Translations under genes and position numbers: made by a program
Part shown: positions 1 to 64,000 of the stretch, in pieces
How positions within the stretch are numbered: the first letter of the stretch is position 1
Layout of the letters: every line of letters starts with the position of its first letter
Assembly (NCBI GenBank): GCA_963835065.1
Contig: CAWIEK010000037.1
Location: 32,001-96,000 of the forward strand
DNA length: 64,000 bases
From: an uncultured Chthonomonadaceae bacterium
Lineage (GTDB): Bacteria > Armatimonadota > Chthonomonadetes > Chthonomonadales > Chthonomonadaceae
Reading direction: 5' to 3'
The notes under the pieces: model-generated
Databases searched by the model: none
What the model was told of the DNA's origin: nothing
The model's input: the letters and a program-made list of their open reading frames with translations, nothing else

Positions 1-3000
1 ATGCCCATTCCGGGCAGCCTGTTTCCGGCTTGCAGTTGGACACGACGGATGCGGGCGGCAGGCGGGCCATGAACCGAACGGATCGGCAGGGCATCTGCCG
101 CTTTCCCTGCGAAGCGGCGCAGGCGAACACCTGGGTGTATGGCGAACGCAATGGCTCGCCCGCGTTCGTGCTGTCGGGCGCTCCCCCGCCGCCCGAACCC
201 TATGCCGTTTATGTTGTTACCGACCGTCCGGTCTATCGCCCCGGTCACAAAGCGCAGTTCAAGGGAACCGTTCGGCAGCGTTTCGAGGGGGATGCGCCCG
301 GCGGGTTTACCTACAGCGTGTTTGCCAACAAAGCCTTGAACGTCGAAATACGCGACGCGACGGACGCCCTGCTGTCGCGCCAAACCGTCACGACAAACGC
401 GAATGGTTCCTTTGACGGCAATTTTCAACTGGCAAGTGAGCCGACACTGGGCAACTGGCAGATATGTATCGCCATCGGCGCGTACCGGGCGTATGGCGCG
501 TTCAGCGTCGAAGCGTACCGCAAGCCGGAATTCACGACGGAAATAAAATTCGCGCAGCCGCACTATTTGGGCGGCACAAAAGTTCCCGTCACCATTGACA
601 CAAGGTACTATTTCGGCCAGCCGGTCAATGGCGCGTCCGTCGCGTACACCATTCAATTTCAGCCCGAATACAGCGGCGGCATGGGCAGTGAGGGAACGCC
701 CGCGATCCCGGAGCCGCCGTTCAACGGGCAGGGCATTACGGACGCGCAGGGACAACTGAAACTGGAAATCCAAACCCAACGGCTTCCGCTCAATCGCCGC
801 CTGCTGATTCACGCCACCGTCACCGACCTGAGCCGGCGTTCGCAGCAGGCGGACGGCAGCGCATTGGTGACGGGCGGCATGTTCCACTTGCGGCTGGAAA
901 CGGACAAGAGCGTGTACCGCGCCGGTGAGCGCCTGACTGTCACCGTTCATGCCGAAGATTACGACGGCAAGCCTGTTGCCACGCCCGCCCGTGTCCATCT
1001 GATCGAAACCAAGTATGACCGCAGCCACCGCCCTTACAAGGAAACAACCACGCGCCCGGTCGCCACCAATGCAGGCGGCGTCGGCGCAACGGAGTTTACG
1101 CCGCCCCGTCCCGGCTATCTGCTGCTGTCCATAGAAACGTTCGACACCGACCACAACAAAATCCAAGCGCAATTGTACGTCTGGATCGCCGGCGACGAAG
1201 CCGAAACCTACGATTACCCCACGCTCAACGTCCTGCCCGACAAAACAACCTACAAACCGGGCGAAACGGCAACACTGCTGCTCAACACGTCCCTAATCAC
1301 GCCAAAAACAGCAACGATCCAAACGGCAAACGCAACCCAACCCAACGCCCAACGCCGCCAACCTAATCGCCGCCGCCGCCAATCACCAATCCCCAATCGA
1401 AAATCGAAAATCGAGAATCGCCAGGCCTGGGCTTTGGTCACAGTGGAAGGCGAACGCCTGTATGCCGCCCGCGTGGTTCCCATTTCCAGTCGCTCCACCA
1501 TGCTTCAGGTTCCGCTTGCGGGCAATTACTTTCCCTCCGTTGAAGTAAACGTCATGCTCATTCAGGAAAAGCAAACCTATCAGCAGCAGGTGCGGCTGAC
1601 CGTGCAGCGTGACGCGCAAAAACTGAATGTACAGGTGACACCCGACAAGCCGCGCTATCAGCCGGGCGAAACCGCCACCTATACCATTATGACGCGCAAT
1701 TCTGTGGGCGCTCCGGTTCCCGCCGAGATCGGGTTCGGGGTTGTGGACGCCAGCATTTATGCCATTCAGCCGGATCGCGCGCCCAACATCGAAGGGTTTT
1801 TCTACGCGGGGCAGCAGGTACGCATCCAGACTGACTTTTCCTTTGCCGCGCAGTACAGCGGCGGCGCGTTTCAGACCGTGCCGCAGGCCGCGCCCGGTAC
1901 GCCAACCCGCGCCAGTTCAAATATCCGGGTACGGCGGCAGTTTGCGGATACCGCCTATTGGAATCCGTTTGTCGCAACGGACGCGGGCGGCAGGGCGCAA
2001 GTGTCGTTCGTGATGCCTGACAATCTGACGACATGGCGGGCGACGGCGCGGGGAATCACGTCCCAAACCCTCGTCGGCACGGCAACGCAGGACGTGACCG
2101 CAACTATGCCCCTGCTCGTTCGCCTCACCCTGCCTCGCTTTTACGTGCAGGGCGATCAGGCGACCGTATCGGCTATTGTCCACAACTACACGGGTACGGA
2201 GCGCGAAGTCCGGGCGCGTATCGAAACAACCGGAGCCGACCTGGAAGGAGCAGGCGAACGAACCTTGCGCCTTGCCTCGAACAGCGAGCAACGGCTGGAC
2301 TGGACAGCGCACATCCGCAAAACAGCGGGCAGCGCTTCCACTCCCATCCGGTTTCTCGTCACCGCGGATGGCGGCACAGGCGCTCAGGACGCGATGGAAC
2401 TGACCCTGCCCGCGCAGGAAGATGGCGTAAAGCAGGTCGAGTCGAAAGCCGACGCGCTGGACGATACCGGCGAAGTGTACGCCAAAGACCTGTCGCAATT
2501 GCCGCCCAACGCAACTGTAACCCTGACGCTTGCGCCCTCCATTGCCGCCGCCACGCTGGACGCGCTGGACTATCTGACTTCCTATCCTTACGGCTGCGCC
2601 GAGCAAACGATGAGTTCGTTCCTGCCCGATGTGATCGTGTCCCGCGCATTAAAGCGGCTGGGTTCCACGCGCGCCACGCATCCTAATCTGGCGCAGTGGG
2701 TCAATCTGGGCCTGCAAAAACTGTACCGCTATCAGCACCCGGACGGCGGCTGGAACTGGTGGGAGTTCGACCAGACGGACGGCGATATGACCGCGTATGT
2801 GCTGTGGGGATTGGTACAGGCAAGGGATGCGGGGTACATCGTGGACGAGCAGCGCATTTTGCGCGGCACGGAAGCGCTATTGCGCCTGCTGAACGGCGAA
2901 CAGGAATGGAACAAACGCGCCGACTGGCTGCTCACCCTGTCGTATGCCGCCCCAACCCGAATTATCGCGCCCCTGACCAACCTGTACGACAACCGCGAAA

Positions 3001-4106
3001 AATTGGACACGTACAGCCTCGCGTCCCTGTGCCTAGCGCTGTCGCAGGAAAACGGTGTTACGCTGAACAATCCCGGCGCTGCCAACAACCCAGGCCTGCT
3101 TCCCGGCGCGGTTCTGCCCAATTTCCGCATGATTGCCGGGGGCGTCGCGCAGGAATTGGAAAGCAAAGTGATGGAGCAGGGCACAACCGCGCATTGGCCG
3201 GCGGCAGTCGGCGGGTACACGTGGCGCAACGATGACGTGGAAGTGACGGCGCGGGTTGTACGGGCATTGCTGACAGCCCGCCCGCGCAGTCCTTTACTGC
3301 CCAAAGCCATCCGCTGGCTGATGGGCAATCGCGTGGGCAAAGCATGGGGTTCCACGCGCAGCAGCGCGGAAGCGGTTTTCGCGCTGGCGCAATGGATGGA
3401 GCAATCCAATGAACTGCATCCCGCGTTTCAAGCGACGGTAAAACTCGACGGGCAGGCATTACAGCAATTCGCGCCCACAAACGCGCAGGTTTTCGACGCG
3501 CCCCTGACCGTCACGCTCACGCCCGCCCAATACGCCGGGAAGAGGACGCTGACGATTGACAAGCAGGGCGCGGGCAGGCTGTATGTCACGACAACCATAA
3601 CTCATGCCGTGCCTTCCGAAGAAGCGCGTCCGCTTGCGCGGGGCATCGGGGTGCATCGCTCGTACCGCATACAGGCCGAAGACCCGTCACAGGCGGGCAG
3701 CGTAGCCTCCGGGGAAACGATTGAGGTTCAGGTGGAGATTACCGCTGAGGCCGATTACCGCTATGCAATGGTGGAAGAGCCGCTTCCCGCCGGCTGCGAA
3801 GTGGAACCCGGCGACGAGCAGTTCCGGCCTGCCGGCCTTGTTTATGAGGGGAGTGGCGGTGGCTATGGCAGCTACGGCAACGGTTATGGGAGCAACGGCG
3901 GTGGTTATGCGCGGCAGGAAACCCATGACAACCGCGTTGTCTTCTTCTTCGACGCGCTGCCCAAAGGCAAAACGCGCCTGACCTATCGCCTTCACGCCGA
4001 AACGCCCGGCCTGTACCGCATTTTGCCCGGCATCGCGTCCTTAGTCTACTTCCCCGAAGTGCGCGGGAATGGCCTGCCCGTCCACGCCCGCATCACGGAA
4101 AGGTAA
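1..4106 (+). CDS. Bacterial alpha-2-macroglobulin (MG2, A2M and thioester domains), 5'-truncated by the window edge
   Basis: TDRPVYRPG MG2 motif, FADTAYW, PDNLTTWRATA, thioester motif PYGCAEQ, C-terminal LPAGCE and YRLHAETPG; the frame is open from the window start. Confidence 0.95.
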   Translation, partial: AHSGQPVSGLQLDTTDAGGRRAMNRTDRQGICRFPCEAAQANTWVYGERNGSPAFVLSGAPPPPEPYAVYVVTDRPVYRPGHKAQFKGTVRQRFEGDAPGGFTYSVFANKALNVEIRDATDALLSRQTVTTNANGSFDGNFQLASEPTLGNWQICIAIGAYRAYGAFSVEAYRKPEFTTEIKFAQPHYLGGTKVPVTIDTRYYFGQPVNGASVAYTIQFQPEYSGGMGSEGTPAIPEPPFNGQGITDAQGQLKLEIQTQRLPLNRRLLIHATVTDLSRRSQQADGSALVTGGMFHLRLETDKSVYRAGERLTVTVHAEDYDGKPVATPARVHLIETKYDRSHRPYKETTTRPVATNAGGVGATEFTPPRPGYLLLSIETFDTDHNKIQAQLYVWIAGDEAETYDYPTLNVLPDKTTYKPGETATLLLNTSLITPKTATIQTANATQPNAQRRQPNRRRRQSPIPNRKSKIENRQAWALVTVEGERLYAARVVPISSRSTMLQVPLAGNYFPSVEVNVMLIQEKQTYQQQVRLTVQRDAQKLNVQVTPDKPRYQPGETATYTIMTRNSVGAPVPAEIGFGVVDASIYAIQPDRAPNIEGFFYAGQQVRIQTDFSFAAQYSGGAFQTVPQAAPGTPTRASSNIRVRRQFADTAYWNPFVATDAGGRAQVSFVMPDNLTTWRATARGITSQTLVGTATQDVTATMPLLVRLTLPRFYVQGDQATVSAIVHNYTGTEREVRARIETTGADLEGAGERTLRLASNSEQRLDWTAHIRKTAGSASTPIRFLVTADGGTGAQDAMELTLPAQEDGVKQVESKADALDDTGEVYAKDLSQLPPNATVTLTLAPSIAAATLDALDYLTSYPYGCAEQTMSSFLPDVIVSRALKRLGSTRATHPNLAQWVNLGLQKLYRYQHPDGGWNWWEFDQTDGDMTAYVLWGLVQARDAGYIVDEQRILRGTEALLRLLNGEQEWNKRADWLLTLSYAAPTRIIAPLTNLYDNREKLDTYSLASLCLALSQENGVTLNNPGAANNPGLLPGAVLPNFRMIAGGVAQELESKVMEQGTTAHWPAAVGGYTWRNDDVEVTARVVRALLTARPRSPLLPKAIRWLMGNRVGKAWGSTRSSAEAVFALAQWMEQSNELHPAFQATVKLDGQALQQFAPTNAQVFDAPLTVTLTPAQYAGKRTLTIDKQGAGRLYVTTTITHAVPSEEARPLARGIGVHRSYRIQAEDPSQAGSVASGETIEVQVEITAEADYRYAMVEEPLPAGCEVEPGDEQFRPAGLVYEGSGGGYGSYGNGYGSNGGGYARQETHDNRVVFFFDALPKGKTRLTYRLHAETPGLYRILPGIASLVYFPEVRGNGLPVHARITER

Positions 4107-4132
4107 CGGCACAGCATAGAAAGGAAGAACAA

Positions 4133-4684
4133 ATGAAATGGCAAGGTTTCGCCTGTGTGGGAATATTGACTGCGCTTTTAGGCTGCGCTCCACTTCACGC
4201 GGCGGAAACGGAAGCGGCTGTCAATGTCGGCAGCATTGCGCCCCTGTTTACCCTCCCGGATGTGAAGGGCAAAACGTTCGAATTGCAGGCGCAGCGGGGT
4301 GAGATCGTTGTGCTGAATTTTTGGGCGTTCTGGTGCGACACATGGAAGGCGGAACTGCCGCATTTGAAAACCCTGTCGGCGCGGCAGAAAGAAATGGGTT
4401 TCCGGCTGATTGCCCTGAGCGTGGATGGAACGCGCCTGCGCGAGTTTATGAACATCACGGGCGGCAATCTGCCGTTTCCCGTATTGCTCGATCCGGGCGG
4501 CAGTATCAGCCGCCAATACCAGATCGCGCATGTCCCAACGGTGATTATTCTGGATAAGGAGGGTAAAATACGGTATCGAACGTTCGGCTATCCCGGCAAC
4601 GATGCCGTTCTGCACGAAATTACCCGCATTACGAGTGACGGCGTTTCCCGGCAGGCGAGCAAAATCAAGGTACGTAGCAAGTAG
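4133..4684 (+). CDS. TlpA/ResA-like redoxin with signal peptide; active site CDTW instead of CxxC
   Basis: APLFTL..., VVLNFWAFWCDTW..ELP, cis-Pro VPT motif; SD AAGGAAG upstream. Confidence 0.85.
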   Translation: MKWQGFACVGILTALLGCAPLHAAETEAAVNVGSIAPLFTLPDVKGKTFELQAQRGEIVVLNFWAFWCDTWKAELPHLKTLSARQKEMGFRLIALSVDGTRLREFMNITGGNLPFPVLLDPGGSISRQYQIAHVPTVIILDKEGKIRYRTFGYPGNDAVLHEITRITSDGVSRQASKIKVRSK

Positions 4685-4698
4685 GTAAGGAGAAACGT

Positions 4699-5379
4699 AT
4701 GCGCAATGTTCCACAAAGCCACAAGGCTGGATTTCTGTTTGTACTGTTGATGGTTGTGGCGGGGGCTGTCACGGCACAAACGGCAGCGGGGCATCATCGC
4801 CCCCTTGTGGTCGGCTGGCATGATGAGTTCAACATGCTGGATAATTGGGCGCCCTGGACGGCCTTCGGAAGTTTCGACATCCTGCGCGGCGACGTGGGCA
4901 AGCTGACCGTCGTGATGGGAAAAACGGCGATGCGCGATGCCAATTTCAACAACTACCGCGCCGGTGTGTATCAGGATTTCGATGTTGATTTGGCGAAGTA
5001 CCCGGTTGTCGCCATCCATGTGCTTCGGATGCAGAATGCGGCGACCTGGGATGCGCAAGTAGGCGAGTATCGGGATGAAGCATTACCGGAGGCACATGAT
5101 ACGTCTCATGGAGGAGGCGTGGCGCGTCCGGGAAATCCGAAACAGTTGGTTATGGACTCTATCGGGGATTGCGGCGCACAGCAAAAGCCCGGCTTAGTTT
5201 TTATTTCTTTGTCTCCAACGTCTTACGGCAGCAAAGGCAGACAGCATGTTCGCCTGTTGCTCAATGCGAACGGTCCGCGCCAGAGTTACGTTGATTTTGC
5301 CTGGGTGCGGTTTATTCGGCGGGAAGACGTGGCGCATTTGCGCTCACATCCTGAAACTGCGCTTGTTGTTACACCCTGA
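4699..5379 (+). CDS. Hypothetical secreted protein
   Basis: SD AAGGAG, N-terminal hydrophobic signal with AQT cleavage site, co-oriented in the operon. Confidence 0.7.
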   Translation: MRNVPQSHKAGFLFVLLMVVAGAVTAQTAAGHHRPLVVGWHDEFNMLDNWAPWTAFGSFDILRGDVGKLTVVMGKTAMRDANFNNYRAGVYQDFDVDLAKYPVVAIHVLRMQNAATWDAQVGEYRDEALPEAHDTSHGGGVARPGNPKQLVMDSIGDCGAQQKPGLVFISLSPTSYGSKGRQHVRLLLNANGPRQSYVDFAWVRFIRREDVAHLRSHPETALVVTP

Positions 5380-5439
5380 AGGGCATCCTGCGCTTCACTG
5401 ACGATGAAATAAATGGATATATGAAAGGAGTGTTTCGCC

Positions 5440-6099
5440 ATGATTGCAGAAGCTGTCGCTCTAGCCCCTGTGCCGCTTGCCGTTCCTGCGCCGACTGTTG
5501 CCTCCTTGCCGCCTGCTCCAAAGATAACGGTGCAGCAATATTTGGAAATGGAGCGCAAATCGGAAGTTCGGCACGAATATGTGAATGGAAAGATTATCGA
5601 AATGGCAGGCGAGTCCCCCACGCACAACCGTATTGCTGGAAACATATATCGTCATCTTGGCAACCGATTTGAAGATCAACCCTGTGACGTGTTTATCGAA
5701 GGCATCCGTGTACGGGTTACGCCGACGCAGTACCGCTATCCTGATGTGGTTGCATTATGCGGCGAGGCGCAATTCGACGCCACAAGGCCACCCGCCCTGC
5801 TCAACCCCGGCGTTATTTTTGAAGTGCTGTCGCCAACAACCGAGCAAGAAGACCGTGACGAAAAGTGGACGGAGTACCAACAACTGCCGAGCGTAACGGA
5901 CTATGTTCTGGTTTCGCAGAATGTCGTTCAGGTAATCCATTACGTCCGTGTTTCCGATACACATTGGACAATTACGATCTACCACGACCTGCAAAATGCG
6001 CTGACGCTGGCTTCGCTGAACACCACTTTGCCCCTTGCCGACGTTTACCGCAAGATTGTTTTCCCCACAGTGGAAGCGCCCGCTGCAACAGACGGGTAA
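5440..6099 (+). CDS. Uma2-family (DUF820) putative endonuclease
   Basis: RHEYVNG..MAG.S..HN, YPDVV, FEVLSPTT..DR.EK..Y motifs. Confidence 0.93.
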   Translation: MIAEAVALAPVPLAVPAPTVASLPPAPKITVQQYLEMERKSEVRHEYVNGKIIEMAGESPTHNRIAGNIYRHLGNRFEDQPCDVFIEGIRVRVTPTQYRYPDVVALCGEAQFDATRPPALLNPGVIFEVLSPTTEQEDRDEKWTEYQQLPSVTDYVLVSQNVVQVIHYVRVSDTHWTITIYHDLQNALTLASLNTTLPLADVYRKIVFPTVEAPAATDG

Positions 6100-6121
6100 A
6101 CGTTCCTGCATCGTATGAAAA

Positions 6122-6185
6122 TGCCTGAACACCCAATACCGAATACCCAATACCGAATACCGGAACACAGGAACACCTGAACACC
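6122..6185. repeat. Heptamer/octamer tandem array (CC[C/G]AATA, CTGAACAC-type) between convergent genes
   Basis: cccaata ccgaata cccaata ccgaata followed by ggaacac/ctgaacac variants. Confidence 0.85.
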
Positions 6186-6200
6186 GGTTTTTAGATTCGG

Positions 6201-7920
6201 CTATTTCCGTTCGTGCGCGCCGATGTCGTACTCCCTGCCGTTGGGCAGATGGTCGCCGAAAAAGTCCTCTTCGCCAACATGGATGCCGTAATAAATAGGA
6301 AGATGAACCCCGGCGTTGATGAGGGGCGATTTGGCCGTAAGCCGGTAAGCGTCGAGTTTATGGAGAATATCTGCGTTGTTGAGCGTGGGAGCCATGCCGG
6401 GATGGACGAGCAGCGGGTCTACTTCCAAGCCAACGGCCTTATCTGCGCCTTCTCTTTCACTACCTCTGTTATCGCCGCTTGTCTTGTCACCGCTTATCTT
6501 GTCACCACTGGCCTTGCTGCTGTTCCGCGCTGATTTGCCTTCCTGTCGCGTGGCGAGTTGAAAAGCGTTCAGACTGCCATACGTAACGCCGTTCCACGTC
6601 AGTTGAAACCGGTCGCCGCTGCTCCAATACGCATTGCCGCGCAGCAGAACGTCCGCCTCCCTGCTTTTCTCCAGCAATGGTACACCGCCCGTCGTCAGCA
6701 GAATGTTGTTGAAACAGCGAATGTTTCTGCCGCCGCTGACAATCAGGGCGCAGGGAGATGCGCCGGACATGGAATTGGCGGCAGGGCTGGTAAACAGCGT
6801 GTTGTTGTAAACGTTGACATCGCGTACATCGCCGCCAACGAAAATACCGCTGTAATGGTGTTTGCGCCCATCGTTCTGGCTGATATTGTAGCGGACGGTG
6901 TTGGCGCGAAACGTGTACGGCGCGTCGGGGTAGGTGTAAATCAGGTAGCCCGCGCCCTCATTGTCGTGGGAATAGTTGTATTGCAGAGTGGAGTTGGTGA
7001 CGCCGCCATCGAAATCGAAGCCGCCGCCATCAAGGGATTGGTCACTTGTCCGGTTGTGGTGGGACTCGCAATGCTGTATGGTGATGTTGTTACAGGCCGC
7101 CGCCCAAATCCCAATCGGCCCGCCAAGTTTGCACGGACACAAGGCTCCATTATCATGCGCCACGCAGCGGTCAATCAGGCCGCCATCTACAAATTCCAAA
7201 AAAATGCCGCTCCCGGAATGGTTGGCGATAAATTTCGGGTCGCCGGGATTGTCATAGGCCACGCAATGGTCAACGATCACATTCGCGTTGGCATAGCGCG
7301 TGGCATGGGTATCAAACACGCCGGTCACGTAAATGCCCGTATAAGCATTGTCATGCGCGACGCAGCGAAGGAGGCGAACGTCGCCGTACCCGCTCTGGCT
7401 TTTGTCGGACGCCGCGCCTTCTATTAAAATGCCGTGCCTGCCGAAACCCTGCGCTTCCACATTCGTCGCGCGAACGTAGGCCAGGCGCTTATTCCCTGGC
7501 AGTTCGTTGCGAAAAACCAATCCACTGCCCCGGTTGGCTTCCCGCCCCGCGCCCATGATAACAAGATTGCTGACGCTCCATCCGCCCGCGTTGCGAATCA
7601 AAACGCCCGTGCCGTTCCCGGCGTTGATGACGGCGCGGCCTTTGCCATAGGAGGTAAGCGCAATCGGCTTTAGCTTCGGTTCCCGCCCCATGCAGTTCCA
7701 TACCCCCCGGAAACGTGTCACCCCCATGCAGCAGGACGCGATCCCCGGCCTGAAACGTCTGCCTGCTGACCTGCGCCAATGTTTGCCACGCCCGCCCCGG
7801 CGCGGTTCCCGCTTCCGTATCGCTGCCGTTCGCGCTGACATAGTAATCCGCCGCCCCCGCTCCAACACTTACTCCCAAAGCCCACCACAACCCAAGTACA
7901 ATCGCCCAAATCCTGCGCAT
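6201..7920 (-). CDS. Secreted right-handed parallel beta-helix protein, frameshifted near 7675
   Basis: ORF 7489..7920 gives the signal peptide plus ADYYVS.NGSD...GDRVLL.GG.TF; ORF 6201..7868 gives the beta-helix repeats (DGGGFDFD, YNYSHDNEG) and terminal DIGAHE. Confidence 0.85.
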
Positions 7921-8166
7921 GTTTCCGGCTCCTCTGCATTGATATTCTGCTATGGAGAACCAAAAACCTCTTTTGCAGGCAAGTTTTCACGCTCCAATTG
8001 ATTCTTCTCATCCAATGAGGGGCACAAATTAGATTCGTTAGCCGTCGCTCACTTGACATCAATACCAAAAGTCTGTAATATATTCCATAGCGCATTTTGT
8101 AATTCCATGCGTCTCCTGTATCCGCCTCTGATGTTCCGAGAGGCGTTAAAATGCAAAGGTACAAAC

Positions 8167-8433
8167 ATGACCTTGACGATTGACTTGCCCGATGAACTGG
8201 CCTCTCGACTAAGTGCGCTTCTGCCCGCAGAAGAGCGTGGACGCTTTGCCGTTTCCGCAATTGCCGATGCGCTTCTCGCTCAAGAGCGTGACTCCGCCGA
8301 ATGTATTGCCGCAGTCGAGGAGGCATTTATTGATGTAGATAAGGGCCGCACCATCTCCTTTGAAGAAGAAGAAGCGCGTTGGCAGCTGCAAAAGACCGCG
8401 TTGCTGACGAAGACTGGCGTTCATGTGGCATGA
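8167..8433 (+). CDS. Putative type II antitoxin
   Basis: MTLTIDLPDEL N-terminus, acidic C-terminus, ATGA overlap with the downstream toxin. Confidence 0.75.
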   Translation: MTLTIDLPDELASRLSALLPAEERGRFAVSAIADALLAQERDSAECIAAVEEAFIDVDKGRTISFEEEEARWQLQKTALLTKTGVHVA

Positions 8434-8828
8434 GCGATACAGAAGACAAAGACGAACCAACGCGGACTTATGCGTTGCGTGTTACCCAACGCGCTCAACG
8501 TGATCTGGACGCGGCAACCGTTTATTTCGCTGAAACCGCTTCACCGGAGATTGCTGTCATGTGGCGTGAAGGGATATACGCGGAGTTGGCTTCGCTTGCC
8601 ACATTTCCGCGCCGTTGTCCGCGTGTACCGGAGCAATTCCATCGTGAGGTGCGCCAACTTTTGTACCGCCGCTCTGGAAGTCAGACAGCCTATCGTATCC
8701 TGTTTGCTATTGCCGGCGAAGAGGAAACATCACCGGATGCGCCGACTGTAATTATTCTTCATGTCCGTCACACCGCCGCTCGTCCCATAACACGAACACA
8801 AGTTCGTATAATCGAGGCAGAGCAATAA
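8430..8828 (+). CDS. RelE/ParE-family toxin
   Basis: Y.LRVT.RA.RDL, L..FP.RCP, YRILF, V.ILHVRH motifs. Confidence 0.88.
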   Translation: MSDTEDKDEPTRTYALRVTQRAQRDLDAATVYFAETASPEIAVMWREGIYAELASLATFPRRCPRVPEQFHREVRQLLYRRSGSQTAYRILFAIAGEEETSPDAPTVIILHVRHTAARPITRTQVRIIEAEQ

Positions 8829-8913
8829 ATGAGACGTGCTGATGCAGGCCACATAAAGCAAAACCAACTGCCATTAGAGTGGGATATTCAGGCAAAGGAA
8901 AGGACCGGTCAGT

Positions 8914-9264
8914 ATGCGTAACAATCACCGATGGAATGAAAACGATGAAATCATAGGTTTGTACCTATACCGATTTGGAGACAAAAGCCTTTCCTACTCT
9001 AAAGAGGAACTAGCAGATAACATCGGCATGGGCTGGGGCAGTATGAGTATGAAGATCTCCAACTTTCGTTATTTAGACGGACAGGGAGGTTTATCAGAAT
9101 ACTCACGCCAATGTGAAAACATCTATTTGCGTTACAAAAATATGCCCAATTCCGAGTTTGCGAAAATCGGAATTGAAGCGGTAGTCAAAGCAATTGGAGA
9201 GTATTGCGAACGTCTCCAATCTTTGTTGTCGCCAACCGCAAAAGCAACGCAGCCAACGGCTTAA
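8914..9264 (+). CDS. Hypothetical protein resembling the N-terminal domain of HNH-type restriction endonucleases
   Basis: W...E.I..LYLY...IG....S..MKISNF..LD...GL motif; AT-richer than the flanks. Confidence 0.55.
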   Translation: MRNNHRWNENDEIIGLYLYRFGDKSLSYSKEELADNIGMGWGSMSMKISNFRYLDGQGGLSEYSRQCENIYLRYKNMPNSEFAKIGIEAVVKAIGEYCERLQSLLSPTAKATQPTA

Positions 9265-9393
9265 CAATGCTTTACAACTGGCGTGTCGTGCTGAGTAGCA
9301 GATATTCAGAGCCGGAGGAGGCTTCCATGCAATACGTGACACAGGATAAAGACAAAGCAACACACACTTACGTGCAGCGCTTCGAGGTATGAT

Positions 9394-9663
9394 ATGACCT
9401 TTACCATTGACTTAACGGCCTCGGAGGAGGCGTACTTGGTGGCAGCAGCAAAACAGCGAGGGATTGCGCCAGACGAGTTTCTCAAGCAACTTGTAACGAA
9501 CTGCCTGCCGAAACGTGCGGACGCGACCTTTGCAGAAATTTTAGCGCCGGTTCACGAGTACAGCCGAGAACACGGGTATACCGAGGAAGAATTGGACGAG
9601 TTCGTAGAAGCCGAAGTTGCCGCGTATCGTGCCGAACGCCTCCACTGCTGCTGTTTTCAGTAG
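9394..9663 (+). CDS. Putative antitoxin whose native 3' end is displaced to 12174-12215
   Basis: MTFTIDLT..EEAYL..AAKQRG; SD GAGGT; the native C-terminus AERRAKQKSNAHE* appears after the inserted segment. Confidence 0.7.
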   Translation: MTFTIDLTASEEAYLVAAAKQRGIAPDEFLKQLVTNCLPKRADATFAEILAPVHEYSREHGYTEEELDEFVEAEVAAYRAERLHCCCFQ

Positions 9664-9971
9664 CCGCCTTCCAGCCACGAGACGTACAAGTCGTAATAGT
9701 GGGCGAAGTCTTCGGGCAATCCTTCCTCATCTAAATCTTCTACGCCAATCCAGCGCTCTTTGCCTTTTGCCTGCACCTTGCATTGCAGCGTGTCACTGGC
9801 GCCGACTTGAAAGCCGAGGACTTGCACGGGGCTGCCAAGCAGGTTGGCGCGAAACGGCGTTTCCACTTGCTCCAAAAACGTGTTTTCCCACGCGCTCATC
9901 TGCTCGTACTCGCCGTAAGCGTCCGTCAGTATCTCGTCAATCTCGTCGCGCTTTTCGGATGGTTCCGCCAT
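9657..9971 (-). CDS. CcbP-like (calcium-binding family) small acidic protein, copy 1
   Basis: EILTDAYGEYEQMSAW...PFRA motif; SD AGGAGG; protein identical to copy 2. Confidence 0.65.
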   Translation of the reverse strand: MAEPSEKRDEIDEILTDAYGEYEQMSAWENTFLEQVETPFRANLLGSPVQVLGFQVGASDTLQCKVQAKGKERWIGVEDLDEEGLPEDFAHYYDLYVSWLEGGY

Positions 9972-10036
9972 TTTGCCTCCTGTCCTGTGTTGTTGCCTTG
10001 CGTAGGTGTTTCGTTTATCGGTGTGTACCGGTGGAA

Positions 10037-11281
10037 TTAGCCGCAGCACTGCTTGTACTTTTTGCCGCTGCCGCAGGGGCAGGGTTCATTACGGCCCGGC
10101 TTCTTTCCGCTAAACGGGGCGGGCGGGGCCGGCGTTTTCAGGGCTTCCACCAGGCGCTCGCTCAGGGGGATTGTGCCGGGAAGCGCCCTGTTGTCGTAAT
10201 CCGGGCGGTAACTGCGCAGCAGAATTTCGCCGTCCCGCTGCCACTCGAAATCAGGGAGCGAAAACAGGCTGCGGATCACCTGGGTGGCGCGTTCCGGGTC
10301 GCGCTCGGCCAGCATGCGTACCGGGATCAAAGACATATCGGGGTCTTGAATATACTCGCTCACGATAGCCCGGTAGGGTTTCGACTTGACCTTTTTGGGA
10401 TCGGCAAATGCTTCCGCAACCAGTCCCAGATCGGGATGAAACTCCATGCCTTCCCGCTCATCAAAGGTCACGCCGACGCTTTTCACGTCGTCCTCCCAAT
10501 CTATTTGCGAGTATTGCAGGTGCTTGGGCAGGGTTTGTATCGGGGGCGACTCTGTTTCGCCCGTCGCAAGGGCGGCTGCGGCGTTTGTTTTCTGAACGCG
10601 ATGCAGCATGTAGGCGTTCATGCGCGTGACGAACTCCCCTACCGGCCACACAACCAAATCCGAGCCGAAGAAGGCGACGAAATCCGGCTTTTCCGCGCGC
10701 TGTAGTTCGATAGCCTCTTCCCTCTTCGCCGGGTTGCGAAACATCAGGGCGGGCGACTTCTGAATGGCTTCCGCCGCCCCGCGCAGCACCTCGTTTTTGC
10801 CGGAAGGCGGATACAGACTGATCGCCCCACTCAGCATCCAGCCGTCGCCCATCGGCACAATCCGCGCCTTGATAAAGTGGCCGGGCAGCATCTTATCGAA
10901 ATACGCGCGTCCCATGTTGGAGCGGACGCGGTACACAAGGTCATCCAACAGGTTGTCGAACACCAATACATCGCCCTCGTGCCGCAAAATCTCAAACAAC
11001 CCTTCCACGACGTTCTTCCAGCCCAGCATGATTTCCTGGTCCGCTTCGGGCAGGTCGGGGTGGTCGCTTACAAAATGGTCTACCACCGTCAGGCCGTCTT
11101 CCAGCCGATATTGAAGCAGAAAATAGTCCATAAAACTGACATACTGCGGGTTACTCACCGGTTCCGGGGTGTCAAAATAGTGGATTTGCGCTTCCACCAG
11201 ATCGCCGGCAAACCGCTTGTCCTCGCCGAATCGCACCAGTTGCCGCTTCAACGCGCCCGCGTGTTCCATCAAATCCATCAT
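10037..11281 (-). CDS. SEC-C metal-binding domain protein, copy 1
   Basis: C-terminal [26 protein letters not shown] upstream of MMDL. Confidence 0.9.
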
Positions 11282-11506
11282 GCTCGCGCTTCCTCCAAAA
11301 CCCGCGCCTCTTAATAAATGAGACTTGCTGCCCGCCCTCAATCATCACTTCAAACATACGTTTTCTGCTGTCATTTTATCGCCATAGTCCGAAAACAGAA
11401 ATAAGCCGAAGAACAGAATCAGGCAGGAACTAAAGTGTGCCGCGATGAATAGGATGTAGACAAGATTGCACAGAACCACCCATATCAGGGTCAGGGAGTG
11501 TCCAGA

Positions 11507-11875
11507 ATGAAGCGATGCATACAAGTAGCGGTTGGTCCTGGAATATTCTCATGTGAGCGATCAGCCTCATTCACAGTAAACGACAAATACTACACCCTGC
11601 TTGCAGACGCTTCTTTCTTCGACGGCGATCTCATGCAGGTGCGGGTTATCGCCATACAAGGCGACCAATGCTTGATTGACCTGCCCAATGAGACGTTCAC
11701 AACCGGCAACCGCATGTACGTGCCAACAGTCATGCTTCTGGATATGTCAACAGCCCTACAAACTGAGGAGCCATCCGCAAAAGAGATCGCAAAGTTGGCA
11801 ATGGCTGGCGGCGCGTTTGACTGGCTTGCCGATGAACCTGATCTGTATGATGATACTTGCGGCGAAAGCGCTTAA
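11507..11875 (+). CDS. Hypothetical protein with antitoxin-like acidic tail, copy 1
   Basis: ORF conserved in both copies; tail GGAFDWLADEPDLY. Confidence 0.65.
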   Translation: MKRCIQVAVGPGIFSCERSASFTVNDKYYTLLADASFFDGDLMQVRVIAIQGDQCLIDLPNETFTTGNRMYVPTVMLLDMSTALQTEEPSAKEIAKLAMAGGAFDWLADEPDLYDDTCGESA

Positions 11876-11900
11876 AATAGAAAGAAAAAGAGGCGCAGCC

Positions 11901-11929
11901 TTGTATTTATTCGTCAATAGACGTATAAT
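11901..11929 (+). promoter_or_regulatory. Sigma70-type promoter of the putative antisense RNA, copy 1
   Basis: TTGTAT-17 nt-TATAAT; conserved in copy 2 at 15042-15070. Confidence 0.7.
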
Positions 11930-11934
11930 AGGAG

Positions 11935-11998
11935 GTATCCAGCCAACGTTGGTAGCGCTGACTGGACACGCGCCTAGCCTACGCTAGTGGCGGTTTTT
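11935..11998 (+). ncRNA. Putative ~65-nt antisense antitoxin RNA, copy 1
   Basis: Promoter, then hairpin TCCAG...CTGGA, then hairpin CGCCTAGC/GCTAGTGGCG plus T5; overlaps the 3' end of the small minus-strand ORF. Confidence 0.5.
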
Positions 11999-12094
11999 AC
12001 ACCGGTCACTAAGCATCAGCCAGAGCGCGACCGCGTAATACGCCGTACCAACGACGTAGAACGCGGCGGCAAGCACATGGTTCAGAGTTTCCAT
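11984..12094 (-). CDS. 36-aa single-TM peptide, candidate type I toxin, copy 1
   Basis: METLNHVLAAAFYVVGTAYYAVALWLMLSDRCKNRH; strong SD AAAGGAGGAGG; hydrophobic core with charged tail. Confidence 0.65.
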   Translation of the reverse strand: METLNHVLAAAFYVVGTAYYAVALWLMLSDRCKNRH

Positions 12095-12207
12095 GCTTTG
12101 CCTCCTCCTTTCTATGGGCAGCGGGTTGTGTGTCGGCGGTTGCGCGAACAACCCCGGCGGCTTGCATAGTCCGGCCGAACGCCGCGCCAAGCAAAAATCG
12201 AACGCGC

Positions 12208-12677
12208 ATGAATAAACCGGAGGAACGCGAGAAAGCGGTCTTCGATACCGGTGTTGTCCTTCAGGCGGCCCTGTCAGAAAGCGGGCCGTCTTTTGGCTCG
12301 TTTCATCTGATGGAAGAAGACAAAATTATTGTTGTACTTAGTCCACAAGTGCGCGAAGAGTACGAAGATGTTCCACGCGCCCTGCAATTCGGCAGAAGAA
12401 CCCATTGCTTACTGAAGAATACGTTCAGGCATTTTTGGCCCGACTGGACGCCAAAACACAATTGGTAACGGTGATACGGCCTTACCTACAGTATCCGCGT
12501 GATCCTAATGATGAGTTGATACTTAATCTGGCAATCCAAGAGCAGGTAGATTATCTTGTGACCCGCGACAAAGATTTGCTCACTTTGAACAGGAGCAGCG
12601 ATTTTCGGCTGTTATATCCCTACATTCGCGTCGTTGATCCACTTACCTTTGTGATTGCGGTGACGCCGAAGCCGTAG
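12208..12677 (+). CDS. PIN-domain toxin (putative TA toxin), frameshifted near 12370-12405
   Basis: AVFDTGV, RDPNDE..L.LA....DYLVTRDKDLL motifs split over two frames. Confidence 0.82.
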
Positions 12678-12798
12678 AAATAGGGCTTTGATGCCATCAA
12701 GATAACCTATGCTGCCAATCTATTCAGCGCCCTGCTGCGGTTCTCCATACGCCAGTTGCCGCAGCAGTTCATCTCCTGATATAGCTCCTCTGCTGTTT

Positions 12799-13113
12799 TC
12801 AATAGCCGCCTTCCAGCCACGAGACGTACAAGTCGTAATAGTGGGCGAAGTCTTCGGGCAATCCTTCCTCATCTAAATCTTCTACGCCAATCCAGCGCTC
12901 TTTGCCTTTTGCCTGCACCTTGCATTGCAGCGTGTCACTGGCGCCGACTTGAAAGCCGAGGACTTGCACGGGGCTGCCAAGCAGGTTGGCGCGAAACGGC
13001 GTTTCCACTTGCTCCAAAAACGTGTTTTCCCACGCGCTCATCTGCTCGTACTCGCCGTAAGCGTCCGTCAGTATCTCGTCAATCTCGTCGCGCTTTTCGG
13101 ATGGTTCCGCCAT
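12799..13113 (-). CDS. CcbP-like small acidic protein, copy 2
   Basis: Same protein as 9657..9971. Confidence 0.65.
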   Translation of the reverse strand: MAEPSEKRDEIDEILTDAYGEYEQMSAWENTFLEQVETPFRANLLGSPVQVLGFQVGASDTLQCKVQAKGKERWIGVEDLDEEGLPEDFAHYYDLYVSWLEGGY

Positions 13114-13179
13114 TTTCGCCTCCTGTCCTGTGTTGTTGCCTTGCGTAGGTGTTTCGTTTATCGGTGTGTACCGGTGGAA

Positions 13180-14424
13180 TTAGCCGCAGCACTGCTTGTA
13201 CTTTTTGCCGCTGCCGCAGGGGCAGGGTTCATTACGGCCCGGCTTCTTTCCGCTAAACGGGGCGGGCGGGGCCGGCGTTTTCAGGGCTTCCACCAGGCGC
13301 TCGCTCAGGGGGATTGTGCCGGGAAGCGCCCTGGTGTCGTAATCCGGGCGGTAACTGCGCAGCAGAATTTCGCCGTCCCGCTGCCACTCGAAATCAGGGA
13401 GCGAAAACAGGCTGCGGATCACCTGGGTGGCGTGTTCCGGGTCGCGCTCGGCCAGCATGCGTACCGGGATCAAAGACATATCGGGGTCTTGAATATACTC
13501 GCTCACGATAGCCCGGTAGGGTTTCGACTTGACCTTTTTGGGATCGGCAAATGCTTCCGCAACCAGTCCCAGATCGGGATGAAACTCCATGCCTTCCCGC
13601 TCATCAAAGGTCACGCCGACGCTTTTCACGTCGTCCTCCCAATCTATTTGCGAGTATTGCAGGTGCTTGGGCAGGGTTTGTATCGGGGGCGACTCTGTTT
13701 CGCCCGTCGCAAGGGCGGCTGCGGCGTTTGTTTTCTGAACGCGATGCAGCATGTAGGCGTTCATGCGCGTGACGAACTCCCCTACCGGCCACACAACCAA
13801 ATCCGAGCCGAAGAAGGCGACGAAATCCGGCTTTTCCGCGCGCTGTAGTTCGATAGCCTCTTCCCGCTTGGCAGGATTGCGAAACATCAGGGCGGGCGAC
13901 TTCTGAATGGCTTCCGCCGCCCCGCGCAGCACCTCGTTTTTGCCGGAAGGCGGATACAGACTGATCGCCCCACTCAGCATCCAGCCGTCGCCCATCGGCA
14001 CAATCCGCGCCTTGATAAAGTGGCCGGGCAGCATCTGATCGAAATACGCGCGTCCCATGTTGGAGCGAACGCGGTACACAAGGTCATCCAACAGGTTGTC
14101 GAACACCAATACATCGCCCTCGTGCCGCAAAATCTCAAACAACCCTTCCACGACGTTCTTCCAGCCCAGCATGATTTCCTGGTCCGCTTCGGGCAGGTCG
14201 GGGTGGTCGCTTACAAAATGGTCTACCACCGTCAGGCCGTCTTCCAGCCGATATTGAAGCAGAAAATAGTCCATAAAACTGACATACTGCGGGTTACTCA
14301 CCGGTTCCGGGGTGTCAAAATAGTGGATTTGCGCTTCCACCAGATCGCCGGCAAACCGCTTGTCCTCGCCAAATCGCACCAGTTGCCGCTTCAACGCGCC
14401 CGCGTGTTCCATCAAATCCATCAT
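13180..14424 (-). CDS. SEC-C metal-binding domain protein, copy 2
   Basis: SEC-C motif; three visible amino-acid differences from copy 1 (K/Q, R/H, N/T). Confidence 0.9.
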
Positions 14425-14647
14425 GCTCGCGCTTCCTCCCAAACCCGCGTACTGTAACGAATCAATACTTGCTGCCCACCCTCAACCATCACTCCAAACA
14501 TACGTCTTCCGCTGTCATTATATCGCCACACTCCGAAAACAGAAGAAGCTGAAAAGCAGAAGCAGGCAGGAACTAAAGTGTGCCGCGATGAATAGGATGT
14601 AGACAAGATTGAACAGCATCACCTATATTACGGCAGGGAGTATCAGA

Positions 14648-15016
14648 ATGAAACGACATATACAAGTCACGGCTGGTCCCGGAATCTTCTCGTGTGAGCG
14701 ATCAGCCTCATTCACAGTAAACGACAAATACTACACCCTGCTTGCAGACGCTTCTTTCTTCGACGGCGATCTCATGCAGGTGCGGGTTATCGCCATACAA
14801 GGCGACCAATGTTTGATTGACCTGCCCAATGAGACGTTCACAACCGGCAACCGCATGTACGTGCCAACGGCTATGCTTCTGGATATGTCAATAGCCGTAC
14901 AAACCGATGAGCCATCAGCAGAAGAGATCGCAAAGTTGGCAATGGCTGGCGGCGCGTTTGACTGGCTTGCCAATGAACCTGATCTGTATGATGATACTTG
15001 CGGCGAAAGCGCTTGA
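14648..15016 (+). CDS. Hypothetical protein with antitoxin-like acidic tail, copy 2
   Basis: Paralog of 11507..11875. Confidence 0.65.
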   Translation: MKRHIQVTAGPGIFSCERSASFTVNDKYYTLLADASFFDGDLMQVRVIAIQGDQCLIDLPNETFTTGNRMYVPTAMLLDMSIAVQTDEPSAEEIAKLAMAGGAFDWLANEPDLYDDTCGESA

Positions 15017-15075
15017 AATATAAAGAAAAAGCGGCGCAGCCTTGTATTTATTCGTCAATAGGCGTATAATAGGAG

Positions 15076-15141
15076 GTGTCCAGCCAGAAGTTCTCAGGCG
15101 CTGACTGGACACGCGCCTAACCTACGCTAGTGGCGGTTTTT
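15076..15141 (+). ncRNA. Putative antisense antitoxin RNA, copy 2
   Basis: Promoter at 15042-15070, stem GTGTCCAG/CTGGACAC, terminator-like hairpin plus T5. Confidence 0.5.
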
Positions 15142-15237
15142 ACACCGGTCACTAAGCATCAGCCAGAGCGCAACCGCGTAGTACGCCGTACCAACGACGT
15201 AGAACGCGGCGGCAAGCACATGGTTCACAGTTTCCAT
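15127..15237 (-). CDS. 36-aa single-TM peptide, candidate type I toxin, copy 2
   Basis: METVNHVLAAAF...; retains a structured 5' UTR and an upstream promoter. Confidence 0.65.
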   Translation of the reverse strand: METVNHVLAAAFYVVGTAYYAVALWLMLSDRCKNRH

Positions 15238-15349
15238 GCTTTGCCTCCTCCTTTCTATGGGCAGCGGGTTGTGTGTCGGCGGTTGCGCGAACAACCCCGG
15301 CGGCTTGCATAAACCGCTGCCCAAGAGTTCACAAGCCGGAACACAAGTC

Positions 15350-15382
15350 ACATTGTTGCACACTTTATGTGCAGGTGTCAAG
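15350..15382 (-). promoter_or_regulatory. Putative promoter/operator for the small peptide gene
   Basis: Minus-strand TTGACA followed by the palindrome TGCACA-taaag-TGTGCA and a weak -10 (AACAAT). Confidence 0.45.
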
Positions 15383-15387
15383 GCCAT

Positions 15388-15849
15388 TTACATCACAGTA
15401 ATCAGTTCACAAACCAAGCGCTGTTTCTCCCTTGAAAGGCTTAGAAATTTTTTCTGAGTTTCCACAGGCATAATCTCGTAGTTCAAAAACACGGGAGTCT
15501 CTAACAACTTACCATCCAATGTATCGAAACCTGCTTGTGCGTACACAATTTCAGGACGCATTTTTAAGCCAGCAGCCACTTGAAGACAAGTTTTACGCTG
15601 AACTGTGTAACCTGCCTGCCGTCGCCGTTCTACCTGCCCCCACGCCCAATGTGAGTAAGTACGTTCTGATTTATCTTCAGATAGTTGCTTGCCACCCTCT
15701 TCCTTACCTATTTGATGCAGTTGTTCTTCCGGGAGAGATTGCAGCCAGTCTTCAACACGTTTTGCACATTGCTTTCGAGTCAGACCTTGCTTCTCTCGCT
15801 CCTCTTTAACCCATTGTCCAAAACGTATGCGTAAATTCTCAGTTTCCAT
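15388..15849 (-). CDS. XRE/HTH-type transcriptional regulator
   Basis: FGQWVKEEREKQGLT...CAKRV and ..QVAAGLKM.PE.VYAQAGF patterns; AT-rich. Confidence 0.65.
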   Translation of the reverse strand: METENLRIRFGQWVKEEREKQGLTRKQCAKRVEDWLQSLPEEQLHQIGKEEGGKQLSEDKSERTYSHWAWGQVERRRQAGYTVQRKTCLQVAAGLKMRPEIVYAQAGFDTLDGKLLETPVFLNYEIMPVETQKKFLSLSREKQRLVCELITVM

Positions 15850-16012
15850 TGATCGCTCCATCATTTTCAAGAGAACCGTTGAATAGATTGAGTATACCAG
15901 CATGTGACATATTTGTGCAAGGAATGACTGTAATGAAGTTGCGTATAAAAACGAGTTTGGCGCAACAGTGAGCCACTGTTGCGCCACGAAGTTGAGAAAC
16001 AGGTGAAGAAAC

Positions 16013-17658
16013 TTACTCGACGCCGACGGGGGCATGGGCGCGGGGTGGCGGGGGCGTCCAGGTGGGGTCGTCGTTGGCGAGCAGGTGCAGGCCTAGGAAC
16101 TCGCCTAGTTCTTCATTGGCGTGGCGGTCTACCCACTGTCCGAAGTTTTCTTCCCGCGAACGGCTGCGTTTTGAACTGCCGCAGCAGGTTTTCCAGCGCG
16201 TACTTCACCTTGTCGGCGGGCACTTTGCGCGAAATGGGACGCACGAACTTGGCGTCCGCGCCCAGCCGCCCGCCCAGACACACGTCATACGCTTCCACCT
16301 GCGTCGCCGTCGTTCAAACGCGCCAGACAGCCCTGCAAGCCGATGTCGCCGATGTGATGCTGGCCGCAACTGTTGGGGCAGCCGTTGAGATGGATGCGGA
16401 TCGGCTCGTCCCACAGCAATTGCGCTTCCAGATGCGCCACGATCTCGCGCAGGCGGGCTTTGGTTTCCGTAATCGCCAGATTGCAGAACTCGTTGCCCGT
16501 ACACGAGACCGCGCCCCGATGGAACTCCGATACGTCCCACAGAAAGCCCGCATTGCGCAATTCCTGTTTCGCCGCTTCCAACCGGTCGGCGTCAATGTGC
16601 GGGAACAGATAGTTTTGCTGATTGGTCGTGCGCAGGTTGCCCTCGCAGTATCGGTCGGCAATGTCGGCAGCCGCGAACATCTGCTCCGTCGTCAGCCGCC
16701 CCGTAATCACGGATACGCCGATCCAGAATTTCCCTGCCTGCTTTTGCGGATGGATGCCCAAATGATCCTGCTGCACGGTTCCCATCGGCTCGGCAACCGG
16801 TTCGGCGGGTTCCGGCGTCCAGCCCAATCGCTGAATCAGCGCTTCCCGAAACTTCTCCGCGCCCCAATCCGCCACGAGGAACTTCAGGCGCGTATGGTTG
16901 CGGCGCTTGCGGTAGCCGTCATCGCGGAAAATTTCGGTCACGGCCCGGCATACGTCCAAAACCTGCTCCGGCTTGACGAAAATCTCCAACTGCTGCGCGA
17001 AGTACGGCTGCGTACTCAATCCGCCGCCCACGCGCACATGGAAGCCGATTTCCTCTTTGCCGTCCCGAACGCGCTTCACGGCCTGTATGCCCAAATCGTT
17101 GATTTCCGGCTGATTGCAATGGATGGGACAGCCCGAAATAGAGATTTTGTACTTGCGCGGCAGGTCGGAGAAGTCTTTGTTATCCAAAAAGTAATTGGTC
17201 ACGTCCTGCACGATCTGGCGCGTGTCGTACAATTCGTTAGGGTCCACGCCCGCCACCGGGCAGCCGCACACATTGCGCGTAATGTCGCCGCAAGCGCCCG
17301 TCGTGGTCAGGCCCACCGCGCGCAGTTTTTCAATGGCAAGCGGCAGGGTGTGGATGGTCAGCCAGTGGAATTGAAAATTCTGGCGCGTGGTGATGTCGGA
17401 AATGTTGTTGCCGTACTCCCGCGCCACTTCCGCAACCGCGCGCATCTGCGCGGAACTCATGTCGCCGCTGGGAATCTTGACGCGCAGCATGAAATGCCCC
17501 ACGTTCGGCTGCTGCTGATAAATGCCGTACCAGCGCATACGCGGGAAATCATCGGGAGCTATGGTCTCGAAACCGGTCTGAGCGTAGCGCAGCACATCGT
17601 CCCACACGTCCAGCCCGTCTTTCGCCTTCTTTATCGCTTCTACATCCGCCTTGGACAT
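16013..17658 (-). CDS. Ferredoxin-dependent nitrite/sulfite reductase (siroheme, 4Fe-4S), apparent frameshifts near 16305 and 16165
   Basis: TTRQNFQFH, LPRKYKISISGC, SCTGNEFC and NGCPNSCGQH.I.DIG motifs; C-terminus continues in other frames. Confidence 0.9.
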
Positions 17659-17698
17659 CTCAAAAACTCCTTACCATCCGCCACCAACAGCAGGAGGG

Positions 17699-17893
17699 GG
17701 AACCGCGAAACACGCGAACCAAAACGAAAAAAGGAAAAACAAAAAGAACCGCAAAGAGGCAAAAGAGGGCAAAGAGGAGAAGTCACTTCGCCGGAGTTGG
17801 TTGGCGCTTTCCCTGCTATTTTTGGTTCTTTTTTCGTTTACTTCGCGTGTTTCGCGGTTCCCTCTCCTGCCTTCTCTGCTTCTTTGCGGTTCC
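17699..17893. repeat. Interleaved inverted repeats (A-B-A'-B') of AACCGCGAAACACGCGAA / AACCGCAAAGA type; related copy at 55561-55621
   Basis: 17701-17733 complements 17828-17860; 17746-17777 imperfectly complements 17861-17893. Confidence 0.75.
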
Positions 17894-17941
17894 TCTTACG
17901 GCGAGAATGGTTACTAAATCAGTCAACATAGTAGAGTATCC

Positions 17942-17971
17942 ATTATACTAGCCGCGTGGCGTCGGTGTCAA
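17942..17971 (-). promoter_or_regulatory. Sigma70 promoter for the reductase gene
   Basis: TTGACA-18 nt-TATAAT on the minus strand. Confidence 0.7.
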
Positions 17972-18013
17972 GCCAAAGTGAGGTTTCAGAACCGTTCAAG
18001 AGCGTACCCGAAC

Positions 18014-18042
18014 TTGACAAGCCCTGACCGGAAAGGTACACT
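18014..18042 (+). promoter_or_regulatory. Sigma70 promoter of the tRNA gene
   Basis: TTGACA-17 nt-TACACT, about 20 nt upstream of the tRNA. Confidence 0.75.
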
Positions 18043-18061
18043 GTAGGTGTTGTAAGCATGC

Positions 18062-18414
18062 GGGCCCATAGCTCAATGGCAGAGCGCCCGGCTCAAGATA
18101 GTTTCTCTAAATTCAGGCCGTTAATACCTGAACATGAGGGACTGAAGAGGGCCTCTACCGTCGAAAGTCGGTAGATGTAACCTGTCAAATTCGGGGAAGC
18201 CTATGTTGTTCCCAATACGGTAATCCCGAGCCAAGCGCGTTTAGCACAGGAAAACTGTTGTAAGCGCGAAGGTGTAGAGACTCGACGGCAGGCATCCTTG
18301 TTTCACAAAACAGTGGATGAAGAGAGAGTCCAGACTGCAAACCCGAAAGGGGCGGCGAAAGCCGTAGCGGTACGCATAACTGGTTGGTTGTAGGTTCGAC
18401 TCCTGCTGGGCCCA
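18062..18414 (+). tRNA. tRNA with CAU anticodon, probably tRNA-Ile2; exons 18062-18093 and 18375-18414; CCA not encoded
   Basis: Acceptor stem GGGCCCA/TGGGCCC plus A73, D arm GCTC/GAGC, joined anticodon loop CT^CATAA, T loop GGTTCGACTCC; C4:G69 and C5:G68 favour Ile2. Confidence 0.9.
18094..18374 (+). ncRNA. Group I self-splicing intron (IC3-like), 281 nt, no homing endonuclease ORF
   Basis: P AAATTCGGGGAA, Q AATCCCGAGCC, R GTAGAGACTCGACGG, S AAGAGAGAGTCC; P2 and P9 hairpins with GAAA loops; U before the 5' splice site and G at the 3' end. Confidence 0.93.
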
Positions 18415-18428
18415 TATTCCGCTTGCGC

Positions 18429-18462
18429 ACAGGCTGGACAACATACTTGTTGTCCAGCCTGT
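18429..18462. terminator. Perfect palindrome downstream of the tRNA (terminator or REP-like)
   Basis: ACAGGCTGGACAAC-atactt-GTTGTCCAGCCTGT. Confidence 0.55.
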
Positions 18463-18669
18463 TGTACTGTAATCCCTGATAAGTAAGTATATCCTGCGCA
18501 GGCACAAATAGAAAGCCCGCTTGTCAGGGCAAGGGTGAAACTGCTATAATGTAGTGGCAGGCTGACTTGTAGGATATTCCTATGTGTCGGCTCAAATTTA
18601 TCGAGTATAATTTTGGCAGCGACTTTCCGCAACCCGCGCGCCGGCAGGAGGTTAAAAGTGGTGACAGTA

Positions 18670-18948
18670 ATGACTTACATCGGCAAGGTTCAGGAGAATG
18701 GAACGGTTATCGTGTCGAAAGACGCACAGGAACAGTTGGGATTGCAGCCGGGCGATGAAGTGCGGGTAAGCCTGAATCGCAGCGTTGTAGAACCGCAGCC
18801 TGTCACGCCCAATGAAAAAGCGCTGGCGGCTCTGCGCAGGGTTGCCGCATTACAAGAGGGAATGCGCTGCACGGATGGTTCGCACACGAACGAAATTATT
18901 CATGAAGGCCGCGACGGAGGAATGTACAGTGACGAATGCGCCGAGTAG
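18670..18948 (+). CDS. AbrB/MazE-family antitoxin
   Basis: GKVQENGTVIVSKDAQEQLGLQPGDEV swapped-hairpin motif. Confidence 0.85.
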   Translation: MTYIGKVQENGTVIVSKDAQEQLGLQPGDEVRVSLNRSVVEPQPVTPNEKALAALRRVAALQEGMRCTDGSHTNEIIHEGRDGGMYSDECAE

Positions 18949-19414
18949 CCCTCTTCCGGGCGCGGTAATTGTAGACGCCAACATTGCCGTTGCGATTGCT
19001 GCAAAGGAGACGGGGCGTGAGGCGTTAGCAACGGCGGAACTTAGCAGTTATGCTGCACAAGGGTATGAATGGTACGCGCCCGGAGCAATCACAACAGAAA
19101 CTCTTTATGCGCTGTGCCAAAAGTTTCATGCCGGACTGCTCACATTGGTGGAGTACGAAAAAGCGATCAGCAGTCTGGAAGCGTTGATAAGCAGTCTTTT
19201 GCCGCCTCCTGATGGTGACAGCGCCCTGATTCATCGCGCCTATGACATTGCGAAAAGTTATGGCTGCAGCCGTTCTGCGGATGCTGTCTATATTGCATTA
19301 GCAGAGGAGTTGGCTAAAACGCGGACAACCGTGCTGCTGACGTTCGATCAAGACCTTCCTAAACAAGCGGCCAAACACGCGCCGACAGTAACCGCGCGAT
19401 TGTTGACAATATAG
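18929..19414 (+). CDS. VapC/PIN-domain toxin
   Basis: VIVDANIAVA, DAVYIALAE, LLTFD motifs; overlaps the antitoxin stop. Confidence 0.88.
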   Translation: MTNAPSSPLPGAVIVDANIAVAIAAKETGREALATAELSSYAAQGYEWYAPGAITTETLYALCQKFHAGLLTLVEYEKAISSLEALISSLLPPPDGDSALIHRAYDIAKSYGCSRSADAVYIALAEELAKTRTTVLLTFDQDLPKQAAKHAPTVTARLLTI

Positions 19415-19456
19415 TATCGGCGCTATCTGCTACAGTATAGAGGATAAGAGGATTTC

Positions 19457-20707
19457 ATGGCGCGTTCGGTTCGCGTGATGCACTTTGCCGATACCCATTT
19501 CGGCGTGGAATTGTATGGGCGGCTGGACCCGGATACCGGCCTGAATTCCCGATTAAAGGATTTCAAGCAGTCGCTGCTGAAGGCCATTGACCTGGCATTG
19601 GAAGCCGAGATTGATCTGGCGGTCTTTGCCGGGGATGCGTACAAAACCCGTGACCCGCGCCAGACCGATCAGCGCGAATTTGCGGATTGTATTCGACGGT
19701 TGACGACCAACAACATTCCCGTCGTGATGATCGCGGGCAACCACGACATGCCGGCGGTGCGCGGGCGCGCGAACGCGGTGGAGATTTACCATACGCTGGG
19801 CGTGGAAAACGTGCATGTGCTGCGCAAGCCGGAAACCCTTCTGGTGCATACCCGCGCCGGGCAGGTTCGCGTGGCCGCGATGCCGTACCTGATTAAAGGC
19901 TACTCCGTTGCCCGCGACGAGTTTCAGAACAAGACCATTGATGAAACCCGCCTCCTGCTGGAACAAAAGTACGCCGACTATCTGCAATTGCTTGCCGATG
20001 AAGTGCGCGAAGCCAACGACGCGATACCCACGATTCTGCTTGGACACTTTTGGGCGAATGGCGCGAAACTGTCCACCTGGCAGGAGGGCTATTTTACGAT
20101 GGGCGAGCCGAAGGTGGCGCTTGCCAGCCTGACCGACCCTGCTTTCGATTACGTCGCGCTTGGGCATATTCACAAGCATCAGGACTTGAATAAGAACGGC
20201 CAGCCGCATGTCGTGTATTCCGGCAGCCCGGACCGCATTGATTTTGGCGAAAAGGACGAGCGCAAGGGCTTTGTGCTGGTAGACTTGTATAAGGGCGGCG
20301 CGGATTACAAGTTTATCCCCGTAGACGAGGGGCGCGAACTGCTTGAAATCGAAGTGGATTGCGAGGGCGACGAGCCGACCGAAAAAATCATTGCCGAAGT
20401 TAAGAAACACGCGCTGCGCAACAACATCGTCAAGCTGACCTACAAAATTGACCATGCCAAACTGCCGCAAATCCGCGAACGCGACATCCGCGATGCCCTC
20501 GCTCCCGCTTTTATGGTGGTTTCCATCAACCGCAAGGTGCAGCGCCAGGATCGGGAACGGGGCCGCGCCTTCACGGAAAGCATCAGCCCCCGCGAAGCCC
20601 TGAACCTGTTCATAGACGCCAACGACAAACTCAAGCCCCGCAAAGACGACCTTCTCACCTACGCCGAACCGCTGTTTAAGGAGTTGGCGGAGGAGGAAGG
20701 ATACTGA
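19457..20707 (+). CDS. sbcD: SbcD/Mre11 nuclease subunit
   Basis: ADTHFG, AGDAY, GNHD, LGHIH and YSGSPDRIDFGE metallophosphoesterase motifs. Confidence 0.95.
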   Translation: MARSVRVMHFADTHFGVELYGRLDPDTGLNSRLKDFKQSLLKAIDLALEAEIDLAVFAGDAYKTRDPRQTDQREFADCIRRLTTNNIPVVMIAGNHDMPAVRGRANAVEIYHTLGVENVHVLRKPETLLVHTRAGQVRVAAMPYLIKGYSVARDEFQNKTIDETRLLLEQKYADYLQLLADEVREANDAIPTILLGHFWANGAKLSTWQEGYFTMGEPKVALASLTDPAFDYVALGHIHKHQDLNKNGQPHVVYSGSPDRIDFGEKDERKGFVLVDLYKGGADYKFIPVDEGRELLEIEVDCEGDEPTEKIIAEVKKHALRNNIVKLTYKIDHAKLPQIRERDIRDALAPAFMVVSINRKVQRQDRERGRAFTESISPREALNLFIDANDKLKPRKDDLLTYAEPLFKELAEEEGY

Positions 20708-20711
20708 GGAG

Positions 20712-20831
20712 AGTAGTCAGTAGCCAGTAGTCAGTAGTCAGTAGAACGTCTCTATTGGCAGCCGTGTGCAAACATGCAACACAGAGAAAACAGCATTTCT
20801 ACTGGCTACTGACTACTGGCTACTGACTACT
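20712..20831. repeat. 35-bp inverted repeat built of AGTAG[T/C]C heptamers around a 50-nt spacer
   Basis: 20712-20746 matches the reverse complement of 20797-20831 at 34 of 35 positions. Confidence 0.95.
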
Positions 20832-20837
20832 TCTATT

Positions 20838-23397
20838 ATGATTCCTACCAAACTGACCCTGAAAAACTTCATGAGCTATGGAGCCGAGCCGGTGACGCTG
20901 CCGTTTGAGGGGCTGCATGTCGCCTGCCTGTCGGGGGACAACGGCAACGGCAAGTCCGCCATTCTGGACGCGATTACGTGGGCGCTGTGGGACAAAACAC
21001 GCGCCCCAAGCAAGGATGACGTGATTCGCGTGGGCGCGGACGAAGTAGAGGTTCAGTTCGAGTTTGACCTGAATGAGCAGCATTACCGCGTGATTAAGAA
21101 GCGGCGGCGGGGCAAGGCGACGGGCAGCGAGTGGCAGCTTGCGCAGCGCGACAGCCTGGGCAATTATACGCCTGTCGGCGGCAGCAATCAGCGCGAAGTG
21201 GGCAGGCAGATCGTGCAGCTGCTGAGTATGGAGTACGAGACGTTTCTCAATTCCGCGTATTTGCAGCAGGGCCATGCCGATGAGTTTACGCGGCAATCGC
21301 CCGACAAGCGCAAGCAGATTTTGGGCGAGATTTTGGGATTGGAGCGTTATGCGCGCTTAGAAGAAAAAGCGCGCGAACGCATGAAGGAGCGCAAGGAAGC
21401 CGTCGAAGAACTGGAAATGCAGATACGGCTGCTCGAACTCGGAAGTCGCCAATTTGCCTTCGTATGAAGAGCAGTTAGAGCAGACGCGGCTGCGATTGGG
21501 CGAAACGGCATCGCTTGTGGAAAAGCAGGAGGCTGTCACCACGAACCTGCGCGAACGCAAGGCGCAACTGGACGCGCTTGCCGGGCAGGTGGAGCAGGCG
21601 CGGGGTGTTGTGCAGCGCATTGTGGAAGACATCAAACTGCGCGAGGCCGAGCGGTGCAATCAGCTTGCGCAGTTGGAAAAGCTGCAAAAAACAGTTGCGC
21701 AGAAGGAAGCCATTGCAGGCGATTACGCCCAATTGCAAAACGCTTACAAGCGGCGCGATATTTTGGAGCCGGAAATTGAAGCGTTCAACAAGGCCAACAA
21801 GGATTTAAGCACGGTCATCGGCACAATTGACGGCCTGGAAAAAGAACTGCGCGGCGAAATCCGCCTGTTTGAAAACAAAGCGCAGACAGCCGAGGAGCGG
21901 AACCGGGAACGCGCCAAGCTGGAAACGCAGATTGCCACGCTGCGCGACGGCCTGACAGACAGCAAGAGCGTGGAAGCCGAACTCGCCCGCGTCCTTATTC
22001 TGCAGGAAGAAACGCAGCAATCTTTTGCCGACCTGAGCGCGCGCAATAAGGAATTGACAGCCGCGCTTGCCGAACTGGACGAAGTGTTGGAACTGCTGAA
22101 AGGGCCTCACGCTTCCTGCCCGGTTTGCGAAAGCGATTTGAGCGGCAAAAAGCACGAGGCGGTACTGGCGCGGCAGCAGGCCAAGAAAACGCAGATGCAG
22201 CAGGAGCAGAAACAGGTTCGGCAGGACGGCGCGGCGAAAAAGCAATCTCTGACGCAGGTTCAGGAGCAGGCCGCAATGCTGACAAAGCAGCGCGACGAGC
22301 AGACCGCCCGCGCCAATCGTCTGCGCGACCTGACCGCCCGACTGGAAACTTATGCGCAAGCCGCGTCGGAACTGGAAGCCGCGCGTAAGAACCTGAGCGT
22401 CCTGCAAACGCGGCTGAATACGAACGATTACGCGGCTCCGCAGCGCCTGCAGCGGCAACGCCTGGAGCGCGAACTGGATCGGCTGAAACTGGCGCGTCAG
22501 GAATACGAAGTTGTAAGACAGCAAATTACGCGCCTGGAGCCCAGCAGCAAGCGTATCCATGAACTGCAGCAGGCGGAAGACGCCTTGCCGCAAGCCCTTG
22601 CGGAAAAAGCGCGGCTGGAACAAGTCCTAATCGGCAAAAACAAGGAACGGCAGGAAGCGGAAGACCGTCGAAACCAATTACAAGAGCGGTTGGGACAGTA
22701 CGAGGAAATCAAGCGGCAGGCGGCGGTTGCGGAAGCGGATTTTGCCCGGCTGCGAGAGGAATTCAATAGCCTGAAAATTAGGGAAGGCAGTTTTGTTAAG
22801 TATATTGCTGACTGCGCGGGCGCGGCCATTCAGAAAAAAGACCGGGAAAAGGAACGCGCCAAAGCCGATGATGAGAAACGGCTGTACACCGCGCTGGCAA
22901 ATGCGTTCGGCAGAAAAGGCGTACAGGCGCTGATTATCGAAAACGCCATTCCCGAATTGCAGGACGAAGCCAATACGCTTCTGGCGCGGATTACCGATAA
23001 TGCCATGCAGGTGATGTTCCATACCACCAAAATCCTGAAATCGTCCAAAGAAGAAGCGGAAACGCTGGACATTGAAGTAATGGACGACCTGGGTTCGCGC
23101 CCGTATGAAATGTTCAGCGGGGGCGAAGCGTTCCGCGTCAATTTCGCCATTCGCATTGCCCTGTCGCGCCTGCTGGCCCGTCGTTCGGGGGCGCGTCTGC
23201 AAACCCTGATACTGGACGAAGGTTTCGGCTCACAGGACGGCAAAGGACGCGAAAAATTAATCGAAGCGATAGACGGCATCAAGGAAGATTTCGAGAAAAT
23301 CTTAGTCATTACGCACGTGGACGAGCTAAAAGATGCGTTCTCGCAGCGTATTGAAGTGACAAAAGACGCCAACGGCTCCCACATTCACGTCATGTAG
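20838..23397 (+). CDS. sbcC: SbcC/Rad50 SMC-like ATPase, single frameshift near 21438
   Basis: Walker A GDNGNGKS, zinc hook CPVC, signature FSGGE, Walker B LILDEGFG, coiled coils. Confidence 0.93.
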
Positions 23398-23472
23398 TTA
23401 GGGTTTTATGGTTTTAGGGTTCTATGGCGCACTACTAAAACAAATTTTGAATGTTCTAAGATAATGGGGGGT

Positions 23473-23778
23473 ATGTCAATGGCAGAAGCGCCAGTAACTT
23501 CAGCTGCGGCAGAAGAACTTCGTCTTCCTACTGGAACTGACAATACGGAAGATACGGCTAATGCTCGACAGGCGTTACATGAGTCTTGCAATTTGTCTGC
23601 CTGCGTTGAAAGCGATACAAACGCCTGCGCCTCGCGCTTTTACGAGTTAGTAGATAAAGAGTTTCTTAGTATCTTAACTTCGGAAGAAATTAAGGAACTT
23701 GACGTTTTAACAAAGTGGCGCGATGACCAGAAATCTGCCTTTTACAGAAGCGTAGTTCTGGAACAGACAATGGAGTAG
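23473..23778 (+). CDS. Hypothetical acidic protein, possible antitoxin/partner of the HNH nuclease
   Basis: RFYELVDKE...LTSEEIKELDVL motif; ends 9 nt before the HNH start. Confidence 0.55.
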   Translation: MSMAEAPVTSAAAEELRLPTGTDNTEDTANARQALHESCNLSACVESDTNACASRFYELVDKEFLSILTSEEIKELDVLTKWRDDQKSAFYRSVVLEQTME

Positions 23779-23787
23779 TAGACGTAT

Positions 23788-24289
23788 ATGGGACGCTTTG
23801 AACGCGCGAGGCCCGCCCCTGATGTTGACGGAACGAAGTATGACCGCTTTCAAGAATTTGTCCGCGCCGATTTTGAGCAATGTTGCGCTTATTGTTACTT
23901 GCACGAAGATCATATCGGCGGGCAACGGCATTTTGAAATAGATCATTTTTGCCCACGTAAACCTTGCCCGGATAAAGTAGACGATTATTACAATCTATAC
24001 TGGTGCTGTCACGGGTGTAATAAAGCCCGGTTGTAAACACGCGCACTGGCCCAGCGCGGAACTCATTGCGTTAGGCTACGGCTTTGTTGATTTGTGCGAA
24101 GACCATTTTGAAGACCATTACTCTCTCCTGCCGGATGGCACACTAAATGCTCTTACCAAAAAAGCAGAGTACACCATCCGGCATATAGGCTTAAACTGTA
24201 GCGACTTGAAACGCCTCCGCGCTCGTTTACAGCAGCAGAAGCAACGCATGGATGCCGGGTACATCCTTCGCCAACAGCCAGATGAGTGA
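23788..24289 (+). CDS. HNH endonuclease, frameshifted near 24030
   Basis: CAYC, EIDHFCP, NLYWCCHGCN; continuation HWP...D.CEDH...YTI..IGLN in another frame. Confidence 0.82.
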
Positions 24290-24411
24290 TGAATTGCGAA
24301 GGCACTGACAGGTTTTGTGCTGAGTAACTACTCATAAGCAACCGGATATACATTCCGGTGAGTACCAAACGACAACATTCCACAGTTTATCTTTTACAGT
24401 GAGGTTGACAG

Positions 24412-24723
24412 ATGAGTACAGCAACAATGGCCCCGGAGCGTACCACGACGATTTTGCCCGAACGGGAAGATCGGCGGCTGGACGATTATAACGGCAGCGG
24501 CTATATCGTGATCGTGTATGACAACGACACCAACAAGGTGGATGAGGTCATCAGCATTTTGATGCAGGCGACGGCCTGTACGCAGGAAGAAGCGGAAATC
24601 GAAACGTGGGAAGTGGACACGCTCGGCAAGTCAGTCGTGCATCATGGCAGTGAGCCGGAGTGCGAGCGGGCGGCAAGCATCATTCGCACCATCGGTATTC
24701 GCGTCGAAGTGGTCGAGGAGTGA
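24412..24723 (+). CDS. clpS: ATP-dependent Clp protease adaptor ClpS-like
   Basis: Y.VIVYDND.N..DEVI.IL and EVD..GKSVV patterns. Confidence 0.8.
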   Translation: MSTATMAPERTTTILPEREDRRLDDYNGSGYIVIVYDNDTNKVDEVISILMQATACTQEEAEIETWEVDTLGKSVVHHGSEPECERAASIIRTIGIRVEVVEE

Positions 24724-24738
24724 ACGCGCAGCGCGCCT

Positions 24739-27552
24739 ATGTTTTCCATACCTCGTTTGCCCAACCCTTACCTGAGCGCGTTTGCCGCCCTGCGGACTAG
24801 CGCGGACATTGCCGACTGCCTGCACTTCGAGCGGAACAAGCTGCTGGACACGTTGCGGCAGCCATCCGCTCTGGCATCTGCTATGGACAGGAAAGGGGAA
24901 GTTCCGCATCAGGAGGCACGGGGACTGGCCTTCTGCCATGCCCTGAGCGACCTGATGGACGCTTTTTTGCTGCGCCTGCTGACACTTGCCTGTGAGCGCG
25001 TGGGCGTGGATTGGTGTTCGCTGTCGCTGTCGCTGATTGCGACGGGCGGGTATGGCCGGCGCGAACTCTGCCCCTTTTCCGATATTGACATTACGTTTAT
25101 CCCTCTCCGTGACGCCGACCCCCGCATTGACAAACTGATACGCGACCTGTTTACCCAAATAATGGACGTTTGCATCGGCAAATGCGGCCTGAAAGTTGGC
25201 TACGGCTACCGGCTGTTGGATGACTGCGCCAATTTAGACCATCAAACCGCAAGCGGCCTGCTGGATGCCCGCTTGATTGCCGGAAGCGAGCGCTTGTTCA
25301 TTCAGTTTGAAGATGCGTTTTGGACGGGTTTCAATTCCGCCGATTTTATTTTTGCCAAGCTGGCCGAACGGCGGCAAATGCTGGCGAAATGGGGGGATTT
25401 GCCGCGCGTTGTGGAGCCGCAGCTGAAGGAGGGCGCGGGAGGGCTGCGCGACATTCATACCGCCCTGTGGCTGGCGCAGGCGCGCGAGAATTTTGCCGCT
25501 GCGCGGATGCGCGGAACGCGCGGGCTGGAAATGCTGCAGCGCGAACAGTATCTCAGCGCGGAAGAAGCGCAGCGGCTTGGACTGGCGCGCGAAAAATTGC
25601 TGCAATGCCGGAACCTGCTGCATGTGTTGAGCGGGGGAGCGCGCGACCTGCTGGCGCGTACCCGGCAGGAAGATATTGCCGAGCATCTGGGATATGACCG
25701 GGCAGACTTAAACCGGGAGTCGCCGCCTGTGGAGCGGTTCATGGCGGATTTGTACCCGCATCTGGCGTTTGCGCGGCGCATGGCGGAGCATGTGATGCAG
25801 CGCGTGGAAAACAGCCGCCTGATGTTGGGTATCGGGCTGGATTGCCGCCGCCGCCGCATCGTGCCCGCAAACGGCGCATTGGAAACGGATGATCCGACGT
25901 GGCTGCTGTGGGCGTGCGAACTGGCGCAAAAATACGACCTGGCCTTCCATTACCGATTGGAACAAGCCTGCGCCGAATTGCTGGACATCCACCCGGAAGT
26001 GGCCGACCCGCTGACGGCGGCGCAGATGTTTACCCGCATCCTGAGCAAAACCGGCAAGGTTGCGCCCATTGTGCAGCGCATGGCGGAATTGGGCATCTTG
26101 GGCTGGTTTGTACCGGAATTTGGCCGAATCATGGACTTAATTCCGTATGACCCGTCTCACGAATACACGGTTGGACAGCATACCCTCCGGCTTCTGCACT
26201 ACCTGGATCAGTTGACCGACGAGCGCGAAAACAACTCCTTAACGCGGCAGGCGGGCGAGGAATGGCCGGACATGCGGCAAGTGCTGCGGCAACTGGGCCA
26301 CCCGGAGCAGTTGGCGCTTGCCATTCTGCTGCACGACTGCGGCAAGTCGCTGCCGGGCGGAACGCACATGGATGTGGGCGCGGAAATCGCCGAGCGCATA
26401 TGCCGGCGTTTGGGATGGGAGGCGACAGCAACCGCGAATGTCGTGTTTCTTGTCCGTCACCATTTGCTGATGGCCGAAACCTCGCGCTGGCGCGATTTGA
26501 ATTTGGAAGAAACCCTTCAGGATTTTGTACGCATTGTGGACGATCCTGACCGTCTGGACATGCTGTACCTGCTGACGTATGTGGATACGCGGGCGGTTGG
26601 CGAAAACGTGTGGTCGCAGGTGAATGGCCGGTTTCTGAACGAACTTTGGCGGCGAGCGGCGGAAATCCTGAACGCGCAGGCGGCTGTCGCGCCCGAAGCG
26701 GAGCGGGTGGCGCGGGCGCGTACGCGCATGGTTAAAAACCTGAAACTGGAGAACCTGCCCGAAGCGGAAGTGACGGAACACGTTCAGTTGATGCCGCCGC
26801 ACTATCTGCTCAATCAGAGTCAAGAGCGGATTGCCCTGCACATTGGCATGGTGCGGCGGGCGCGGCAGGGCGAGTGCGTGGTTGATTTTTATGATGCGCG
26901 GGACGCCACGTACTCGGAACTGACCGTTTGTACGATTGACGACCCGCAGCCGGGCCTGCTTGCCAAAATCGCCGCCGTGCTGTACGCGGGTGAACTGACG
27001 GTACACAGCGCGCAGGTGTTTACCCGCGCGGATGCGCGGGATCGAATCGCGCTGGATACGCTGTGGGTGGATTTTCGCGGGCGGCAATTGTCGCCGGGAA
27101 AGCAGGGCGAGATTACGGGCTGGCTGCAAAGCGTCATAAAGGGAAAGTTGTCCATCCCGGATGTGTTGAAAAAGCGACGGGTAATAGGCCGAGCGTCCGG
27201 TACGCCGCCTGCCGGGTTGCTGAAATCGGCTGCCGCGTTGGGAACAGCCGAATCGCCGACCTCGGTATTGGCAAACGAGCCAGAGATGGGACGTGCGACC
27301 AGCGTCCTGAGCGTTCACCATGATCTCGCGGGCGCGCTGACCTTTGTGGAAACCGAGGACACGGACATGATGGGCGGGCTGTTTTGGACGAGTCAGGCAT
27401 TGGCAAATCTCGGTTGGGATATTCAAAGCGCCCGCGTCAGCGTGTGGCATGGCATGGCGCGCGCTTCTTTTTACGTTGCGGGCGCGCGGGCGCTGTCGGA
27501 AACCGAAACGCGCCATCTGCTCACGCAGGCGTTATCCAACCCGATCCCTTGA
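24739..27552 (+). CDS. glnD: Uridylyltransferase/uridylyl-removing enzyme GlnD
   Basis: ATGGYGRRELCPFSDID, EPQLKEGAGGLRD, HEYTV..H, LLHDCGK, ACT domain D.PGLL. Confidence 0.92.
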   Translation: MFSIPRLPNPYLSAFAALRTSADIADCLHFERNKLLDTLRQPSALASAMDRKGEVPHQEARGLAFCHALSDLMDAFLLRLLTLACERVGVDWCSLSLSLIATGGYGRRELCPFSDIDITFIPLRDADPRIDKLIRDLFTQIMDVCIGKCGLKVGYGYRLLDDCANLDHQTASGLLDARLIAGSERLFIQFEDAFWTGFNSADFIFAKLAERRQMLAKWGDLPRVVEPQLKEGAGGLRDIHTALWLAQARENFAAARMRGTRGLEMLQREQYLSAEEAQRLGLAREKLLQCRNLLHVLSGGARDLLARTRQEDIAEHLGYDRADLNRESPPVERFMADLYPHLAFARRMAEHVMQRVENSRLMLGIGLDCRRRRIVPANGALETDDPTWLLWACELAQKYDLAFHYRLEQACAELLDIHPEVADPLTAAQMFTRILSKTGKVAPIVQRMAELGILGWFVPEFGRIMDLIPYDPSHEYTVGQHTLRLLHYLDQLTDERENNSLTRQAGEEWPDMRQVLRQLGHPEQLALAILLHDCGKSLPGGTHMDVGAEIAERICRRLGWEATATANVVFLVRHHLLMAETSRWRDLNLEETLQDFVRIVDDPDRLDMLYLLTYVDTRAVGENVWSQVNGRFLNELWRRAAEILNAQAAVAPEAERVARARTRMVKNLKLENLPEAEVTEHVQLMPPHYLLNQSQERIALHIGMVRRARQGECVVDFYDARDATYSELTVCTIDDPQPGLLAKIAAVLYAGELTVHSAQVFTRADARDRIALDTLWVDFRGRQLSPGKQGEITGWLQSVIKGKLSIPDVLKKRRVIGRASGTPPAGLLKSAAALGTAESPTSVLANEPEMGRATSVLSVHHDLAGALTFVETEDTDMMGGLFWTSQALANLGWDIQSARVSVWHGMARASFYVAGARALSETETRHLLTQALSNPIP

Positions 27553-27721
27553 CAGCAGGGGAAATGGGTATTATACTGAACATAGGGACAGGCTGCTCTT
27601 GCGGTGTCCTGTTCCTATAGAAAGCCCTTGCGATGCGCGGTGATTCGCTCTGGCTTGTCCTTCATTCCCATTCATTTTGCTGCGATGATGCAGAAGGTTT
27701 GTTCTCAGGAGGTTTGTGATT

Positions 27722-28195
27722 ATGAAGCGAGGTTACAGTGCTTCGACGTTTATTCTCGTCGCGATGCTGCTGGGCGTTCTGGTGTGGATTGGCAGCAAGG
27801 TAAATCCCCCGCCTGCGGGCGGGCATGACGATCATGATGAGGCGAAGGCAGCAGCGGCTTCGCAGCCGCCGGAGCCTAAAATGGCTCCCATGCCCAAGAA
27901 TATAGACCAGAAATCCGGCAAAAAGGTGCTGCCTGTAGAAGCCGCTCCGACTTCAGCGGGCCTTGCGTCGGCAGGATCGCCGACGGCTGTGGGTACGCCA
28001 ACATCGGGCGGCGCTCCGACTTCCGGGGCAACCACGACGATGCCGGCTTCCTCGAAAGAATACATGGACAAAATGAAGGCGCACATGCCTATGTCGTCTG
28101 GCGCGGCTCGCAAGCCCGACGGCATGGACGCAACGTTCTGGCGCGAACATGACATGGGCACGGTCACGCCCGCTCCCGACCCGAAACCGCATTAA
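27722..28195 (+). CDS. Hypothetical membrane-anchored low-complexity protein
   Basis: SD AGGAGG, N-terminal TM segment, Pro/Ala/Thr-rich. Confidence 0.65.
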   Translation: MKRGYSASTFILVAMLLGVLVWIGSKVNPPPAGGHDDHDEAKAAAASQPPEPKMAPMPKNIDQKSGKKVLPVEAAPTSAGLASAGSPTAVGTPTSGGAPTSGATTTMPASSKEYMDKMKAHMPMSSGAARKPDGMDATFWREHDMGTVTPAPDPKPH

Positions 28196-28212
28196 GCGCC
28201 TATCTCGAATGG

Positions 28213-28255
28213 CCCTCAACCCCTGGCCCCTTCTCCCAACTTTGGGAGAAGGGGA
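28213..28255. repeat. CCCTC.CCCC..CCC.TCTCCC/GGGAGA.GGG palindromic repeat; relatives at ~43473-43520 and 54244-54280
   Basis: CCCCTTCTCCCAA-c-TTTGGGAGAAGGGG hairpin. Confidence 0.7.
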
Positions 28256-28389
28256 ATTTATTGGAAATAGGTTCTAATCCTTCCGCGCTAAATGCAGGTC
28301 AGCCCTCGTCTATACTCTTGTAGGCGAGGGCTATATTTGGGGCGGAAGAATCTTTTTCACGGATAATACTTGTTTTTTGCGAATCCTAC

Positions 28390-28418
28390 TTGACAAGCCA
28401 ATGAGATTATGCTAGGAT
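28390..28418 (+). promoter_or_regulatory. Sigma70 promoter
   Basis: TTGACA-17 nt-TAGGAT with an extended -10 TG. Confidence 0.65.
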
Positions 28419-28661
28419 ATTCCAACTACCACAAATCCACATTTTCACGCAACATCTATACCTCACCTTGCTGTCAGGTCGCATTGGAACTACCCTGAGT
28501 ATCATTGCTGTATGCAGCCGACGCCGCGTTACTATCGCGCCGAGGCTTTCCTTCTGAATCTCACAATTTTGTAGTGGCCGGACGCCTGCTTTCCCCTGCG
28601 CTGGAAGCAACGCCGGTGAAGTTTGGGCATTTCACTTTCCGTTATATTTCAAGGAGGCGAC

Positions 28662-30416
28662 ATGAAGAGAATGGCTTGCGCGCTCGCGCTGACTGCGGGC
28701 GTGAGCCTCGGAGCAGGCATGACCGCTACGGCGGCGCTTGCGGAAACGATTGTCACGCCGGCTGCCAGTGGCCTGGCGCTGACCGTCAACACCGTCGGAA
28801 CCCTGCCCTCGGATGCTCCGTTCGCGCTGGACGTGCGGTTCGAGGGCGGCAGCCTGCGGCAGGTGGAACTGCTGATTGATGGCGTGACCGTCAAGAAGAA
28901 GAGCCTTTCCACGCGGGGCAGCCGGGGACATCTGGAATTCCAGATGGAAGCCGGCCTGCTCAGCGAAGGCGCGCACGACATTCTCATCAAAGCACAGGAC
29001 GCGGACGGCAATACGGCCACAGCAACCACGCAGATCAAGATCACGGCGGGCGCGTCGGGAATGGTGAAGTTCCAGTTCCCGAAAAACAAGGCGATGGTGC
29101 AGGGCGTCGTCCCTATCGAAATCAAACTGGACCCGTCCATTCACAATCCCTACGTCAGTTTCTTCATTGACGACGTGTTTCTTTCCCTGACCAACTACGC
29201 GCCCTTCAGCGTGAACTGGGACAGCAGCCGCGTCACCAACGGCCAGCATACGGTGGCCGTAGAAGTGTACGATGGCGATACGCTTGCGAAAGTAAAAGCC
29301 ACGAGCCTGCAAATCACGGTGAACAATCCGGGCGGCTTGACCAATCGCCAGAAAGACACGCCGGATTTGGGTAAGCCGCAGTCTGCCGACCCCTCCCGCG
29401 CGAAAATCAACGGCGTCACGGAAGCCATAGACGCCAGCCGCTACAGCGCCGCTCCTCATTCCAATCTGGCGTTTACCGCGCCCGATTCCATGGTGTCGCG
29501 CCTGATGGCTGCGCCCGCCGATACCACCCTGCTGCGCTCCTCCGAATCCCGCCCAGCGTCCGCGCTGGGAAACCGCCTCAACACCGCGCCCCCGGCCATG
29601 CCGAAAGTGACGCCGCTTACGCCGCAAGGCAAGGCCGACAATCTGCTGCCGATTCCTGCTATGCCGGGTGAAACCTCCGTCGCAAAGCCGAACGCGCTTG
29701 CCAACATTGACCGCAGTGATGCCAGAGCCGACAATGCCCGCGTCAAAGTGAACAAGCCCGGCCTGATGGGAATGGTTGCCACGCCGAGCGAGTTTGCGGG
29801 CTTCCGCGCTCCCATGCCCATGACTTCGCGCCTGGCTCCCACCGCCCTGCGCCCGCGTCGCGCCGGCAACATGGCCGCCCGCCCCGCATTCACAATGGAC
29901 AACGCGCCTGCAAGCGCGCCCGCCCTTTTCCCAACGCCCCGCATGGCCGCTGTTCGCCCGCTTGCGCCTGCCGCAGACAAAACTGTTACGCGCATTGCGC
30001 CAATCAAAATCGCGCGCAGCACACCGGCTCTGATCGGACCGGGCGCAATTCGGGGCAAGGGACGCACCATGCAGATCGCGTTCGACAATACGCGCATCGC
30101 CTTCGACGTGCAGCCCCGCGTGGAGCATGGCATGCCGCTTGCGCCGTTCCGCCAGATATTCGAGCATACGGGCGGCACGATCCAGTGGTTCAACCAGTCC
30201 AAAACCCTCCGCGCCTTCAGCAGCACCCGCGAGATCGAGTTCAAAGTGGGCGAGGACAAGGCGAAAGTGAACAACCAGACGGTCAAGATGGAGGCGAAAA
30301 CGTACCTCGAAAAAGGCCGCACGATTGTCCCGCTCTCGTTCGTCCGCGACGCGATGGACGTGAACGTGTCCTATGACGCCACCACCGGCCATCTGCGCAT
30401 CGAAAGCAAGAAGTAA
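28662..30416 (+). CDS. Secreted protein with Ig-like (Big) domains and a C-terminal copper-amine-oxidase-N/stalk domain
   Basis: Signal peptide; WDSSRVTNGQHTV..YD; P.VE.G..LAPFRQIFE..GG.IQW...GRTIVPLSFV. Confidence 0.85.
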   Translation: MKRMACALALTAGVSLGAGMTATAALAETIVTPAASGLALTVNTVGTLPSDAPFALDVRFEGGSLRQVELLIDGVTVKKKSLSTRGSRGHLEFQMEAGLLSEGAHDILIKAQDADGNTATATTQIKITAGASGMVKFQFPKNKAMVQGVVPIEIKLDPSIHNPYVSFFIDDVFLSLTNYAPFSVNWDSSRVTNGQHTVAVEVYDGDTLAKVKATSLQITVNNPGGLTNRQKDTPDLGKPQSADPSRAKINGVTEAIDASRYSAAPHSNLAFTAPDSMVSRLMAAPADTTLLRSSESRPASALGNRLNTAPPAMPKVTPLTPQGKADNLLPIPAMPGETSVAKPNALANIDRSDARADNARVKVNKPGLMGMVATPSEFAGFRAPMPMTSRLAPTALRPRRAGNMAARPAFTMDNAPASAPALFPTPRMAAVRPLAPAADKTVTRIAPIKIARSTPALIGPGAIRGKGRTMQIAFDNTRIAFDVQPRVEHGMPLAPFRQIFEHTGGTIQWFNQSKTLRAFSSTREIEFKVGEDKAKVNNQTVKMEAKTYLEKGRTIVPLSFVRDAMDVNVSYDATTGHLRIESKK

Positions 30417-30443
30417 CCGTTTACAACAGTTACTGCCTCACTT

Positions 30444-30489
30444 CAGCCCCTCTTCTGACCGCGCAACGCAGTCGGAAGAGGGGCTTTTG
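30444..30489 (+). terminator. Intrinsic terminator
   Basis: AGCCCCTCTTCTGAC...GTCGGAAGAGGGGCT followed by TTT. Confidence 0.75.
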
Positions 30490-30700
30490 CCTGGTTTCTT
30501 TATCAAAAAAAATCAGCCTGTTGAATATCTTTACACTACTAACGTATGAAATCTCAAAGGTTAGTGTATAATAAAGACATTCGCGCAGAAGGATTGTGTT
30601 GCCGTAAGCAATGTATGTACATATCCGTACACATTCGTATACGCAAGCCAAGGCGCTAATCGGGATTGCATGACCAGACGGGTTTGGAGGGAGGACCGTT

Positions 30701-31490
30701 TTGCTTAAAACGCTCGAAAAATTTATTCTGGATCTCCTGGCGTTGCTTACTTACATTCTTAACTACTTTCGGGGGCGAAAGCCTCAAGATGCCCCATGCG
30801 GCGCCTGTCCTCCCGCCTTGCGCAAGCCGGACCCGCTTCTCTACTGCCAGTATTATCTGCTAAGTTTGGGTTTTCCCGTGACGTGGGACAATCCCGACAT
30901 CTACGTTTTCGAGGGTAATGTACTCGTTGACCCCCATGATCTCAAGGCCAACACCGCGTACACCATTGTCGCGCGAATCTGGAATAACTCCACGGACATT
31001 CCCGTCGTCAATTTGAAGGTCAACTTTTCCTACCTGTCATTCGGCATAGGCACAATGTCGCACCTTATCGGCGCGAGTACGACTGACTTGAGCGTGAAGG
31101 GCCTGCCCGGCTGCCCGGCCTTCGCGTCTATCCCCTGGACAACGCCCGCGCAAGAGGGACATTACTGCATTCAAGTGCTGCTGGAGCCGCCCGACGACAG
31201 CAACTGGCTGAACAATCTGGGCCAGCGCAATATACAGGTCGCGCAGCCGCAAAGTCCCGCAGTGCAACGAGCGCGATGCAAAAGTTCCCGGTCCCGGACA
31301 AAGTGAGCAAAACTGGCCGGTTCACCGTCGAATGCGTACTATCCCGCCGAGACAGCTCGCTCCCGGCGAGGAGAAGCAGGTTCAGGCGGAAATCACGCCG
31401 CCCTCCTGGTTCTCCGGGAAGATGCCGATTAACATCACCGCCTGGGATGCACACGGGCCGATTGGCGGCGTGACGCTGACTGTCGAAGTA
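30701..31490 (+). CDS. Hypothetical protein with a CARDB/Ig-like segment; 3' part frameshifted or degraded
   Basis: TWDNPDI, WTTP..GHYCIQV...D.N..NNLGQRN motif; SD GGAGGG. Confidence 0.55.
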
Positions 31491-31497
31491 CTTTAAG

Positions 31498-32680
31498 ATG
31501 CCAACCTGGTTTCCTTCTTACACGCAAAGGAACCGAGCGGCTGGTACAAGGTTCCTGTAGTGGCTGTCGTCGCTATCGGCATTGTCGGCGCGGCGTCCTT
31601 CGCAGTTCTCGCCGTTGCCGGGGGCTGGCTCTCAGCCGCAGCGGTATTTCTCGCTGATGCCTGTCTCGGCGGGATTCTGTTTTGCACGTGGCTGAACGTT
31701 CGGCTGATCTGTCTTGGTGACGAGCGTGACGGCGCTGATATACAATTTGGAACCGCCGGACCCTGGTTTCAACGCCTTTCATGTCACCAAATATGACACC
31801 GATTACAGCTTCAATCTGCTGCTCTGCCCGTTTGTTCCGCGCGAAATTGAATTGCCGAGCAATGGTCGCCTGAGCGCGACGTTCTCAACTTGTCACCGAT
31901 TGGCCTACGCTATTTCCCTCCATTGCTTTTTCTGATGTAGCGACACAGGTCGCGCTGATCCTGCCTCAACAGACAATGGCAAGTCTCAGCCTTAGATTTG
32001 TCGGCATAAATGCCGAAGATGCCGATAAGCCTGTTCCTCAACCTAAGGATCGTTCTATCGAGCATCTGTTGCTGCACTGCGAGATCGAGGGACCGGGAAT
32101 ATACGACTTTCGAATTCTGTTGTATGTGCTGTTTGGAGTGTTTCTCGCCGCCGCCATTCTGAGCGCGATTCCCATTATCGGGCCTATTCTGTCCTGGATT
32201 CTTTCAATATTGGCGTTTCTGGCCTTTCTAATTGGCGGAGCCGCCATCCAGCATGCCGACGCAAGCCCGCCTGCCGGCGGGGGATGGGGCGGTTCGTTTA
32301 ATGCTTACGAAAATGCCGGCAGCCCCGACAGCCCGGTTGACATTGGATACGTTTTTGGCCGATGGGTTTACAACTCGCTCCATGATGGCTGGAATGAACT
32401 TCATCCCCTCCATTTCATGATGAAAATCGGTCAAACCACGAAAGGCGGCGCATAGCGGCGACGAACGGGAGGGAATCTGCAAAACGGGAATTGGGGCGTG
32501 GATGGCGGCGACCCGCTGACGATAAAAGGAAGGCTTGACGCGCAATTCAGCGTCATTAATTCGCCCGCCACCCGGCAAGCCCAATCGGAGCCTGAAAACC
32601 AATGGTCCTTACACCCGTTGTTGGATGGCTGTCAGGGACTTACGCCAGTTCCCACGCCGTCCGCGCCGATTGGCTAGGAG
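31498..32680 (+). pseudogene. Fragmented hypothetical membrane protein
   Basis: Successive coding-like fragments (WLNVRLICLG, DTDYSFNLL, LHCEIEG, GRWVY...GWNELHP, W.LHPLLDGC) in shifting frames. Confidence 0.45.
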
Positions 32681-32985
32681 CGCATTGCCAGTTCGCGCCG
32701 CAGGGAGGAACGGATCATTCTTTCATTGGAGAGCAGATGCCTCCCACAGAATGACTTCGGCGTTTTGCTTTCGGAAGCAGGAAGCGTTCGAGCTTCCACC
32801 CTAACCTCTGTGGCAGGCCCGGTTCAGCAGGCTGGAAGCGCCGACATGAGATAGTTGCAACCTGACTTCTTCCCCGTTGGGGATTGAAACTAGAAGGTGG
32901 TTGGAGTTTACTAAGCTCTAGCCACCTTCGACTCGTTCAGGGGTGCGGTTAGACGGTGGTATAATAACCGCAGGAGGGTACGAGT

Positions 32986-33279
32986 ATGGGCATGCAGCCG
33001 TTGATTGTGGAAGGCACATGGCAGGAAGTGGCGAAAATCGGCGTACTGTATGCGGATCGTCGCGTTCGGCTGATTGTCTGGCCGCCGACAGAAGCCTTTT
33101 CGGAGTCGCAAAACAAGCCATTTGAGGCTGCGAGCAACAGCGTGGAAACAGAGCCGCGCTTAATTGATGAGGGAGGCGTTCTGGTACTGGCATCCCTTAA
33201 CGTGCAGGTTAAAGACTGGAATGGACTTGTTGAGCGCGAGAGGAAAGCATATGGTGAGCGGAACAGGAGGTTTGTATGA
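32986..33279 (+). CDS. Hypothetical small protein (antitoxin-like)
   Basis: SD AGGAGG; ATGA overlap with the next gene. Confidence 0.55.
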   Translation: MGMQPLIVEGTWQEVAKIGVLYADRRVRLIVWPPTEAFSESQNKPFEAASNSVETEPRLIDEGGVLVLASLNVQVKDWNGLVERERKAYGERNRRFV

Positions 33280-33518
33280 CACAAATTGCATTGAAAGAAG
33301 CGGAAACACAGTTGACGCAACTGGTACAGGCGGCTCGGCTTGGCGAAGAGATTGTGCTTATGGAGAACGATACGCCGGTAGCCCGTCTGGTATCTATTGC
33401 TGAAGCCGAACCGAAGCCCAGGCCGCGCCCGCAGTTTGGCAGCGGTAAGGGGCGGATCTTGTACATGGCTCCCGATTTCGACGCGCCCCTTGAAGATTTC
33501 AAGGAGTACATGGAATAA
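33276..33518 (+). CDS. Phd/YefM-like antitoxin with DUF2281-type tail; no cognate toxin follows
   Basis: EA..QL..LV..A..GEEIVL....PVARLV; FGSGKG...DFDAPLEDFKEY. Confidence 0.82.
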   Translation: MTQIALKEAETQLTQLVQAARLGEEIVLMENDTPVARLVSIAEAEPKPRPRPQFGSGKGRILYMAPDFDAPLEDFKEYME

Positions 33519-33524
33519 GGCTTC

Positions 33525-34022
33525 TTACTCGCTGTCTGCTTTGTGAACATCGGCGCGGACAAGATCAATCACGACGGCGCTTGCCAGAATGAGAATGTCG
33601 TCTTCACCCGGCGCGACTTCGATGCCGAACGTGTCCCGAATAGCGAACCAGCGTTTGGAAACCGTTGCGACCGGCTGATCGTTGCGGGTGAACGTGTACT
33701 CGTTGTCCAGAAAATTGCCCTGCGCGATCAGATCGTCCGGGCCTTCCACATCCACGAAAAAGCGCTGCCGAAACAGGGTGAAATGCGCTTTCTTCACAAC
33801 CGCCTGCACTTCGCCGTTGCGCCAGATTTCGTATGTCGGCCCCCACGCCAGCAGTTTTTGCTTGATAACCGCCAGTTCGTTCTGCGCCATGTCCCGGATA
33901 ATCAGTTTGTCGCCGATTGTCAGAACCTTGCCGTCCACAATAAACCTGTCATTGCCGTCGTTATCCTGAATGATGAAGTCGTTGCCGATGGAAAAGAACT
34001 TCTCCCGCATCTTGTAAATCAT
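33525..34022 (-). CDS. LURP-one/Tubby-C-like (scramblase-related) protein
   Basis: MREKFFSIGNDF.I, VDGK, VSKRWF.IRDTFGIEV, LILA..VVID. Confidence 0.88.
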   Translation of the reverse strand: MIYKMREKFFSIGNDFIIQDNDGNDRFIVDGKVLTIGDKLIIRDMAQNELAVIKQKLLAWGPTYEIWRNGEVQAVVKKAHFTLFRQRFFVDVEGPDDLIAQGNFLDNEYTFTRNDQPVATVSKRWFAIRDTFGIEVAPGEDDILILASAVVIDLVRADVHKADSE

Positions 34023-34050
34023 GTTATTCTCCCCTTGCCTGCAAGACGCT

Positions 34051-36600
34051 TTATTGCGGGGCGCGTGTTCCCGCCGTGTATAAAGTGAAGTGGCCGCGCC
34101 AGAGCGGGTCATCCTTTTTGATGGTTTTGGTAACGCCGTTCCGCGTTTCCTGAACGATGATAGGGAACGGCTTGTTGGTATAGCACACTTCGGCGAACGT
34201 GAGCGCGGCTTCGGAATTGTCAATCACGAACATCGGGGCGCGCTGCGTATCGCCGACGGAGTAGCTGAAGCCGCCCAGCAGTTCGGTCTTGCTGCCGTGT
34301 TTCAAATCCAGCAATGGCCCGCCGCCCTCGGTTTTTAAGCCTAATATCCATGCGGTTCCGCCGTCGTTTTCAATGTGTACGCCGTCGCCTTCCGGGTTGA
34401 ATTGCCGCGCCCATAGATGCTGATTGCGGAAATGGAAGTAGCGCCCGACCACATCCTCAATGTACACGTCTCCCGTTCCCGCCGCCCCCGTTCGGTACGC
34501 TTCCGCGCCCTGAAAGTTGATGGCAAGGCGCTGCATCACTAGCGCGCGCTTGGCGTTATGCTCCAGAAAGAAGTAGGGGCCGGACGAAAAATCCGTGCTG
34601 ATGCCTTCCAGCGAAACAATGGGCGAGGTTCCGTCTTCAAAGCGGAAAACAGGCTGATTTTTGGTTTTCAGCAAGCCTTCGACCATCAGATAAGCGCGGC
34701 AGCCCACAATGCGCCGTACATTGCCGCGAATCGTGATTGTTTTTTCGATGCGGTAGCCGCCGCGTGGCAGGTAAATGGTTGTCGCGCCCAAATCAATCGC
34801 CTTTTGTATCGCGTCGCTGGCGTCCTCGTAACTGTCGGGCGCGATGCCGAACTTGGATGGACCCGACCACTGGCTCAGATCATCCCAGGGCAGGAGGGGC
34901 GTTTCGCGGACGGGCAAATGCAGTCCTTTACCTGGCGTTCCGAACAGGCTGGACGCGGGTTTGGTGGCGAACTGCTCCACAACCGGACCGGCTGGAACGC
35001 GCGTTTGCCCACCCAGGCTGCTGCTTATGGCAGAGCGATAGCCGACCGCGCGCAGGTTGCGTCCGACAAAATCGGAGCGTACATCCACAGCGGGACAATC
35101 GGCGGCAGCGCCTGTAACGCTGAAATCGCAATCCAGCATTGTTGTGAAGCCGCCGCCCGCGTAAAAAGCAGGCACGGCATTGCTGCTGCGCAAATCGCGG
35201 ACGGTGCAGGGCTGGCCGTCGTTGCGAAAACCGAATTTGTTCTGGTTCAGGACGTTGACGTGTTCCAGTGTTTCGCTGGCAACGCTCGTAGCGACCCGGA
35301 TACCGATGTCGAAGCCCACAACGGTAACGCGCTTGATAAGACACGGGCCTTGTTCGTCCGTATAGCCCATGTCCAGGCCGACAACGCCCTGCCCATCCCC
35401 CGAAACCAGATCAACATCCCACATTCCGCCCTGATTGTTGGCGATAAACTGCGCCCCACACGCGCCGGGATTGTTCATGCCGGTATCAATCGTCAGGTTG
35501 TGGATTTCGTTGCTGAAACGCTGCGCGGGCGCGTGGCCGGTATAAACAACGCCCTTCGGCTTGCGCGGATTGTCGAAGCCGGGGCAACCGTCCTTCAATT
35601 GAATTACCGTTCCCACTCTGGATTGCCCCTGCAGTACCGTATTGCGCTGCTGGCCCTCGTTGCCGCCCCACCGAAGCGTGTTGGAAACCAGATAAATGCC
35701 GTTCGGCAGATAGATAATGGCGTTGCGCTCCGGGTAATCGTCGAACGCTTTTTGAATGGAAGCGGTATCATCCGTTACGCCGTCACCCTTAGCATTATAA
35801 GGCGGTTTGGACACATCAATAATCCCGGCATCCGCCGGATAAATAATGTTTTCCTGCTGCGGCAAGCGCGCGCCGAGCGCCAGATGCGGATGTGTCGGGC
35901 GCGGGTATTTGGGTTTCCATACAACGGGTTGGGGAACCGCCGCCTTCACATCGGCGTTGGAAAAGCGGACTTCCGACAGCCCCGACATTTCGCCGTTGCG
36001 GTAATTGCTTTTAATCTGCCACTTAAACCACCGCGCTTTCACGATCTTGCCAAAGGCAACCGCTTCGCCGCGCTCGTCCTCCATGCCCGACGCCATGCGC
36101 AGCGTAAACGTTCCCACCGGCTTGAAAGTCTTGTTGTCCAAAGACGCGGAAATCTCCACTTCGCGTACACTGCGCGTATTCCACCCTCCCGCCTCATTGT
36201 AGTTCCACACGTACACGCCGTTGACGTTGAAATCTTTGCCCAGATCGAACAGCAGCCAGGAATTCGCGTCGCCGTTCCACATGCAGTTGCCGTCCGCGCC
36301 GACGTTGTTGGTATGAACGTACACGCCGCTCCCCGGTTTGGCTTCGCCCCATCCGCTGCCGTCAATGAGTTTGTTGGGCGTCCGTCCCGCGAACGCCTGC
36401 GAACTGGAAGCGCGGGCGTCGGTGGGCGTGAGGAAAGCGCCGAGGGTTTGGGTTGGGGGAGAGGTGTTGGGGGAGGGGTGTTGGGTATTGGGCAAAGGCG
36501 GCGCGGCAGTTTGGGAATGGGCGGCATGGGTGAGCCAGGCGGCGGGCAGCAGGCACAGGCACAACAGGCGGAAAAGGAATGGTTTGTAATGGGCAGACAT
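34051..36600 (-). CDS. Secreted glycoside hydrolase-like beta-helix protein (pectate_lyase_3 repeats) with an N-terminal discoidin-like domain
   Basis: YNAKGDGVTDDTASIQKA, IYLPNGIY, second DAIQKAID..IYLPRG.Y; FDLGK...VWNYN...GLSEVRF. Confidence 0.85.
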   Translation of the reverse strand: MSAHYKPFLFRLLCLCLLPAAWLTHAAHSQTAAPPLPNTQHPSPNTSPPTQTLGAFLTPTDARASSSQAFAGRTPNKLIDGSGWGEAKPGSGVYVHTNNVGADGNCMWNGDANSWLLFDLGKDFNVNGVYVWNYNEAGGWNTRSVREVEISASLDNKTFKPVGTFTLRMASGMEDERGEAVAFGKIVKARWFKWQIKSNYRNGEMSGLSEVRFSNADVKAAVPQPVVWKPKYPRPTHPHLALGARLPQQENIIYPADAGIIDVSKPPYNAKGDGVTDDTASIQKAFDDYPERNAIIYLPNGIYLVSNTLRWGGNEGQQRNTVLQGQSRVGTVIQLKDGCPGFDNPRKPKGVVYTGHAPAQRFSNEIHNLTIDTGMNNPGACGAQFIANNQGGMWDVDLVSGDGQGVVGLDMGYTDEQGPCLIKRVTVVGFDIGIRVATSVASETLEHVNVLNQNKFGFRNDGQPCTVRDLRSSNAVPAFYAGGGFTTMLDCDFSVTGAAADCPAVDVRSDFVGRNLRAVGYRSAISSSLGGQTRVPAGPVVEQFATKPASSLFGTPGKGLHLPVRETPLLPWDDLSQWSGPSKFGIAPDSYEDASDAIQKAIDLGATTIYLPRGGYRIEKTITIRGNVRRIVGCRAYLMVEGLLKTKNQPVFRFEDGTSPIVSLEGISTDFSSGPYFFLEHNAKRALVMQRLAINFQGAEAYRTGAAGTGDVYIEDVVGRYFHFRNQHLWARQFNPEGDGVHIENDGGTAWILGLKTEGGGPLLDLKHGSKTELLGGFSYSVGDTQRAPMFVIDNSEAALTFAEVCYTNKPFPIIVQETRNGVTKTIKKDDPLWRGHFTLYTAGTRAPQ

Positions 36601-36781
36601 GGGCGTTCCTGACGACGTGGTTTGTTGCGGCAGGGCAGAAATGGGAAATCCGTTTCCCAACTCGTGCCGAAATCCTGCAAGTGTTGTCACGTTGATTCCG
36701 CAGAATAATCGCATTGTCCTGCATGGAAATGGTACGCCGTGTGCAATTCAAACATAAGGCACTCACATTGGCGCGGGTTTA

Positions 36782-36900
36782 CCGAGGATTGAAAATCCCT
36801 GTCTGGACAAAGCAAGCGTCCTGCGGACGCGGGAATATGGATAGAGAATCGCGTCTGAAAGACGCTTGCACTTTCCTGCCGGGTATTTTCAATACCCGGC
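36782..36900. repeat. Inverted pair of double-hairpin REP-like units; single units at ~40384-40435 and ~44197-44247
   Basis: Consensus GCGTC....GACGCTTG.ACT.TCCTGCCGGG.ATT..CAA..CCCGGC. Confidence 0.8.
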
Positions 36901-37192
36901 ACAGGCAATGCCTTAAATTGGCAATGCGCCCTGGCACACCAACGATACGCGCCTCATTTTATGTCTATACCAACTATTTTTGGCGGCGGAAACGACGCGC
37001 GGCTTGCCTGCGCCAAACAAGAACGCTCGCGCCGACAAGCCCGGCCAACGTCAGGAAGACAACATCGGCGGGAACGGCGACAACGTGAATGTCATAGTCA
37101 ATAAAGCAATCAGCGACGACAGCCCCGTTTGCCTGCCACGCTTGAAATTACGAAACCTGACCATGCGCGTTCCTCCATTCACCTCAATACCC

Positions 37193-37305
37193 GTAGGGGC
37201 GCAATTTATTGCGCCCTCCTCATGCTTGATCACGCCCTCCTCATGCTTGATCACGCCCTCCTCATGCTTGATCACGCCCTCGTCATGCTTGATCACGCCC
37301 TCCTC
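37193..37305 (+). repeat. GTAG-type REP palindrome followed by 4.5 tandem 21-nt units
   Basis: GTAGGGGCGCAATTTATTGCGCCC, then (CGCCCTCCTCATGCTTGATCA) x4 plus a partial unit. Confidence 0.9.
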
Positions 37306-37490
37306 GTAAGTTATCACACTCGCGTCTGCTATTTGGTTCCGGCGAAGCGTCAAAAGGTTCATAGAAAACGAGTTGACGACTATTAAAAAGAATGACGCTG
37401 TAAGAAGGATTGGCGGCAGGAAAGTCGAATTTCATTTTTAACATAGCAACCAACTTTTTCATGCGCTTTTTCCATAGAGGGGCATAGAGG

Positions 37491-40239
37491 ATGGATACAA
37501 AGACGTGTTCAACATTCGGGCGGCTTCGACCTGCGGCGATTTTGCTGTTTCTGCCTGCCGTTCCTCATGTTGGCGGCGTTATCGCGTGACAATGACGGCG
37601 CAGGCGCAAAACGCGGCGACCTTGCAGGCGTTTGAGAAAGAAGCGCACTTGGGCAGCGTGGAAGACGCGGTTGTCGGCGTTACGGTTGTCAATAAAGGCG
37701 CGGATGGCAACGTTCAAGTGCGGCATAGCAGTGGCGTGATGCTGCGCTGCGACGGCTTTGTACTGGCTCCCGAAGCGCTGTTTTATACAGGCAACGGCAA
37801 AAACGACGGCGAGCGCAAGCCCAATCAAAGCGTTACCGTCACGCTGCATCCGGGTACGCCGAAACAACAAACCGTCGTGGGGCGGCGTCCGGGCTGGCTG
37901 GGGTGGGTGGAGTGGGGCAACACGCGCCAGCATTTAGGCTACGCCGTTCTGAAACTGGACAACGTACACTGTCCCGCCCTGCGCGCCCTGACGCCGGACA
38001 CACTCGCGGCAGGCGATAAACTCACCCTTGCGTGGAGCGCATGGGACGAACATCAGCAGAAGTTCCTGCCCGCGCAGACAAAGTCCGTTGCTGTCGGAGA
38101 GCGCAAGCCCCCGGCGAAAGACGATACCACGCCGCTCTTGTACCGCGAACAGTTTACGCCCCTCCATTCCCCACAGGAAGGCGTTACGCCTGGCGCGGTG
38201 TTGCTGACGGAAGAAAACCTGCTCGTGGGCATTGTTCCCGGCAGTACGCCCGCAACTATTACCCAATTCGCCAACTTCGCTTCGCTTGGAAACGCTACCA
38301 ACTGCGTGACTGCGCTGCCAAGGGGGATGTGGCTTTCATCAACCGCAACAAGCCTACTGCTGACACTCCTGCGCTCGTCGGGCGGAGTGTACCGTCAGTG
38401 CCTCAGGTATCTGGTGTGCCTCTGGTGTCTGGCCCGAAGGGCAGTCAGCAGCCGGTGAAAGTGTCTCCTGCGGAAAAACAGCAGCGCGATGTAGCCGCGT
38501 CCGCGCCCGATATGGTAGCCGTTCCCGGTGGCCCCGTGAAACTGCCGTCTGCCCTGCTGAATTTTCAACTGGACATGGAAGCCAGCCAACCGCCTGCCTT
38601 GCGCCGTTCCTCATAGACCGCTTCGAGGTGACGAACGCGCAATACTGGACGTTCTGGCAGTCGCTGCCGGAAAAGACGCGCCATGACCCCAACGTTCGCG
38701 CCGATATGTACCCCTATGGATGGGACAAGGAAGCGGAGCCGTTCCCGAATAGCCTTGCGCAGGTTCCCGTACTTGGGCGTTCGTCTGCCCGGAGCGCGGG
38801 CGTATGCGAAGTGGGCGGGCAAGCGTCTGCCGACGCCGTATGAATGGTGTCTCGCCGCGTTCGGGCCGAGCGGCGGCAACACAATGCCGGAATGGGGCAA
38901 GCGTTTCCTCAAACAGCGCAAGGATGTGTGGAGCGAGATCGTGAAAGCGCATATAGCGTATGCGCGGCAGCATCCCGACATTATCCCAAAGTTTATAGGG
39001 GGACACGTCATCTATAATGGGCAGCTTATAGAACCCTTAGCACCGGGTGCTTTTGATGGACAGCATCCAATCATAAATAACGGCTTAGAGATAATGTCGG
39101 ATGTAACGCATCCAAGTGTCGCCGAGTTTTTTCATTTGCCATGGTTCTTTTACCATGCAGGTTATCAGGAAGCGTCCGCATGGTCGAAGCAAATTGTGGA
39201 AGACCTGACCGAGCCATTGTTTCAGGAATGGGTTGATCCCATGTACGTGCTGCCGGTCGGCTCACGCCCCTATGATGTCAGCCCTTATGGAGCCTTGGAT
39301 ATGCTTACCAATGCTTCGGAACTCGTCGCGCCCGGTCCCATTTTCCCGTGGAATAGCGCTCCAAATCCGAATGGCCGGTGCGCGAAGCAGACCGCTACAT
39401 AGATGTAAAATGGGGCATTTTCGATCCTTCCACTGCGTTGGCAACCGCCCTTCAGTATAGGAATTTAGACCATTCGCCGTTGTACTTTACATTTTATAAG
39501 GATAATAGCGTACTCATGACAACTCCCGAAAACATGATTACGTTATTTCCCTTCTTGGAAAATCCTCTACATTTATGGAGCGGAACGCCGCTCGCGCGGA
39601 GTCCGGGGGATGAGAGAGAGGAAGAGCCGGTAGATACGCCAACGTCCATCTATGATTTTCTCTGGCGGAGTGTGCATTCCAAACTTGCTTATGTTTATAC
39701 GAATTGGCTGCCCAGGTATACGGATCACATGCCGACACGCCGCTTACGATCCGCATCCGAAAACGCGCGTCCCGAACACGCCGGACTTTGTGCCGTCCGA
39801 TCTGGCTTCTTTTGTCAAAGCGCGAGCGGCAATGGATGAGTATGCTGAAATGCTGCGGCCCGCCGATGAGATGATGGTTACGATGCAAGTCGGGCCAACG
39901 TACAACATGGTAAATTATCCATTTACGGGAACGACGCTTCACAACTGGGTGCTTGAGGCGGAGCCTGTGGTTGAGCGACTGGCGAATGGGCGGTTCAAAG
40001 TTACGTACCCGTATCCTCCGACGTGGGTAGACAAATCCATCTTTATGGACGGCACATGGATTACCCATGCCGGCGCATTTCCCTTATGGAACGAAAAGCC
40101 ACGCCACTATCATCAGGAAATGGGTCATGCCGTCGCCGAAGATCACAACCGCCCATATCGCAGCGTGAACCCCCCGAAGGAAAGCAAACTTGCTCCCGAC
40201 ACGTTCCTGGTTGCCGGTGGATTTCGCTGCGCGCGCTAA
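37491..40239 (+). CDS. Multi-frameshifted secreted protein: degenerate trypsin-like N-terminus plus FGE-sulfatase (SUMF1) domain
   Basis: IDRFEVTNAQY, AYAKWAGKRLPT..EW, VSPYGALDM..NASE, terminal GFRCAR. Confidence 0.7.
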
Positions 40240-40775
40240 GAGCCTTTAGATGTGAAATCAAATTCCCGAACGTAGGAGCGTTGCTTGTTGCGCTTCCCGC
40301 ATGTGGAAATCTAACCTGCTGCGCCAGCCAACAACGGCTACATTTCCAGACCCGAAATGCCTCTCCCAACAGGCGCGGCATTTGCGTCCGTAGGACGCTT
40401 GTACTTTCCTGCCGGGGATTTTCAATCCCCGGCCAGTATTTCACAGCAAGCGTTGAAAGTACCCGGCCAAGCGGGATCCACTGCGCCAACAGCAAGCCTC
40501 CCGCAAAATAATCCATAAAAAAGAGCAAAATAACGCAAAAACAATGAACCCTTTGCCCTGTACAGCCGTCTAAATAGTAGAATAACAGTCTACAATTCAA
40601 ATGTTAGACACCGGAAGGGAGGTGCCAGTCCTATGTTTCACCCCTCCCGTTCGCCCTGACGCTTGCGGAGGCCACGACGCCTCTCTTCTACAACTTGACA
40701 CAACGAGACATCGGGCTGGAAGCGCTGTATTGCCAGGATTTCGACGATGACTCTACATACTCTTTATTAAATTGC

Positions 40776-42367
40776 TCAAGCGGCGAGAGGCTGAAACCTG
40801 TTGTCGTTTGCTTTCTGAAACTGCGCGAAGAAAGCGTCTTCCTCACAGGGCGTTTTCACCCTATCCTGCGGCGTGGGCAGGGGGAACAGGGGCGCGTTGC
40901 CTAAAATGTACTCGGCAATCCTATCCAGATTTTTGTCGCGTCCCGGCGCGAGTTCGGCCACGCTTTGATAGGTCAAATCCGCCTGAAAGTAATTGCCGCT
41001 CACTTTCACCTTGCTGAACGGGATGCAGATGTCTATGAACAGGCGCTGCATGAACCGAAACGCCATACGCTGCGTGTAGGGCTGAAAACCCATCTGCATG
41101 ACCGCTTCCATCGTGGGCGCAACATCGGACAAGTCGCCAATTTCCTGCGTAAACCCGCAATCCTTGTAATAGCCCATGCCCGCGTGGACAAGCGGCAGGC
41201 CGCGACAGGCCATTTCCAATCCCGCCGTAGAGCCATAACTCAGCCCCGCGCTTGCCACATCCATCAGGCTGTACGTGCTGATTTTCTCGTCAGGCATAAT
41301 CACGCGGACATTGGCAGGCAGCCGTTCGCGCAAACCTTTGTACCATTCCAGTACCCGCCCGTCCGTTTTGGCGTGATCCCCCTCGTTGGGATGGACGCGC
41401 ACAATCAAATTGTATTCGGGATGCGCGCCGAACCATTGCGCCGTATGTTCGATCCAGGGCAGTTGCTCCACCGCGCGGGCGCGATCCGCCAGACTGCCCT
41501 CGCAATCCGAACTGGTGCAAAGCAGGGCAAGGGGGCGATCCGGCAGTCCCAATTGGGCGCAGATTTCCGCCCGCTCCTGCGCGTTTTTCTGCTGCGGGCT
41601 GAACGCCGACCAGTTCATATTCATGCCCTGTCGCCGCTGCTGTAGTAATTGCGCGACGCCCGCCAGTTCCGGCTGCGTCAGGGGCACATCCTTCCACGCT
41701 TCCCAGCGCTCTTGATACCCGCCATGTCGCCCGCGATCCCCGACGTGATAAAACCAACCGTGTTGTCCATCCAGCCGCGCTCGTGCAGCACGACCCGAAT
41801 TCCCCGGCTCCGCGCCACTTCGACAGCCACGCGATTAAGAAAAAACGAGCCGTTCAGCGTGACGATGCAATCCGGGTTGTATTTGTCATACAAGCGGGGC
41901 AGGGCAACCGCCGCCATTGCCGCGCCTTCCAGCAATAGCCGATAGGAACGGGCAACGTCTTCGCGCTCCAGTTGCGGGTGAAGCGTATGCCAGTAGGAAA
42001 CAATATCGGCGCGCGTCCACGCGCCAATGGGCAGGCCGGCGTAGCAGGCGGTTTCCAGTTCCTCCACGCGCAAACCGTTCGCCCATTCCGCAATACGCGC
42101 TTTTTCATTCCCGCGAACAGCCACCTGCATAAACTCGGCGGCATGGCGCACCTGGGGCAAAATCGTCTGCGTGAAACTGCGGCAATTCGCGCAAATTTGC
42201 TCCCGATCCGGCACGGTCATCGCCGCCATGCCGCAATTAGGCAAACCGGAACAGGTCAGAAACCGAACGGAATGGCCGCGCTGCCGCAGCGCGTGTCCCA
42301 TCGTGACCTCCCAGAGCGTGTGCGGCAGCCAGGGCGTATAGGGTGTGAAAAAGAGTATAGTTTGCAT
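40776..42367 (-). CDS. Capsule-biosynthesis (KpsS-like) putative glycosyltransferase, frameshifted near 41710
   Basis: HERG, LIVRVHPNE, STY.LM, YGSTAGLEMAC.GLP motifs. Confidence 0.7.
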
Positions 42368-42376
42368 GCTAAAACC

Positions 42377-43447
42377 CTAACCAATCATCTTCCACTGTAA
42401 GGGAGTGCCGCGCGGAATGTCTTCCGTTGCGGTTTGTTCCAATATCTCTTCGTAATGGCGGGGAGCAAGGCCATGTCCGGGGCGAATGATGCGGACATTG
42501 GCGGAAGTGAAGCGCTCGCCCGCCCGGATGTTTTCGACGGCGAATAAAGAGCGGCGGTACAGCAGGCTGCCCGTTTCCCCGGCGCTGATACCGAGTTCGG
42601 GATTGCCGAGCGCCTGTTCCGTCGTTCGGATAGCGGCGACCATCTGCTGAAACTCGTCGGGTTCGAGGGAAAACGCGCTGTCGGGGCCGGGAAGGTCGCG
42701 GGACAGAGTAAGATGTTTTTCCACGATACAGGCTCCGAGCGCGACAGCGGCAATCGGAACCGCGATACCGAGCGTGTGATCCGACAGGCCAACGGGAACG
42801 CCAAACGTTTCGGCCAGTCGCTCCAGCGCGCGCAGGTTCATATCTTGCGCGCGGGCAGGATACGCGCTCGCGCATTTGAGCAGCGCAATATCCCGCGCGC
42901 CTTCTCCCCTCGCCGCGCAAAGGGCTTCCGCAATTTCGCTTTCCGAAGCCATGCCGGTAGACATTATCAAGGGCTTGCCGGTCTGCGCCGCCTTTCGTAT
43001 CAGGGGCAAGTCTACGATTTCAAACGACGCGATCTTATATGCGGGCATATCCAGCGTTTGCAGAAACTCCACAGCCGCATGGTCGAAGGGCGACGAGAAC
43101 AAGTCCATACGCAGCGCGTTGGCTTCGGCTTTGAGCAGGCTGTGCCATTGCCAGGGCGTTTGCGCTTCCTTATATAGATCATACAAGCGGCGTCCGGCCC
43201 AAAGACTGCCTTCGCCAATCTGAAAGCAAGGATTGTCGCAGTCCAGCGTGATGCCGTCCGGCGAAAGCGTTTGCAGCTTTACCGCGTCGGCTCCGGCGGC
43301 TTTCGCCGCATGAACAATGGCGCGCGCCTGTTCGAAATTCTGCCCGTGATTGGCCGACATTTCCGCAATAATATAAACGGGTTCGCCCGCTCCGATGCGG
43401 TGTCCGTTGATGGTAAGCATTGGCTTTATGGTAGATGCAGCAGACAT
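42377..43447 (-). CDS. pseI: Nonulosonic (pseudaminic) acid synthase
   Basis: IIAEMSANH, KIASFE, GLSDHTLG, EKH.TL, C-terminal SAF domain RRSLFA..IRPG.GL. Confidence 0.92.
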   Translation of the reverse strand: MSAASTIKPMLTINGHRIGAGEPVYIIAEMSANHGQNFEQARAIVHAAKAAGADAVKLQTLSPDGITLDCDNPCFQIGEGSLWAGRRLYDLYKEAQTPWQWHSLLKAEANALRMDLFSSPFDHAAVEFLQTLDMPAYKIASFEIVDLPLIRKAAQTGKPLIMSTGMASESEIAEALCAARGEGARDIALLKCASAYPARAQDMNLRALERLAETFGVPVGLSDHTLGIAVPIAAVALGACIVEKHLTLSRDLPGPDSAFSLEPDEFQQMVAAIRTTEQALGNPELGISAGETGSLLYRRSLFAVENIRAGERFTSANVRIIRPGHGLAPRHYEEILEQTATEDIPRGTPLQWKMIG

Positions 43448-43664
43448 AATAATCCTCGTAGGAAACGGTTTACCTCACCCCAACCCTCTCCTTACCGCGC
43501 AACGCGCTAGAAGAGGGGAGCAACTTTTACAGGGCGCTTGATATAAGGCGATGGATACGCCTTGCATATGTGGGGGTTGGCAGGAAGACTGCCATTTATA
43601 TGTCGGGTAGTTGCCTCTTGCTCGTCAGGGGAAATTCATCATTTGGTGTTCGGTGTTCAGGTGT

Positions 43665-44153
43665 TCAGGTGTTCAGGCGTTCGGGTTTGTGGAGGATGGG
43701 AAGGGTGTAGTGGAGGAGGCAGAGGCCGTTGCGTTGTTGCGGTCCTTGATTGGAAAAGCCGGCGCGTTCAAAGGCGCGTTGCGAGGCGAGGTTTTCGGGT
43801 TTAATCCAGGCGTGTACCGTTTGAACGGTTGTATGTTTGGCTAAGGCGGCGATGCCTTCAGTTATTAAGGATGCGCCGTAGCCCTTGCCACGCTGCCGGG
43901 TGTCCAGGCTGATGCCGACTTCTGCCTCATTGCCGCAAAGGTCAAAGCGAATTTGTCCGATGGGCGTATTCCCTTCATCCTCTGCAATGAACAATAGGCA
44001 GGCCGAATCCCCTTGCCTGCGCTGAAACCAGGCCACATGCGTTTCCCAGGCAATGGGTTCTGAATGGATGGAATAAAGTCGCGTTCGCGGGTCATTCGCC
44101 CATGCAAACAACAAAGCGCAGTCAGTATCTTGTACACGTCTTAATCGCAGCAT
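43665..44153 (-). CDS. GNAT N-acetyltransferase (PseH-like)
   Basis: W.ND...R..S....I.WE.H..WF, GQIRFD, RGKGYG, N.AS.RAFE.AGF. Confidence 0.82.
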   Translation of the reverse strand: MLRLRRVQDTDCALLFAWANDPRTRLYSIHSEPIAWETHVAWFQRRQGDSACLLFIAEDEGNTPIGQIRFDLCGNEAEVGISLDTRQRGKGYGASLITEGIAALAKHTTVQTVHAWIKPENLASQRAFERAGFSNQGPQQRNGLCLLHYTLPILHKPERLNT

Positions 44154-44262
44154 ATTCGCTCCACCATTAGAGCCTCTCCCAATAAACGCGGCATTTGCGT
44201 CCGCAAGACGCTTGTACTATCCTGCCGGGGATTGCAAAGCCCCGGCCAACAGCGACAGGTTC

Positions 44263-45364
44263 CTAATCACTGCGCAGCATATTCTCCACAATACGTTGCG
44301 CGCCTTTGCCGTCCACAAGCTGCCTGCCGGCACAGCCCATGGCGCGGCGGGCGTTCAGGTTGTGCGCCAGATTATGAAGGGCGCAGGCGAGTTTTTGCGG
44401 CGTGAGAGTGTCATGCCAGCCTAAATTTTGCAAGGTTCCCGCCGCCGCCATACCGTCCGCAACACGCTTCTGATTGTTGGCAAGCGCGAGGCTGAGGGTG
44501 GGAACCTGCATGTACGCGAGTTCCAGAGTCGTTGTTCCGGCAGCGGCAACCGCCAAATCCGCCCACGCCATAAGTTCTCCCATATTGGCAGGGGCGCACA
44601 GCAGTTCAATGTCGCGCCCACAATCCGCAATCGCCTGCTCAAGAACAGCGTGGTGCGGGTTGCCCGGCCCGGCAACGATTTTAACGACAAAGTTCCGGGC
44701 TTGCCACAACTCAAACGCTTGAACCACTTTGAGGGTGACATTATCAGGGTCGGTTCCGCCAAGCGTGACCAGAACATTTCGCGCGGTTTGTGGATGTGAG
44801 CGCCGCCATCCCTGCCATTGCGCGAACTCAGGGCGCAGCAGGGCATAGCGCGTACCAGGCCGCAATCGAGTATTTTCACTGCAATGATAGGCGAGAGTAT
44901 CAGCGTACACATTCTGATTGAGCAGCATATCGGCGTGATAATACGGATGATGCGCCATATCATCCAGCAGCAGGGTTTTGCCGCCGATTTTCCACACGGC
45001 TTCCTGAACCGCTTGCTGATAACAGGGCGTAAAGTGGTAGCCGTCCAGCGCAACCCAGGAAGGCCGATGTTCGTTTACAAGGGCAAGCAGAGCGGGCAAA
45101 TCGTCCGGGTGCGGATGCGCACTCGGAAAGTGAGACACGTTCCGCCCCCGTTTCCTCTATGCGCTTGGTAATGGCAGTGTTGTCGGCGTATGTGGCAAAA
45201 ATAACGCGCCCTCCGCGCGCCTGCCATTCCACTGCCAGCGCCAGGCAGCGCATGACATGCCCGTTGCCAATCTGCCGCGCTGCATCGGCGCGAATTAAAG
45301 GGTTGAGGGTTGTGTCCTTCCCTGCGGGTGGACGCCGGGTGAGAGTTGAGGGTAATTGAGTCAT
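44263..45364 (-). CDS. pseG: UDP-diacetamido-trideoxy-altropyranose hydrolase PseG, frameshifted near 45145
   Basis: IRADA..IGNGHVMRCLALA, LDGYHF, LGGTD, A.NQ, VDGKGA.RI. Confidence 0.85.
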
Positions 45365-45493
45365 GGTAGGTTGTCAGGGACTTTCAACAACATAAGGTTT
45401 CCGGTCGCAGACCGGCTGGCGAACGCCCTGTAGACGGGTCGTTCACGACTCGGCTACGTTGAACGTTAATTTTGGTGAAAGTTCCTCACGGGC

Positions 45494-46960
<1,467 letters not shown>

Positions 46961-47047
46961 GGAAGGTAATTGACTTGGAAAGTGCTGTTTATTAACAGCA
47001 TAAGTGATGTGGCATTTTGGGATATGATACCAATCAAGGAAGAGTTC

Positions 47048-47191
47048 GTAGGGACACAACATGTTGTGTCCGATGGGCAGCTGTGTCCGCATGGGCAAGG
47101 CTGTGTCCGCATGGGCAAGGCTGTGTCCGGGTTCTCATCTACCGGAGGAGGACACGCCGCCACCGGAGGACACAACATGTTGTGTCCCTAC
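47048..47191. repeat. REPIN-like element: two inverted GTAG REPs with internal ~20-nt tandem units
   Basis: GTAGGGACACAACATGTTGTGTCC...GGACACAACATGTTGTGTCCCTAC; inner GCATGGGCAAGGCTGTGTCC units. Confidence 0.9.
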
Positions 47192-47309
47192 ATCCTTGTT
47201 TTTGAACGCCTTATGCGAATAATATTGAGTTTAGATGAGCGCGAATGTGGAGGCAGTAAAAAAAGAAGTCACCAGCCACCAGTCACCAACCACCAATCAC
47301 CAACCACCC

Positions 47310-48110
47310 CTATGCCGCTTTGCTTTCGGCTTGCAGGGAGCGTAAGTAACCTTCGTTGCGGATAAATTGGCCGTTGATACGGCGCAGGTGCGGCTGGGCG
47401 CGCAGAAGGGCGGTCACATCCGAATAGTGAAAATGCTGCGTACCCAGGGAATGAAAGACGGCGCGAACAAAGGCGAGATCGGGCAGTTCGTCTACCGTCC
47501 AGCGCCAGGCGGACAGGTCTTCGCTGTTGTGAACATTGCCGACGCGAAAGCCGTTGGCGGGATTGCGCAGGTAGGGCGTGACGTGTTCGCGCTCGGAAGG
47601 CAGGGTGGCCTCCCACCAGGCGCGTTCCAGAACGGAATAGCCAAAAACTTCGGTATCCAGGCCATCAGGGTAAGTGGGCGGATCCACATTGGAAACATAA
47701 TCGAAGTCGGCGCTGTGAAAGGCGGTAACAACGGCATCAATCACATCGGGGTCGTGCAGGGGGCAATCGGCTGTCAATCGGACAACAGTATCGGCTTGCG
47801 CATAGCGGGCTGCCTGTAAGAAACGATCCAGAACGTCGTTTTGGCTGCCGCGAAAGCAGTCAATGCCGTGCCAGCGACAGAAATCCGCGATAATCGTGTC
47901 TTCACCGGCGGTTGAGGTGGCGACCAGAACATGATCCAGGCGTTTGGCGCGGCGAACGCGGTTGACGACATGCCACAGCATCGGCTTGCCCGCAATCGTG
48001 TGCAGCACTTTACCGGGCAGGCGGGAAGATCCCATACGCGCCTGAATAATGCCCACTGTACGCGACGAAACAAAGCGAAGTTCAGAGGAAACAGGTTCGG
48101 TTACAGGCAT
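47310..48110 (-). CDS. SpsF-like cytidylyltransferase
   Basis: IIQARMGSSRLPGKVL, RGS..DVL.R, RLTADCP, REHVTPY, TVD...DL. Confidence 0.9.
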   Translation of the reverse strand: MPVTEPVSSELRFVSSRTVGIIQARMGSSRLPGKVLHTIAGKPMLWHVVNRVRRAKRLDHVLVATSTAGEDTIIADFCRWHGIDCFRGSQNDVLDRFLQAARYAQADTVVRLTADCPLHDPDVIDAVVTAFHSADFDYVSNVDPPTYPDGLDTEVFGYSVLERAWWEATLPSEREHVTPYLRNPANGFRVGNVHNSEDLSAWRWTVDELPDLAFVRAVFHSLGTQHFHYSDVTALLRAQPHLRRINGQFIRNEGYLRSLQAESKAA

Positions 48111-49112
48111 AGATTGCTTTCCGGTGTGCTGCGGGCTTGCAGGGCAAGGCGCAGGGTTTGTGTGGCGTCGCTTACGGAATTGAATGTCGGCGCGTTACTT
48201 TCTACGCAGGCCAGAAAGTACGCCAGTTCATCGCGGTACATCTGGTTCACCTGCCAATCATCGGGCTGCCGGACGGATTGGGCTGCCGCGCCGGAAGCGT
48301 TATAATGGATCGTTTCACCTGTTGTAAAATCCCATGCCAACGTACCCTCACTGCCGATGATTTCGATGCGGCGCTGATAATTGCGCTGCACAAAGTTGAG
48401 ATGAACGCTGGAAAACGCGCCGTTTTGGTGCGCGAGCAGCAGTTCCGCCATGCCGTCCGTTTCTAATCCGAGGGAAGTAGCGGGACGAACCAGCGAGCTG
48501 TGCAGGGACGCGGGGCCAAGCAGCCATAGGGCAAGATCAATCTCATGGATGCAGTCAAGCAACGCGCCGCCATGCGCAGGAGACGCACTGTAACCGGCGC
48601 GATAATCCTGCTGCGGACGCCAGGCGGGCAGATAAGAGCCGGTGTGCAGCCTCGCGCTCAAAACATCGCCGATGATGCCGGATTCAAGCCATTGCTTGAG
48701 CAGGGCGGGGCCGGGATGAAAGCGCATGTTGCAGCCGACAAGATTGACTTGTTTATGCTTTACCAAGAGCGCGTTGAGTTCGTCCAAGCCGTCGCAGATC
48801 GTGCGCAACGGGCTTTTCGATGAACAGCGCCGCGCCCGCGTGAGCCGCCGCAAGCGCAAAGCAGGTATGCAGATGGGAAGGGGTACAGATAAAAGCGACA
48901 TGAGGCTGAAATTCCCATAGTTCGTCGGGACAGGCAACGGAATGGATGCCATATTCGGCGGCGACGGCTTCACGTGACTGCGCCGAAGCATCGTAAACAA
49001 CGATGTTTACCGGACGGCCACAAGTCAGTGAACGTAAATTGGCGAGATGCCGCCGCCCAATGGAACCGCAGCCAATCAGGGCGATACGCAGGGAATTGTC
49101 GCTTGCAGCCAC
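48101..49112 (-). CDS. Gfo/Idh/MocA oxidoreductase, frameshifted near 48800-48830
   Basis: IGCGSIGRRH, IEKP, GCNMRFHP, GGALLDCIHEID. Confidence 0.85.
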
Positions 49113-49702
49113 GTATTTACGCCGGTGTGTAGTAGTTACAGTGGCCTGCAAAAGATTGGCGCGTTCGAGAGACATTTGTACAACTTCTATGGCCTGCCCT
49201 TCAAACATCACCTGACGGCGCGGTGAAGCATCTTCCACCATGCCGGCCTTACGCATCACATTCAGCATCCCCTGATTGACGCTGAGGGTTCCTGCCGTGA
49301 TTTTGCGCAGCACCGCACTCTTTCAGAAGGTAATTGCAAACGGCCTGCCATGCCTCTGTTCCATAACCTTGCCCCCACGCCGAGCGTTCGCCAATCATAA
49401 TGCCCACATCCGCCACGCTGTTTTCGACATCCACGTAAGCGTTGATATTGCCAATATGTCCGAGCGCGGCATCATGCGCGATGATAGCCCAAAAGTGGTT
49501 CGACGTGTCGGCAAACGACTGCCGGTAGTCCCGGCACGATTCGAGCGTATGCAGCATGGTGGCGCTGTTCGCTGTAGCGGACGACTTCAGGGTCATTGAG
49601 CCAACTCACATAGCGCGGGGTCAGATGCGCTTCGCTGAAGGGAACTATGGACAGGCGGGAGGTTTGGATTTTCGATTTTCGATTTTCGATTTTCGATTGC
49701 AT
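49113..49702 (-). CDS. RimJ/RimL-type GNAT, frameshifted; C-terminus reads in frame into the oxidoreductase
   Basis: YVSWLNDPEVVRYS, HIGNI, GIMIGE..WGQGYG.EAW, KITAGT..N. Confidence 0.7.
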
Positions 49703-49728
49703 GTTGATAGGCGGCGCTGTTGACAGTA

Positions 49729-50931
49729 TTAGATGTGTTGGGCTGACTGAAAGTAAGCGGCAGAAACATTATTTTTCAATGTCAGGTTTGCGAGAAATTC
49801 GGTTACGCGCCGGGTGGAACCGGAGGGAATTACAGAATCTATATCGGTGTTTGGGTTCGTGGTTTGCAGCAAAAGTTGGGGCAGAAGGGCGTGGAGGCCG
49901 GCGCGGTTGGTGGCGCAGGGAGTCAGGGCGGTACGGGTGGTCGGGAGCCATTCTTGTTCGCAAAGGCGCGGCAGGATGGACAGGGTAGGGCGCTGGAGCA
50001 GGGCGGCTTCCAGCAGGAGCATGGAGGACATGCCCACAACCAGGTCGGCGGCGTAAATCAATTCCAGAGGAACGCCCCCGCTGCTGACAAGATCGAAATC
50101 GGCTTCGTAGGCGGCAAATTCTTCGCGCGTATTTTTCGGGTGCAGGCGCAGAACCGTGCAAGCAGGACAGGCGACTTGCGCAAGGGCGTCTAACAGTTCT
50201 TCAATGACAATATCGGTGCGGGCATTGCTGCTTCCTCTGCCGTGCAGCGTATATTGCGGGGAACGCTGAAATTGTTCCGCATCCGCTCCCGAAGAGATTT
50301 CCGCGACGAACACGATAACTTTTTGTTCCGGGTGCGCATGGGGAAGCCATTTTTGGCGCAGGGTTTCGCGTCCAATCTGTTCCAGACGCTCCCCTTCTTC
50401 CCGCGCGAAGTCATAATGCGGATGACCAGCGACGACAATCCGCTGATTATCGTAGCCGAGTTCGACAAACGCTTGCCGTGTCCACGTATCCGGCACAATC
50501 AGCCAGTCGGGCGCATGAGCAAGTGCGTTGTCTGTCCGGCCTCGAAAACGGTGCGCGGCGTTCGCAAACGCATCCACGACGCCCACGCTGACACTCCCCG
50601 CCTGCCGCCACTGCTGAATTAATTCCAGTCCGTAACTGTCCGGGTTTTCCGAAGTACCGACGACGAGCAAGGATGAAGGATGAAGGATGAAGGATGAAAG
50701 GGGCAGGGTATCGGGTGTTGGGTGTTGGGTGTTGGGTATTAGGGGGTCAGAGGTAATGCCGCGCTGCGCTAAATACTCAGTTGCGGGAGTTGCGGACAGG
50801 AGTTGGGTTGTTAAGCCATGTTCGGCGAGAGCGGCGGGAAGGTAGGCGACGTAATTAGCTGCGCCGGGGTCTTCCACGAACATTAGTATGTCGGGTGTTG
50901 GGTGTTGAGTGTTGGGTGTTGGGGGTTGCAT
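49729..50931 (-). CDS. Hypothetical GT-B-like protein (possible glycosyltransferase)
   Basis: DPGAAN, V.GHPH, RLHPK, ADLVVGMSSMLLLEA motifs. Confidence 0.6.
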   Translation of the reverse strand: MQPPTPNTQHPTPDILMFVEDPGAANYVAYLPAALAEHGLTTQLLSATPATEYLAQRGITSDPLIPNTQHPTPDTLPLSSFILHPSSLLVVGTSENPDSYGLELIQQWRQAGSVSVGVVDAFANAAHRFRGRTDNALAHAPDWLIVPDTWTRQAFVELGYDNQRIVVAGHPHYDFAREEGERLEQIGRETLRQKWLPHAHPEQKVIVFVAEISSGADAEQFQRSPQYTLHGRGSSNARTDIVIEELLDALAQVACPACTVLRLHPKNTREEFAAYEADFDLVSSGGVPLELIYAADLVVGMSSMLLLEAALLQRPTLSILPRLCEQEWLPTTRTALTPCATNRAGLHALLPQLLLQTTNPNTDIDSVIPSGSTRRVTEFLANLTLKNNVSAAYFQSAQHI

Positions 50932-51944
50932 TATGAATTTTGTGCTTGTGACATTAGAGTTTCTACCACATCAACCGTTTTGAGGGCAGATTGGCCGGGG
51001 CTGCATAGGGGCGCGTCGTGAAAAAGCGCATTGGCGAGGTTGTCGTACATGCGGTAAAAGGCGTGGCCTACGGTGGACGGCAGGGGATGGGGGGTGTCGG
51101 AGGCGATTTCATGCTCACCGGTTGTGGCGCGATGTGGGCAGTGGGGGAACAGGCGGATGTTTAAGCCTTCCTGTTCCATGCTCAAGCGTCCGCGCGTACC
51201 CCATATATCCAGGCTGTTTTCGCGGTAGCGCGTGAAATCTACGGCTTGCGCCATCACGCACAGGCCGTTTTGCATTTGCAGGGTGAACGGGAATTGCCGG
51301 TCGCCGGACAATGGCCCGGCGTGGGAGGGAACCGCGCCAGGCGCGATACGGGCGCAGGCCACTTCACCGAACAGCATCCGGGCAAAATCTATGAGATGTG
51401 TGCCGTTGTTGCGCAGGCCGTTGCCGTACAGAGCGAAAACCGCCTGTGGAGCGCCGATAAGTTCCTGCAAATAGCCGCCTGCCAAACGCTGAAACAATTC
51501 GTCCGCCCGCCGCCATAGATTCACCTGTACCAAAATACTGCGACGAGCGCACTCCCGCAAAAACGCCTCGCTTTGTTCACGGGTTTCCCCCAGCGGCTTT
51601 TCCACGAGAACGGCGCGTAGGTCGGGCAGGTTTGCCAGTAATTCCAAGCGCGTGTGGGGCGGCGTTGCCAGCACCGCCACTTCGGGCGAAACCATTTGCG
51701 CCAGTTCTGCTGCGGTACGCGCTGTATGCGGAATATGCCAGCGTTGCTTTGCCGCTTGCAGGGCGTCCTCGGACACATCCACCACGCCCTGCCAGTCGAA
51801 GCCGGGATGCGCCTGCAAAACCTGCGCGTGTGTGGCAAAAGGATAATGCCGCGCCATGACAGGATCGTCCGCGTACCTGGCTCCCACCTGCCCGAAGCCT
51901 ACAATGGCTGTTCGCAGCGGCTTACGCGAAATCGCAGTTGTCAT
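50931..51944 (-). CDS. Gfo/Idh/MocA oxidoreductase
   Basis: IVGFGQVG, VEKP, VN..RR, NNGTHLID. Confidence 0.88.
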   Translation of the reverse strand: MTTAISRKPLRTAIVGFGQVGARYADDPVMARHYPFATHAQVLQAHPGFDWQGVVDVSEDALQAAKQRWHIPHTARTAAELAQMVSPEVAVLATPPHTRLELLANLPDLRAVLVEKPLGETREQSEAFLRECARRSILVQVNLWRRADELFQRLAGGYLQELIGAPQAVFALYGNGLRNNGTHLIDFARMLFGEVACARIAPGAVPSHAGPLSGDRQFPFTLQMQNGLCVMAQAVDFTRYRENSLDIWGTRGRLSMEQEGLNIRLFPHCPHRATTGEHEIASDTPHPLPSTVGHAFYRMYDNLANALFHDAPLCSPGQSALKTVDVVETLMSQAQNS

Positions 51945-52804
51945 TACGCGGCCTTTGCCCTTGCTTCGGTCTTTGTCGTTACTTCAATCATTGTCTTTAC
52001 TTCGGTGTTTGCGTATACTTGAGTCCCGGCTTTAGTTGCCTGCTTTGCTGTGGGAAGATTTTCACTGCGGGCGGATTTTTCCTCGCAATCACGGTTGAGG
52101 GCAAGCAGTTCGGGCTTGCGGCGCAGCAGGCGCATGATCTCTTCCAGCCCGAACCAATCGCCATACGCGGGCGCAAGATGCCGGTACACGGCGTTTATAA
52201 ATTGATGGTCTTCCGGGTAATCCAACTGAAAGCGATAGTCGGGGGCATGCCAGCGGGCAGGCGCGAACAGGTTGAAGATGCGATACCGGCGCGGGTTATC
52301 GTAAAAATACAGCGAAACGTGTTCGCGCACCGCAGGGTTAGAAATCGTTCGCTCCACATCCGACAGGTCGCGCAGGCGGAAAACCTGAATGTCTTCGCCC
52401 ATTGGAAACGTGACCGGAAACACATTGGTCACAACATCACAGTCGTTGTTGAGGAACGTTTTCACGCCCATGTCAATCAGTTCCGGGTCGAGCAGGATGC
52501 AGTCGCCCGTAATTTCCACCACAATGTCCGATTCCATGCTGCGCTGCGCTCCAACCACGCGCTTGAGAACATCCTCTTCGCTGCCGCGATAAACGGCAAC
52601 CTTTTCGCGTTCTGCCCAGGCCGCAAGCGCATTATCTCCCGGCGATGTGGAAGTGGCAAGGACAATATCATCCAGATGGCGGCAATGGCGCAGGCGGCGC
52701 AGCAATCTTGTCAGGGCCGGCTGCCCGCCCACATCGGCAAGCGCTTTGCCGGGAAAACGCGACGACCCCATGCGGGCCTCAATGCTGGCAATCACTCGTG
52801 GCAT
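51944..52804 (-). CDS. Second SpsF-like cytidylyltransferase
   Basis: IEARMGSSRFPGK, RGSEEDVL.R, EITGDC, REHVS, LDYPED. Confidence 0.9.
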   Translation of the reverse strand: MPRVIASIEARMGSSRFPGKALADVGGQPALTRLLRRLRHCRHLDDIVLATSTSPGDNALAAWAEREKVAVYRGSEEDVLKRVVGAQRSMESDIVVEITGDCILLDPELIDMGVKTFLNNDCDVVTNVFPVTFPMGEDIQVFRLRDLSDVERTISNPAVREHVSLYFYDNPRRYRIFNLFAPARWHAPDYRFQLDYPEDHQFINAVYRHLAPAYGDWFGLEEIMRLLRRKPELLALNRDCEEKSARSENLPTAKQATKAGTQVYANTEVKTMIEVTTKTEARAKAA

Positions 52805-52838
52805 AACGGAACTCCGAAGTTTCCAATGAACTTTGCAA

Positions 52839-54212
52839 TCAGGCATGAAAATAACATAAAAAGTGGTAAATGGCGCGTTCAAACACATCCGGCTGACGGC
52901 AGAAGCGCAGATGCGAACCGATTTCCAGATTGTTCCAATGCGCCTTCCGATCCAAAATCATTTCCAACAGGGCAAAAGGCAGCGTGATGCGAACAAACGG
53001 CTCTTCTTCCAATCCCCGAAACGTTTTAGCGACCGGGCAGCCATTAAAGGGAACACAGTACAAATGTTCCTCCCCTGTATCCAGAACCAGTTTCCAATCG
53101 GAGCGATAACCGCCCTGCGCGTCCTGATAGCGGAGCATCCGCGCCTGCGCCACCTGTAAACGCGGCATCAAATCCGGCAACTCGGAGAGGGGCGCGAACA
53201 TTTCGGCTTCTTCTTGCGCTTGATGTTGATCTTCATAAGGGTAGCGCCTGTGCGCCAGAACGTCGCGTACATATTCCGCGCGCTTCACGGGATCGGGAGG
53301 GGCAAACGGCGCGGAAGAGGTTTGGGTTTCGACATCAAACCGTTCACCCGAATTCAGCAGAACCATTCGGGCGTTCAGATCGTGTTCGGCCAGCAGAGGA
53401 GCGAACACGACAGGCAGTTCCTCCAATTCGGGAACGCCGCGAAAGGGGTTGAGCGCGGACAATCGCCCGCCGAGCGTATACTGCCCGGCAAACGGCAAAA
53501 AGGCGGTTGGGCGCAACTGTTTCAGGTACATCGCCGCCTGATGCAAAAACTGCTTTTGCTTGGCTTGCCCGCGCTCCCGTTTCGCCGCATCGTCCAGGTT
53601 GTCGAAACACTGCGGGTACGGTCCTGCCCCGGCGTAGCCCACCATCAGAAAGTCTACGCTGCCATAGCGTTCGAGGATGTGCTGACACGCCGTGCTTGCC
53701 ATGACATGCGGGCAGTCGTTGACATTCACGACGGTCTTGCCGCCGCCATGAAAGACGGCAAGCGTATCAATCTGCGAAGAACGATTGGGAGATTGGTTAG
53801 GTGCGCAGCCAAAGAACTTGCCGCAAACGCCCGGATCGCAGTTGTCCGCCGCCATGATTTCCATCGTGAAGTCAGGGGCAATTTCCACAATGCTCCTGTG
53901 CGGCGCTTCGCGTATATCGGTAAAGCCTATCCCCGCAAGCGTCCGCCGCACAAATTTTTCGGCGTAATCGTGGATGACAATAGGAATATGGCGAGGCAGG
54001 CGTGACAGCGTAGCCGGGTCGAGGTGATCCGGGTGAATGTGGGAGATGTAAATATAGTCTACATCGGCGAAATCTTCCGGCGCGAACGTCAAAGGCGGAT
54101 AGTGGAACCAGCTTCCATAGTAGATGCCGTCCGTCAGCCAGGGATCGCACAGGACGCGCTTGCCGGCATGTTCCACAATCACGGTTGCGCTGCTGATGTA
54201 CTGAATTTGCAT
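52839..54212 (-). CDS. Metallo-beta-lactamase-fold protein, CMP-Neu5Ac hydroxylase (CMAH)-like, no Rieske domain
   Basis: DPWL, YIYISHIHPDH, N.ND, YAGAGPYP, PFAG.Y, W..LEIG...R.PDVF. Confidence 0.75.
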   Translation of the reverse strand: MQIQYISSATVIVEHAGKRVLCDPWLTDGIYYGSWFHYPPLTFAPEDFADVDYIYISHIHPDHLDPATLSRLPRHIPIVIHDYAEKFVRRTLAGIGFTDIREAPHRSIVEIAPDFTMEIMAADNCDPGVCGKFFGCAPNQSPNRSSQIDTLAVFHGGGKTVVNVNDCPHVMASTACQHILERYGSVDFLMVGYAGAGPYPQCFDNLDDAAKRERGQAKQKQFLHQAAMYLKQLRPTAFLPFAGQYTLGGRLSALNPFRGVPELEELPVVFAPLLAEHDLNARMVLLNSGERFDVETQTSSAPFAPPDPVKRAEYVRDVLAHRRYPYEDQHQAQEEAEMFAPLSELPDLMPRLQVAQARMLRYQDAQGGYRSDWKLVLDTGEEHLYCVPFNGCPVAKTFRGLEEEPFVRITLPFALLEMILDRKAHWNNLEIGSHLRFCRQPDVFERAIYHFLCYFHA

Positions 54213-54293
54213 TTACCTCACTCCGGGCGTCCATTTATGGACACCCTCTCCTGGCCGCTCGTTCCTCGCTAGGAGAGGGGCTAATAATATGCG

Positions 54294-55544
54294 TTACTTT
54301 CTTACAAGGCGATGCACTTTTCGGACGGCTTCAATAAGTAAGTGAACGTGTGCATTGGTAGGCGCATACATGCAGTTTTCAAAGCCGAGGAAAGAGTGGG
54401 CGTACAACTCTTCGACAACCGGGCATAATCCTTGTTCATAGCGTCTGTCGGACAAGTTAAATGGATAGGAGCCGAAAGCGACACGCTTCTGAAAAACCGG
54501 CAGCATATAGAGCGGGCGTACATAACCGGTGAAATGGGGGAAACCTTCTGCTGTCAGTGCGCGGCTGAACTGCTCACGCGATACGCCTACGGCTTCGGCA
54601 TCATAGCGGAAGCCAAGCACATAGTAAACATGGCGGCAGCCGGGGCGCGTGAGCGGAACCGTCAGCCCTTCCAGTCCTTGCAGTCCCGCAATGAGTTGCT
54701 GCGCCAGCCGTTCGCGGGTTTCCACATGCCGGTCAATTTTGTTTAATTGTTCCAGGCCGATAGCCGCGCTCAACTCGGTCATGCGGTAGTTGAAGCCGAT
54801 TATGTTGGAAATGTCTTCCATGCCAAGCGGCTCAACAACATTTTCGCCATGATTGCGAATTAGTTGAAGTTTACGCGCCAAACCTGCATCGTTGGTGACG
54901 CAAACGCCGCCTTCGCCCGCGTGAATATGCTTGTGGTAATTCAGGCTGAACACGCCGATGTGCCCGATTGTGCCTGCAAGCCTGCCGTTTTCCATCGCAA
55001 GCGGAGCCTGCGCATTGTCTTCAATCAAGTACAGTCCGTTGCGGTCAGCCATATCGCGCAGGTGTGCCAGTTGCGCCGGATGCCCGAATAGATTGACGGC
55101 AATGATGGCGCGAGTACGGGGCGTGATTGCGGCTTGAACGGCGTTTACATCCAGGCAAAAGGTTTCCGGTTCCACGTCCGCGAAAACCGGGATGCCGCCA
55201 TAAATCAGGGGCGCGAGCGCGGTTGCCGACATGGTGTAGGGCGGCACAATCACTTCATCGCCGGGCTGTATTCCGATTGCGCCCATGGCCGCGTACAGGC
55301 CGGACGTGGCCGAGTTGACCGAAACCGCGTGTGCGACCCCGAACCGCTGCGCCCAAGCGTCTTCAAAGCGGCGCACCATCGGCCCGCCGCCGAACTGTTC
55401 GCCCCAACTGCCATAAAAGCCGGACAAGCACCCGGAGCGCACAACCTCTGTAACCGCCTGTACTTCCTCTTCGCCCAACGTATTGTAAGCGGGCAGGGGA
55501 CACGGAAGTACAGGGGAACCGCCGAATAAGGCTAACTTTTCCAA
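54294..55544 (-). CDS. DegT/DnrJ/EryC1/StrS sugar aminotransferase
   Basis: VNSATSGL, IEDNAQA, SLNYHKHIHAGEGG, GFNYRMTE; TTG start after SD GGAGG. Confidence 0.92.
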   Translation of the reverse strand: MEKLALFGGSPVLPCPLPAYNTLGEEEVQAVTEVVRSGCLSGFYGSWGEQFGGGPMVRRFEDAWAQRFGVAHAVSVNSATSGLYAAMGAIGIQPGDEVIVPPYTMSATALAPLIYGGIPVFADVEPETFCLDVNAVQAAITPRTRAIIAVNLFGHPAQLAHLRDMADRNGLYLIEDNAQAPLAMENGRLAGTIGHIGVFSLNYHKHIHAGEGGVCVTNDAGLARKLQLIRNHGENVVEPLGMEDISNIIGFNYRMTELSAAIGLEQLNKIDRHVETRERLAQQLIAGLQGLEGLTVPLTRPGCRHVYYVLGFRYDAEAVGVSREQFSRALTAEGFPHFTGYVRPLYMLPVFQKRVAFGSYPFNLSDRRYEQGLCPVVEELYAHSFLGFENCMYAPTNAHVHLLIEAVRKVHRLVRK

Positions 55545-55748
55545 GCAAACCTCCACAGGTGAGGAACCGCGAAAGGATACGGTAGAAACCGCGAAACACG
55601 CAAAATAAACGAAAAAAGACCAAAGCAACGGATAGACAAACCCGTTAAACACGGCACAATCTGGTGTCCACAGGACAATTGGCCGCAGGCCTAACAACCG
55701 GCATTTTATGTACTGGTTGAACACGGCTGCACTATACGTGGTCAATGT

Positions 55749-56528
55749 TCAGGCGCGGACGTTGATGCCTGCCGTGTGCAGGAAGGAACGGGCTTTGATC
55801 GGGCTTTGATCGGTGAAATGGAACAGGCTGCCGACGGCAATAGCGGAAGCGTGGGCGTCCGTTACGGCATCGGCAAGGTGCTGCAAGGTTCCCGCGCCGC
55901 CGGACGCGATGATGGGAATGGGATAGCGAACGGTCGCTTCACGGATCAGTTCAAGATCGTAGCCCTGCATCGTGCCGTCGCGGTCAATGGACGTGAGCAG
56001 AATCTCGCCCGCGCCTTCAGCGACAATGCGGTCCAGATGCGTCCAGACATCCATTCCTGTCGGCTGTGTGCCGCCCCGTATCCAAACCTCATGCAGATGA
56101 GTCGGAGTGGCCTTCACATCAACGGACGCGACAACGCACTGCTTACCGTAACAGTCGGCAATGGCGGGCAAAAAGGAACGGGACTCAAACGCAAGCGTGT
56201 TGACCGCGATTTTGTCCGCTCCGGCGCGAAGCAGGCAGGCTACATCATCAAGATCGCGTATGCCGCCGCCAACCGTCAGCGGCATAAAACACTCTTCCGC
56301 CGCGCGAGCGATAATGTCCAGCAACAGGCCGCGTCCCGGCTCCCCATCCGCAGAAGGAGCGGCGTAACAGTCAATGTCCAGAAACAGCAGTTCATCCACC
56401 GTCTGCGCGTTGTAAATACGCGCATTGGAAACCGGAGCGCCCACGTCACGCAGGTTCTCGAAGCGCGTTCCCTTTACGGTGCGCCCCCGTTTCAGCAGCA
56501 GTTTTGGAATGATGCGTGTTTTTAGCAT
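55749..56528 (-). CDS. HisF paralog of the glycan amidotransferase system (WbuZ-like)
   Basis: RIIP.LL, FMPLTVGGGI, SIDRDGT..GYDL; next to the HisH paralog and amidotransferase. Confidence 0.9.
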   Translation of the reverse strand: MLKTRIIPKLLLKRGRTVKGTRFENLRDVGAPVSNARIYNAQTVDELLFLDIDCYAAPSADGEPGRGLLLDIIARAAEECFMPLTVGGGIRDLDDVACLLRAGADKIAVNTLAFESRSFLPAIADCYGKQCVVASVDVKATPTHLHEVWIRGGTQPTGMDVWTHLDRIVAEGAGEILLTSIDRDGTMQGYDLELIREATVRYPIPIIASGGAGTLQHLADAVTDAHASAIAVGSLFHFTDQSPIKARSFLHTAGINVRA

Positions 56529-56533
56529 AGGAT

Positions 56534-56671
56534 TTAGGGGTCAGGATTCAGGATTCAGGATTCAGGAGCCAGTTACAGAGTGTTCTTGATAAAAAGGCAG
56601 ATTTCTTACCACTCAAGAGCAGTAACAAGCTTGTCTTCACTGACCCCTGAATCCTGAATCCTGACCCCTAA
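56534..56671. repeat. Inverted pair of CAGGATT heptamer arrays between the hisH-like and hisF-like genes
   Basis: TTAGGGGTCAGGATTCAGGATTCAGG (56534-56559) is the exact reverse complement of 56646-56671. Confidence 0.92.
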
Positions 56672-57291
56672 CCGGGTTTCCACTGCATGAAGTTATCCAG
56701 CAGGCACAACCCGTTTTCCTGACTTTTTTCAGGATGGAACTGGACGGCGAACAGGTTATTTTTGCGTATGGCTGCCGGGAACGCGCCGCCGTAATCGCAG
56801 GTGGCAATCACATCGCCTGCATCGGCGCAGGACAGGGCGTAGGAATGAACAAAGTAAACGCAAGTATCTTTGCGCTTGATGCCGGCAAACAGCGGCTCGT
56901 TTGGGTCAAAACAGAGTTCATTCCAGCCGACGTGCGGCAGTTTCAAATTGGAATCATGCGGCGTGAGCAGGCGGCAGGAAGCGTTCAGCAGTCCTAATCC
57001 CGGCCATTCGCCGTTTTCCATTCCGGTATGCGCCAGCACTTGCATGCCCACGCAAATGCCCATAATCGGCTTACCACTGTATGCCTGCGCGAGAAGGGCG
57101 GCATCCAAACCGGTTTGTTTGAGATTGCGCATGGCGGTTGCGAACGCGCCCTGCCCCGGAAGAATGATGCGCTCCGCGCCCTGCAAATCTTCGGGACGCG
57201 ACGTAAGCTGCGCGTCGTACCCCAAATGCTCCAGCGCGCGAAGCACGGAACACAGATTGCTCACTCCATAATCTACAACGGCTGCCTGCAT
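56668..57291 (-). CDS. HisH paralog glutamine amidotransferase (WbuY-like)
   Basis: GICVGMQ, PHVGWN, YFVHSY, QFHPEKS. Confidence 0.92.
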   Translation of the reverse strand: MQAAVVDYGVSNLCSVLRALEHLGYDAQLTSRPEDLQGAERIILPGQGAFATAMRNLKQTGLDAALLAQAYSGKPIMGICVGMQVLAHTGMENGEWPGLGLLNASCRLLTPHDSNLKLPHVGWNELCFDPNEPLFAGIKRKDTCVYFVHSYALSCADAGDVIATCDYGGAFPAAIRKNNLFAVQFHPEKSQENGLCLLDNFMQWKPG

Positions 57292-57332
57292 AAGTATAAG
57301 TCCATCTTTGATGCGAATTCTTTTACAAAGAC

Positions 57333-58484
57333 TTACGATGCCTTCTGCAACACGCGCAATTGCGGCTTGTATTCCCAGGGCGAAACCTGATGGCTTTTGG
57401 CGATTTTAAGGAATTCGGCTTCGCTCATGCCAACGATTTCCAGGAACCAATCCAGACTGGCGGGACGCTGGCCGTCGTATTCCACCATCAGGCGTTCGCC
57501 GGTTTCCCGTTCCAGAACGCCGTTGCGTATGTCAATGCTGGCGAGATGCGCCGTGCGTCCGTAGCCGCGCTTGATGAACTTGATATAATCGCGGACGCCC
57601 TGCAAGCCACATTCGATCTTTTCGTAGCCGTACTGTGAGGGAACGCCTTCTACCACATCTTCCTGCCAGCCGAGTTCCCGCTTGATAAGGTCCACCTGAT
57701 TCTTGACGTTCCAGGGAATGTAGGAACCCAGGCAGACGGAGCGATAATTGATGGCCCGCAGGTCGCGCAATTTCGGGTAGCGGAACGGATCAAGATCGCG
57801 CGGGTCGAGATCGCTCATATCAATCATGCCTGCCATGTCGTCGGCGGTAATGCCCAGGTTCACGAACCGATTGAACCGCTTCTCGTCCACTTCCTCTACT
57901 TCGTCGTAGGAAAAATAGGCCGTGTATTCCGCGCTAGGTTCGCCCCAGAACACAAGCGGAACCTCAAATTTGGCGGCAATCTGCATCGGATACGCGAAGA
58001 TGCCGGAGTGGCAATGCCAGCAAAAGTCGCCCTTGCGCAGAAAACTTTCCAGCATCAGGCGCTGCACCAGTTTCCAATTGGGACGGAATTTAAGGAAATC
58101 GCAGCCCAATGTTTGCAGAACGCGCTCGTTGTTCGCCAGTACGCCCGGACGCAGAAAGCCATGATCGAAACTGACCACGAGCGGCTTGATTTTGTACTCC
58201 TGCATCAGATATAAGAGCGTAAACGCGCTGTCCTTGCCCCCGCTGAACGGAACAATGCAGTCGTAAGCGTATTTGCCCCGGTGCTGTTCAATCAAGGCGT
58301 CCAGATTTCGCTTTTTCTGTTCCCAATCTATGGCATGTTTGATCTCGTGCTGGCGGCAGACATTGCACACGCCTTCGGCATCGAAAATAATCGTTTCGTG
58401 CGTTTCCGGTATCAGGCAGCGGGAGCAACGCTTTAGTTGATAGTTGATAGTTGATAGTTGATAGGGGAAAGCAGTGGGTTGCAT
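57333..58484 (-). CDS. N-acetyl sugar amidotransferase (WbuX/PseA family)
   Basis: C..C, GVC..C, YDCIVPFSGGKDS PP-loop, KFIKRGYGR. Confidence 0.9.
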   Translation of the reverse strand: MQPTAFPYQLSTINYQLKRCSRCLIPETHETIIFDAEGVCNVCRQHEIKHAIDWEQKKRNLDALIEQHRGKYAYDCIVPFSGGKDSAFTLLYLMQEYKIKPLVVSFDHGFLRPGVLANNERVLQTLGCDFLKFRPNWKLVQRLMLESFLRKGDFCWHCHSGIFAYPMQIAAKFEVPLVFWGEPSAEYTAYFSYDEVEEVDEKRFNRFVNLGITADDMAGMIDMSDLDPRDLDPFRYPKLRDLRAINYRSVCLGSYIPWNVKNQVDLIKRELGWQEDVVEGVPSQYGYEKIECGLQGVRDYIKFIKRGYGRTAHLASIDIRNGVLERETGERLMVEYDGQRPASLDWFLEIVGMSEAEFLKIAKSHQVSPWEYKPQLRVLQKAS

Positions 58485-58559
58485 TATGAAGGCTCCTCGT
58501 AGGGTGTATAGAAATTAAACAGTAGGGATCATTTGATAGTCAGGGTGGCCTATCAACCA

Positions 58560-59183
58560 TCAACTATCAAATATCCGAAACTCTTCCCGAAACAGCCCCA
58601 TGTCAATGCGATCCTGAAAAGCGCCGTGACTCCAGTATTCCTGACGCTTGCGGCCTTCGATGACGAAACCGAGGCGTTCATACAGACGGAGGGCGCGTTC
58701 GTTGTTGGCGAGGACGCCCAAAGACACTTTGCGCAGCCCTAATCGCTCGAAGGCATACGTCAGGCAGAGCCGCATGGCTTCCTCGCCAAGCCCCTGCCCG
58801 TGATGGCGCGTATCGCCGATAAGGATGCCGACGGAAGCGGTTCGGTGCAGCCAATGAATGGGTTCCAATTTGATGTTGCCGATATGCGCCCCGCTTTGCA
58901 GATGCTGAATAGCAAAGAACAGGCAAGTCGGGAACCCGGAAGCGGCTGCCGTTGCTTGCGAAACATAGCGTTGCAGGGCTTCGAGAGTTTGTGGAAACGC
59001 CCCGGTTTCCAGATGGCGCGTAATATCGGGATCGTTCAGCCAGCCGAGGTAATGCGCTCCGGCGTCGGCGGTTGTCAGAGGCCGCAGGCCGATTCGCTTG
59101 CCGCGCAAAAACAGGGCGCAAGCGTCCGCAGGCGAATACAAGGGAACTTGAGCGTCATCCAAAATGGTAAGGTCGGGCGACAT
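58560..59183 (-). CDS. RimJ/RimL-type GNAT acetyltransferase
   Basis: YLGWLNDP, HIGNIKL, GQGLG.EA, N.RA..LYE.LGF..EG. Confidence 0.88.
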   Translation of the reverse strand: MSPDLTILDDAQVPLYSPADACALFLRGKRIGLRPLTTADAGAHYLGWLNDPDITRHLETGAFPQTLEALQRYVSQATAAASGFPTCLFFAIQHLQSGAHIGNIKLEPIHWLHRTASVGILIGDTRHHGQGLGEEAMRLCLTYAFERLGLRKVSLGVLANNERALRLYERLGFVIEGRKRQEYWSHGAFQDRIDMGLFREEFRIFDS

Positions 59184-59325
59184 GAGGCGGCACATTCTCC
59201 CTGCGCGGCAGCAATGAACTGTATAGCGGCAGCATCGAACTGTATACAGGTATTATTGGCAGCGAGGGAGTGAGTTTGCAGGGGAAATATAACGGCGCGC
59301 AGGCGCTTGCGCAGGAACCGGCATA

Positions 59326-59432
59326 TCTATCAACTATGAACTGTTTATGAACTGTAAACTTGAAGCCCGGTAACGTGATTGTCGAGTGTCACCAGACATT
59401 CCTATCAACTACGAACTATCAACTATCAACTA
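59326..59432. repeat. CTATCAA/CTATGAA heptamer arrays downstream of rpoN
   Basis: ctatcaa ctatgaa...; ctatcaa ctacgaa ctatcaa ctatcaa. Confidence 0.85.
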
Positions 59433-59433
59433 T

Positions 59434-60876
59434 TTAACGACGACGACGGGTGGAAGAGAGGATTTTGGCTTCCTGGCGGTATTTGACAACGGTACGGCGG
59501 GCAACGGAAAAGCCCCGTTCCTCCAGCAAGTCTACAATCTGCTGATCGGACAGAGGATACGCAGGGTCTTCTTCCAAAACAATGGCTTCGATGGCGTCTT
59601 TGATGGACAAAGACGAGTTGAAGAAGATGTCGAAACCCACGACTTCCTGATTGGGAAGCTGGACGTATTTGTTGGCGGTGGCGCGACTCACGGTAAACTC
59701 GTGCAGGCCAAGCAGGTCGGCAACGCGGGTGCGCGTCAGGGGGCGCAGGAACTTGCGCTGGCCTGTTTCGAGAAACCCCGTCTGACATTCGATGATGGAG
59801 CGCGTAATGAAGCGCAGGGTGTGACGGCGCTGATGCAGGTTTTGGAGGAAACGCTCGGCGCGTTCCACCCATTCCACGAAATGCTGGCGCTCTTCGGGGG
59901 ATTGGAAATTTTCGCCGCTTTTAATTTGATTGTACGCCTCGCGGTAGTACGGGTTAATACTGAGCGCCTGGGCTTCCAGTTGCGGAACCTCAATGTCGTA
60001 CCCAAGTTCCGCGCGCCGAATAATCACATCAGCGCGAACGGAGGCTTTGCTATGGCCGGGGCGGTAGCTCCAGGGCGGGCGAAACTGGCTGGCCGGAAAC
60101 GGATTCAGGTGCGCGCGAATATAGCCCATGGCTGCTTCTACATCCTCTACGGACAGTTTGAGAACGCGCGCCATTTTGCTGTAGCGGTTGTTGCAGACGT
60201 TTTCAAATTGTTCGGACAGCAGGCGCGTGGCGTTCTCATTGAGCTGTCGCTGCGCAGGCGCGGCCTGTTCGCGCAAAAACGCCAGCTGCAGCAGCAGGCA
60301 CTCCTGAAGGTCGCGCGCGCCGACGCCGGGCGGGTCGAAGGATTGGATGATGATGAGCAGGCGGCAGACTTCGCTTTCATCCACGTTCAAGTCACAGGCA
60401 ATCTGTCCGGTTTTTTCCGGCAGCCAGCCGCGCGCATCCAGACAGTTGATGATGTACTCGCCCAGAGGGTAATCCTCCGGGGAAACGGCGGAACGGAGCA
60501 GGCTGCACAAATGTTCTGAAAGCGTGATCTCCGCTTCCAGGTTGCCAACGACGTCAAACTCCTCTTCGCCTTCCATGCCCTCGAAGCCGGGAATAGTATC
60601 GTATTCATTCTGGTGGTCGCCGGAGTCCATCGTGTCGTTGTTGTCGGGGCGGCGGGCGTTTTCGCGCGCCATGCACGTAACGCACTGCGCCGGGGTGAGG
60701 CAGTTGCCGTCACACGCGCTTTCTTCAAGCGTGACAAGGGCAGGGTTTTCCAGCAACTCGGCCTCAATGGATTGTTCCAATTCCATGCTGCTGAGCTGCA
60801 ATATGGTGTTGGCAACGATCAGCTTGGGGTCGATTCGCTGCGTTATAACGGCCCGTTGGTCTTGCTGAAGGAGCAC
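59434..60876 (-). CDS. rpoN: RNA polymerase sigma-54 factor
   Basis: LQLS..EL...ENP, FDPPGVGARDLQECL, LHE.TVSRA, LSDQQI, RpoN box VARRTVVKYR. Confidence 0.95.
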   Translation of the reverse strand: MLLQQDQRAVITQRIDPKLIVANTILQLSSMELEQSIEAELLENPALVTLEESACDGNCLTPAQCVTCMARENARRPDNNDTMDSGDHQNEYDTIPGFEGMEGEEEFDVVGNLEAEITLSEHLCSLLRSAVSPEDYPLGEYIINCLDARGWLPEKTGQIACDLNVDESEVCRLLIIIQSFDPPGVGARDLQECLLLQLAFLREQAAPAQRQLNENATRLLSEQFENVCNNRYSKMARVLKLSVEDVEAAMGYIRAHLNPFPASQFRPPWSYRPGHSKASVRADVIIRRAELGYDIEVPQLEAQALSINPYYREAYNQIKSGENFQSPEERQHFVEWVERAERFLQNLHQRRHTLRFITRSIIECQTGFLETGQRKFLRPLTRTRVADLLGLHEFTVSRATANKYVQLPNQEVVGFDIFFNSSLSIKDAIEAIVLEEDPAYPLSDQQIVDLLEERGFSVARRTVVKYRQEAKILSSTRRRR

Positions 60877-62051
60877 TGTGTCACCTGTTTGGACAGTCTA
60901 TTATTGACAATCAGTTTTCAACAGTCAGTTTCAAGAGTTGAAATCAATGGTCAGGCCAACTGTCAACGAAATTATGGCGGTGGAACTCATCAAAGCGTTC
61001 AGGTCACATTTTAGCGCGGCATAAACGCGGCAAAGGCCGCAATGCTGAAACCATCTTAATGAAAATCGGGATTTCCGAAGTTACCGGCTGATTGTCGGCG
61101 TCTTCCTGGCTCATGTTCAGAGTGTGGGCGGGTGGAGCAGGCAGTTACAGGAAAAATGCCGGGAGAGTCGGCTATGGTACCGTTATTATGGCATGTTTTT
61201 AGGAGTGCGCGTAATCACATCAATGTTAAATTTGAGTTGTCGCTGTTTGTGGGCACATCAGCCGTGTCATAAATCCCGGCGCGGCGCTTTCCCGAAAATC
61301 TACTTCCCAATGACTCCTTTATCACCGTATCAGCGACATGGCAAGCAGAAATTAGGAGAGAGACAATATCCCACTTCTTGACGAGGCAGCGTAGCGCTTT
61401 GTTCAGGCAAACCATACCTGTTTTAAGCGACTCTGCTAAAAATACCAGTATACTTGGTTTTAGCGTTTATCCAGCGATACTTAATGACACTACATGGCGC
61501 TTGAAAATGGTGTAAAGGAAACGAAATTTAGAGCATATCTATTTACATATAAAATGAATTAGGCAAAAGGAACAGAACTGTGATGGGCAAAAGGCGGTTG
61601 GGATCGATGGTAGAACCCTGTAAACACTTCTGCAAACGCGCGGGAAGTCAGGTATAATTGAGTATAGTATACCCTGAAAAGAGATCAAATAGGTAGAAAT
61701 TTGTACGTATCCTCGTTGGATTTTGCTGTCACTTTTGCTTTGTTTTTGTAGACGCCGAGCGTGGCGGGCGCAGAAACATCCGAGCAATATGCCCCGGCAT
61801 AGCGTCGAACGCCAAATCAGCGAAACTCCGACAGGCAATAGGCGTCTAAACTCCCAACAGCAACATCTTGTACGCATCGGTATTCAGGTGTTCGGTGTTC
61901 AGGTATTCGGATAAGTCGGACATTTGCGTTTACGGCTGCCGAAGTGAACATTGGCCCGACGGTTCTTTAGTCAGATAATCTTTAGCCAGATAATTTTGAG
62001 AGCTATTCCTCATACTTTTTCGGCATTAGCCCCCTTTAGGAGAAAGACAAC

Positions 62052-63758
62052 TTGCTGAAGCTCAGGCGTACCCATCTTGGTGAACTTCTTGTGGACGAAG
62101 GTCTTGTCACGCCGCAACAACTCGACGTGGCGCTGGCGGAACAGAAACGTGCCGATAACAGCAAGCGCATCGGCGAAATACTCGTCGGCTTGCGGTTTCT
62201 GTCGGAACCGAACCTGCTGCGCGTGTTGTCGCAGCAGCTTGACTGCCCGATCATTGATCTGGGCAAAGAGCCGCCCGACCCGTCCGCGCTGGAAATCATC
62301 TCCAGCGATTTCGCCATGCGGCATCATCTGGTTCCCATCCGGCGCAACGATGAAACCCTTGTGGTGGCGATGGCGGACCCGCTCGATATTCATACCATAG
62401 ATGATTTGCGCTTATTGACGGGGCTGGACATCGCGCCCATGCTGGCGGCGGGAGCCGATATTCAGCGCGTGTGCGAACAGTTTTATATGTCCAAGATGAT
62501 CGCGGGCGTTCAGGACGCCGAGCGGACTGTCGAAGACGAAGATGAAGACGACGTAGCTAATCTGCAAAAGATGGCGAAGGAAGAACTCGTCATTCAGATG
62601 GTCAATCTGATTATCAACCAGGCCATTCAGGATCGCGCCAGTGACATTCACATCGAGCCGTTCGACAAAGAATTGCGCGTCCGTTATCGCGTGGACGGTG
62701 TGCTGCGCGAAGTGAGTTCGCCGCCCAAGCGCTTCCATGCCGCTGTGGTCAGCCGCATCAAAATTCTCGCCGACATGAACATCGCCGAGCGCCGCCTTCC
62801 CCTTGACGGACGTATGCGCATCAAAAGCAGCGGGCGGCAGATTGACCTGCGCGTATCCACCCTGCCGACGATGTACGGCGAAGGCGTGGTCATGCGTATT
62901 CTGGACAAGCAGACAGCCATGCTTGGGCTTACGGAATTGGGCATGGAGCGGGGCATGTTCGGCATCTTCCGCCGTTTGATTCAGGAGCCGCACGGCATTA
63001 TTCTGGTCACGGGGCCGACGGGTTCGGGCAAAACCACCACGCTGTACGCCAGCCTGAGCGAAATTTACAGCGTGGAAAAGAAGATCATCACGGTTGAAGA
63101 CCCGGTTGAATATCAGTTGAACGGCATCAATCAGGTGCTGGCGCAGCCGCACATCGGCCTGACGTTCGCCAACACCCTGCGCTCCATTGTGCGCCAGGAC
63201 CCCGATATTATTATGATCGGTGAAATCCGCGACAAGGAAACGGTAGACATCGCCATTCAGGCCGCCCTGACAGGCCACCTTGTCTTTTCCACCCTGCATA
63301 CCAACGACGCGGCGGGCGCGGTAAGCCGCCTGCTGGATATGGGCGCGGAGCCGTTTTTGGTCGCCAGTTCCCTTATCGGCACGATTGCGCAGCGCCTTGT
63401 CCGTATCAACTGCCCGCGCTGCCGCGAACCCTATGAAGAAAAGCCGGAAGTGCTGGAAGAAATCCACATTGACCCGGCCATGCTCAAGCGCGAGCCGCTG
63501 ATGAAGGGCGTGGGCTGCCCGGAATGTCGGGGAACCGGCTTCAAGGGACGCAGCGGCATTTACGAGATGATTGCCGTAGATGAAAACATCCGCCGCATGA
63601 TTACCGCCCGCGAACCGGCCACGCACATCAAGCAGTACGCCCAAAAAGAGCAGGGCATGATTTCGATGCTGATGGACGGGCGCGACAAAGTGCTGCAAGG
63701 CGCGACAACGATTCAAGAAGTGCTGCGCGTCTGCCAGCGCGAAGACTTTGATGCGTAA
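62052..63758 (+). CDS. PilB/GspE type IV pilus or T2SS assembly ATPase with N-terminal MshEN-like domain
   Basis: ASDIHIEP, GPTGSGKTT, EDPVE, RQDPD..GEIRD, TGHLVFSTLHTN, two CxxC motifs; TTG start after AGGAG. Confidence 0.93.
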   Translation: MLKLRRTHLGELLVDEGLVTPQQLDVALAEQKRADNSKRIGEILVGLRFLSEPNLLRVLSQQLDCPIIDLGKEPPDPSALEIISSDFAMRHHLVPIRRNDETLVVAMADPLDIHTIDDLRLLTGLDIAPMLAAGADIQRVCEQFYMSKMIAGVQDAERTVEDEDEDDVANLQKMAKEELVIQMVNLIINQAIQDRASDIHIEPFDKELRVRYRVDGVLREVSSPPKRFHAAVVSRIKILADMNIAERRLPLDGRMRIKSSGRQIDLRVSTLPTMYGEGVVMRILDKQTAMLGLTELGMERGMFGIFRRLIQEPHGIILVTGPTGSGKTTTLYASLSEIYSVEKKIITVEDPVEYQLNGINQVLAQPHIGLTFANTLRSIVRQDPDIIMIGEIRDKETVDIAIQAALTGHLVFSTLHTNDAAGAVSRLLDMGAEPFLVASSLIGTIAQRLVRINCPRCREPYEEKPEVLEEIHIDPAMLKREPLMKGVGCPECRGTGFKGRSGIYEMIAVDENIRRMITAREPATHIKQYAQKEQGMISMLMDGRDKVLQGATTIQEVLRVCQREDFDA

Positions 63759-64000
63759 TCGGTGTTGTACATCGGCAATGCAGCAGTGGTAGGGTAGGGC
63801 AACGGCCATCGAAGTGACGCTTACAGCGCAGGAGATGCAGAGGATTGCACAGGCAAAAGCCGCCCAACAACGGGCGCAGGATGCCAAAGCGCAACGGATA
63901 AGAGGCGATCCGCCTAACCCCCGCACGGGGTACAGGGGAGATGTAAAGGCCGTTGCTTCCGATGATGCGCTCTACCGCAGTGGTTGGGGAGCGATGGGAC

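Follow-up and report, generated by a model that had tools for sequence, protein, structure and literature searches.

Heptanucleotide arrays of an uncultured Chthonomonadaceae bacterium as arms of hairpin elements that may be copied from site to site

That 7-base repeats are in excess in bacteria is a long-standing observation lacking a mechanism, and the heptamer repeats of cyanobacteria go by the name STRR. The closest described systems are a four-copy heptanucleotide and paired 7-, 8- and 9-mer sites in Geobacter metallireducens, in the repeat section of Aklujkar et al. (2009, PMC2700814), and the GGGAATC repeats of Xanthomonas and GGGGA(C/T)T repeats of Nostoc, in the corresponding part of Rehm et al. 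(2015, PMC4692102). The architecture analyzed here is already published (Geobacter, Xanthomonas and the intervening sequence of Coxiella), and word replacement is published for one Nostoc locus; in the literature, genome-wide overwriting, including overwriting within proteins, was not found in print.

The genome under study (G000, 92% complete) contains about two thousand arrays (2,027), at a mean of 25 per 100 kb; the window, the whole 64-kb stretch of DNA that was analyzed, is less dense, at 20 per 100 kb. All arrays listed in a preliminary description of the window were rechecked and are present at, or a few bases from, the positions given there; several listed words are the other strand or a rotation of the plus-strand word (TTTCGAT at 49663, GTTGGTG at 46919 and TAGTTGA at 58434), and the arrays at 36475 and 59326 are real but short or degenerate. 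The supposed excess of period 7 holds genome-wide: exact arrays of at least three copies number 2, 6, 1,330, 239 and 46 for periods 5, 6, 7, 8 and 9, respectively. Within the window there are 12 exact period-7 runs versus 0, 1 and 1 for periods 5, 6 and 8, and each of 30 third-order Markov simulations of the window gave 0 exact period-7 runs. Periods 8 and 9 are part of the same system as period 7. Like heptamer long simple-sequence repeats (LSSRs, STRR-like), the arrays show the period-7 excess, are mostly intergenic, comprise several word families and often form convergent pairs. It had been proposed that the period is conserved and the sequence is not. Many words indeed occur, 42 of them with at least five arrays in the genome, but they are not free, as 102 of 1,170 possible classes are present and 15 classes make up 75% of arrays.

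The unit of the system is not the free period-7 array that the preliminary description assumed but a hairpin that has polarity and a fixed arm length, with many of the arms lying within proteins. A typical element of approximately 120 bp consists of four G-rich words of 7 or 8 bases, a spacer of approximately 55 bp and a mirror arm. Among 259 elements, the subset of 368 pairs in which the words are exact inverses and the gap is 30-100 bp, the median stem is 31 bp and arm identity is 98%, giving the terminal inverted repeats expected of a MITE. The left arm has G>C in 356 of the 368 inverted pairs, with 12 tied and none with C>G, and a C-rich arm precedes a G-rich one in 10 of 736 mixed clusters; all arrays taken together are split 935:938. 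Summed over ten words, 390 perfect runs have three copies, 480 have four and 16 reach five or more. Variants in one arm are mirrored in the partner arm in 72 of 126 cases, versus 19 +/- 3 for other elements with the same word. Arms have conserved non-periodic flanks, and 46 of 63 AGTAGTC spacers share a fixed inner motif. Target duplications of at least 3 bp, expected of MITEs, are not above control (at 3 bp, 6 versus 7.4), and the 2-bp excess (57 versus 36) comes mostly from self-complementary pairs within the arms. The conserved internal sequence of MITEs is likewise absent from the set as a whole: seven pairs among the 259 elements have a common spacer and unrelated flanks, one pair at 0.96, and the short inner motif belongs to one family only. 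As in REPINs, two inverted repeats enclose a variable spacer of preferred length, but each arm is made of tandem non-palindromic words and is not itself a palindrome. Word-matched pairs predominate outside genes (410 of 508) versus 14 of 92 inside, where hybrids account for 78 of the 92 and stops are present in many partner arms. Nested composites have no matched pair in 70 of 94 cases, and no age order was found in their arms, the outer ones being no more decayed than the inner (p = 0.12).

With gene calls from a purpose-made codon model, the proposed enrichment at gene boundaries was confirmed: 1,159 of 2,027 arrays are intergenic (57%; random points, 25%), and a gene end is no more than 50 bp away for 48% of arrays, compared with 14% of random points. 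Intergenic stems begin a median of 2 bp past the upstream stop and end a median of 18 bp short of the next start, and the orientations of array junctions (376/344/123/87) are near background (1533/1398/500/433). Entirely in coding DNA are 612 of the 2,027 arrays, including those at 1379-1423, 36452-36489, 46332-46451 and 50669-50737; in-frame arms occur in approximately 5% of genes, giving peptides such as GTGNREQ, found in 91 predicted proteins. The claimed concentration in the glycan cluster is weak, with 11 arrays in 18.4 kb versus a mean of 4.6, a number that 6% of 765 genome windows reach.

Two complete hairpins occupy gene junctions of the window. At sbcD/sbcC (20712..20831), (AGTAGTC)4 and (CTACTGA)4 enclose 54 bp, with a predicted fold of -72.0 kcal/mol versus -25.6 +/- 4.0 for shuffles; the junction measures 130 bp in G000, 12 bp in the sister genome G002 and 43 bp in the more distant G001. 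At hisF-hisH (56529..56667), an element with AGGATTC/GAATCCT arms and a fold of -65.4 versus -30.7 +/- 4.3 fills a junction of 139 bp, which is 13 bp in G002 and 23 bp in G001. The comparison with empty sites in relatives that had been suggested thus found both junctions array-free in both sister genomes. A nested hairpin with 9-mer-type arms (AACCGCGAAACACGCGAA ... TTCGCGTGTTTCGCGGTT; 17700..17862), absent from the preliminary description, has an arm type that also flanks a GxxExxY gene in genome G006. Other elements adjoin gene ends and starts. 8-mer and 7-mer arms lie directly past the stop of the beta-helix gene 6201-7691 (6127..6187, minus strand), and a GGTGTTC(A) 7/8-mer arm lies at the end of a GNAT gene (43645..43686, plus strand). 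A GTTGGTG arm and its mirror CACCAAC surround the start of an aminotransferase gene and a separate GTAG-type palindrome (46919..47308). The TAGTTGA/CTATCAA pair (58434..58575) holds the stop of a GNAT gene in one arm and is in frame near the wbuX start with the other; its word is common to G002, and G001 has a TTGTTGT array at the wbuX position. Two CTATCAA arms, the first degenerate, follow the rpoN stop (59326..59433, plus strand), where G002 has a AGGAGAAA 8-mer hairpin and G001 has none. The host has RpoN, whose nearest Atlas clusters are non-cyanobacterial. A GGTGTTC/GGTATTC 7/8-mer arm (61877..61910, plus strand) was not seen in G001 or G002.

Several arms of the window are in frame with a gene. 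A three-arm composite adds approximately 40 in-frame residues (SGQWSVVSGQ, GTGNREQGT, QSAIGNRQSAIGNR) to a class-III aminotransferase (46332..46451, minus strand). It forms no hairpin on folding and is missing from 7 of 7 aligned distant homologues, and G002 has other words at the same codon; in the predicted structure, residues 157-211 have a pLDDT below 50, with a model mean of 81.3. A single TTTCGAT arm (49663..49698, plus strand), in frame near the start of a minus-strand GNAT gene, is common to G002 and absent from G001. Within the gene 49729-50931, two in-frame arms (PNTQHPT, SSFILHP) lie at 50669..50737 (minus strand); the AAGGATG arm is common to G002, which has a different second arm, and G001 carries an AGGAGAA-type arm at the same place. 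A GGGTGTT arm directly past the ATG at 50931 (50889..50928, minus strand) is also in frame, and in a contig of run X1 (3,127 bp, approximately 92% alike, depth 6.3) four extra GGTATTC words (27 bp, in frame) stand behind 50892, a strain-level gain or loss seen in this one contig. An in-frame composite arm (NHQSPIENRKSRI) lies in an alpha-2-macroglobulin gene (1379..1423, plus strand), and a short one (PNTQHP) in the N-terminal part of a pectate-lyase-like gene (36452..36489, minus strand).

The sites are shared between related species far more often than the words. Of 300 junctions orthologous between G000 and G002, 35 have arrays in both, 40 in G000 only, 11 in G002 only and 214 in neither (odds ratio 17), a sharing that persists after length filters; the word is the same at 2 of the 35, and spacer similarity at shared junctions is weak (score 18.3 versus 14.4, n = 15). 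With G001, intergenic sharing was absent (98 junctions, odds ratio 1.0). In 386 orthologous genes, all 19 in-gene clusters of G002 coincide with one of 22 in G000, where 0.26 would be expected; 17 of the 19 were confirmed in alignments and the word is common at just 2. Five of six in-gene clusters of G001 coincide with G000 sites (0.13 expected). Each species has its own repertoire: AGGCATT triplets occupy 149 sites in G000 and none in 0.78 Mb of G002 or 0.46 Mb of G001. The same sites with different words in related species suggest copying and overwriting rather than local growth. Array densities in the three genomes of the genus are 271, 102 and 28 per Mb, versus 1 array in 1.18 Mb of 18 other relatives, in a survey of 21 genomes that covered 18 of the 28 extra-genus relatives by samples of 18-80 kb. 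The contrast between the genus and its nearly array-free sampled relatives offers a comparison for tracing the missing factor by gene content.

The preliminary description also guessed that small genes would lie between inverted arms, and this was borne out in several genomes. Four-helix-bundle genes have 7/8-mer arms and GxxExxY genes have arms of approximately 9-mers. Inverted heptamer or octamer arms enclose the PF05635 gene at 3 of 3 loci in G000 and at 14 of 17 loci, the best of 37, in 31 genomes, and GxxExxY genes lie between arms at 20 of 23 loci, the best 23 of 30 PF13366 matches. Two four-helix loci scored below the best cross-locus control because kin share a word. The 64-kb window holds no PF05635 cassette. 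Cassettes are flanked by protein genes and not by rRNA, and the one crude 23S motif match had no array within 2.5 kb. The presence of a cargo gene does not predict dispersed arrays: over 21 genomes, array density did not correlate with the number of four-helix or GxxExxY genes (p 0.10-0.25), seven relatives with a four-helix cassette have 1 array in 500 kb sampled, and G001 has arrays without a four-helix gene. In the proposal that a process generates or mobilizes the arrays in trans, the trans action is upheld; the cargo genes are at most candidates for the mover. Copying in trans is well supported by words recurring at hundreds of unlinked sites, by element copies with unrelated flanks, by empty orthologous junctions and by species-specific repertoires.

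In the explanation we propose, which in our judgment has an even chance of being correct, the arrays are hairpin-element arms copied from site to site as ready-made modules of approximately 30 bp, mostly over or beside an existing arm. Words would enter a lineage on four-helix (7/8-mer) or GxxExxY (approximately 9-mer) cassettes, and the short forms would be cassettes after gene loss. An existing hairpin may be prone to break or to stall replication, and repair could then copy an arm, or an arm-spacer-arm unit, from another element by ectopic gene conversion or DNA-level template switching. Within genes, selection would retain only stop-free, in-frame arms, and unmatched arms would thus be left in disordered loops. 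Ordinary homologous recombination would require more similarity than different words have, so that a change of word needs composite donors or a structure-directed step. No enzyme that starts the copying was found among the candidates, as RAYT, retron, Ku and mismatch-repair loss failed their tests. MutL is present in 30 of 31 genomes and RNase III in 29 of 31, and Ku occurs in 1 of 31, outside the genus, which removes missing mismatch repair, missing RNase III and presence of Ku as genus-specific causes. Loss of the hairpin nuclease SbcCD was also rejected: sbcC is split near 21,450 in G000 but is an open 858-codon frame in G001, and since the G000 and G002 assemblies contain indel errors, with 16 of 182 tested genes frameshifted in G000, the split is likely an assembly error.

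A REPIN- or MITE-like transposition, which we consider unlikely but not negligible, would have whole arm-spacer-arm units moved repeatedly into a few tolerant junctions or old elements by a dedicated transposase or nuclease, for which the GxxExxY PD-(D/E)XK protein and a partner of the four-helix protein are possible candidates. Whole-element copies with unrelated flanks, clean empty sites, the fixed inner motif of the AGTAGTC spacers and the cargo between arms, counted in the best of longer lists of loci, all agree with it, and unique spacers are also a feature of REPINs in the description in PMC3337134. However, none of the four Y1 transposase matches in the 92% complete genome has a 7/8/9-mer array within 600 bp, which removes a RAYT/Y1 transposase as partner, and cargo gene counts do not follow array density in the 21 genomes. 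Furthermore, given the in-gene hybrids and their stop-bearing partner arms, whole units cannot be the in-gene insert.

It is improbable that RNA serves as the template, in which case the type XIII retron reverse transcriptase (RT) would copy hairpin transcripts and write them back into the DNA, and the Avd-like four-helix protein would be the RNA chaperone. In favor of it, the four-helix protein has a weak match to Avd, at 33.1 bits for a cut-off of 80, and the type XIII operon is present throughout the genus: each of the three genomes has it, and the hairpin immediately upstream of the RT is built from a different word in each. However, RT matches occur in 58 of 401 genomes of the phylum, the RT and four-helix genes are on separate contigs, and 28 extra-genus loci (120 kb) contain no exact period-7 array. 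In most of these loci the two genes abut with no hairpin between them, which means that the retron RNA is something other than the hairpin; no heptamer hairpin lies at the RT junction in 28 of 28, and the retron was rejected as template or driver. A diversity-generating retroelement was rejected as well, as the two RTs are the retron type XIII and a Cas1-linked one and the Avd score is below cut-off. Four of the 28 outgroup loci have other, unrelated palindromes at this one junction, indicating that some junctions attract any palindrome, and repeated independent insertion could therefore explain part of the intergenic reuse.

Equally improbable in our estimation, the hairpins would be selected regulatory parts, such as RNase III sites, mRNA stabilizers or protein-binding sites, held in place by function while the word drifts. 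Their strong stems of approximately 31 bp, their close fit between stop and next start and the presence of an RNase III gene would suit this, as would the regulator binding proposed in the section of Aklujkar et al. on these sites (PMC2700814). However, the element is missing at many sister-species junctions, the best-kept addresses are in genes, with unmatched and unfolded arms, junction orientation is near background, and function leaves the spread of a word unexplained. Local polymerase slippage with a 7-base preference has been put forward in print to explain the heptamer excess (cited in PMC4692102) and may still remove or add individual words, but it is highly improbable as the independent maker of each array, as it does not yield mirror pairs, one-way polarity, the four-copy ceiling or the dominance of 15 words and leaves the genus-restricted burst unexplained, with MutL intact.

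For any proposed mechanism, this genus supplies measurable constraints: a copy number of four, a single polarity, the absence of target duplication and new words at old addresses. A further reading, which is tentative and in our opinion doubtful, is that a system dedicated to the task replaces the sequence at fixed addresses, among them the loops and N-termini of approximately one protein in 20, by new 30-bp modules from four-helix-bundle (7/8) and GxxExxY nuclease (9) cassettes; if so, a previously unrecognized sequence-rewriting, protein-diversifying machine would underlie the bacterial heptamer excess. Repeat-derived peptides in approximately 5% of predicted proteins are relevant to annotation and to loop evolution.

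Rickettsia palindromic elements are conserved elements of approximately 150 bp that give repeat-derived in-frame peptide inserts in many unrelated proteins. In-frame inserts are common to both systems, but those of G000 are mosaics of periodic 30-bp arms with turnover. REPINs, as outlined with RAYTs by Bertels and Rainey (2011, PMC3337134), resemble the elements of G000 in two inverted repeats, a unique spacer, hundreds of copies and a mostly intergenic location; in contrast, the arms of G000 consist of tandem words in place of palindromes, commonly form hybrids, flank no RAYT and also enter genes. The ORF-bearing 23S rRNA intervening sequence of Coxiella burnetii surrounds, by the description in PMC4990558, an S23p/PF05635 gene with heptamer repeats and a terminal stem of 28 bp, whereas the three cassettes of G000 lie between protein genes and most of its elements are geneless. 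Geobacter is like G000, in the repeat section of PMC2700814, in its four tandem copies at inter- and intragenic sites and its opposite-strand pairs; the 9-mer arms of G000 correspond to its class 2 word TCTCCGTS[Y], and one junction holds a different element in a sister species, as here. Unlike those of G000, the Geobacter sites were interpreted as regulator binding and number tens of copies, and that section neither links them to cargo nor gives a polarity rule or compares sites genome-wide. The Xanthomonas and Nostoc repeats, in the portion of PMC4692102 that treats them, are also G-rich heptamers in convergent pairs, with 83% in the same gene context between two species; they are one word family retained between species, whereas G000 has many recurrent words and the word changes at a kept site. 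In the P6b stem-loop of the Nostoc trnL group I intron, a repeat-built hairpin had its repeat class repeatedly replaced in place, according to the relevant part of Kaasalainen et al. (2015, PMC4476775); that case concerns one locus and two classes, whereas in G000 dozens of compared sites and many words are involved, also within proteins.

The period-7 arrays are real and far beyond chance. All of the heptamer arrays listed in the preliminary description were found in the window, some on the opposite strand to the one given, and exact period-7 runs numbered 12 there, compared with 0 in 30 Markov simulations. Absence of both a period-7 excess and a boundary enrichment in a genome-wide count had been named beforehand as grounds for abandoning the idea, and neither was absent; in G000, the genome holding the window (8.0 Mb, 57% GC, 71 contigs), exact arrays of at least three copies numbered 1,330 at period 7, versus 239, 46, 6, and 2 at periods 8, 9, 6, and 5. 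A tolerant scan gave 2,027 period-7 arrays from 102 of the 1,170 possible word classes, with 15 classes making up 75% of the arrays. The host has RpoN, and a pilin-like N-terminal motif is a lead that may point to the Armatimonadota. The proposed clustering at gene boundaries was borne out with our own gene calls: 48% of arrays were no more than 50 bp away from the end of a gene (14% of random points), and 57% were intergenic (25% of random points). Arrays were also enriched, as suggested, in the pseudaminic/legionaminic-type sugar biosynthesis cluster (PseI, PseG, WbuX, WbuZ, HisH-like; window 40776-59183, - strand), but only mildly. This cluster adjoins rpoN and is syntenic in two sister genomes of the genus, G002 and the more distant G001.

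An inverted partner was located within 200 bp of 368 arrays, most often across a spacer of 50-65 bp, and the medians for 259 clean pairs were 119 bp for the element, 31 bp for the stem, and 55 bp for the loop; complete hairpins are found at window 20712-20831 and 56529-56667. The hairpins are polar: the left arm of inverted pairs had more G than C in 356 cases and equal numbers in 12, with no case of the reverse, and the G-rich-first order was broken in 10 of 736 mixed clusters. Perfect runs over ten common words had three copies in 390 cases, four in 480, and five or more in 16, a distribution that points to a fixed arm length. No target duplication was found at the elements. Spacers are mostly unique to each element, but 46 of 63 AGTAGTC spacers have one common motif, whose inner position is almost always the same.

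Synteny with G001 and G002 extends over window 40-64 kb, and elements are gained and lost between the species. In the empty-site comparison that had been proposed, the hisF-hisH and sbcD-sbcC elements were absent from both sisters, and the hisH-wbuX junction has a 9-mer hairpin in G001 that is absent from the window. Addresses are kept with a changed word. Among 300 orthologous junctions (0.78 Mb of G002), arrays occurred in both genomes at 35, in G000 only at 40, and in G002 only at 11 (odds ratio 17, p = 1e-15), and the same word was present at 2 of the 35, compared with 0.46 by permutation; no junction association was detected between G000 and G001 (98 junctions, 0.46 Mb of G001). Within 386 orthologous genes, all 19 G002 clusters coincided with one of 22 G000 sites (0.26 expected), a common word being detected at 2 of them; alignment of the 19 sites confirmed 17, gave the same word at one, and did not locate one. 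Five of six in-gene clusters of G001 coincided with G000 sites. Word repertoires differ from species to species, and in one close-strain contig the arm at window 50889 is adjoined by four additional, in-frame GGTATTC words. The burst does not extend beyond the genus, whose three genomes have 271, 102, and 28 period-7 arrays per Mb; 1.18 Mb sampled from 18 other relatives held 1 array.

Inside genes, at distances of over 100 bp from both ends, 288 clusters were found in 247 of 5,048 high-scoring genes. The C-rich arm never comes first along the coding direction, and almost every cluster sits on the stop-free strand. Arm pairs were matched in 14 of 92 cases within genes, versus 410 of 508 outside them. 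The composite at window 46332-46451 adds ~40 residues, which are missing in all seven aligned homologues and are predicted to be disordered; judging from the open frames, the in-gene inserts would be translated.

The small gene families suggested for inspection between inverted arms, PF05635 four-helix-bundle (S23p) and PF13366 GxxExxY, have three genes each in G000 and none within the window. Across 31 genomes, both proved to be enclosed in this way. Among the best 17 of 37 four-helix matches, the 14 loci of at least 94 bits are flanked by inverted arms made of 7- or 8-mers, with the G-rich arm leading in 13, and the 3 weaker loci (below 94 bits) are not. Among the best 23 of 30 GxxExxY matches, 20 loci lie between inverted arms, with period 9 in 14, 10 in 3, 8 in 3, and 7 in none. 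A simple driver role is argued against, because seven relatives with a four-helix cassette are nearly array-free in the 500 kb sampled (1 array) and G001 is the opposite, with arrays and no four-helix gene. The 411 bp between the AGGCATT arms at G000:C24:144566-145032 contain no ORF that convinces, and may be cargo that has decayed or else a non-coding passenger. The window has genes for a Uma2-family nuclease (5530-6099), a ParE-like protein (8379-8828), and a PIN-domain protein (18902-19414); an arm comes after the Uma2 gene, with no partner arm upstream.

We propose that words would reach a lineage on cargo cassettes, that break repair or template switching at the hairpin would copy arms or whole short elements in trans, with existing arms as the preferred landing sites, and that in-gene events would be filtered by selection for frame and stops. 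We give this proposal as a whole an even chance. Whole elements are copied: seven element pairs have a common spacer within unrelated flanks. Transposition by a putative dedicated enzyme is a doubtful alternative. RNA-templated writing appears improbable, as does a selected regulatory role. Slippage is very unlikely; arm variant bases were mirrored by the partner arm in 72 of 126 cases, versus 19 +/- 3 in controls.

When tested as causes or partners, RAYT, Ku, and the loss of MutL, RNase III, or SbcCD each failed. A type XIII retron operon (WGR/HEAT, SWIM-BRCT, RT) is located at G000:C50:52482-58854 (locus L269), and all three genus genomes have a hairpin upstream of the RT, worded differently in each. 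Since 58 of 401 phylum genomes have a match to the RT, and 28 loci outside the genus (120 kb) had no heptamer array, the retron was rejected as template or driver and its hairpin is another reused junction. The non-coding RNA of the retron must lie elsewhere, because the RT usually abuts the SWIM gene across genomes. Cas2, RT, and Cas1 genes lie together at G000:C49:681191-683452 (locus L273).

The window also contains a tRNA gene with a group I intron at 18062-18414 (+ strand; ARAGORN with introns; Rfam RF00028 at 18134-18355), called Leu(CAA) by ARAGORN and read by eye from the joined exons as CAU, with no heptamer array in the intron. A frameshift near 21,450 interrupts sbcC (20838-23397, + strand); since 16 of 182 tested genes carry such shifts, it is probably an error of the assembly. 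Other palindromic repeats, at 47047-47167, 43472-43520, and 54244-54283, comprise CCTCACCCCAACCCTCTCC...GAGGGG hairpins and a GTAG-type element whose ends are GTAGGGACACAACATGTTGTGTCC and which contains an internal tandem of 20 bp; these palindromes occur in G002 too. Two near-identical tandem units, each with a SEC-C-motif gene of ~414 codons and a small ORF, occupy 9657-14424 (- strand), and a 21-bp tandem repeat (37212-37317; 4.5 copies, 97%) is not built from heptamer words.

Systems of this kind are known but unexplained. Earlier reports describe 7/8/9-mer sites in Geobacter that are four-copy, paired, and partly intragenic (PMC2700814), heptamers of Xanthomonas that form convergent pairs and keep their positions (PMC4692102), TAACTGA repeats located between genes in Beggiatoaceae (PMC4679880), S23p flanked by heptamers in the IVS of Coxiella (PMC4990558), and a Nostoc P6b hairpin in which one repeat class has taken the place of another (PMC4476775). 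The literature covered, mostly outside subscription journals, had no account of genome-wide word replacement, the period split between the two cargo genes, or a polarity grammar in proteins. The G000 elements work like REPINs or IVS derivatives, although by tests of membership they are not REPINs, MITEs, DGRs, or retron RNAs. The overwriting of fixed sites, proteins included, makes the old question on heptamers directly testable.

Follow-up and report, generated by a model that had tools for sequence, protein, structure and literature searches.

The window is the whole stretch of 64,000 nucleotides that was analysed, taken from a contig of an uncultured Chthonomonadaceae bacterium. It contains an antitoxin-PIN gene pair and two copies of a gene cassette, one of which lies inside the antitoxin gene. 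The features are as follows (coordinates, strand, description).

9394..9663, plus: antitoxin paired with the PIN toxin; its 82 native codons are followed by 7 foreign ones that run into copy 1
9631..9640, plus: left 10-bp direct repeat, recognised from sequence; single in the relatives G024 and G002
9641..12173, no strand: copy 1 (putative allele A); both ends truncated relative to copy 2 and to relatives
9657..9971, minus: CcbP-like ORF of copy 1, 104 aa; PF11535 below cut-off; 85% identity to G002, 65% to G023
10037..11281, minus: SEC-C motif protein of copy 1, 414 aa; PF02810; 69% to G002
11507..11875, plus: hypothetical ORF of copy 1, 122 aa
11901..11929, plus: predicted promoter of an antisense RNA that converges on the peptide gene; -10 perfect, 3/6 at -35
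11984..12094, minus: hydrophobic peptide of copy 1, 36 aa, candidate type I toxin; without promoter and one leader-stem arm
12174..12183, plus: right 10-bp direct repeat, recognised from sequence
12174..12215, plus: antitoxin 3' end; its stop overlaps the PIN start
12208..12677, plus: PIN_3 (VapC-like) toxin gene; PF13470 in both halves; intact in G024
12678..12789, no strand: spacer
12790..15316, no strand: copy 2 (putative allele B, full-length locus); ccbP 12799-13113, SEC-C 13180-14424, hypothetical 14648-15016, peptide 15127-15237
15317..15381, minus: rest of the peptide leader and predicted promoter, missing from copy 1
15388..16035, minus: ORF first called XRE

The 10-mer GCCGAACGCC occupies 9631-9640 and 12174-12183 and has no further occurrence within the window, in agreement with the preliminary description, in which it flanks copy 1; in the 8.0-Mb assembly it occurs 151 times, both strands counted. 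The interrupted antitoxin is 62% identical over 82 aa to its intact ortholog in G024 and matches no Pfam family above cut-off. Frame 1 from 12174 encodes the final 13 antitoxin residues, with a stop codon (12213-12215) overlapping the PIN gene, which starts with the ATG at 12208. In G024, an unbroken 92-aa antitoxin is followed by PIN, and in G002 the toxin-antitoxin locus is uninterrupted across this position; both relatives carry the GCCGAACGCC site once, i.e., as a single, empty site. Therefore, the earlier reconstruction, in which excision restores an antitoxin coupled to PIN, is right. The PIN gene itself is broken by a one-base frameshift near 12371-12374.

Positions 9648-12168 and 12790-15311 are 96.8% identical, in direct orientation on the same strand, and copy 2 begins 607 nt past the right repeat, close to the 600 bp given previously. 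A contig from another sample (record 15 of X2) covers 12726-12936 with 8 letters differing and joins 12726-12789 to ccbP; thus, 12726-12789 is the native context of copy 2. With respect to the gene labels proposed earlier, the SEC-C assignment is clear (PF02810, E 5.6e-10), whereas the CcbP match falls under the curated cut-off (19.3 vs 21.5 bits); in G002, the SEC-C homolog adjoins ccbP. The absence of a recognisable recombinase was borne out for the four main cassette ORFs (Pfam, NCBIfam). The XRE regulator reported beyond copy 2 found no support, as the ORF at 15388-16035 has no match in Pfam, NCBIfam or PDB. The 122-aa hypothetical protein seems to consist of an unassigned N-terminal part fused to a C-terminal tail that resembles antitoxins: P0002 matches the N-terminal part (76%), the other top matches among those listed mostly share the last ~35 aa, and one of these shows weak similarity to the Phd family. 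A metagenome scan with the SEC-C protein gave matches dominated by the short SEC-C motif, and among the matches listed (at least 80 loci), none had another cassette gene. An Rfam scan of 8800-16300 returned a single chance match (E 2).

MITEs and mobile insertion cassettes have no transposase, are flanked by short direct repeats and leave an empty site in relatives, all of which is seen here; they also have terminal inverted repeats, dispersed copies and conserved ends, none of which this locus has. A non-autonomous mobile unit, mobilised in trans by a transposase or recombinase and leaving a 10-bp target-site duplication, would account for the perfect flanking repeat and for the site that is intact in two relatives. 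However, the best terminal inverted match over boundary shifts of ±10 nt is 11/20, a value ordinary for random pairs (1003 of 2000 reach at least 11 matches), and the earlier statement that terminal inverted repeats are lacking thus holds. Across the whole genome, the right-end 25-mer (up to 5 mismatches) matched copies 1 and 2 only, and the left-end 25-mer had two 5-mismatch matches, neither with cassette homology; accordingly, no other copy with the same ends was found, and the sole full homolog lies just 607 nt away. The whole unit is absent from 60 of the 60 relatives searched, the cassette being a patchwork whose modules are found separately in relatives, in unrelated contexts. The only multi-copy IS-like family found in the genome (0.6-3 kb, at least 95% identity; about 970 bp, 7 copies) has ends unrelated to those of the cassette. 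Furthermore, both ends of copy 1 truncate a longer natural sequence. On the left, copy 1 breaks off within sequence that extends further in sample X2, and on the right it cuts the 5' leader of the peptide gene, breaking a conserved leader stem and removing the promoter, into which copy 2 extends (TTGACA-18-AACAAT, minus strand, 15381-15352), as had been described. The mobile-unit reading is largely refuted, and we regard such an element as highly improbable.

The two copies have 82 differences, which are patchy and, within genes, mostly synonymous: the first 1.6 kb has 11 of them, the following 0.8 kb has 68 and the final 126 nt have 3. The substitutions comprise 44 transitions and 25 transversions. 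For all four cassette genes, pS exceeds pN; for example, SEC-C has 6 synonymous versus 3 non-synonymous differences, and the hypothetical ORF has pS of 0.119 versus pN of 0.032. A simple tandem duplication is expected to give adjacent copies in direct orientation, as found here, and uniform divergence, which the 11/68/3 distribution by block is not. Judged by these differences, the copies appear to have diverged like alleles under purifying selection, not like a duplicate decaying from an identical start. Local duplication followed by deletion, and misassembly, both raised in the preliminary description, come close to the view favoured below, except that a duplicate with an identical start conflicts with the excess of pS over pN.

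A local rearrangement could take the form of a tandem duplication with subsequent deletion of the first PIN copy, or of one double template switch after replication-fork stalling, to which later recombination would have to be added, either importing a diverged allele into part of one copy or evening out ccbP and SEC-C by gene conversion. The adjacent donor, the direct orientation and the two arbitrary ends are consistent with this pathway, a short overlap would be natural for a double template switch, and several other duplications in the assembly are more alike in their middles than at their ends. However, duplication plus deletion would require two breakpoints within 10 bp in a 0.6-kb interval, by our estimate a coincidence of about 2%, and an identical start is at odds with pN well below pS and with 9% divergence in one block, unless recombination is invoked. 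We consider this route unlikely.

The assembly mixes strains. Different contigs overlap by 3 kb or more in 31 cases (244 kb in total, 91-99.6% identity), and these overlaps share the patchy pattern, with up to 135 substitutions per 500 nt. Ten duplications in direct orientation and near-tandem arrangement, each 1 kb or longer, were detected in the assembly versus none in 2.4 Mb of the congeners G001 and G002, where 3.0 are expected (Poisson P 0.05); it should be noted that this comparison between different species gives a borderline result and draws on 2.4 of about 14 Mb. Among the duplicated loci are housekeeping genes whose copies differ mostly at synonymous positions (gltX, 20 to 2), and the start of dnaE is present in three versions, with frameshifted pieces, two of which stop at contig ends. 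At three other duplications, the junctions contain fillers (28, 41 and 50 nt) for which the assembly offers no source past chance matches of 12-17 nt. The proposal that the fillers are blended from both parent flanks was rejected, as it did no better than a random control in four of four cases (p 0.18-0.70). Microhomology at some other junctions (6/7 nt at C12, 3 nt at C30) suits joining in the cell and counts against an assembler artefact. Contig sizes, overlaps and frameshifts suggest a long-read assembly.

Two alleles in tandem could also result from recombination in a living cell. Incoming DNA from a strain with a deletion allele would have undergone homologous recombination upstream of the 10-mer, and its other end would have been joined back illegitimately where homology ended, through homology-facilitated illegitimate recombination (HFIR) or a related single crossover. 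This merodiploid pathway explains why the copies diverge like alleles, why the right end is arbitrary and why the 10-mer sits at the edge of the indel, and TGCC lies beside the join in both parent sequences. HFIR likewise combines one homologous anchor with one arbitrary join, typically with 3-10 bp of microhomology, and an E. coli HFIR assay yielded partial duplications (PMC3240628). Transformed pneumococci, as outlined in PMC3784515, also carry tandem alleles, and small duplications without flanking repeats were seen; however, most of the pneumococcal merodiploids covered there depend on IS repeats, unlike the locus studied here. According to PMC3240628, HFIR occurs 10^2- to 10^6-fold less often than homologous recombination and normally deletes DNA of the recipient, usually about as much as is inserted, which is not the case here. 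It is hard to believe that one genome underwent ten events of this kind, gltX and dnaE among them, when 2.4 Mb of congeners show none. We therefore regard the merodiploid route as rather unlikely. A real tandem of two alleles, whatever its origin, is a possibility to be taken seriously, though short of even; it would show that illegitimate recombination can stack alleles in an uncultured lineage. It is improbable that end-joining at the limit of homology regularly places imported alleles in tandem in this species, with about ten kilobase-scale merodiploid loci per genome, this one included, and the 10-bp repeat as the join scar.

The explanation that we favour, with somewhat better than even confidence, is that alleles of one locus from two strains were concatenated by the assembler. 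Allele B would contain, in order, the antitoxin, PIN, the spacer, ccbP/SEC-C, the hypothetical ORF and the peptide module with its promoter, whereas allele A would be without about 0.6 kb of it (the antitoxin tail, the PIN toxin and the spacer). The contig would run along allele A through 12173 and then, from 12174 onwards, begin anew in allele B. Consequently, the 10-mer would be the last shared sequence ahead of the 0.6-kb indel, written twice, first as the final bases before the indel and again where allele B begins, and not a target-site duplication. The sequence shows the boundaries, the truncation of copy 1 at both ends, the allele-like divergence and the mixing of strains; from these we infer that there is a strain with the deletion allele A and that no cell contains the 12173|12174 join. 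Concatenation is favoured because the differences look allelic (patchiness, 44 transitions to 25 transversions, pS > pN), the strain-mixed assembly has 31 overlaps with the same patchiness and ten near-tandem duplications versus none in congeners, including gltX and the triple dnaE start, the fillers at three other junctions lack a source in the assembly beyond chance matches, and both ends of copy 1 cut a longer sequence (the leader stem and promoter on one side, the X2 continuation on the other). In addition, such errors are documented for long-read metagenome assemblies, in which variants of subpopulations are concatenated and produce false direct repeats (10.1101/2025.04.22.649783). The cases presented in that study resemble ours in that conserved flanks enclose variants arranged in series, direct repeats are long, the assembly mixes strains and genes contain indel errors; they were judged by read clipping and coverage drop, whereas the present locus is known from assembled sequence. 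Runs X1-X3 share a small fraction of the words (0.05-0.11), and their low-cover contigs contain neither a joint nor any piece bridging 9640 or 12173; three 151-nt pieces of X3 agree with copy-1 alleles apart from a single difference in each, at low cover. The finding is probably ordinary, since beyond the flanking repeat no tested mark of mobility was found and two strain versions likely stand side by side. If concatenation is the correct explanation, a polymorphic indel combined with a false join can, in assemblies that mix strains, mimic an insertion with a target-site duplication, and other repeats in the same genome need read support.

Whichever origin of the duplication holds, the peptide module looks like a testable candidate for a type I toxin-antitoxin family in Armatimonadota. 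The peptide has 34-38 aa in 13 aligned members, with a mean hydropathy of 1.69 over residues 7-25; like type I toxins, it is hydrophobic, shorter than 60 aa and charged at the C-terminus. Its mRNA is predicted to be folded (z -5.56 vs 100 shuffles), in a way that may mask the ribosome-binding site, and covariation is seen at 7 of the 63 consensus pairs, in an alignment of only 4 sequences; leader homology to C3 reaches 15345. A -10-like hexamer is found 53-56 nt past the peptide stop in 8 of 16 homologous loci, elsewhere in 5 and not at all in 3; a consensus promoter scan did not list the candidate antisense promoter at 11901..11929. The predicted antisense RNA would begin near 11936 and, in copy 2, near 15078. 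The short peptide with its hydrophobic segment is a feature shared with convergent type I modules (PMC6563280), which also have a structured mRNA and a convergent antisense promoter, both of them predicted here. In contrast to those modules, both toxin and RNA are predicted here, and the peptide, which matches no Pfam or NCBIfam family above cut-off, is found only in Chthonomonadaceae. In the literature collection searched, no paper paired "Armatimonad" with "type I toxin-antitoxin". A 60-aa plus-strand ORF opposite the peptide, ending at the copy boundary, is interrupted in the C3 copy and was therefore dismissed as a shadow ORF.

Within the window, the 10-mer GCCGAACGCC occurs at 9631-9640 and 12174-12183 only, and the two copies of the ~2.5-kb cassette (9648-12168 and 12790-15311) lie in the same orientation with 96.8% identity. 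The final 13 residues of the antitoxin are encoded just after the right repeat, with a stop codon overlapping the start of the PIN gene, which in the window carries a frameshift of one base. In G024, a genome of the same family, the antitoxin is intact (92 aa) and accompanied by a PIN gene, and in the congener G002 the sequence is uninterrupted across the 10-mer; because both relatives read through a single site, the split gene and its repeat are beyond chance. The restored C-terminus and PIN overlap, together with the two uninterrupted single sites, bear out the preliminary description in its claim of an antitoxin split between 10-bp repeats, and also provide the empty site in relatives that it looked to. 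Its label of an XRE regulator found no support in Pfam, NCBIfam or PDB.

That description read the cassette as either a non-autonomous mobile unit with a target-site duplication or a tandem duplication followed by a deletion. The complete cassette is absent from all 60 relatives examined. In G002, ccbP and SEC-C adjoin each other among unrelated neighbours, the peptide module stands alone on contig C3 of the source genome and twice in the congener G001, and two cassette modules were joined in none of the retrieved loci, five from the window's own locus excluded; the cassette is not a unit. The hypothetical gene, judged by its sequence, looks like a fusion with an antitoxin-like tail at its end (ORF 11507-11875 combines an uncharacterised N-terminal part with a C-terminal tail common to many antitoxin-like proteins of 80-100 aa).

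At the right side, homology between copy 2 and C3 extends to 15345, passing through a stem with covarying pairs (four homologs) and running toward a predicted promoter, TTGACA-18-AACAAT; copy 1 ends between both arms of this stem. At the left side, a contig from X2, a sequencing run of another sample, keeps to the copy 2 context 64 nt past the start point of copy 1. Copy 1 is truncated at each end. We found no terminal inverted repeat (the best, 11/20, was equalled or bettered by 1003 of 2000 random pairs) and no second site in the genome with copy 1's ends; therefore, the mobile-unit reading fails three defining tests, and this part of the preliminary description is unsupported. The assembly contains an IS-like element of ~970 bp with inverted ends, in seven near-identical copies (C8, C24, C31, C41, C51, C53 and C71).

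The copies differ at 82 columns, which are unevenly spread: 11 over the first 1.6 kb, 68 over the 0.8 kb that follows and 3 over the final 126 nt. The synonymous rate exceeds the non-synonymous rate in all four cassette genes. A fresh duplicate would be expected to diverge uniformly, and a decaying one to be less synonymous-biased; copy 1 and copy 2 differ in the manner of alleles. Strain variation misjoined during assembly is the most likely origin of the repeated stretch, the main rival being a real tandem of alleles. On the simplest account, one locus would exist as two alleles, of which B would have the full arrangement from 12174 on, and A would lack 0.6 kb, from the antitoxin tail through the spacer, a gap plausibly representing loss of the toxin gene. 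The series A to 12173, then B from 12174, would match the window exactly, and the 10-bp repeat would be the final sequence common to both alleles ahead of the indel.

By self-comparison, the assembly holds 10 near-tandem direct duplications including the window locus (1.1-5.3 kb, 91-99.7% identity); the same procedure finds none in 1.2 Mb each of G001 and G002 (3.0 expected, P 0.05). The others are as follows.

Near-tandem duplications elsewhere in the source assembly
C12, C23, C30, C37 (154696-160353), C41 (two), C44, C49 and C56: nine duplications, in gltX, dnaE and other ordinary genes

pS exceeds pN in 15 of 15 gene pairs from seven of these nine (C23 and C49 left out), clearly so for gltX (20 to 2) and marginally for one pair. 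The start of dnaE occurs three times, in frameshifted pieces. Contig-contig overlaps of at least 3 kb (31 pairs, 244 kb, 91-99.6% identity) have likewise patchy substitutions, the expected product of co-assembled strains; the 8.0-Mb assembly size is inflated by these 244 kb, present twice on different contigs. A preprint on long-read assemblers (10.1101/2025.04.22.649783) reports both concatenation of subpopulation variants and false direct repeats.

We lean toward the assembler as the maker of the join. In its favour, of four junction fillers compared with the assembly, three have no source there; the remaining one, of 16 nt, is similar to a common repeat, with matches of up to 14 nt. Against it, no piece from the sequencing runs X1-X3 bridges either junction of copy 1, junction fillers tested as blends of their parent flanks were negative in four of four, two other duplication junctions have microhomology, and the congener comparison is borderline. 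A join made in a cell is the less probable alternative, taking both routes together; singly, homology-facilitated illegitimate recombination (PMC3240628, PMC3784515) is unlikely, and local duplication or template switching with later allele exchange is slightly less likely again. Repeat-based findings in this genome require read support.

Among 68 genomes of the order, 7 contain matches to the 36-aa peptide (16 in all), every one Chthonomonadaceae, and a profile from 13 members matched 4 of 301 genomes sampled phylum-wide, again only in this family; no Pfam family scored better than 0.01 for any of the 13.

Peptide module, with predicted convergent antisense promoter
11984-12094 and 15127-15381, window
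120004-120318, C3 of the source assembly (G000)
L114-L128, retrieved loci

Members (34-38 aa) share an invariant Y-x-x-G-x-x-Y and combine a hydrophobic core with a basic tail. The gene has a strong Shine-Dalgarno sequence, its mRNA a stable predicted fold (z -5.56), 8 of 16 loci a convergent -10-like box at constant distance, and genomes up to six copies. These features agree with how PMC6563280 characterises type I toxin-antitoxin modules in general, and by this anatomy the peptide is a candidate family of that type, found among the genomes sampled in Chthonomonadaceae only. A literature search found no paper combining Armatimonad and type I toxin-antitoxin.

The region around the locus is a variable island rich in toxin-antitoxin genes. 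Type II pairs lie nearby at 8179-8828 (ParE with an upstream partner) and 18613-19414 (AbrB-like with PIN). The nitrite/sulfite reductase gene (16113-17658) has an apparent frameshift near 16290, its C-terminus going on in another frame, which is likely a consensus error. A G002 ORF of 1328 aa (L021:1465-5451) is, as we take it by eye, similar to GyrA with an intein-like insertion. Short tandem units (~7 nt), often in inverted pairs, occupy intergenic runs at 20712-20831, 56534-56671, 58434-59433 and elsewhere.

Follow-up and report, generated by a model that had tools for sequence, protein, structure and literature searches.

The Cassette and Its Two Copies

The window analyzed here, a 64,000-nucleotide stretch from an uncultured Chthonomonadaceae bacterium, carries two copies of a small cassette, the first of which had been flagged in a preliminary description as a candidate type I toxin-antitoxin module. 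In copy 1 the minus strand encodes a 36-residue peptide (11984-12094), a candidate toxin with a single predicted helix and a basic tail, behind a Shine-Dalgarno (SD) sequence at 12104-12113 that matches the 3' end of this genome's 16S rRNA perfectly over 10 nt. The small hydrophobic frame, very strong SD, and charged tail first described are thus all present, with a best 19-residue hydropathy of 1.69 and a net tail charge of +2. Past the stop codon on the same strand lie a 14-bp hairpin (11935-11969), with its G-U pairs on the minus strand and a 7-nt loop unlike that of copy 2, and, immediately 3' of this hairpin, an anti-SD tract (11930-11935). Facing the gene on the plus strand is a sigma-70-type promoter (11901-11929) in which a weak -35 box, TTGTAT (11901-11906), is followed after 17 nt by a perfect -10 box, TATAAT (11924-11929). 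A short antisense RNA is predicted from this promoter (11936-11998, plus strand, with its start placed 7 nt past the -10 box), ending in an imperfect hairpin over the stop codon and a run of five T residues (T5) at which read-through is likely.

Copy 2 encodes a peptide with one amino-acid difference (15127-15237, minus strand) within a complete module. Its 5' leader (15247-15345, minus strand) comprises the SD (15247-15256), a helix with arms at 15259-15267 and 15314-15322, which is the stem reported earlier for this copy, and a second covarying helix that crosses the first. A predicted toxin promoter follows at 15352-15381 (minus strand), with a perfect -35 box, an 18-nt spacer, and a TG-extended -10 box matching at four of six positions. 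The plus strand (15042-15141) carries the convergent promoter (15042-15070), the anti-SD complement, the hairpin, and T5 at 15137-15141. Three further copies exist in the genome: C3 has a close one, and the two on C16 are distant.

Copy 1 lies within a 2.5-kb segment (9648-12168, unstranded) that was duplicated from 12790-15311, is 96.8% identical to it, and has no transposase inside. A 10-bp direct repeat at 9631-9640 and 12174-12183 bounds the duplicate, an arrangement that fits either an insertion that duplicated its target or a tandem duplication and a later deletion. The duplicate stops 74 nt 5' of the peptide start codon, and copy 1 consequently lacks both the toxin promoter and the 5' arms of the leader helices; its remnant leader (12116-12168, minus strand) holds only the 3' arms and ends at the breakpoint, 12168. 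The best toxin-promoter score upstream of copy 1 is 3.2, versus 9.1 for copy 2, and the antisense promoter is retained. The flagged copy is a 5'-truncated duplicate, and the complete module is copy 2 (15042-15381). Judged from these elements, copy 1 is probably half-disabled: its toxin gene is likely without a promoter, and its antisense RNA is likely still made. A type I module, as first suggested, remains the best reading of the family.

The duplicate interrupts a small gene that runs from 9394 onward and resumes at 12174-12215, ahead of a frameshifted PIN gene. The split gene (9394-9663 and 12174-12215) is antitoxin-like by our own reading, the Pfam matches being only weak, and the PIN_3 gene behind it (12208-12677) is broken into two frames; together they are likely a dead type II pair. 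At 8053-8828, a toxin gene of the ParE family (PF05016) and a small frame upstream of it form another type II pair, and the stretch is therefore rich in toxin-antitoxin genes. Also duplicated is a protein (10037-11341 and 13180-14442, minus strand) that is about 420 aa long, has a SEC-C motif at its C terminus, and adjoins a weak CcbP-like gene.

An Unnamed Peptide Family

A search with a single sequence matched 12 of 42 Chthonomonadaceae genomes at E up to 1, and a 57-row profile matched 14 of the 42 at E up to 0.01, a number reduced to 13 when G002 (internal stop, no frame) was dropped. Among the fetched loci, 35 of 39 profile matches were kept at a score of at least 24. The result is an unnamed family of 35 loci, with one to seven copies in 13 of 42 Chthonomonadaceae genomes (Armatimonadota); because the loci are related, counts across the family are not independent. 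An intact frame of 30-38 aa is present in 28 of the 35, and in the remaining seven the stop is lost, the frame is shifted, or a stop comes early. Outside the Chthonomonadaceae, no credible match was found among 401 sampled Armatimonadota genomes with up to 19 candidates scored per genome, the sole match being an unrelated 100-aa frame. A pattern scan of a genome collection returned 24 loci, divided equally between true members and chance matches, and all 12 true members come from records titled Chthonomonadaceae or Chthonomonadales. All four pattern matches in viral contigs were due to chance, and nine of 11 metagenome matches were not family members. A library of 1.84 billion representatives gave 51 matches, 40 of them 30-38 aa long. 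The 20 clusters sampled for names included five labeled 'hypothetical protein' and none with a toxin name; a 484-aa transporter in one member's cluster did not align with that member.

No family had been recognized for the peptide beforehand, and none emerged from Pfam, NCBIfam, PHROGs, the PDB, or Rfam. The two window peptides have no match in Pfam; 17 members gave only scattered weak matches in Pfam, NCBIfam, and PHROGs; and 57 members gave only scattered hydrophobic matches in Pfam, the best being DUF5337 (two members, E 1.5e-4). The PDB returned only TPR repeats at E 0.66 or worse, Rfam had no match to 20 loci, and phage and plasmid records yielded only matches at E 2-5. Three unnamed atlas clusters at 0.79-0.80 are at the level of leads. 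Flanking genes are unrelated between loci and include no conserved partner gene, integrase, or transposase in the 116 of 125 flanking frames that were scanned. In a genome with seven copies, two cassettes in the same orientation lie about 1 kb apart (L020:1471-1587 and 2553-2669).

The peptides themselves are constrained. In equal-length frames from 13 loci, pN/pS is 0.27, 0.42, and 0.07 in three subgroups; synonymous change exceeds amino-acid change, which at the codon level shows the peptide family to be under purifying selection. Length and a hydrophobic core are kept at 19-50% identity, a basic tail is found in 27 of the 28 intact members, and a His6-Tyr13-Gly16-Tyr19/20 pattern is conserved. 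Hydropathy is moderate (1.2-2.4), and the predicted structure of the copy 2 peptide is a single helix spanning residues 2-33 (pLDDT 83). In one subgroup (L002, L003, L033, L041, and L042) the peptide is 30-32 aa long and one 7-residue turn is missing, which suggests an internal heptad repeat that was gained or lost.

The Predicted Peptide mRNA

RNA structure was assessed in the 27 intact loci with an antisense -10 box (that is, with L010 left out). A long hairpin lies between the stop codon and the antisense promoter, with 88.6% of 396 cells paired across 26 aligned loci (L045 left out) as against 36-52% in slid controls, and with compensatory change at 12 of 16 pairs. Given that its G-U pairs favor the mRNA strand over the opposite strand by 82 to 10, this hairpin is chiefly an mRNA structure. 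The fold of copy 1 agrees, with z -4.4 on the mRNA strand and -1.2 for the short plus-strand RNA (67 nt as folded), so that the earlier assignment of the long hairpin to the small RNA has to be reversed. In copy 2 the corresponding values are -3.2 and -0.6, and the second hairpin of the short RNA is missing from the centroid. The entire predicted mRNA, about 280 nt, folds at z -2 or lower in all 27 loci (median -6.0 versus shuffles).

In 18 of 27 loci, the pyrimidine tract immediately 3' of the hairpin is predicted to form base pairs with the SD. In both window copies the predicted probability of this pairing is 0.98, in keeping with the original suggestion that CCTCCT, the complement of 11930-11935, pairs with the mRNA's own SD. 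Removing the tail lowers the energy needed to open the SD in 20 of 27 loci, from a mean of 6.0 to 2.9 kcal/mol, and in the window copies from 8.0 to 1.1 and from 6.1 to 2.6 kcal/mol. Nine of the 27 loci, both distant C16 paralogues included, show no predicted SD-tail pairing, and the advantage of cognate over non-cognate SD-tail pairs is slight and marginal (p 0.043). At the 5' end, in eight hand-picked loci of the window subgroup, two leader helices that cross one another are each locus-specific (10 of 40320 permutations), statistics that overstate the case, given that each locus had its own window and that the loci are related; a third helix pairing the 5' end has no locus specificity (4605 of 40320). 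The crossing helices may be alternative folds rather than a pseudoknot. At the 3' end, the stretch past the hairpin where the full-length mRNA would finish scores as a terminator in only four of 27 loci.

Within the alignment, no part varies more than the hairpin loop, and copies 1 and 2, whose surroundings are 96.8% identical, have different loops; a recognition loop would be expected to behave in this way. Read on the antisense strand, the loop resembles, in our view, a U-turn (YUNR) loop. Comparison of the two loops (11949-11955 and 15088-15100) places the novelty in copy 1, the copy 2 loop being that of the C3 paralogue.

A unit so strongly structured throughout, and found at unrelated sites, could be a dispersed structured RNA or a non-autonomous mobile repeat in which the reading frame is incidental, and RNA structure can distort codon statistics. 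We consider this quite improbable, given the excess of synonymous over amino-acid change, the retention of length, hydrophobic core, and basic tail (27 of 28) in peptides as little as 19-50% identical, a structure that closes on the SD, and the absence of any transposase or integrase from the 116 flanking frames scanned.

The Convergent Promoter and the Predicted Antisense RNA

The TTGTAT-17-TATAAT promoter originally described is present in copy 1 and, by a weight matrix, outscores 98.9% of 1496 gene-downstream controls from the same genome, though a consensus scan missed it because its -35 box matches at only three of six positions. Across the family, an antisense -10 box with at least five of six matches lies 45-150 nt past the stop codon in 33 of 35 loci, versus 17 of 35 on the sense strand, and the antisense promoter exceeds the 95th percentile of the 1496 controls in 16 of 35. 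Both promoter and hairpin are thus conserved in homologous loci, the hairpin with covariation; loss of this conservation had been named beforehand as an outcome that would count against the module. An internal antisense promoter of the Sok or IsoA kind was not seen by eye in two loci.

One locus departs from this pattern. L010:1501-1614 is an intact family frame whose SD is weak; it has an ordinary terminator, lacks an antisense -10 box and promoter, and is either a tamed copy or a counter-example. Such a locus would suit a peptide that shares the same RNA wiring, with its tight antisense control, but is no toxin, being instead a small and harmless regulator in the membrane that acts, for instance, on a transporter or protease; the conserved His6-Tyr13-Gly16-Tyr19/20 pattern, which suggests a specific contact surface, and the lack of similarity to known toxins lean the same way. 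This explanation is nevertheless unlikely, as L010 also has a weak SD, and as presence in 13 of 42 genomes at one to seven copies, unrelated neighbors, and frequent loss of the frame are more in keeping with a selfish module than with a housekeeping regulator.

Where the antisense RNA ends is a separate matter. The preliminary description had it as a two-hairpin RNA of about 65 nt ending in T5. The two hairpins and the T5 are there, but the fold is no better than shuffles, and the T5 of copy 1 (11994-11998), which covers only the last 15 nt of the frame, has a poor score of -33 on a classical terminator scale. Such a T5 end occurs only in the four closest loci, namely both window copies, the C3 copy, and L005, with scores of -20 to -43, and none of the 27 loci has a terminator scoring above zero at the stop codon. 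Instead, 21 of 27 loci score positive for an antisense terminator that lies upstream of the start codon by 58-173 nt, as compared with seven of 399 random gene starts, and a 65-nt end can no longer be upheld as a trait of the family. By eye, this upstream terminator falls inside the predicted toxin leader in two subgroups; in the window subgroup it sits just upstream of the predicted toxin promoter, outside the toxin transcript. Copy 2 is without one. An AT-rich frame of no Pfam family (15388-16035, minus strand), which ends where the copy 2 toxin promoter starts, stands in place of the upstream antisense terminator that the C3 paralogue keeps.

Because a strong upstream antisense terminator is present in 21 of 27 loci, most of the putative antitoxins likely span the whole gene, at 240-385 nt. 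From these predicted ends, the long form of about 240-385 nt is the somewhat better choice for the family's antisense RNA; that the RNA is short everywhere and the upstream terminator serves as a backstop has a sizable chance, though one short of even. For the window lineage, a leaky antisense form of 63-65 nt is predicted as the nearest end. The imperfect -35 box (three of six) and the unexceptional fold of the short RNA might also be taken to mean that an AT-rich gap has given rise to both promoter and short RNA by chance. We give this very little credence, since 33 of 35 loci keep the -10 box on the antisense strand and 21 of 27 have a matching antisense terminator upstream.

Relation to Known Type I Systems

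At the level of sequence, the cassette has the general make-up by which type I systems are recognized. For a protein of 20-60 aa with a membrane helix, there are peptides of 30-38 aa with one predicted helix; for an mRNA of 150-400 nt with its SD held by an anti-SD, a predicted mRNA of about 280 nt (z -6.0); and for an antisense promoter and terminator unit overlapping the mRNA, predicted promoters in 33 of 35 loci and predicted terminators in 21 of 27. The determinants of toxin mRNAs listed for T1TAdb are those found here, and the antitoxin lengths given there, 60-200 nt, are often exceeded by the lengths predicted for this family (PMC8594479).

In layout, the nearest systems are txpA/RatA and bsrG/SR4 of Bacillus subtilis (PMC3531473, PMC6562991). 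There too the two transcripts converge and overlap at their 3' ends, the peptide is hydrophobic and ends in a charged tail, the SD is very strong (10 bp in the window peptide, 11-12 bp in txpA and yonT), and a helix sequesters the SD, as is predicted for the cassette. Their 3' overlap, about 75-120 nt, compares with a predicted 63 nt or so, or the whole gene, here. A convergent promoter of the txpA-like, tail-to-tail kind is present, and an overlap limited to the 3' end is seen only as the weak T5 of four loci. In contrast to txpA and bsrG there is no peptide similarity, no Rfam match, and no prophage context seen. Homology to TxpA/RatA, BsrG/SR4, or SprG/SprF was rejected, with no match in Pfam, NCBIfam, PHROGs, or the PDB and none in Rfam for 20 loci.

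The ibs/Sib loci of Escherichia coli likewise occur in several chromosomal copies. The Sib antitoxin covers the entire coding sequence together with the ribosome binding site (PMC4147584), as is predicted here for 21 of 27 loci, copy 2 not among them. The Sib repeat of about 140 nt and the Ibs peptides of about 19 aa (IbsA) are smaller than the 240-385 nt predicted and the 30-38 aa found here, and membership was rejected for want of a sequence match to Ibs or Sib. In aapA1/IsoA1 of Helicobacter pylori and in hok/Sok, pairing of 5' and 3' ends makes the mRNA inert and 3' processing frees the SD (PMC5416894, PMC4147584). This 3' lock resembles that of the window module, for which processing is predicted only; the aapA1 and hok antitoxins lie opposite the 5' leader, whereas the antisense promoter here is past the 3' end.

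Fst and Ldr peptides are similar in size (33-35 aa), central glycine, and charged tail, and the window peptide has an A-x-x-x-x-G spacing. The proline of the APxxxG motif, which is essential (PMC8309996), is absent here, and 27 of the 28 intact cores have no proline. Membership in Fst/Ldr was also rejected, since the Ldr model PF13940 matched none of the 42 genomes and no Fst or Ldr family in Pfam matched any of 57 members at E up to 1. Finally, timP/TimR of Salmonella has a covarying pseudoknot in the toxin 5' leader, recalling the two crossing leader helices here; unlike what is proposed below, timP needs no processing to become active, and the leader is the site to which TimR binds (PMC11228461).

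Proposed Mechanism and Implications

What the sequence itself establishes is a peptide family under purifying selection and, with it, a promoter box, an anti-SD, a 3' hairpin that covaries, and an antisense terminator upstream. On this footing it is quite probable that the cassette is a new, unnamed type I toxin-antitoxin family, in which the 36-residue membrane peptide is likely the toxin, a role suggested solely by its shape and by the layers of repression around it. The full-length mRNA would be untranslatable, with its own SD locked by the 3' anti-SD. In the manner of hok and aapA1, the anti-SD would be lost by 3'-to-5' trimming as far as the stable hairpin, leaving the SD accessible. The antisense RNA would base-pair to this trimmed form, probably first at the variable hairpin loop, and in most members would continue over the reading frame and SD to the upstream terminator, giving 240-385 nt. 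RNase III, for which the genome has a gene, as it does for PNPase, would cut the resulting duplex. Were the antisense supply to drop, the peptide would be inserted into the inner membrane, and the cell would slow down or die.

A fuller version of this proposal joins several further claims, and we hold it only tentatively, as possible but doubtful in its entirety. It would make the cassette the first type I family of the Armatimonadota, with one mRNA that stacks a 3' anti-SD to be trimmed away, a 5' leader with crossing (pseudoknot-like) helices, and an unusually long antisense RNA of 240-385 nt covering the whole gene, and with fast divergence of the hairpin loop separating paralogues. If true, three locks, each known separately in other phyla, would be combined in one mRNA.

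Type I systems were stated in 2025 to have been found only in the Proteobacteria, Firmicutes, and Tenericutes, together with a first cyanobacterial candidate (PMC12390103). Searches of the open-access literature turned up no type I system from the Armatimonadota, and the T1TAdb supplements searched name no taxon of that phylum. Whether the narrow range of type I systems is a discovery bias is a question raised in a 2017 survey (PMC5367252). The cassette is a real, unnamed family and, as far as its sequence features indicate, most likely a type I variant in a phylum for which no reports were found. An unrelated family with the full RNA wiring in the Armatimonadota would argue for discovery bias and for repeated, independent origin of such systems. 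The cassette is small enough for tests in E. coli, and its natural variants, including short and long antisense RNAs, changes of the hairpin loop, and broken copies, may offer a handle on how antitoxin length and specificity evolve.
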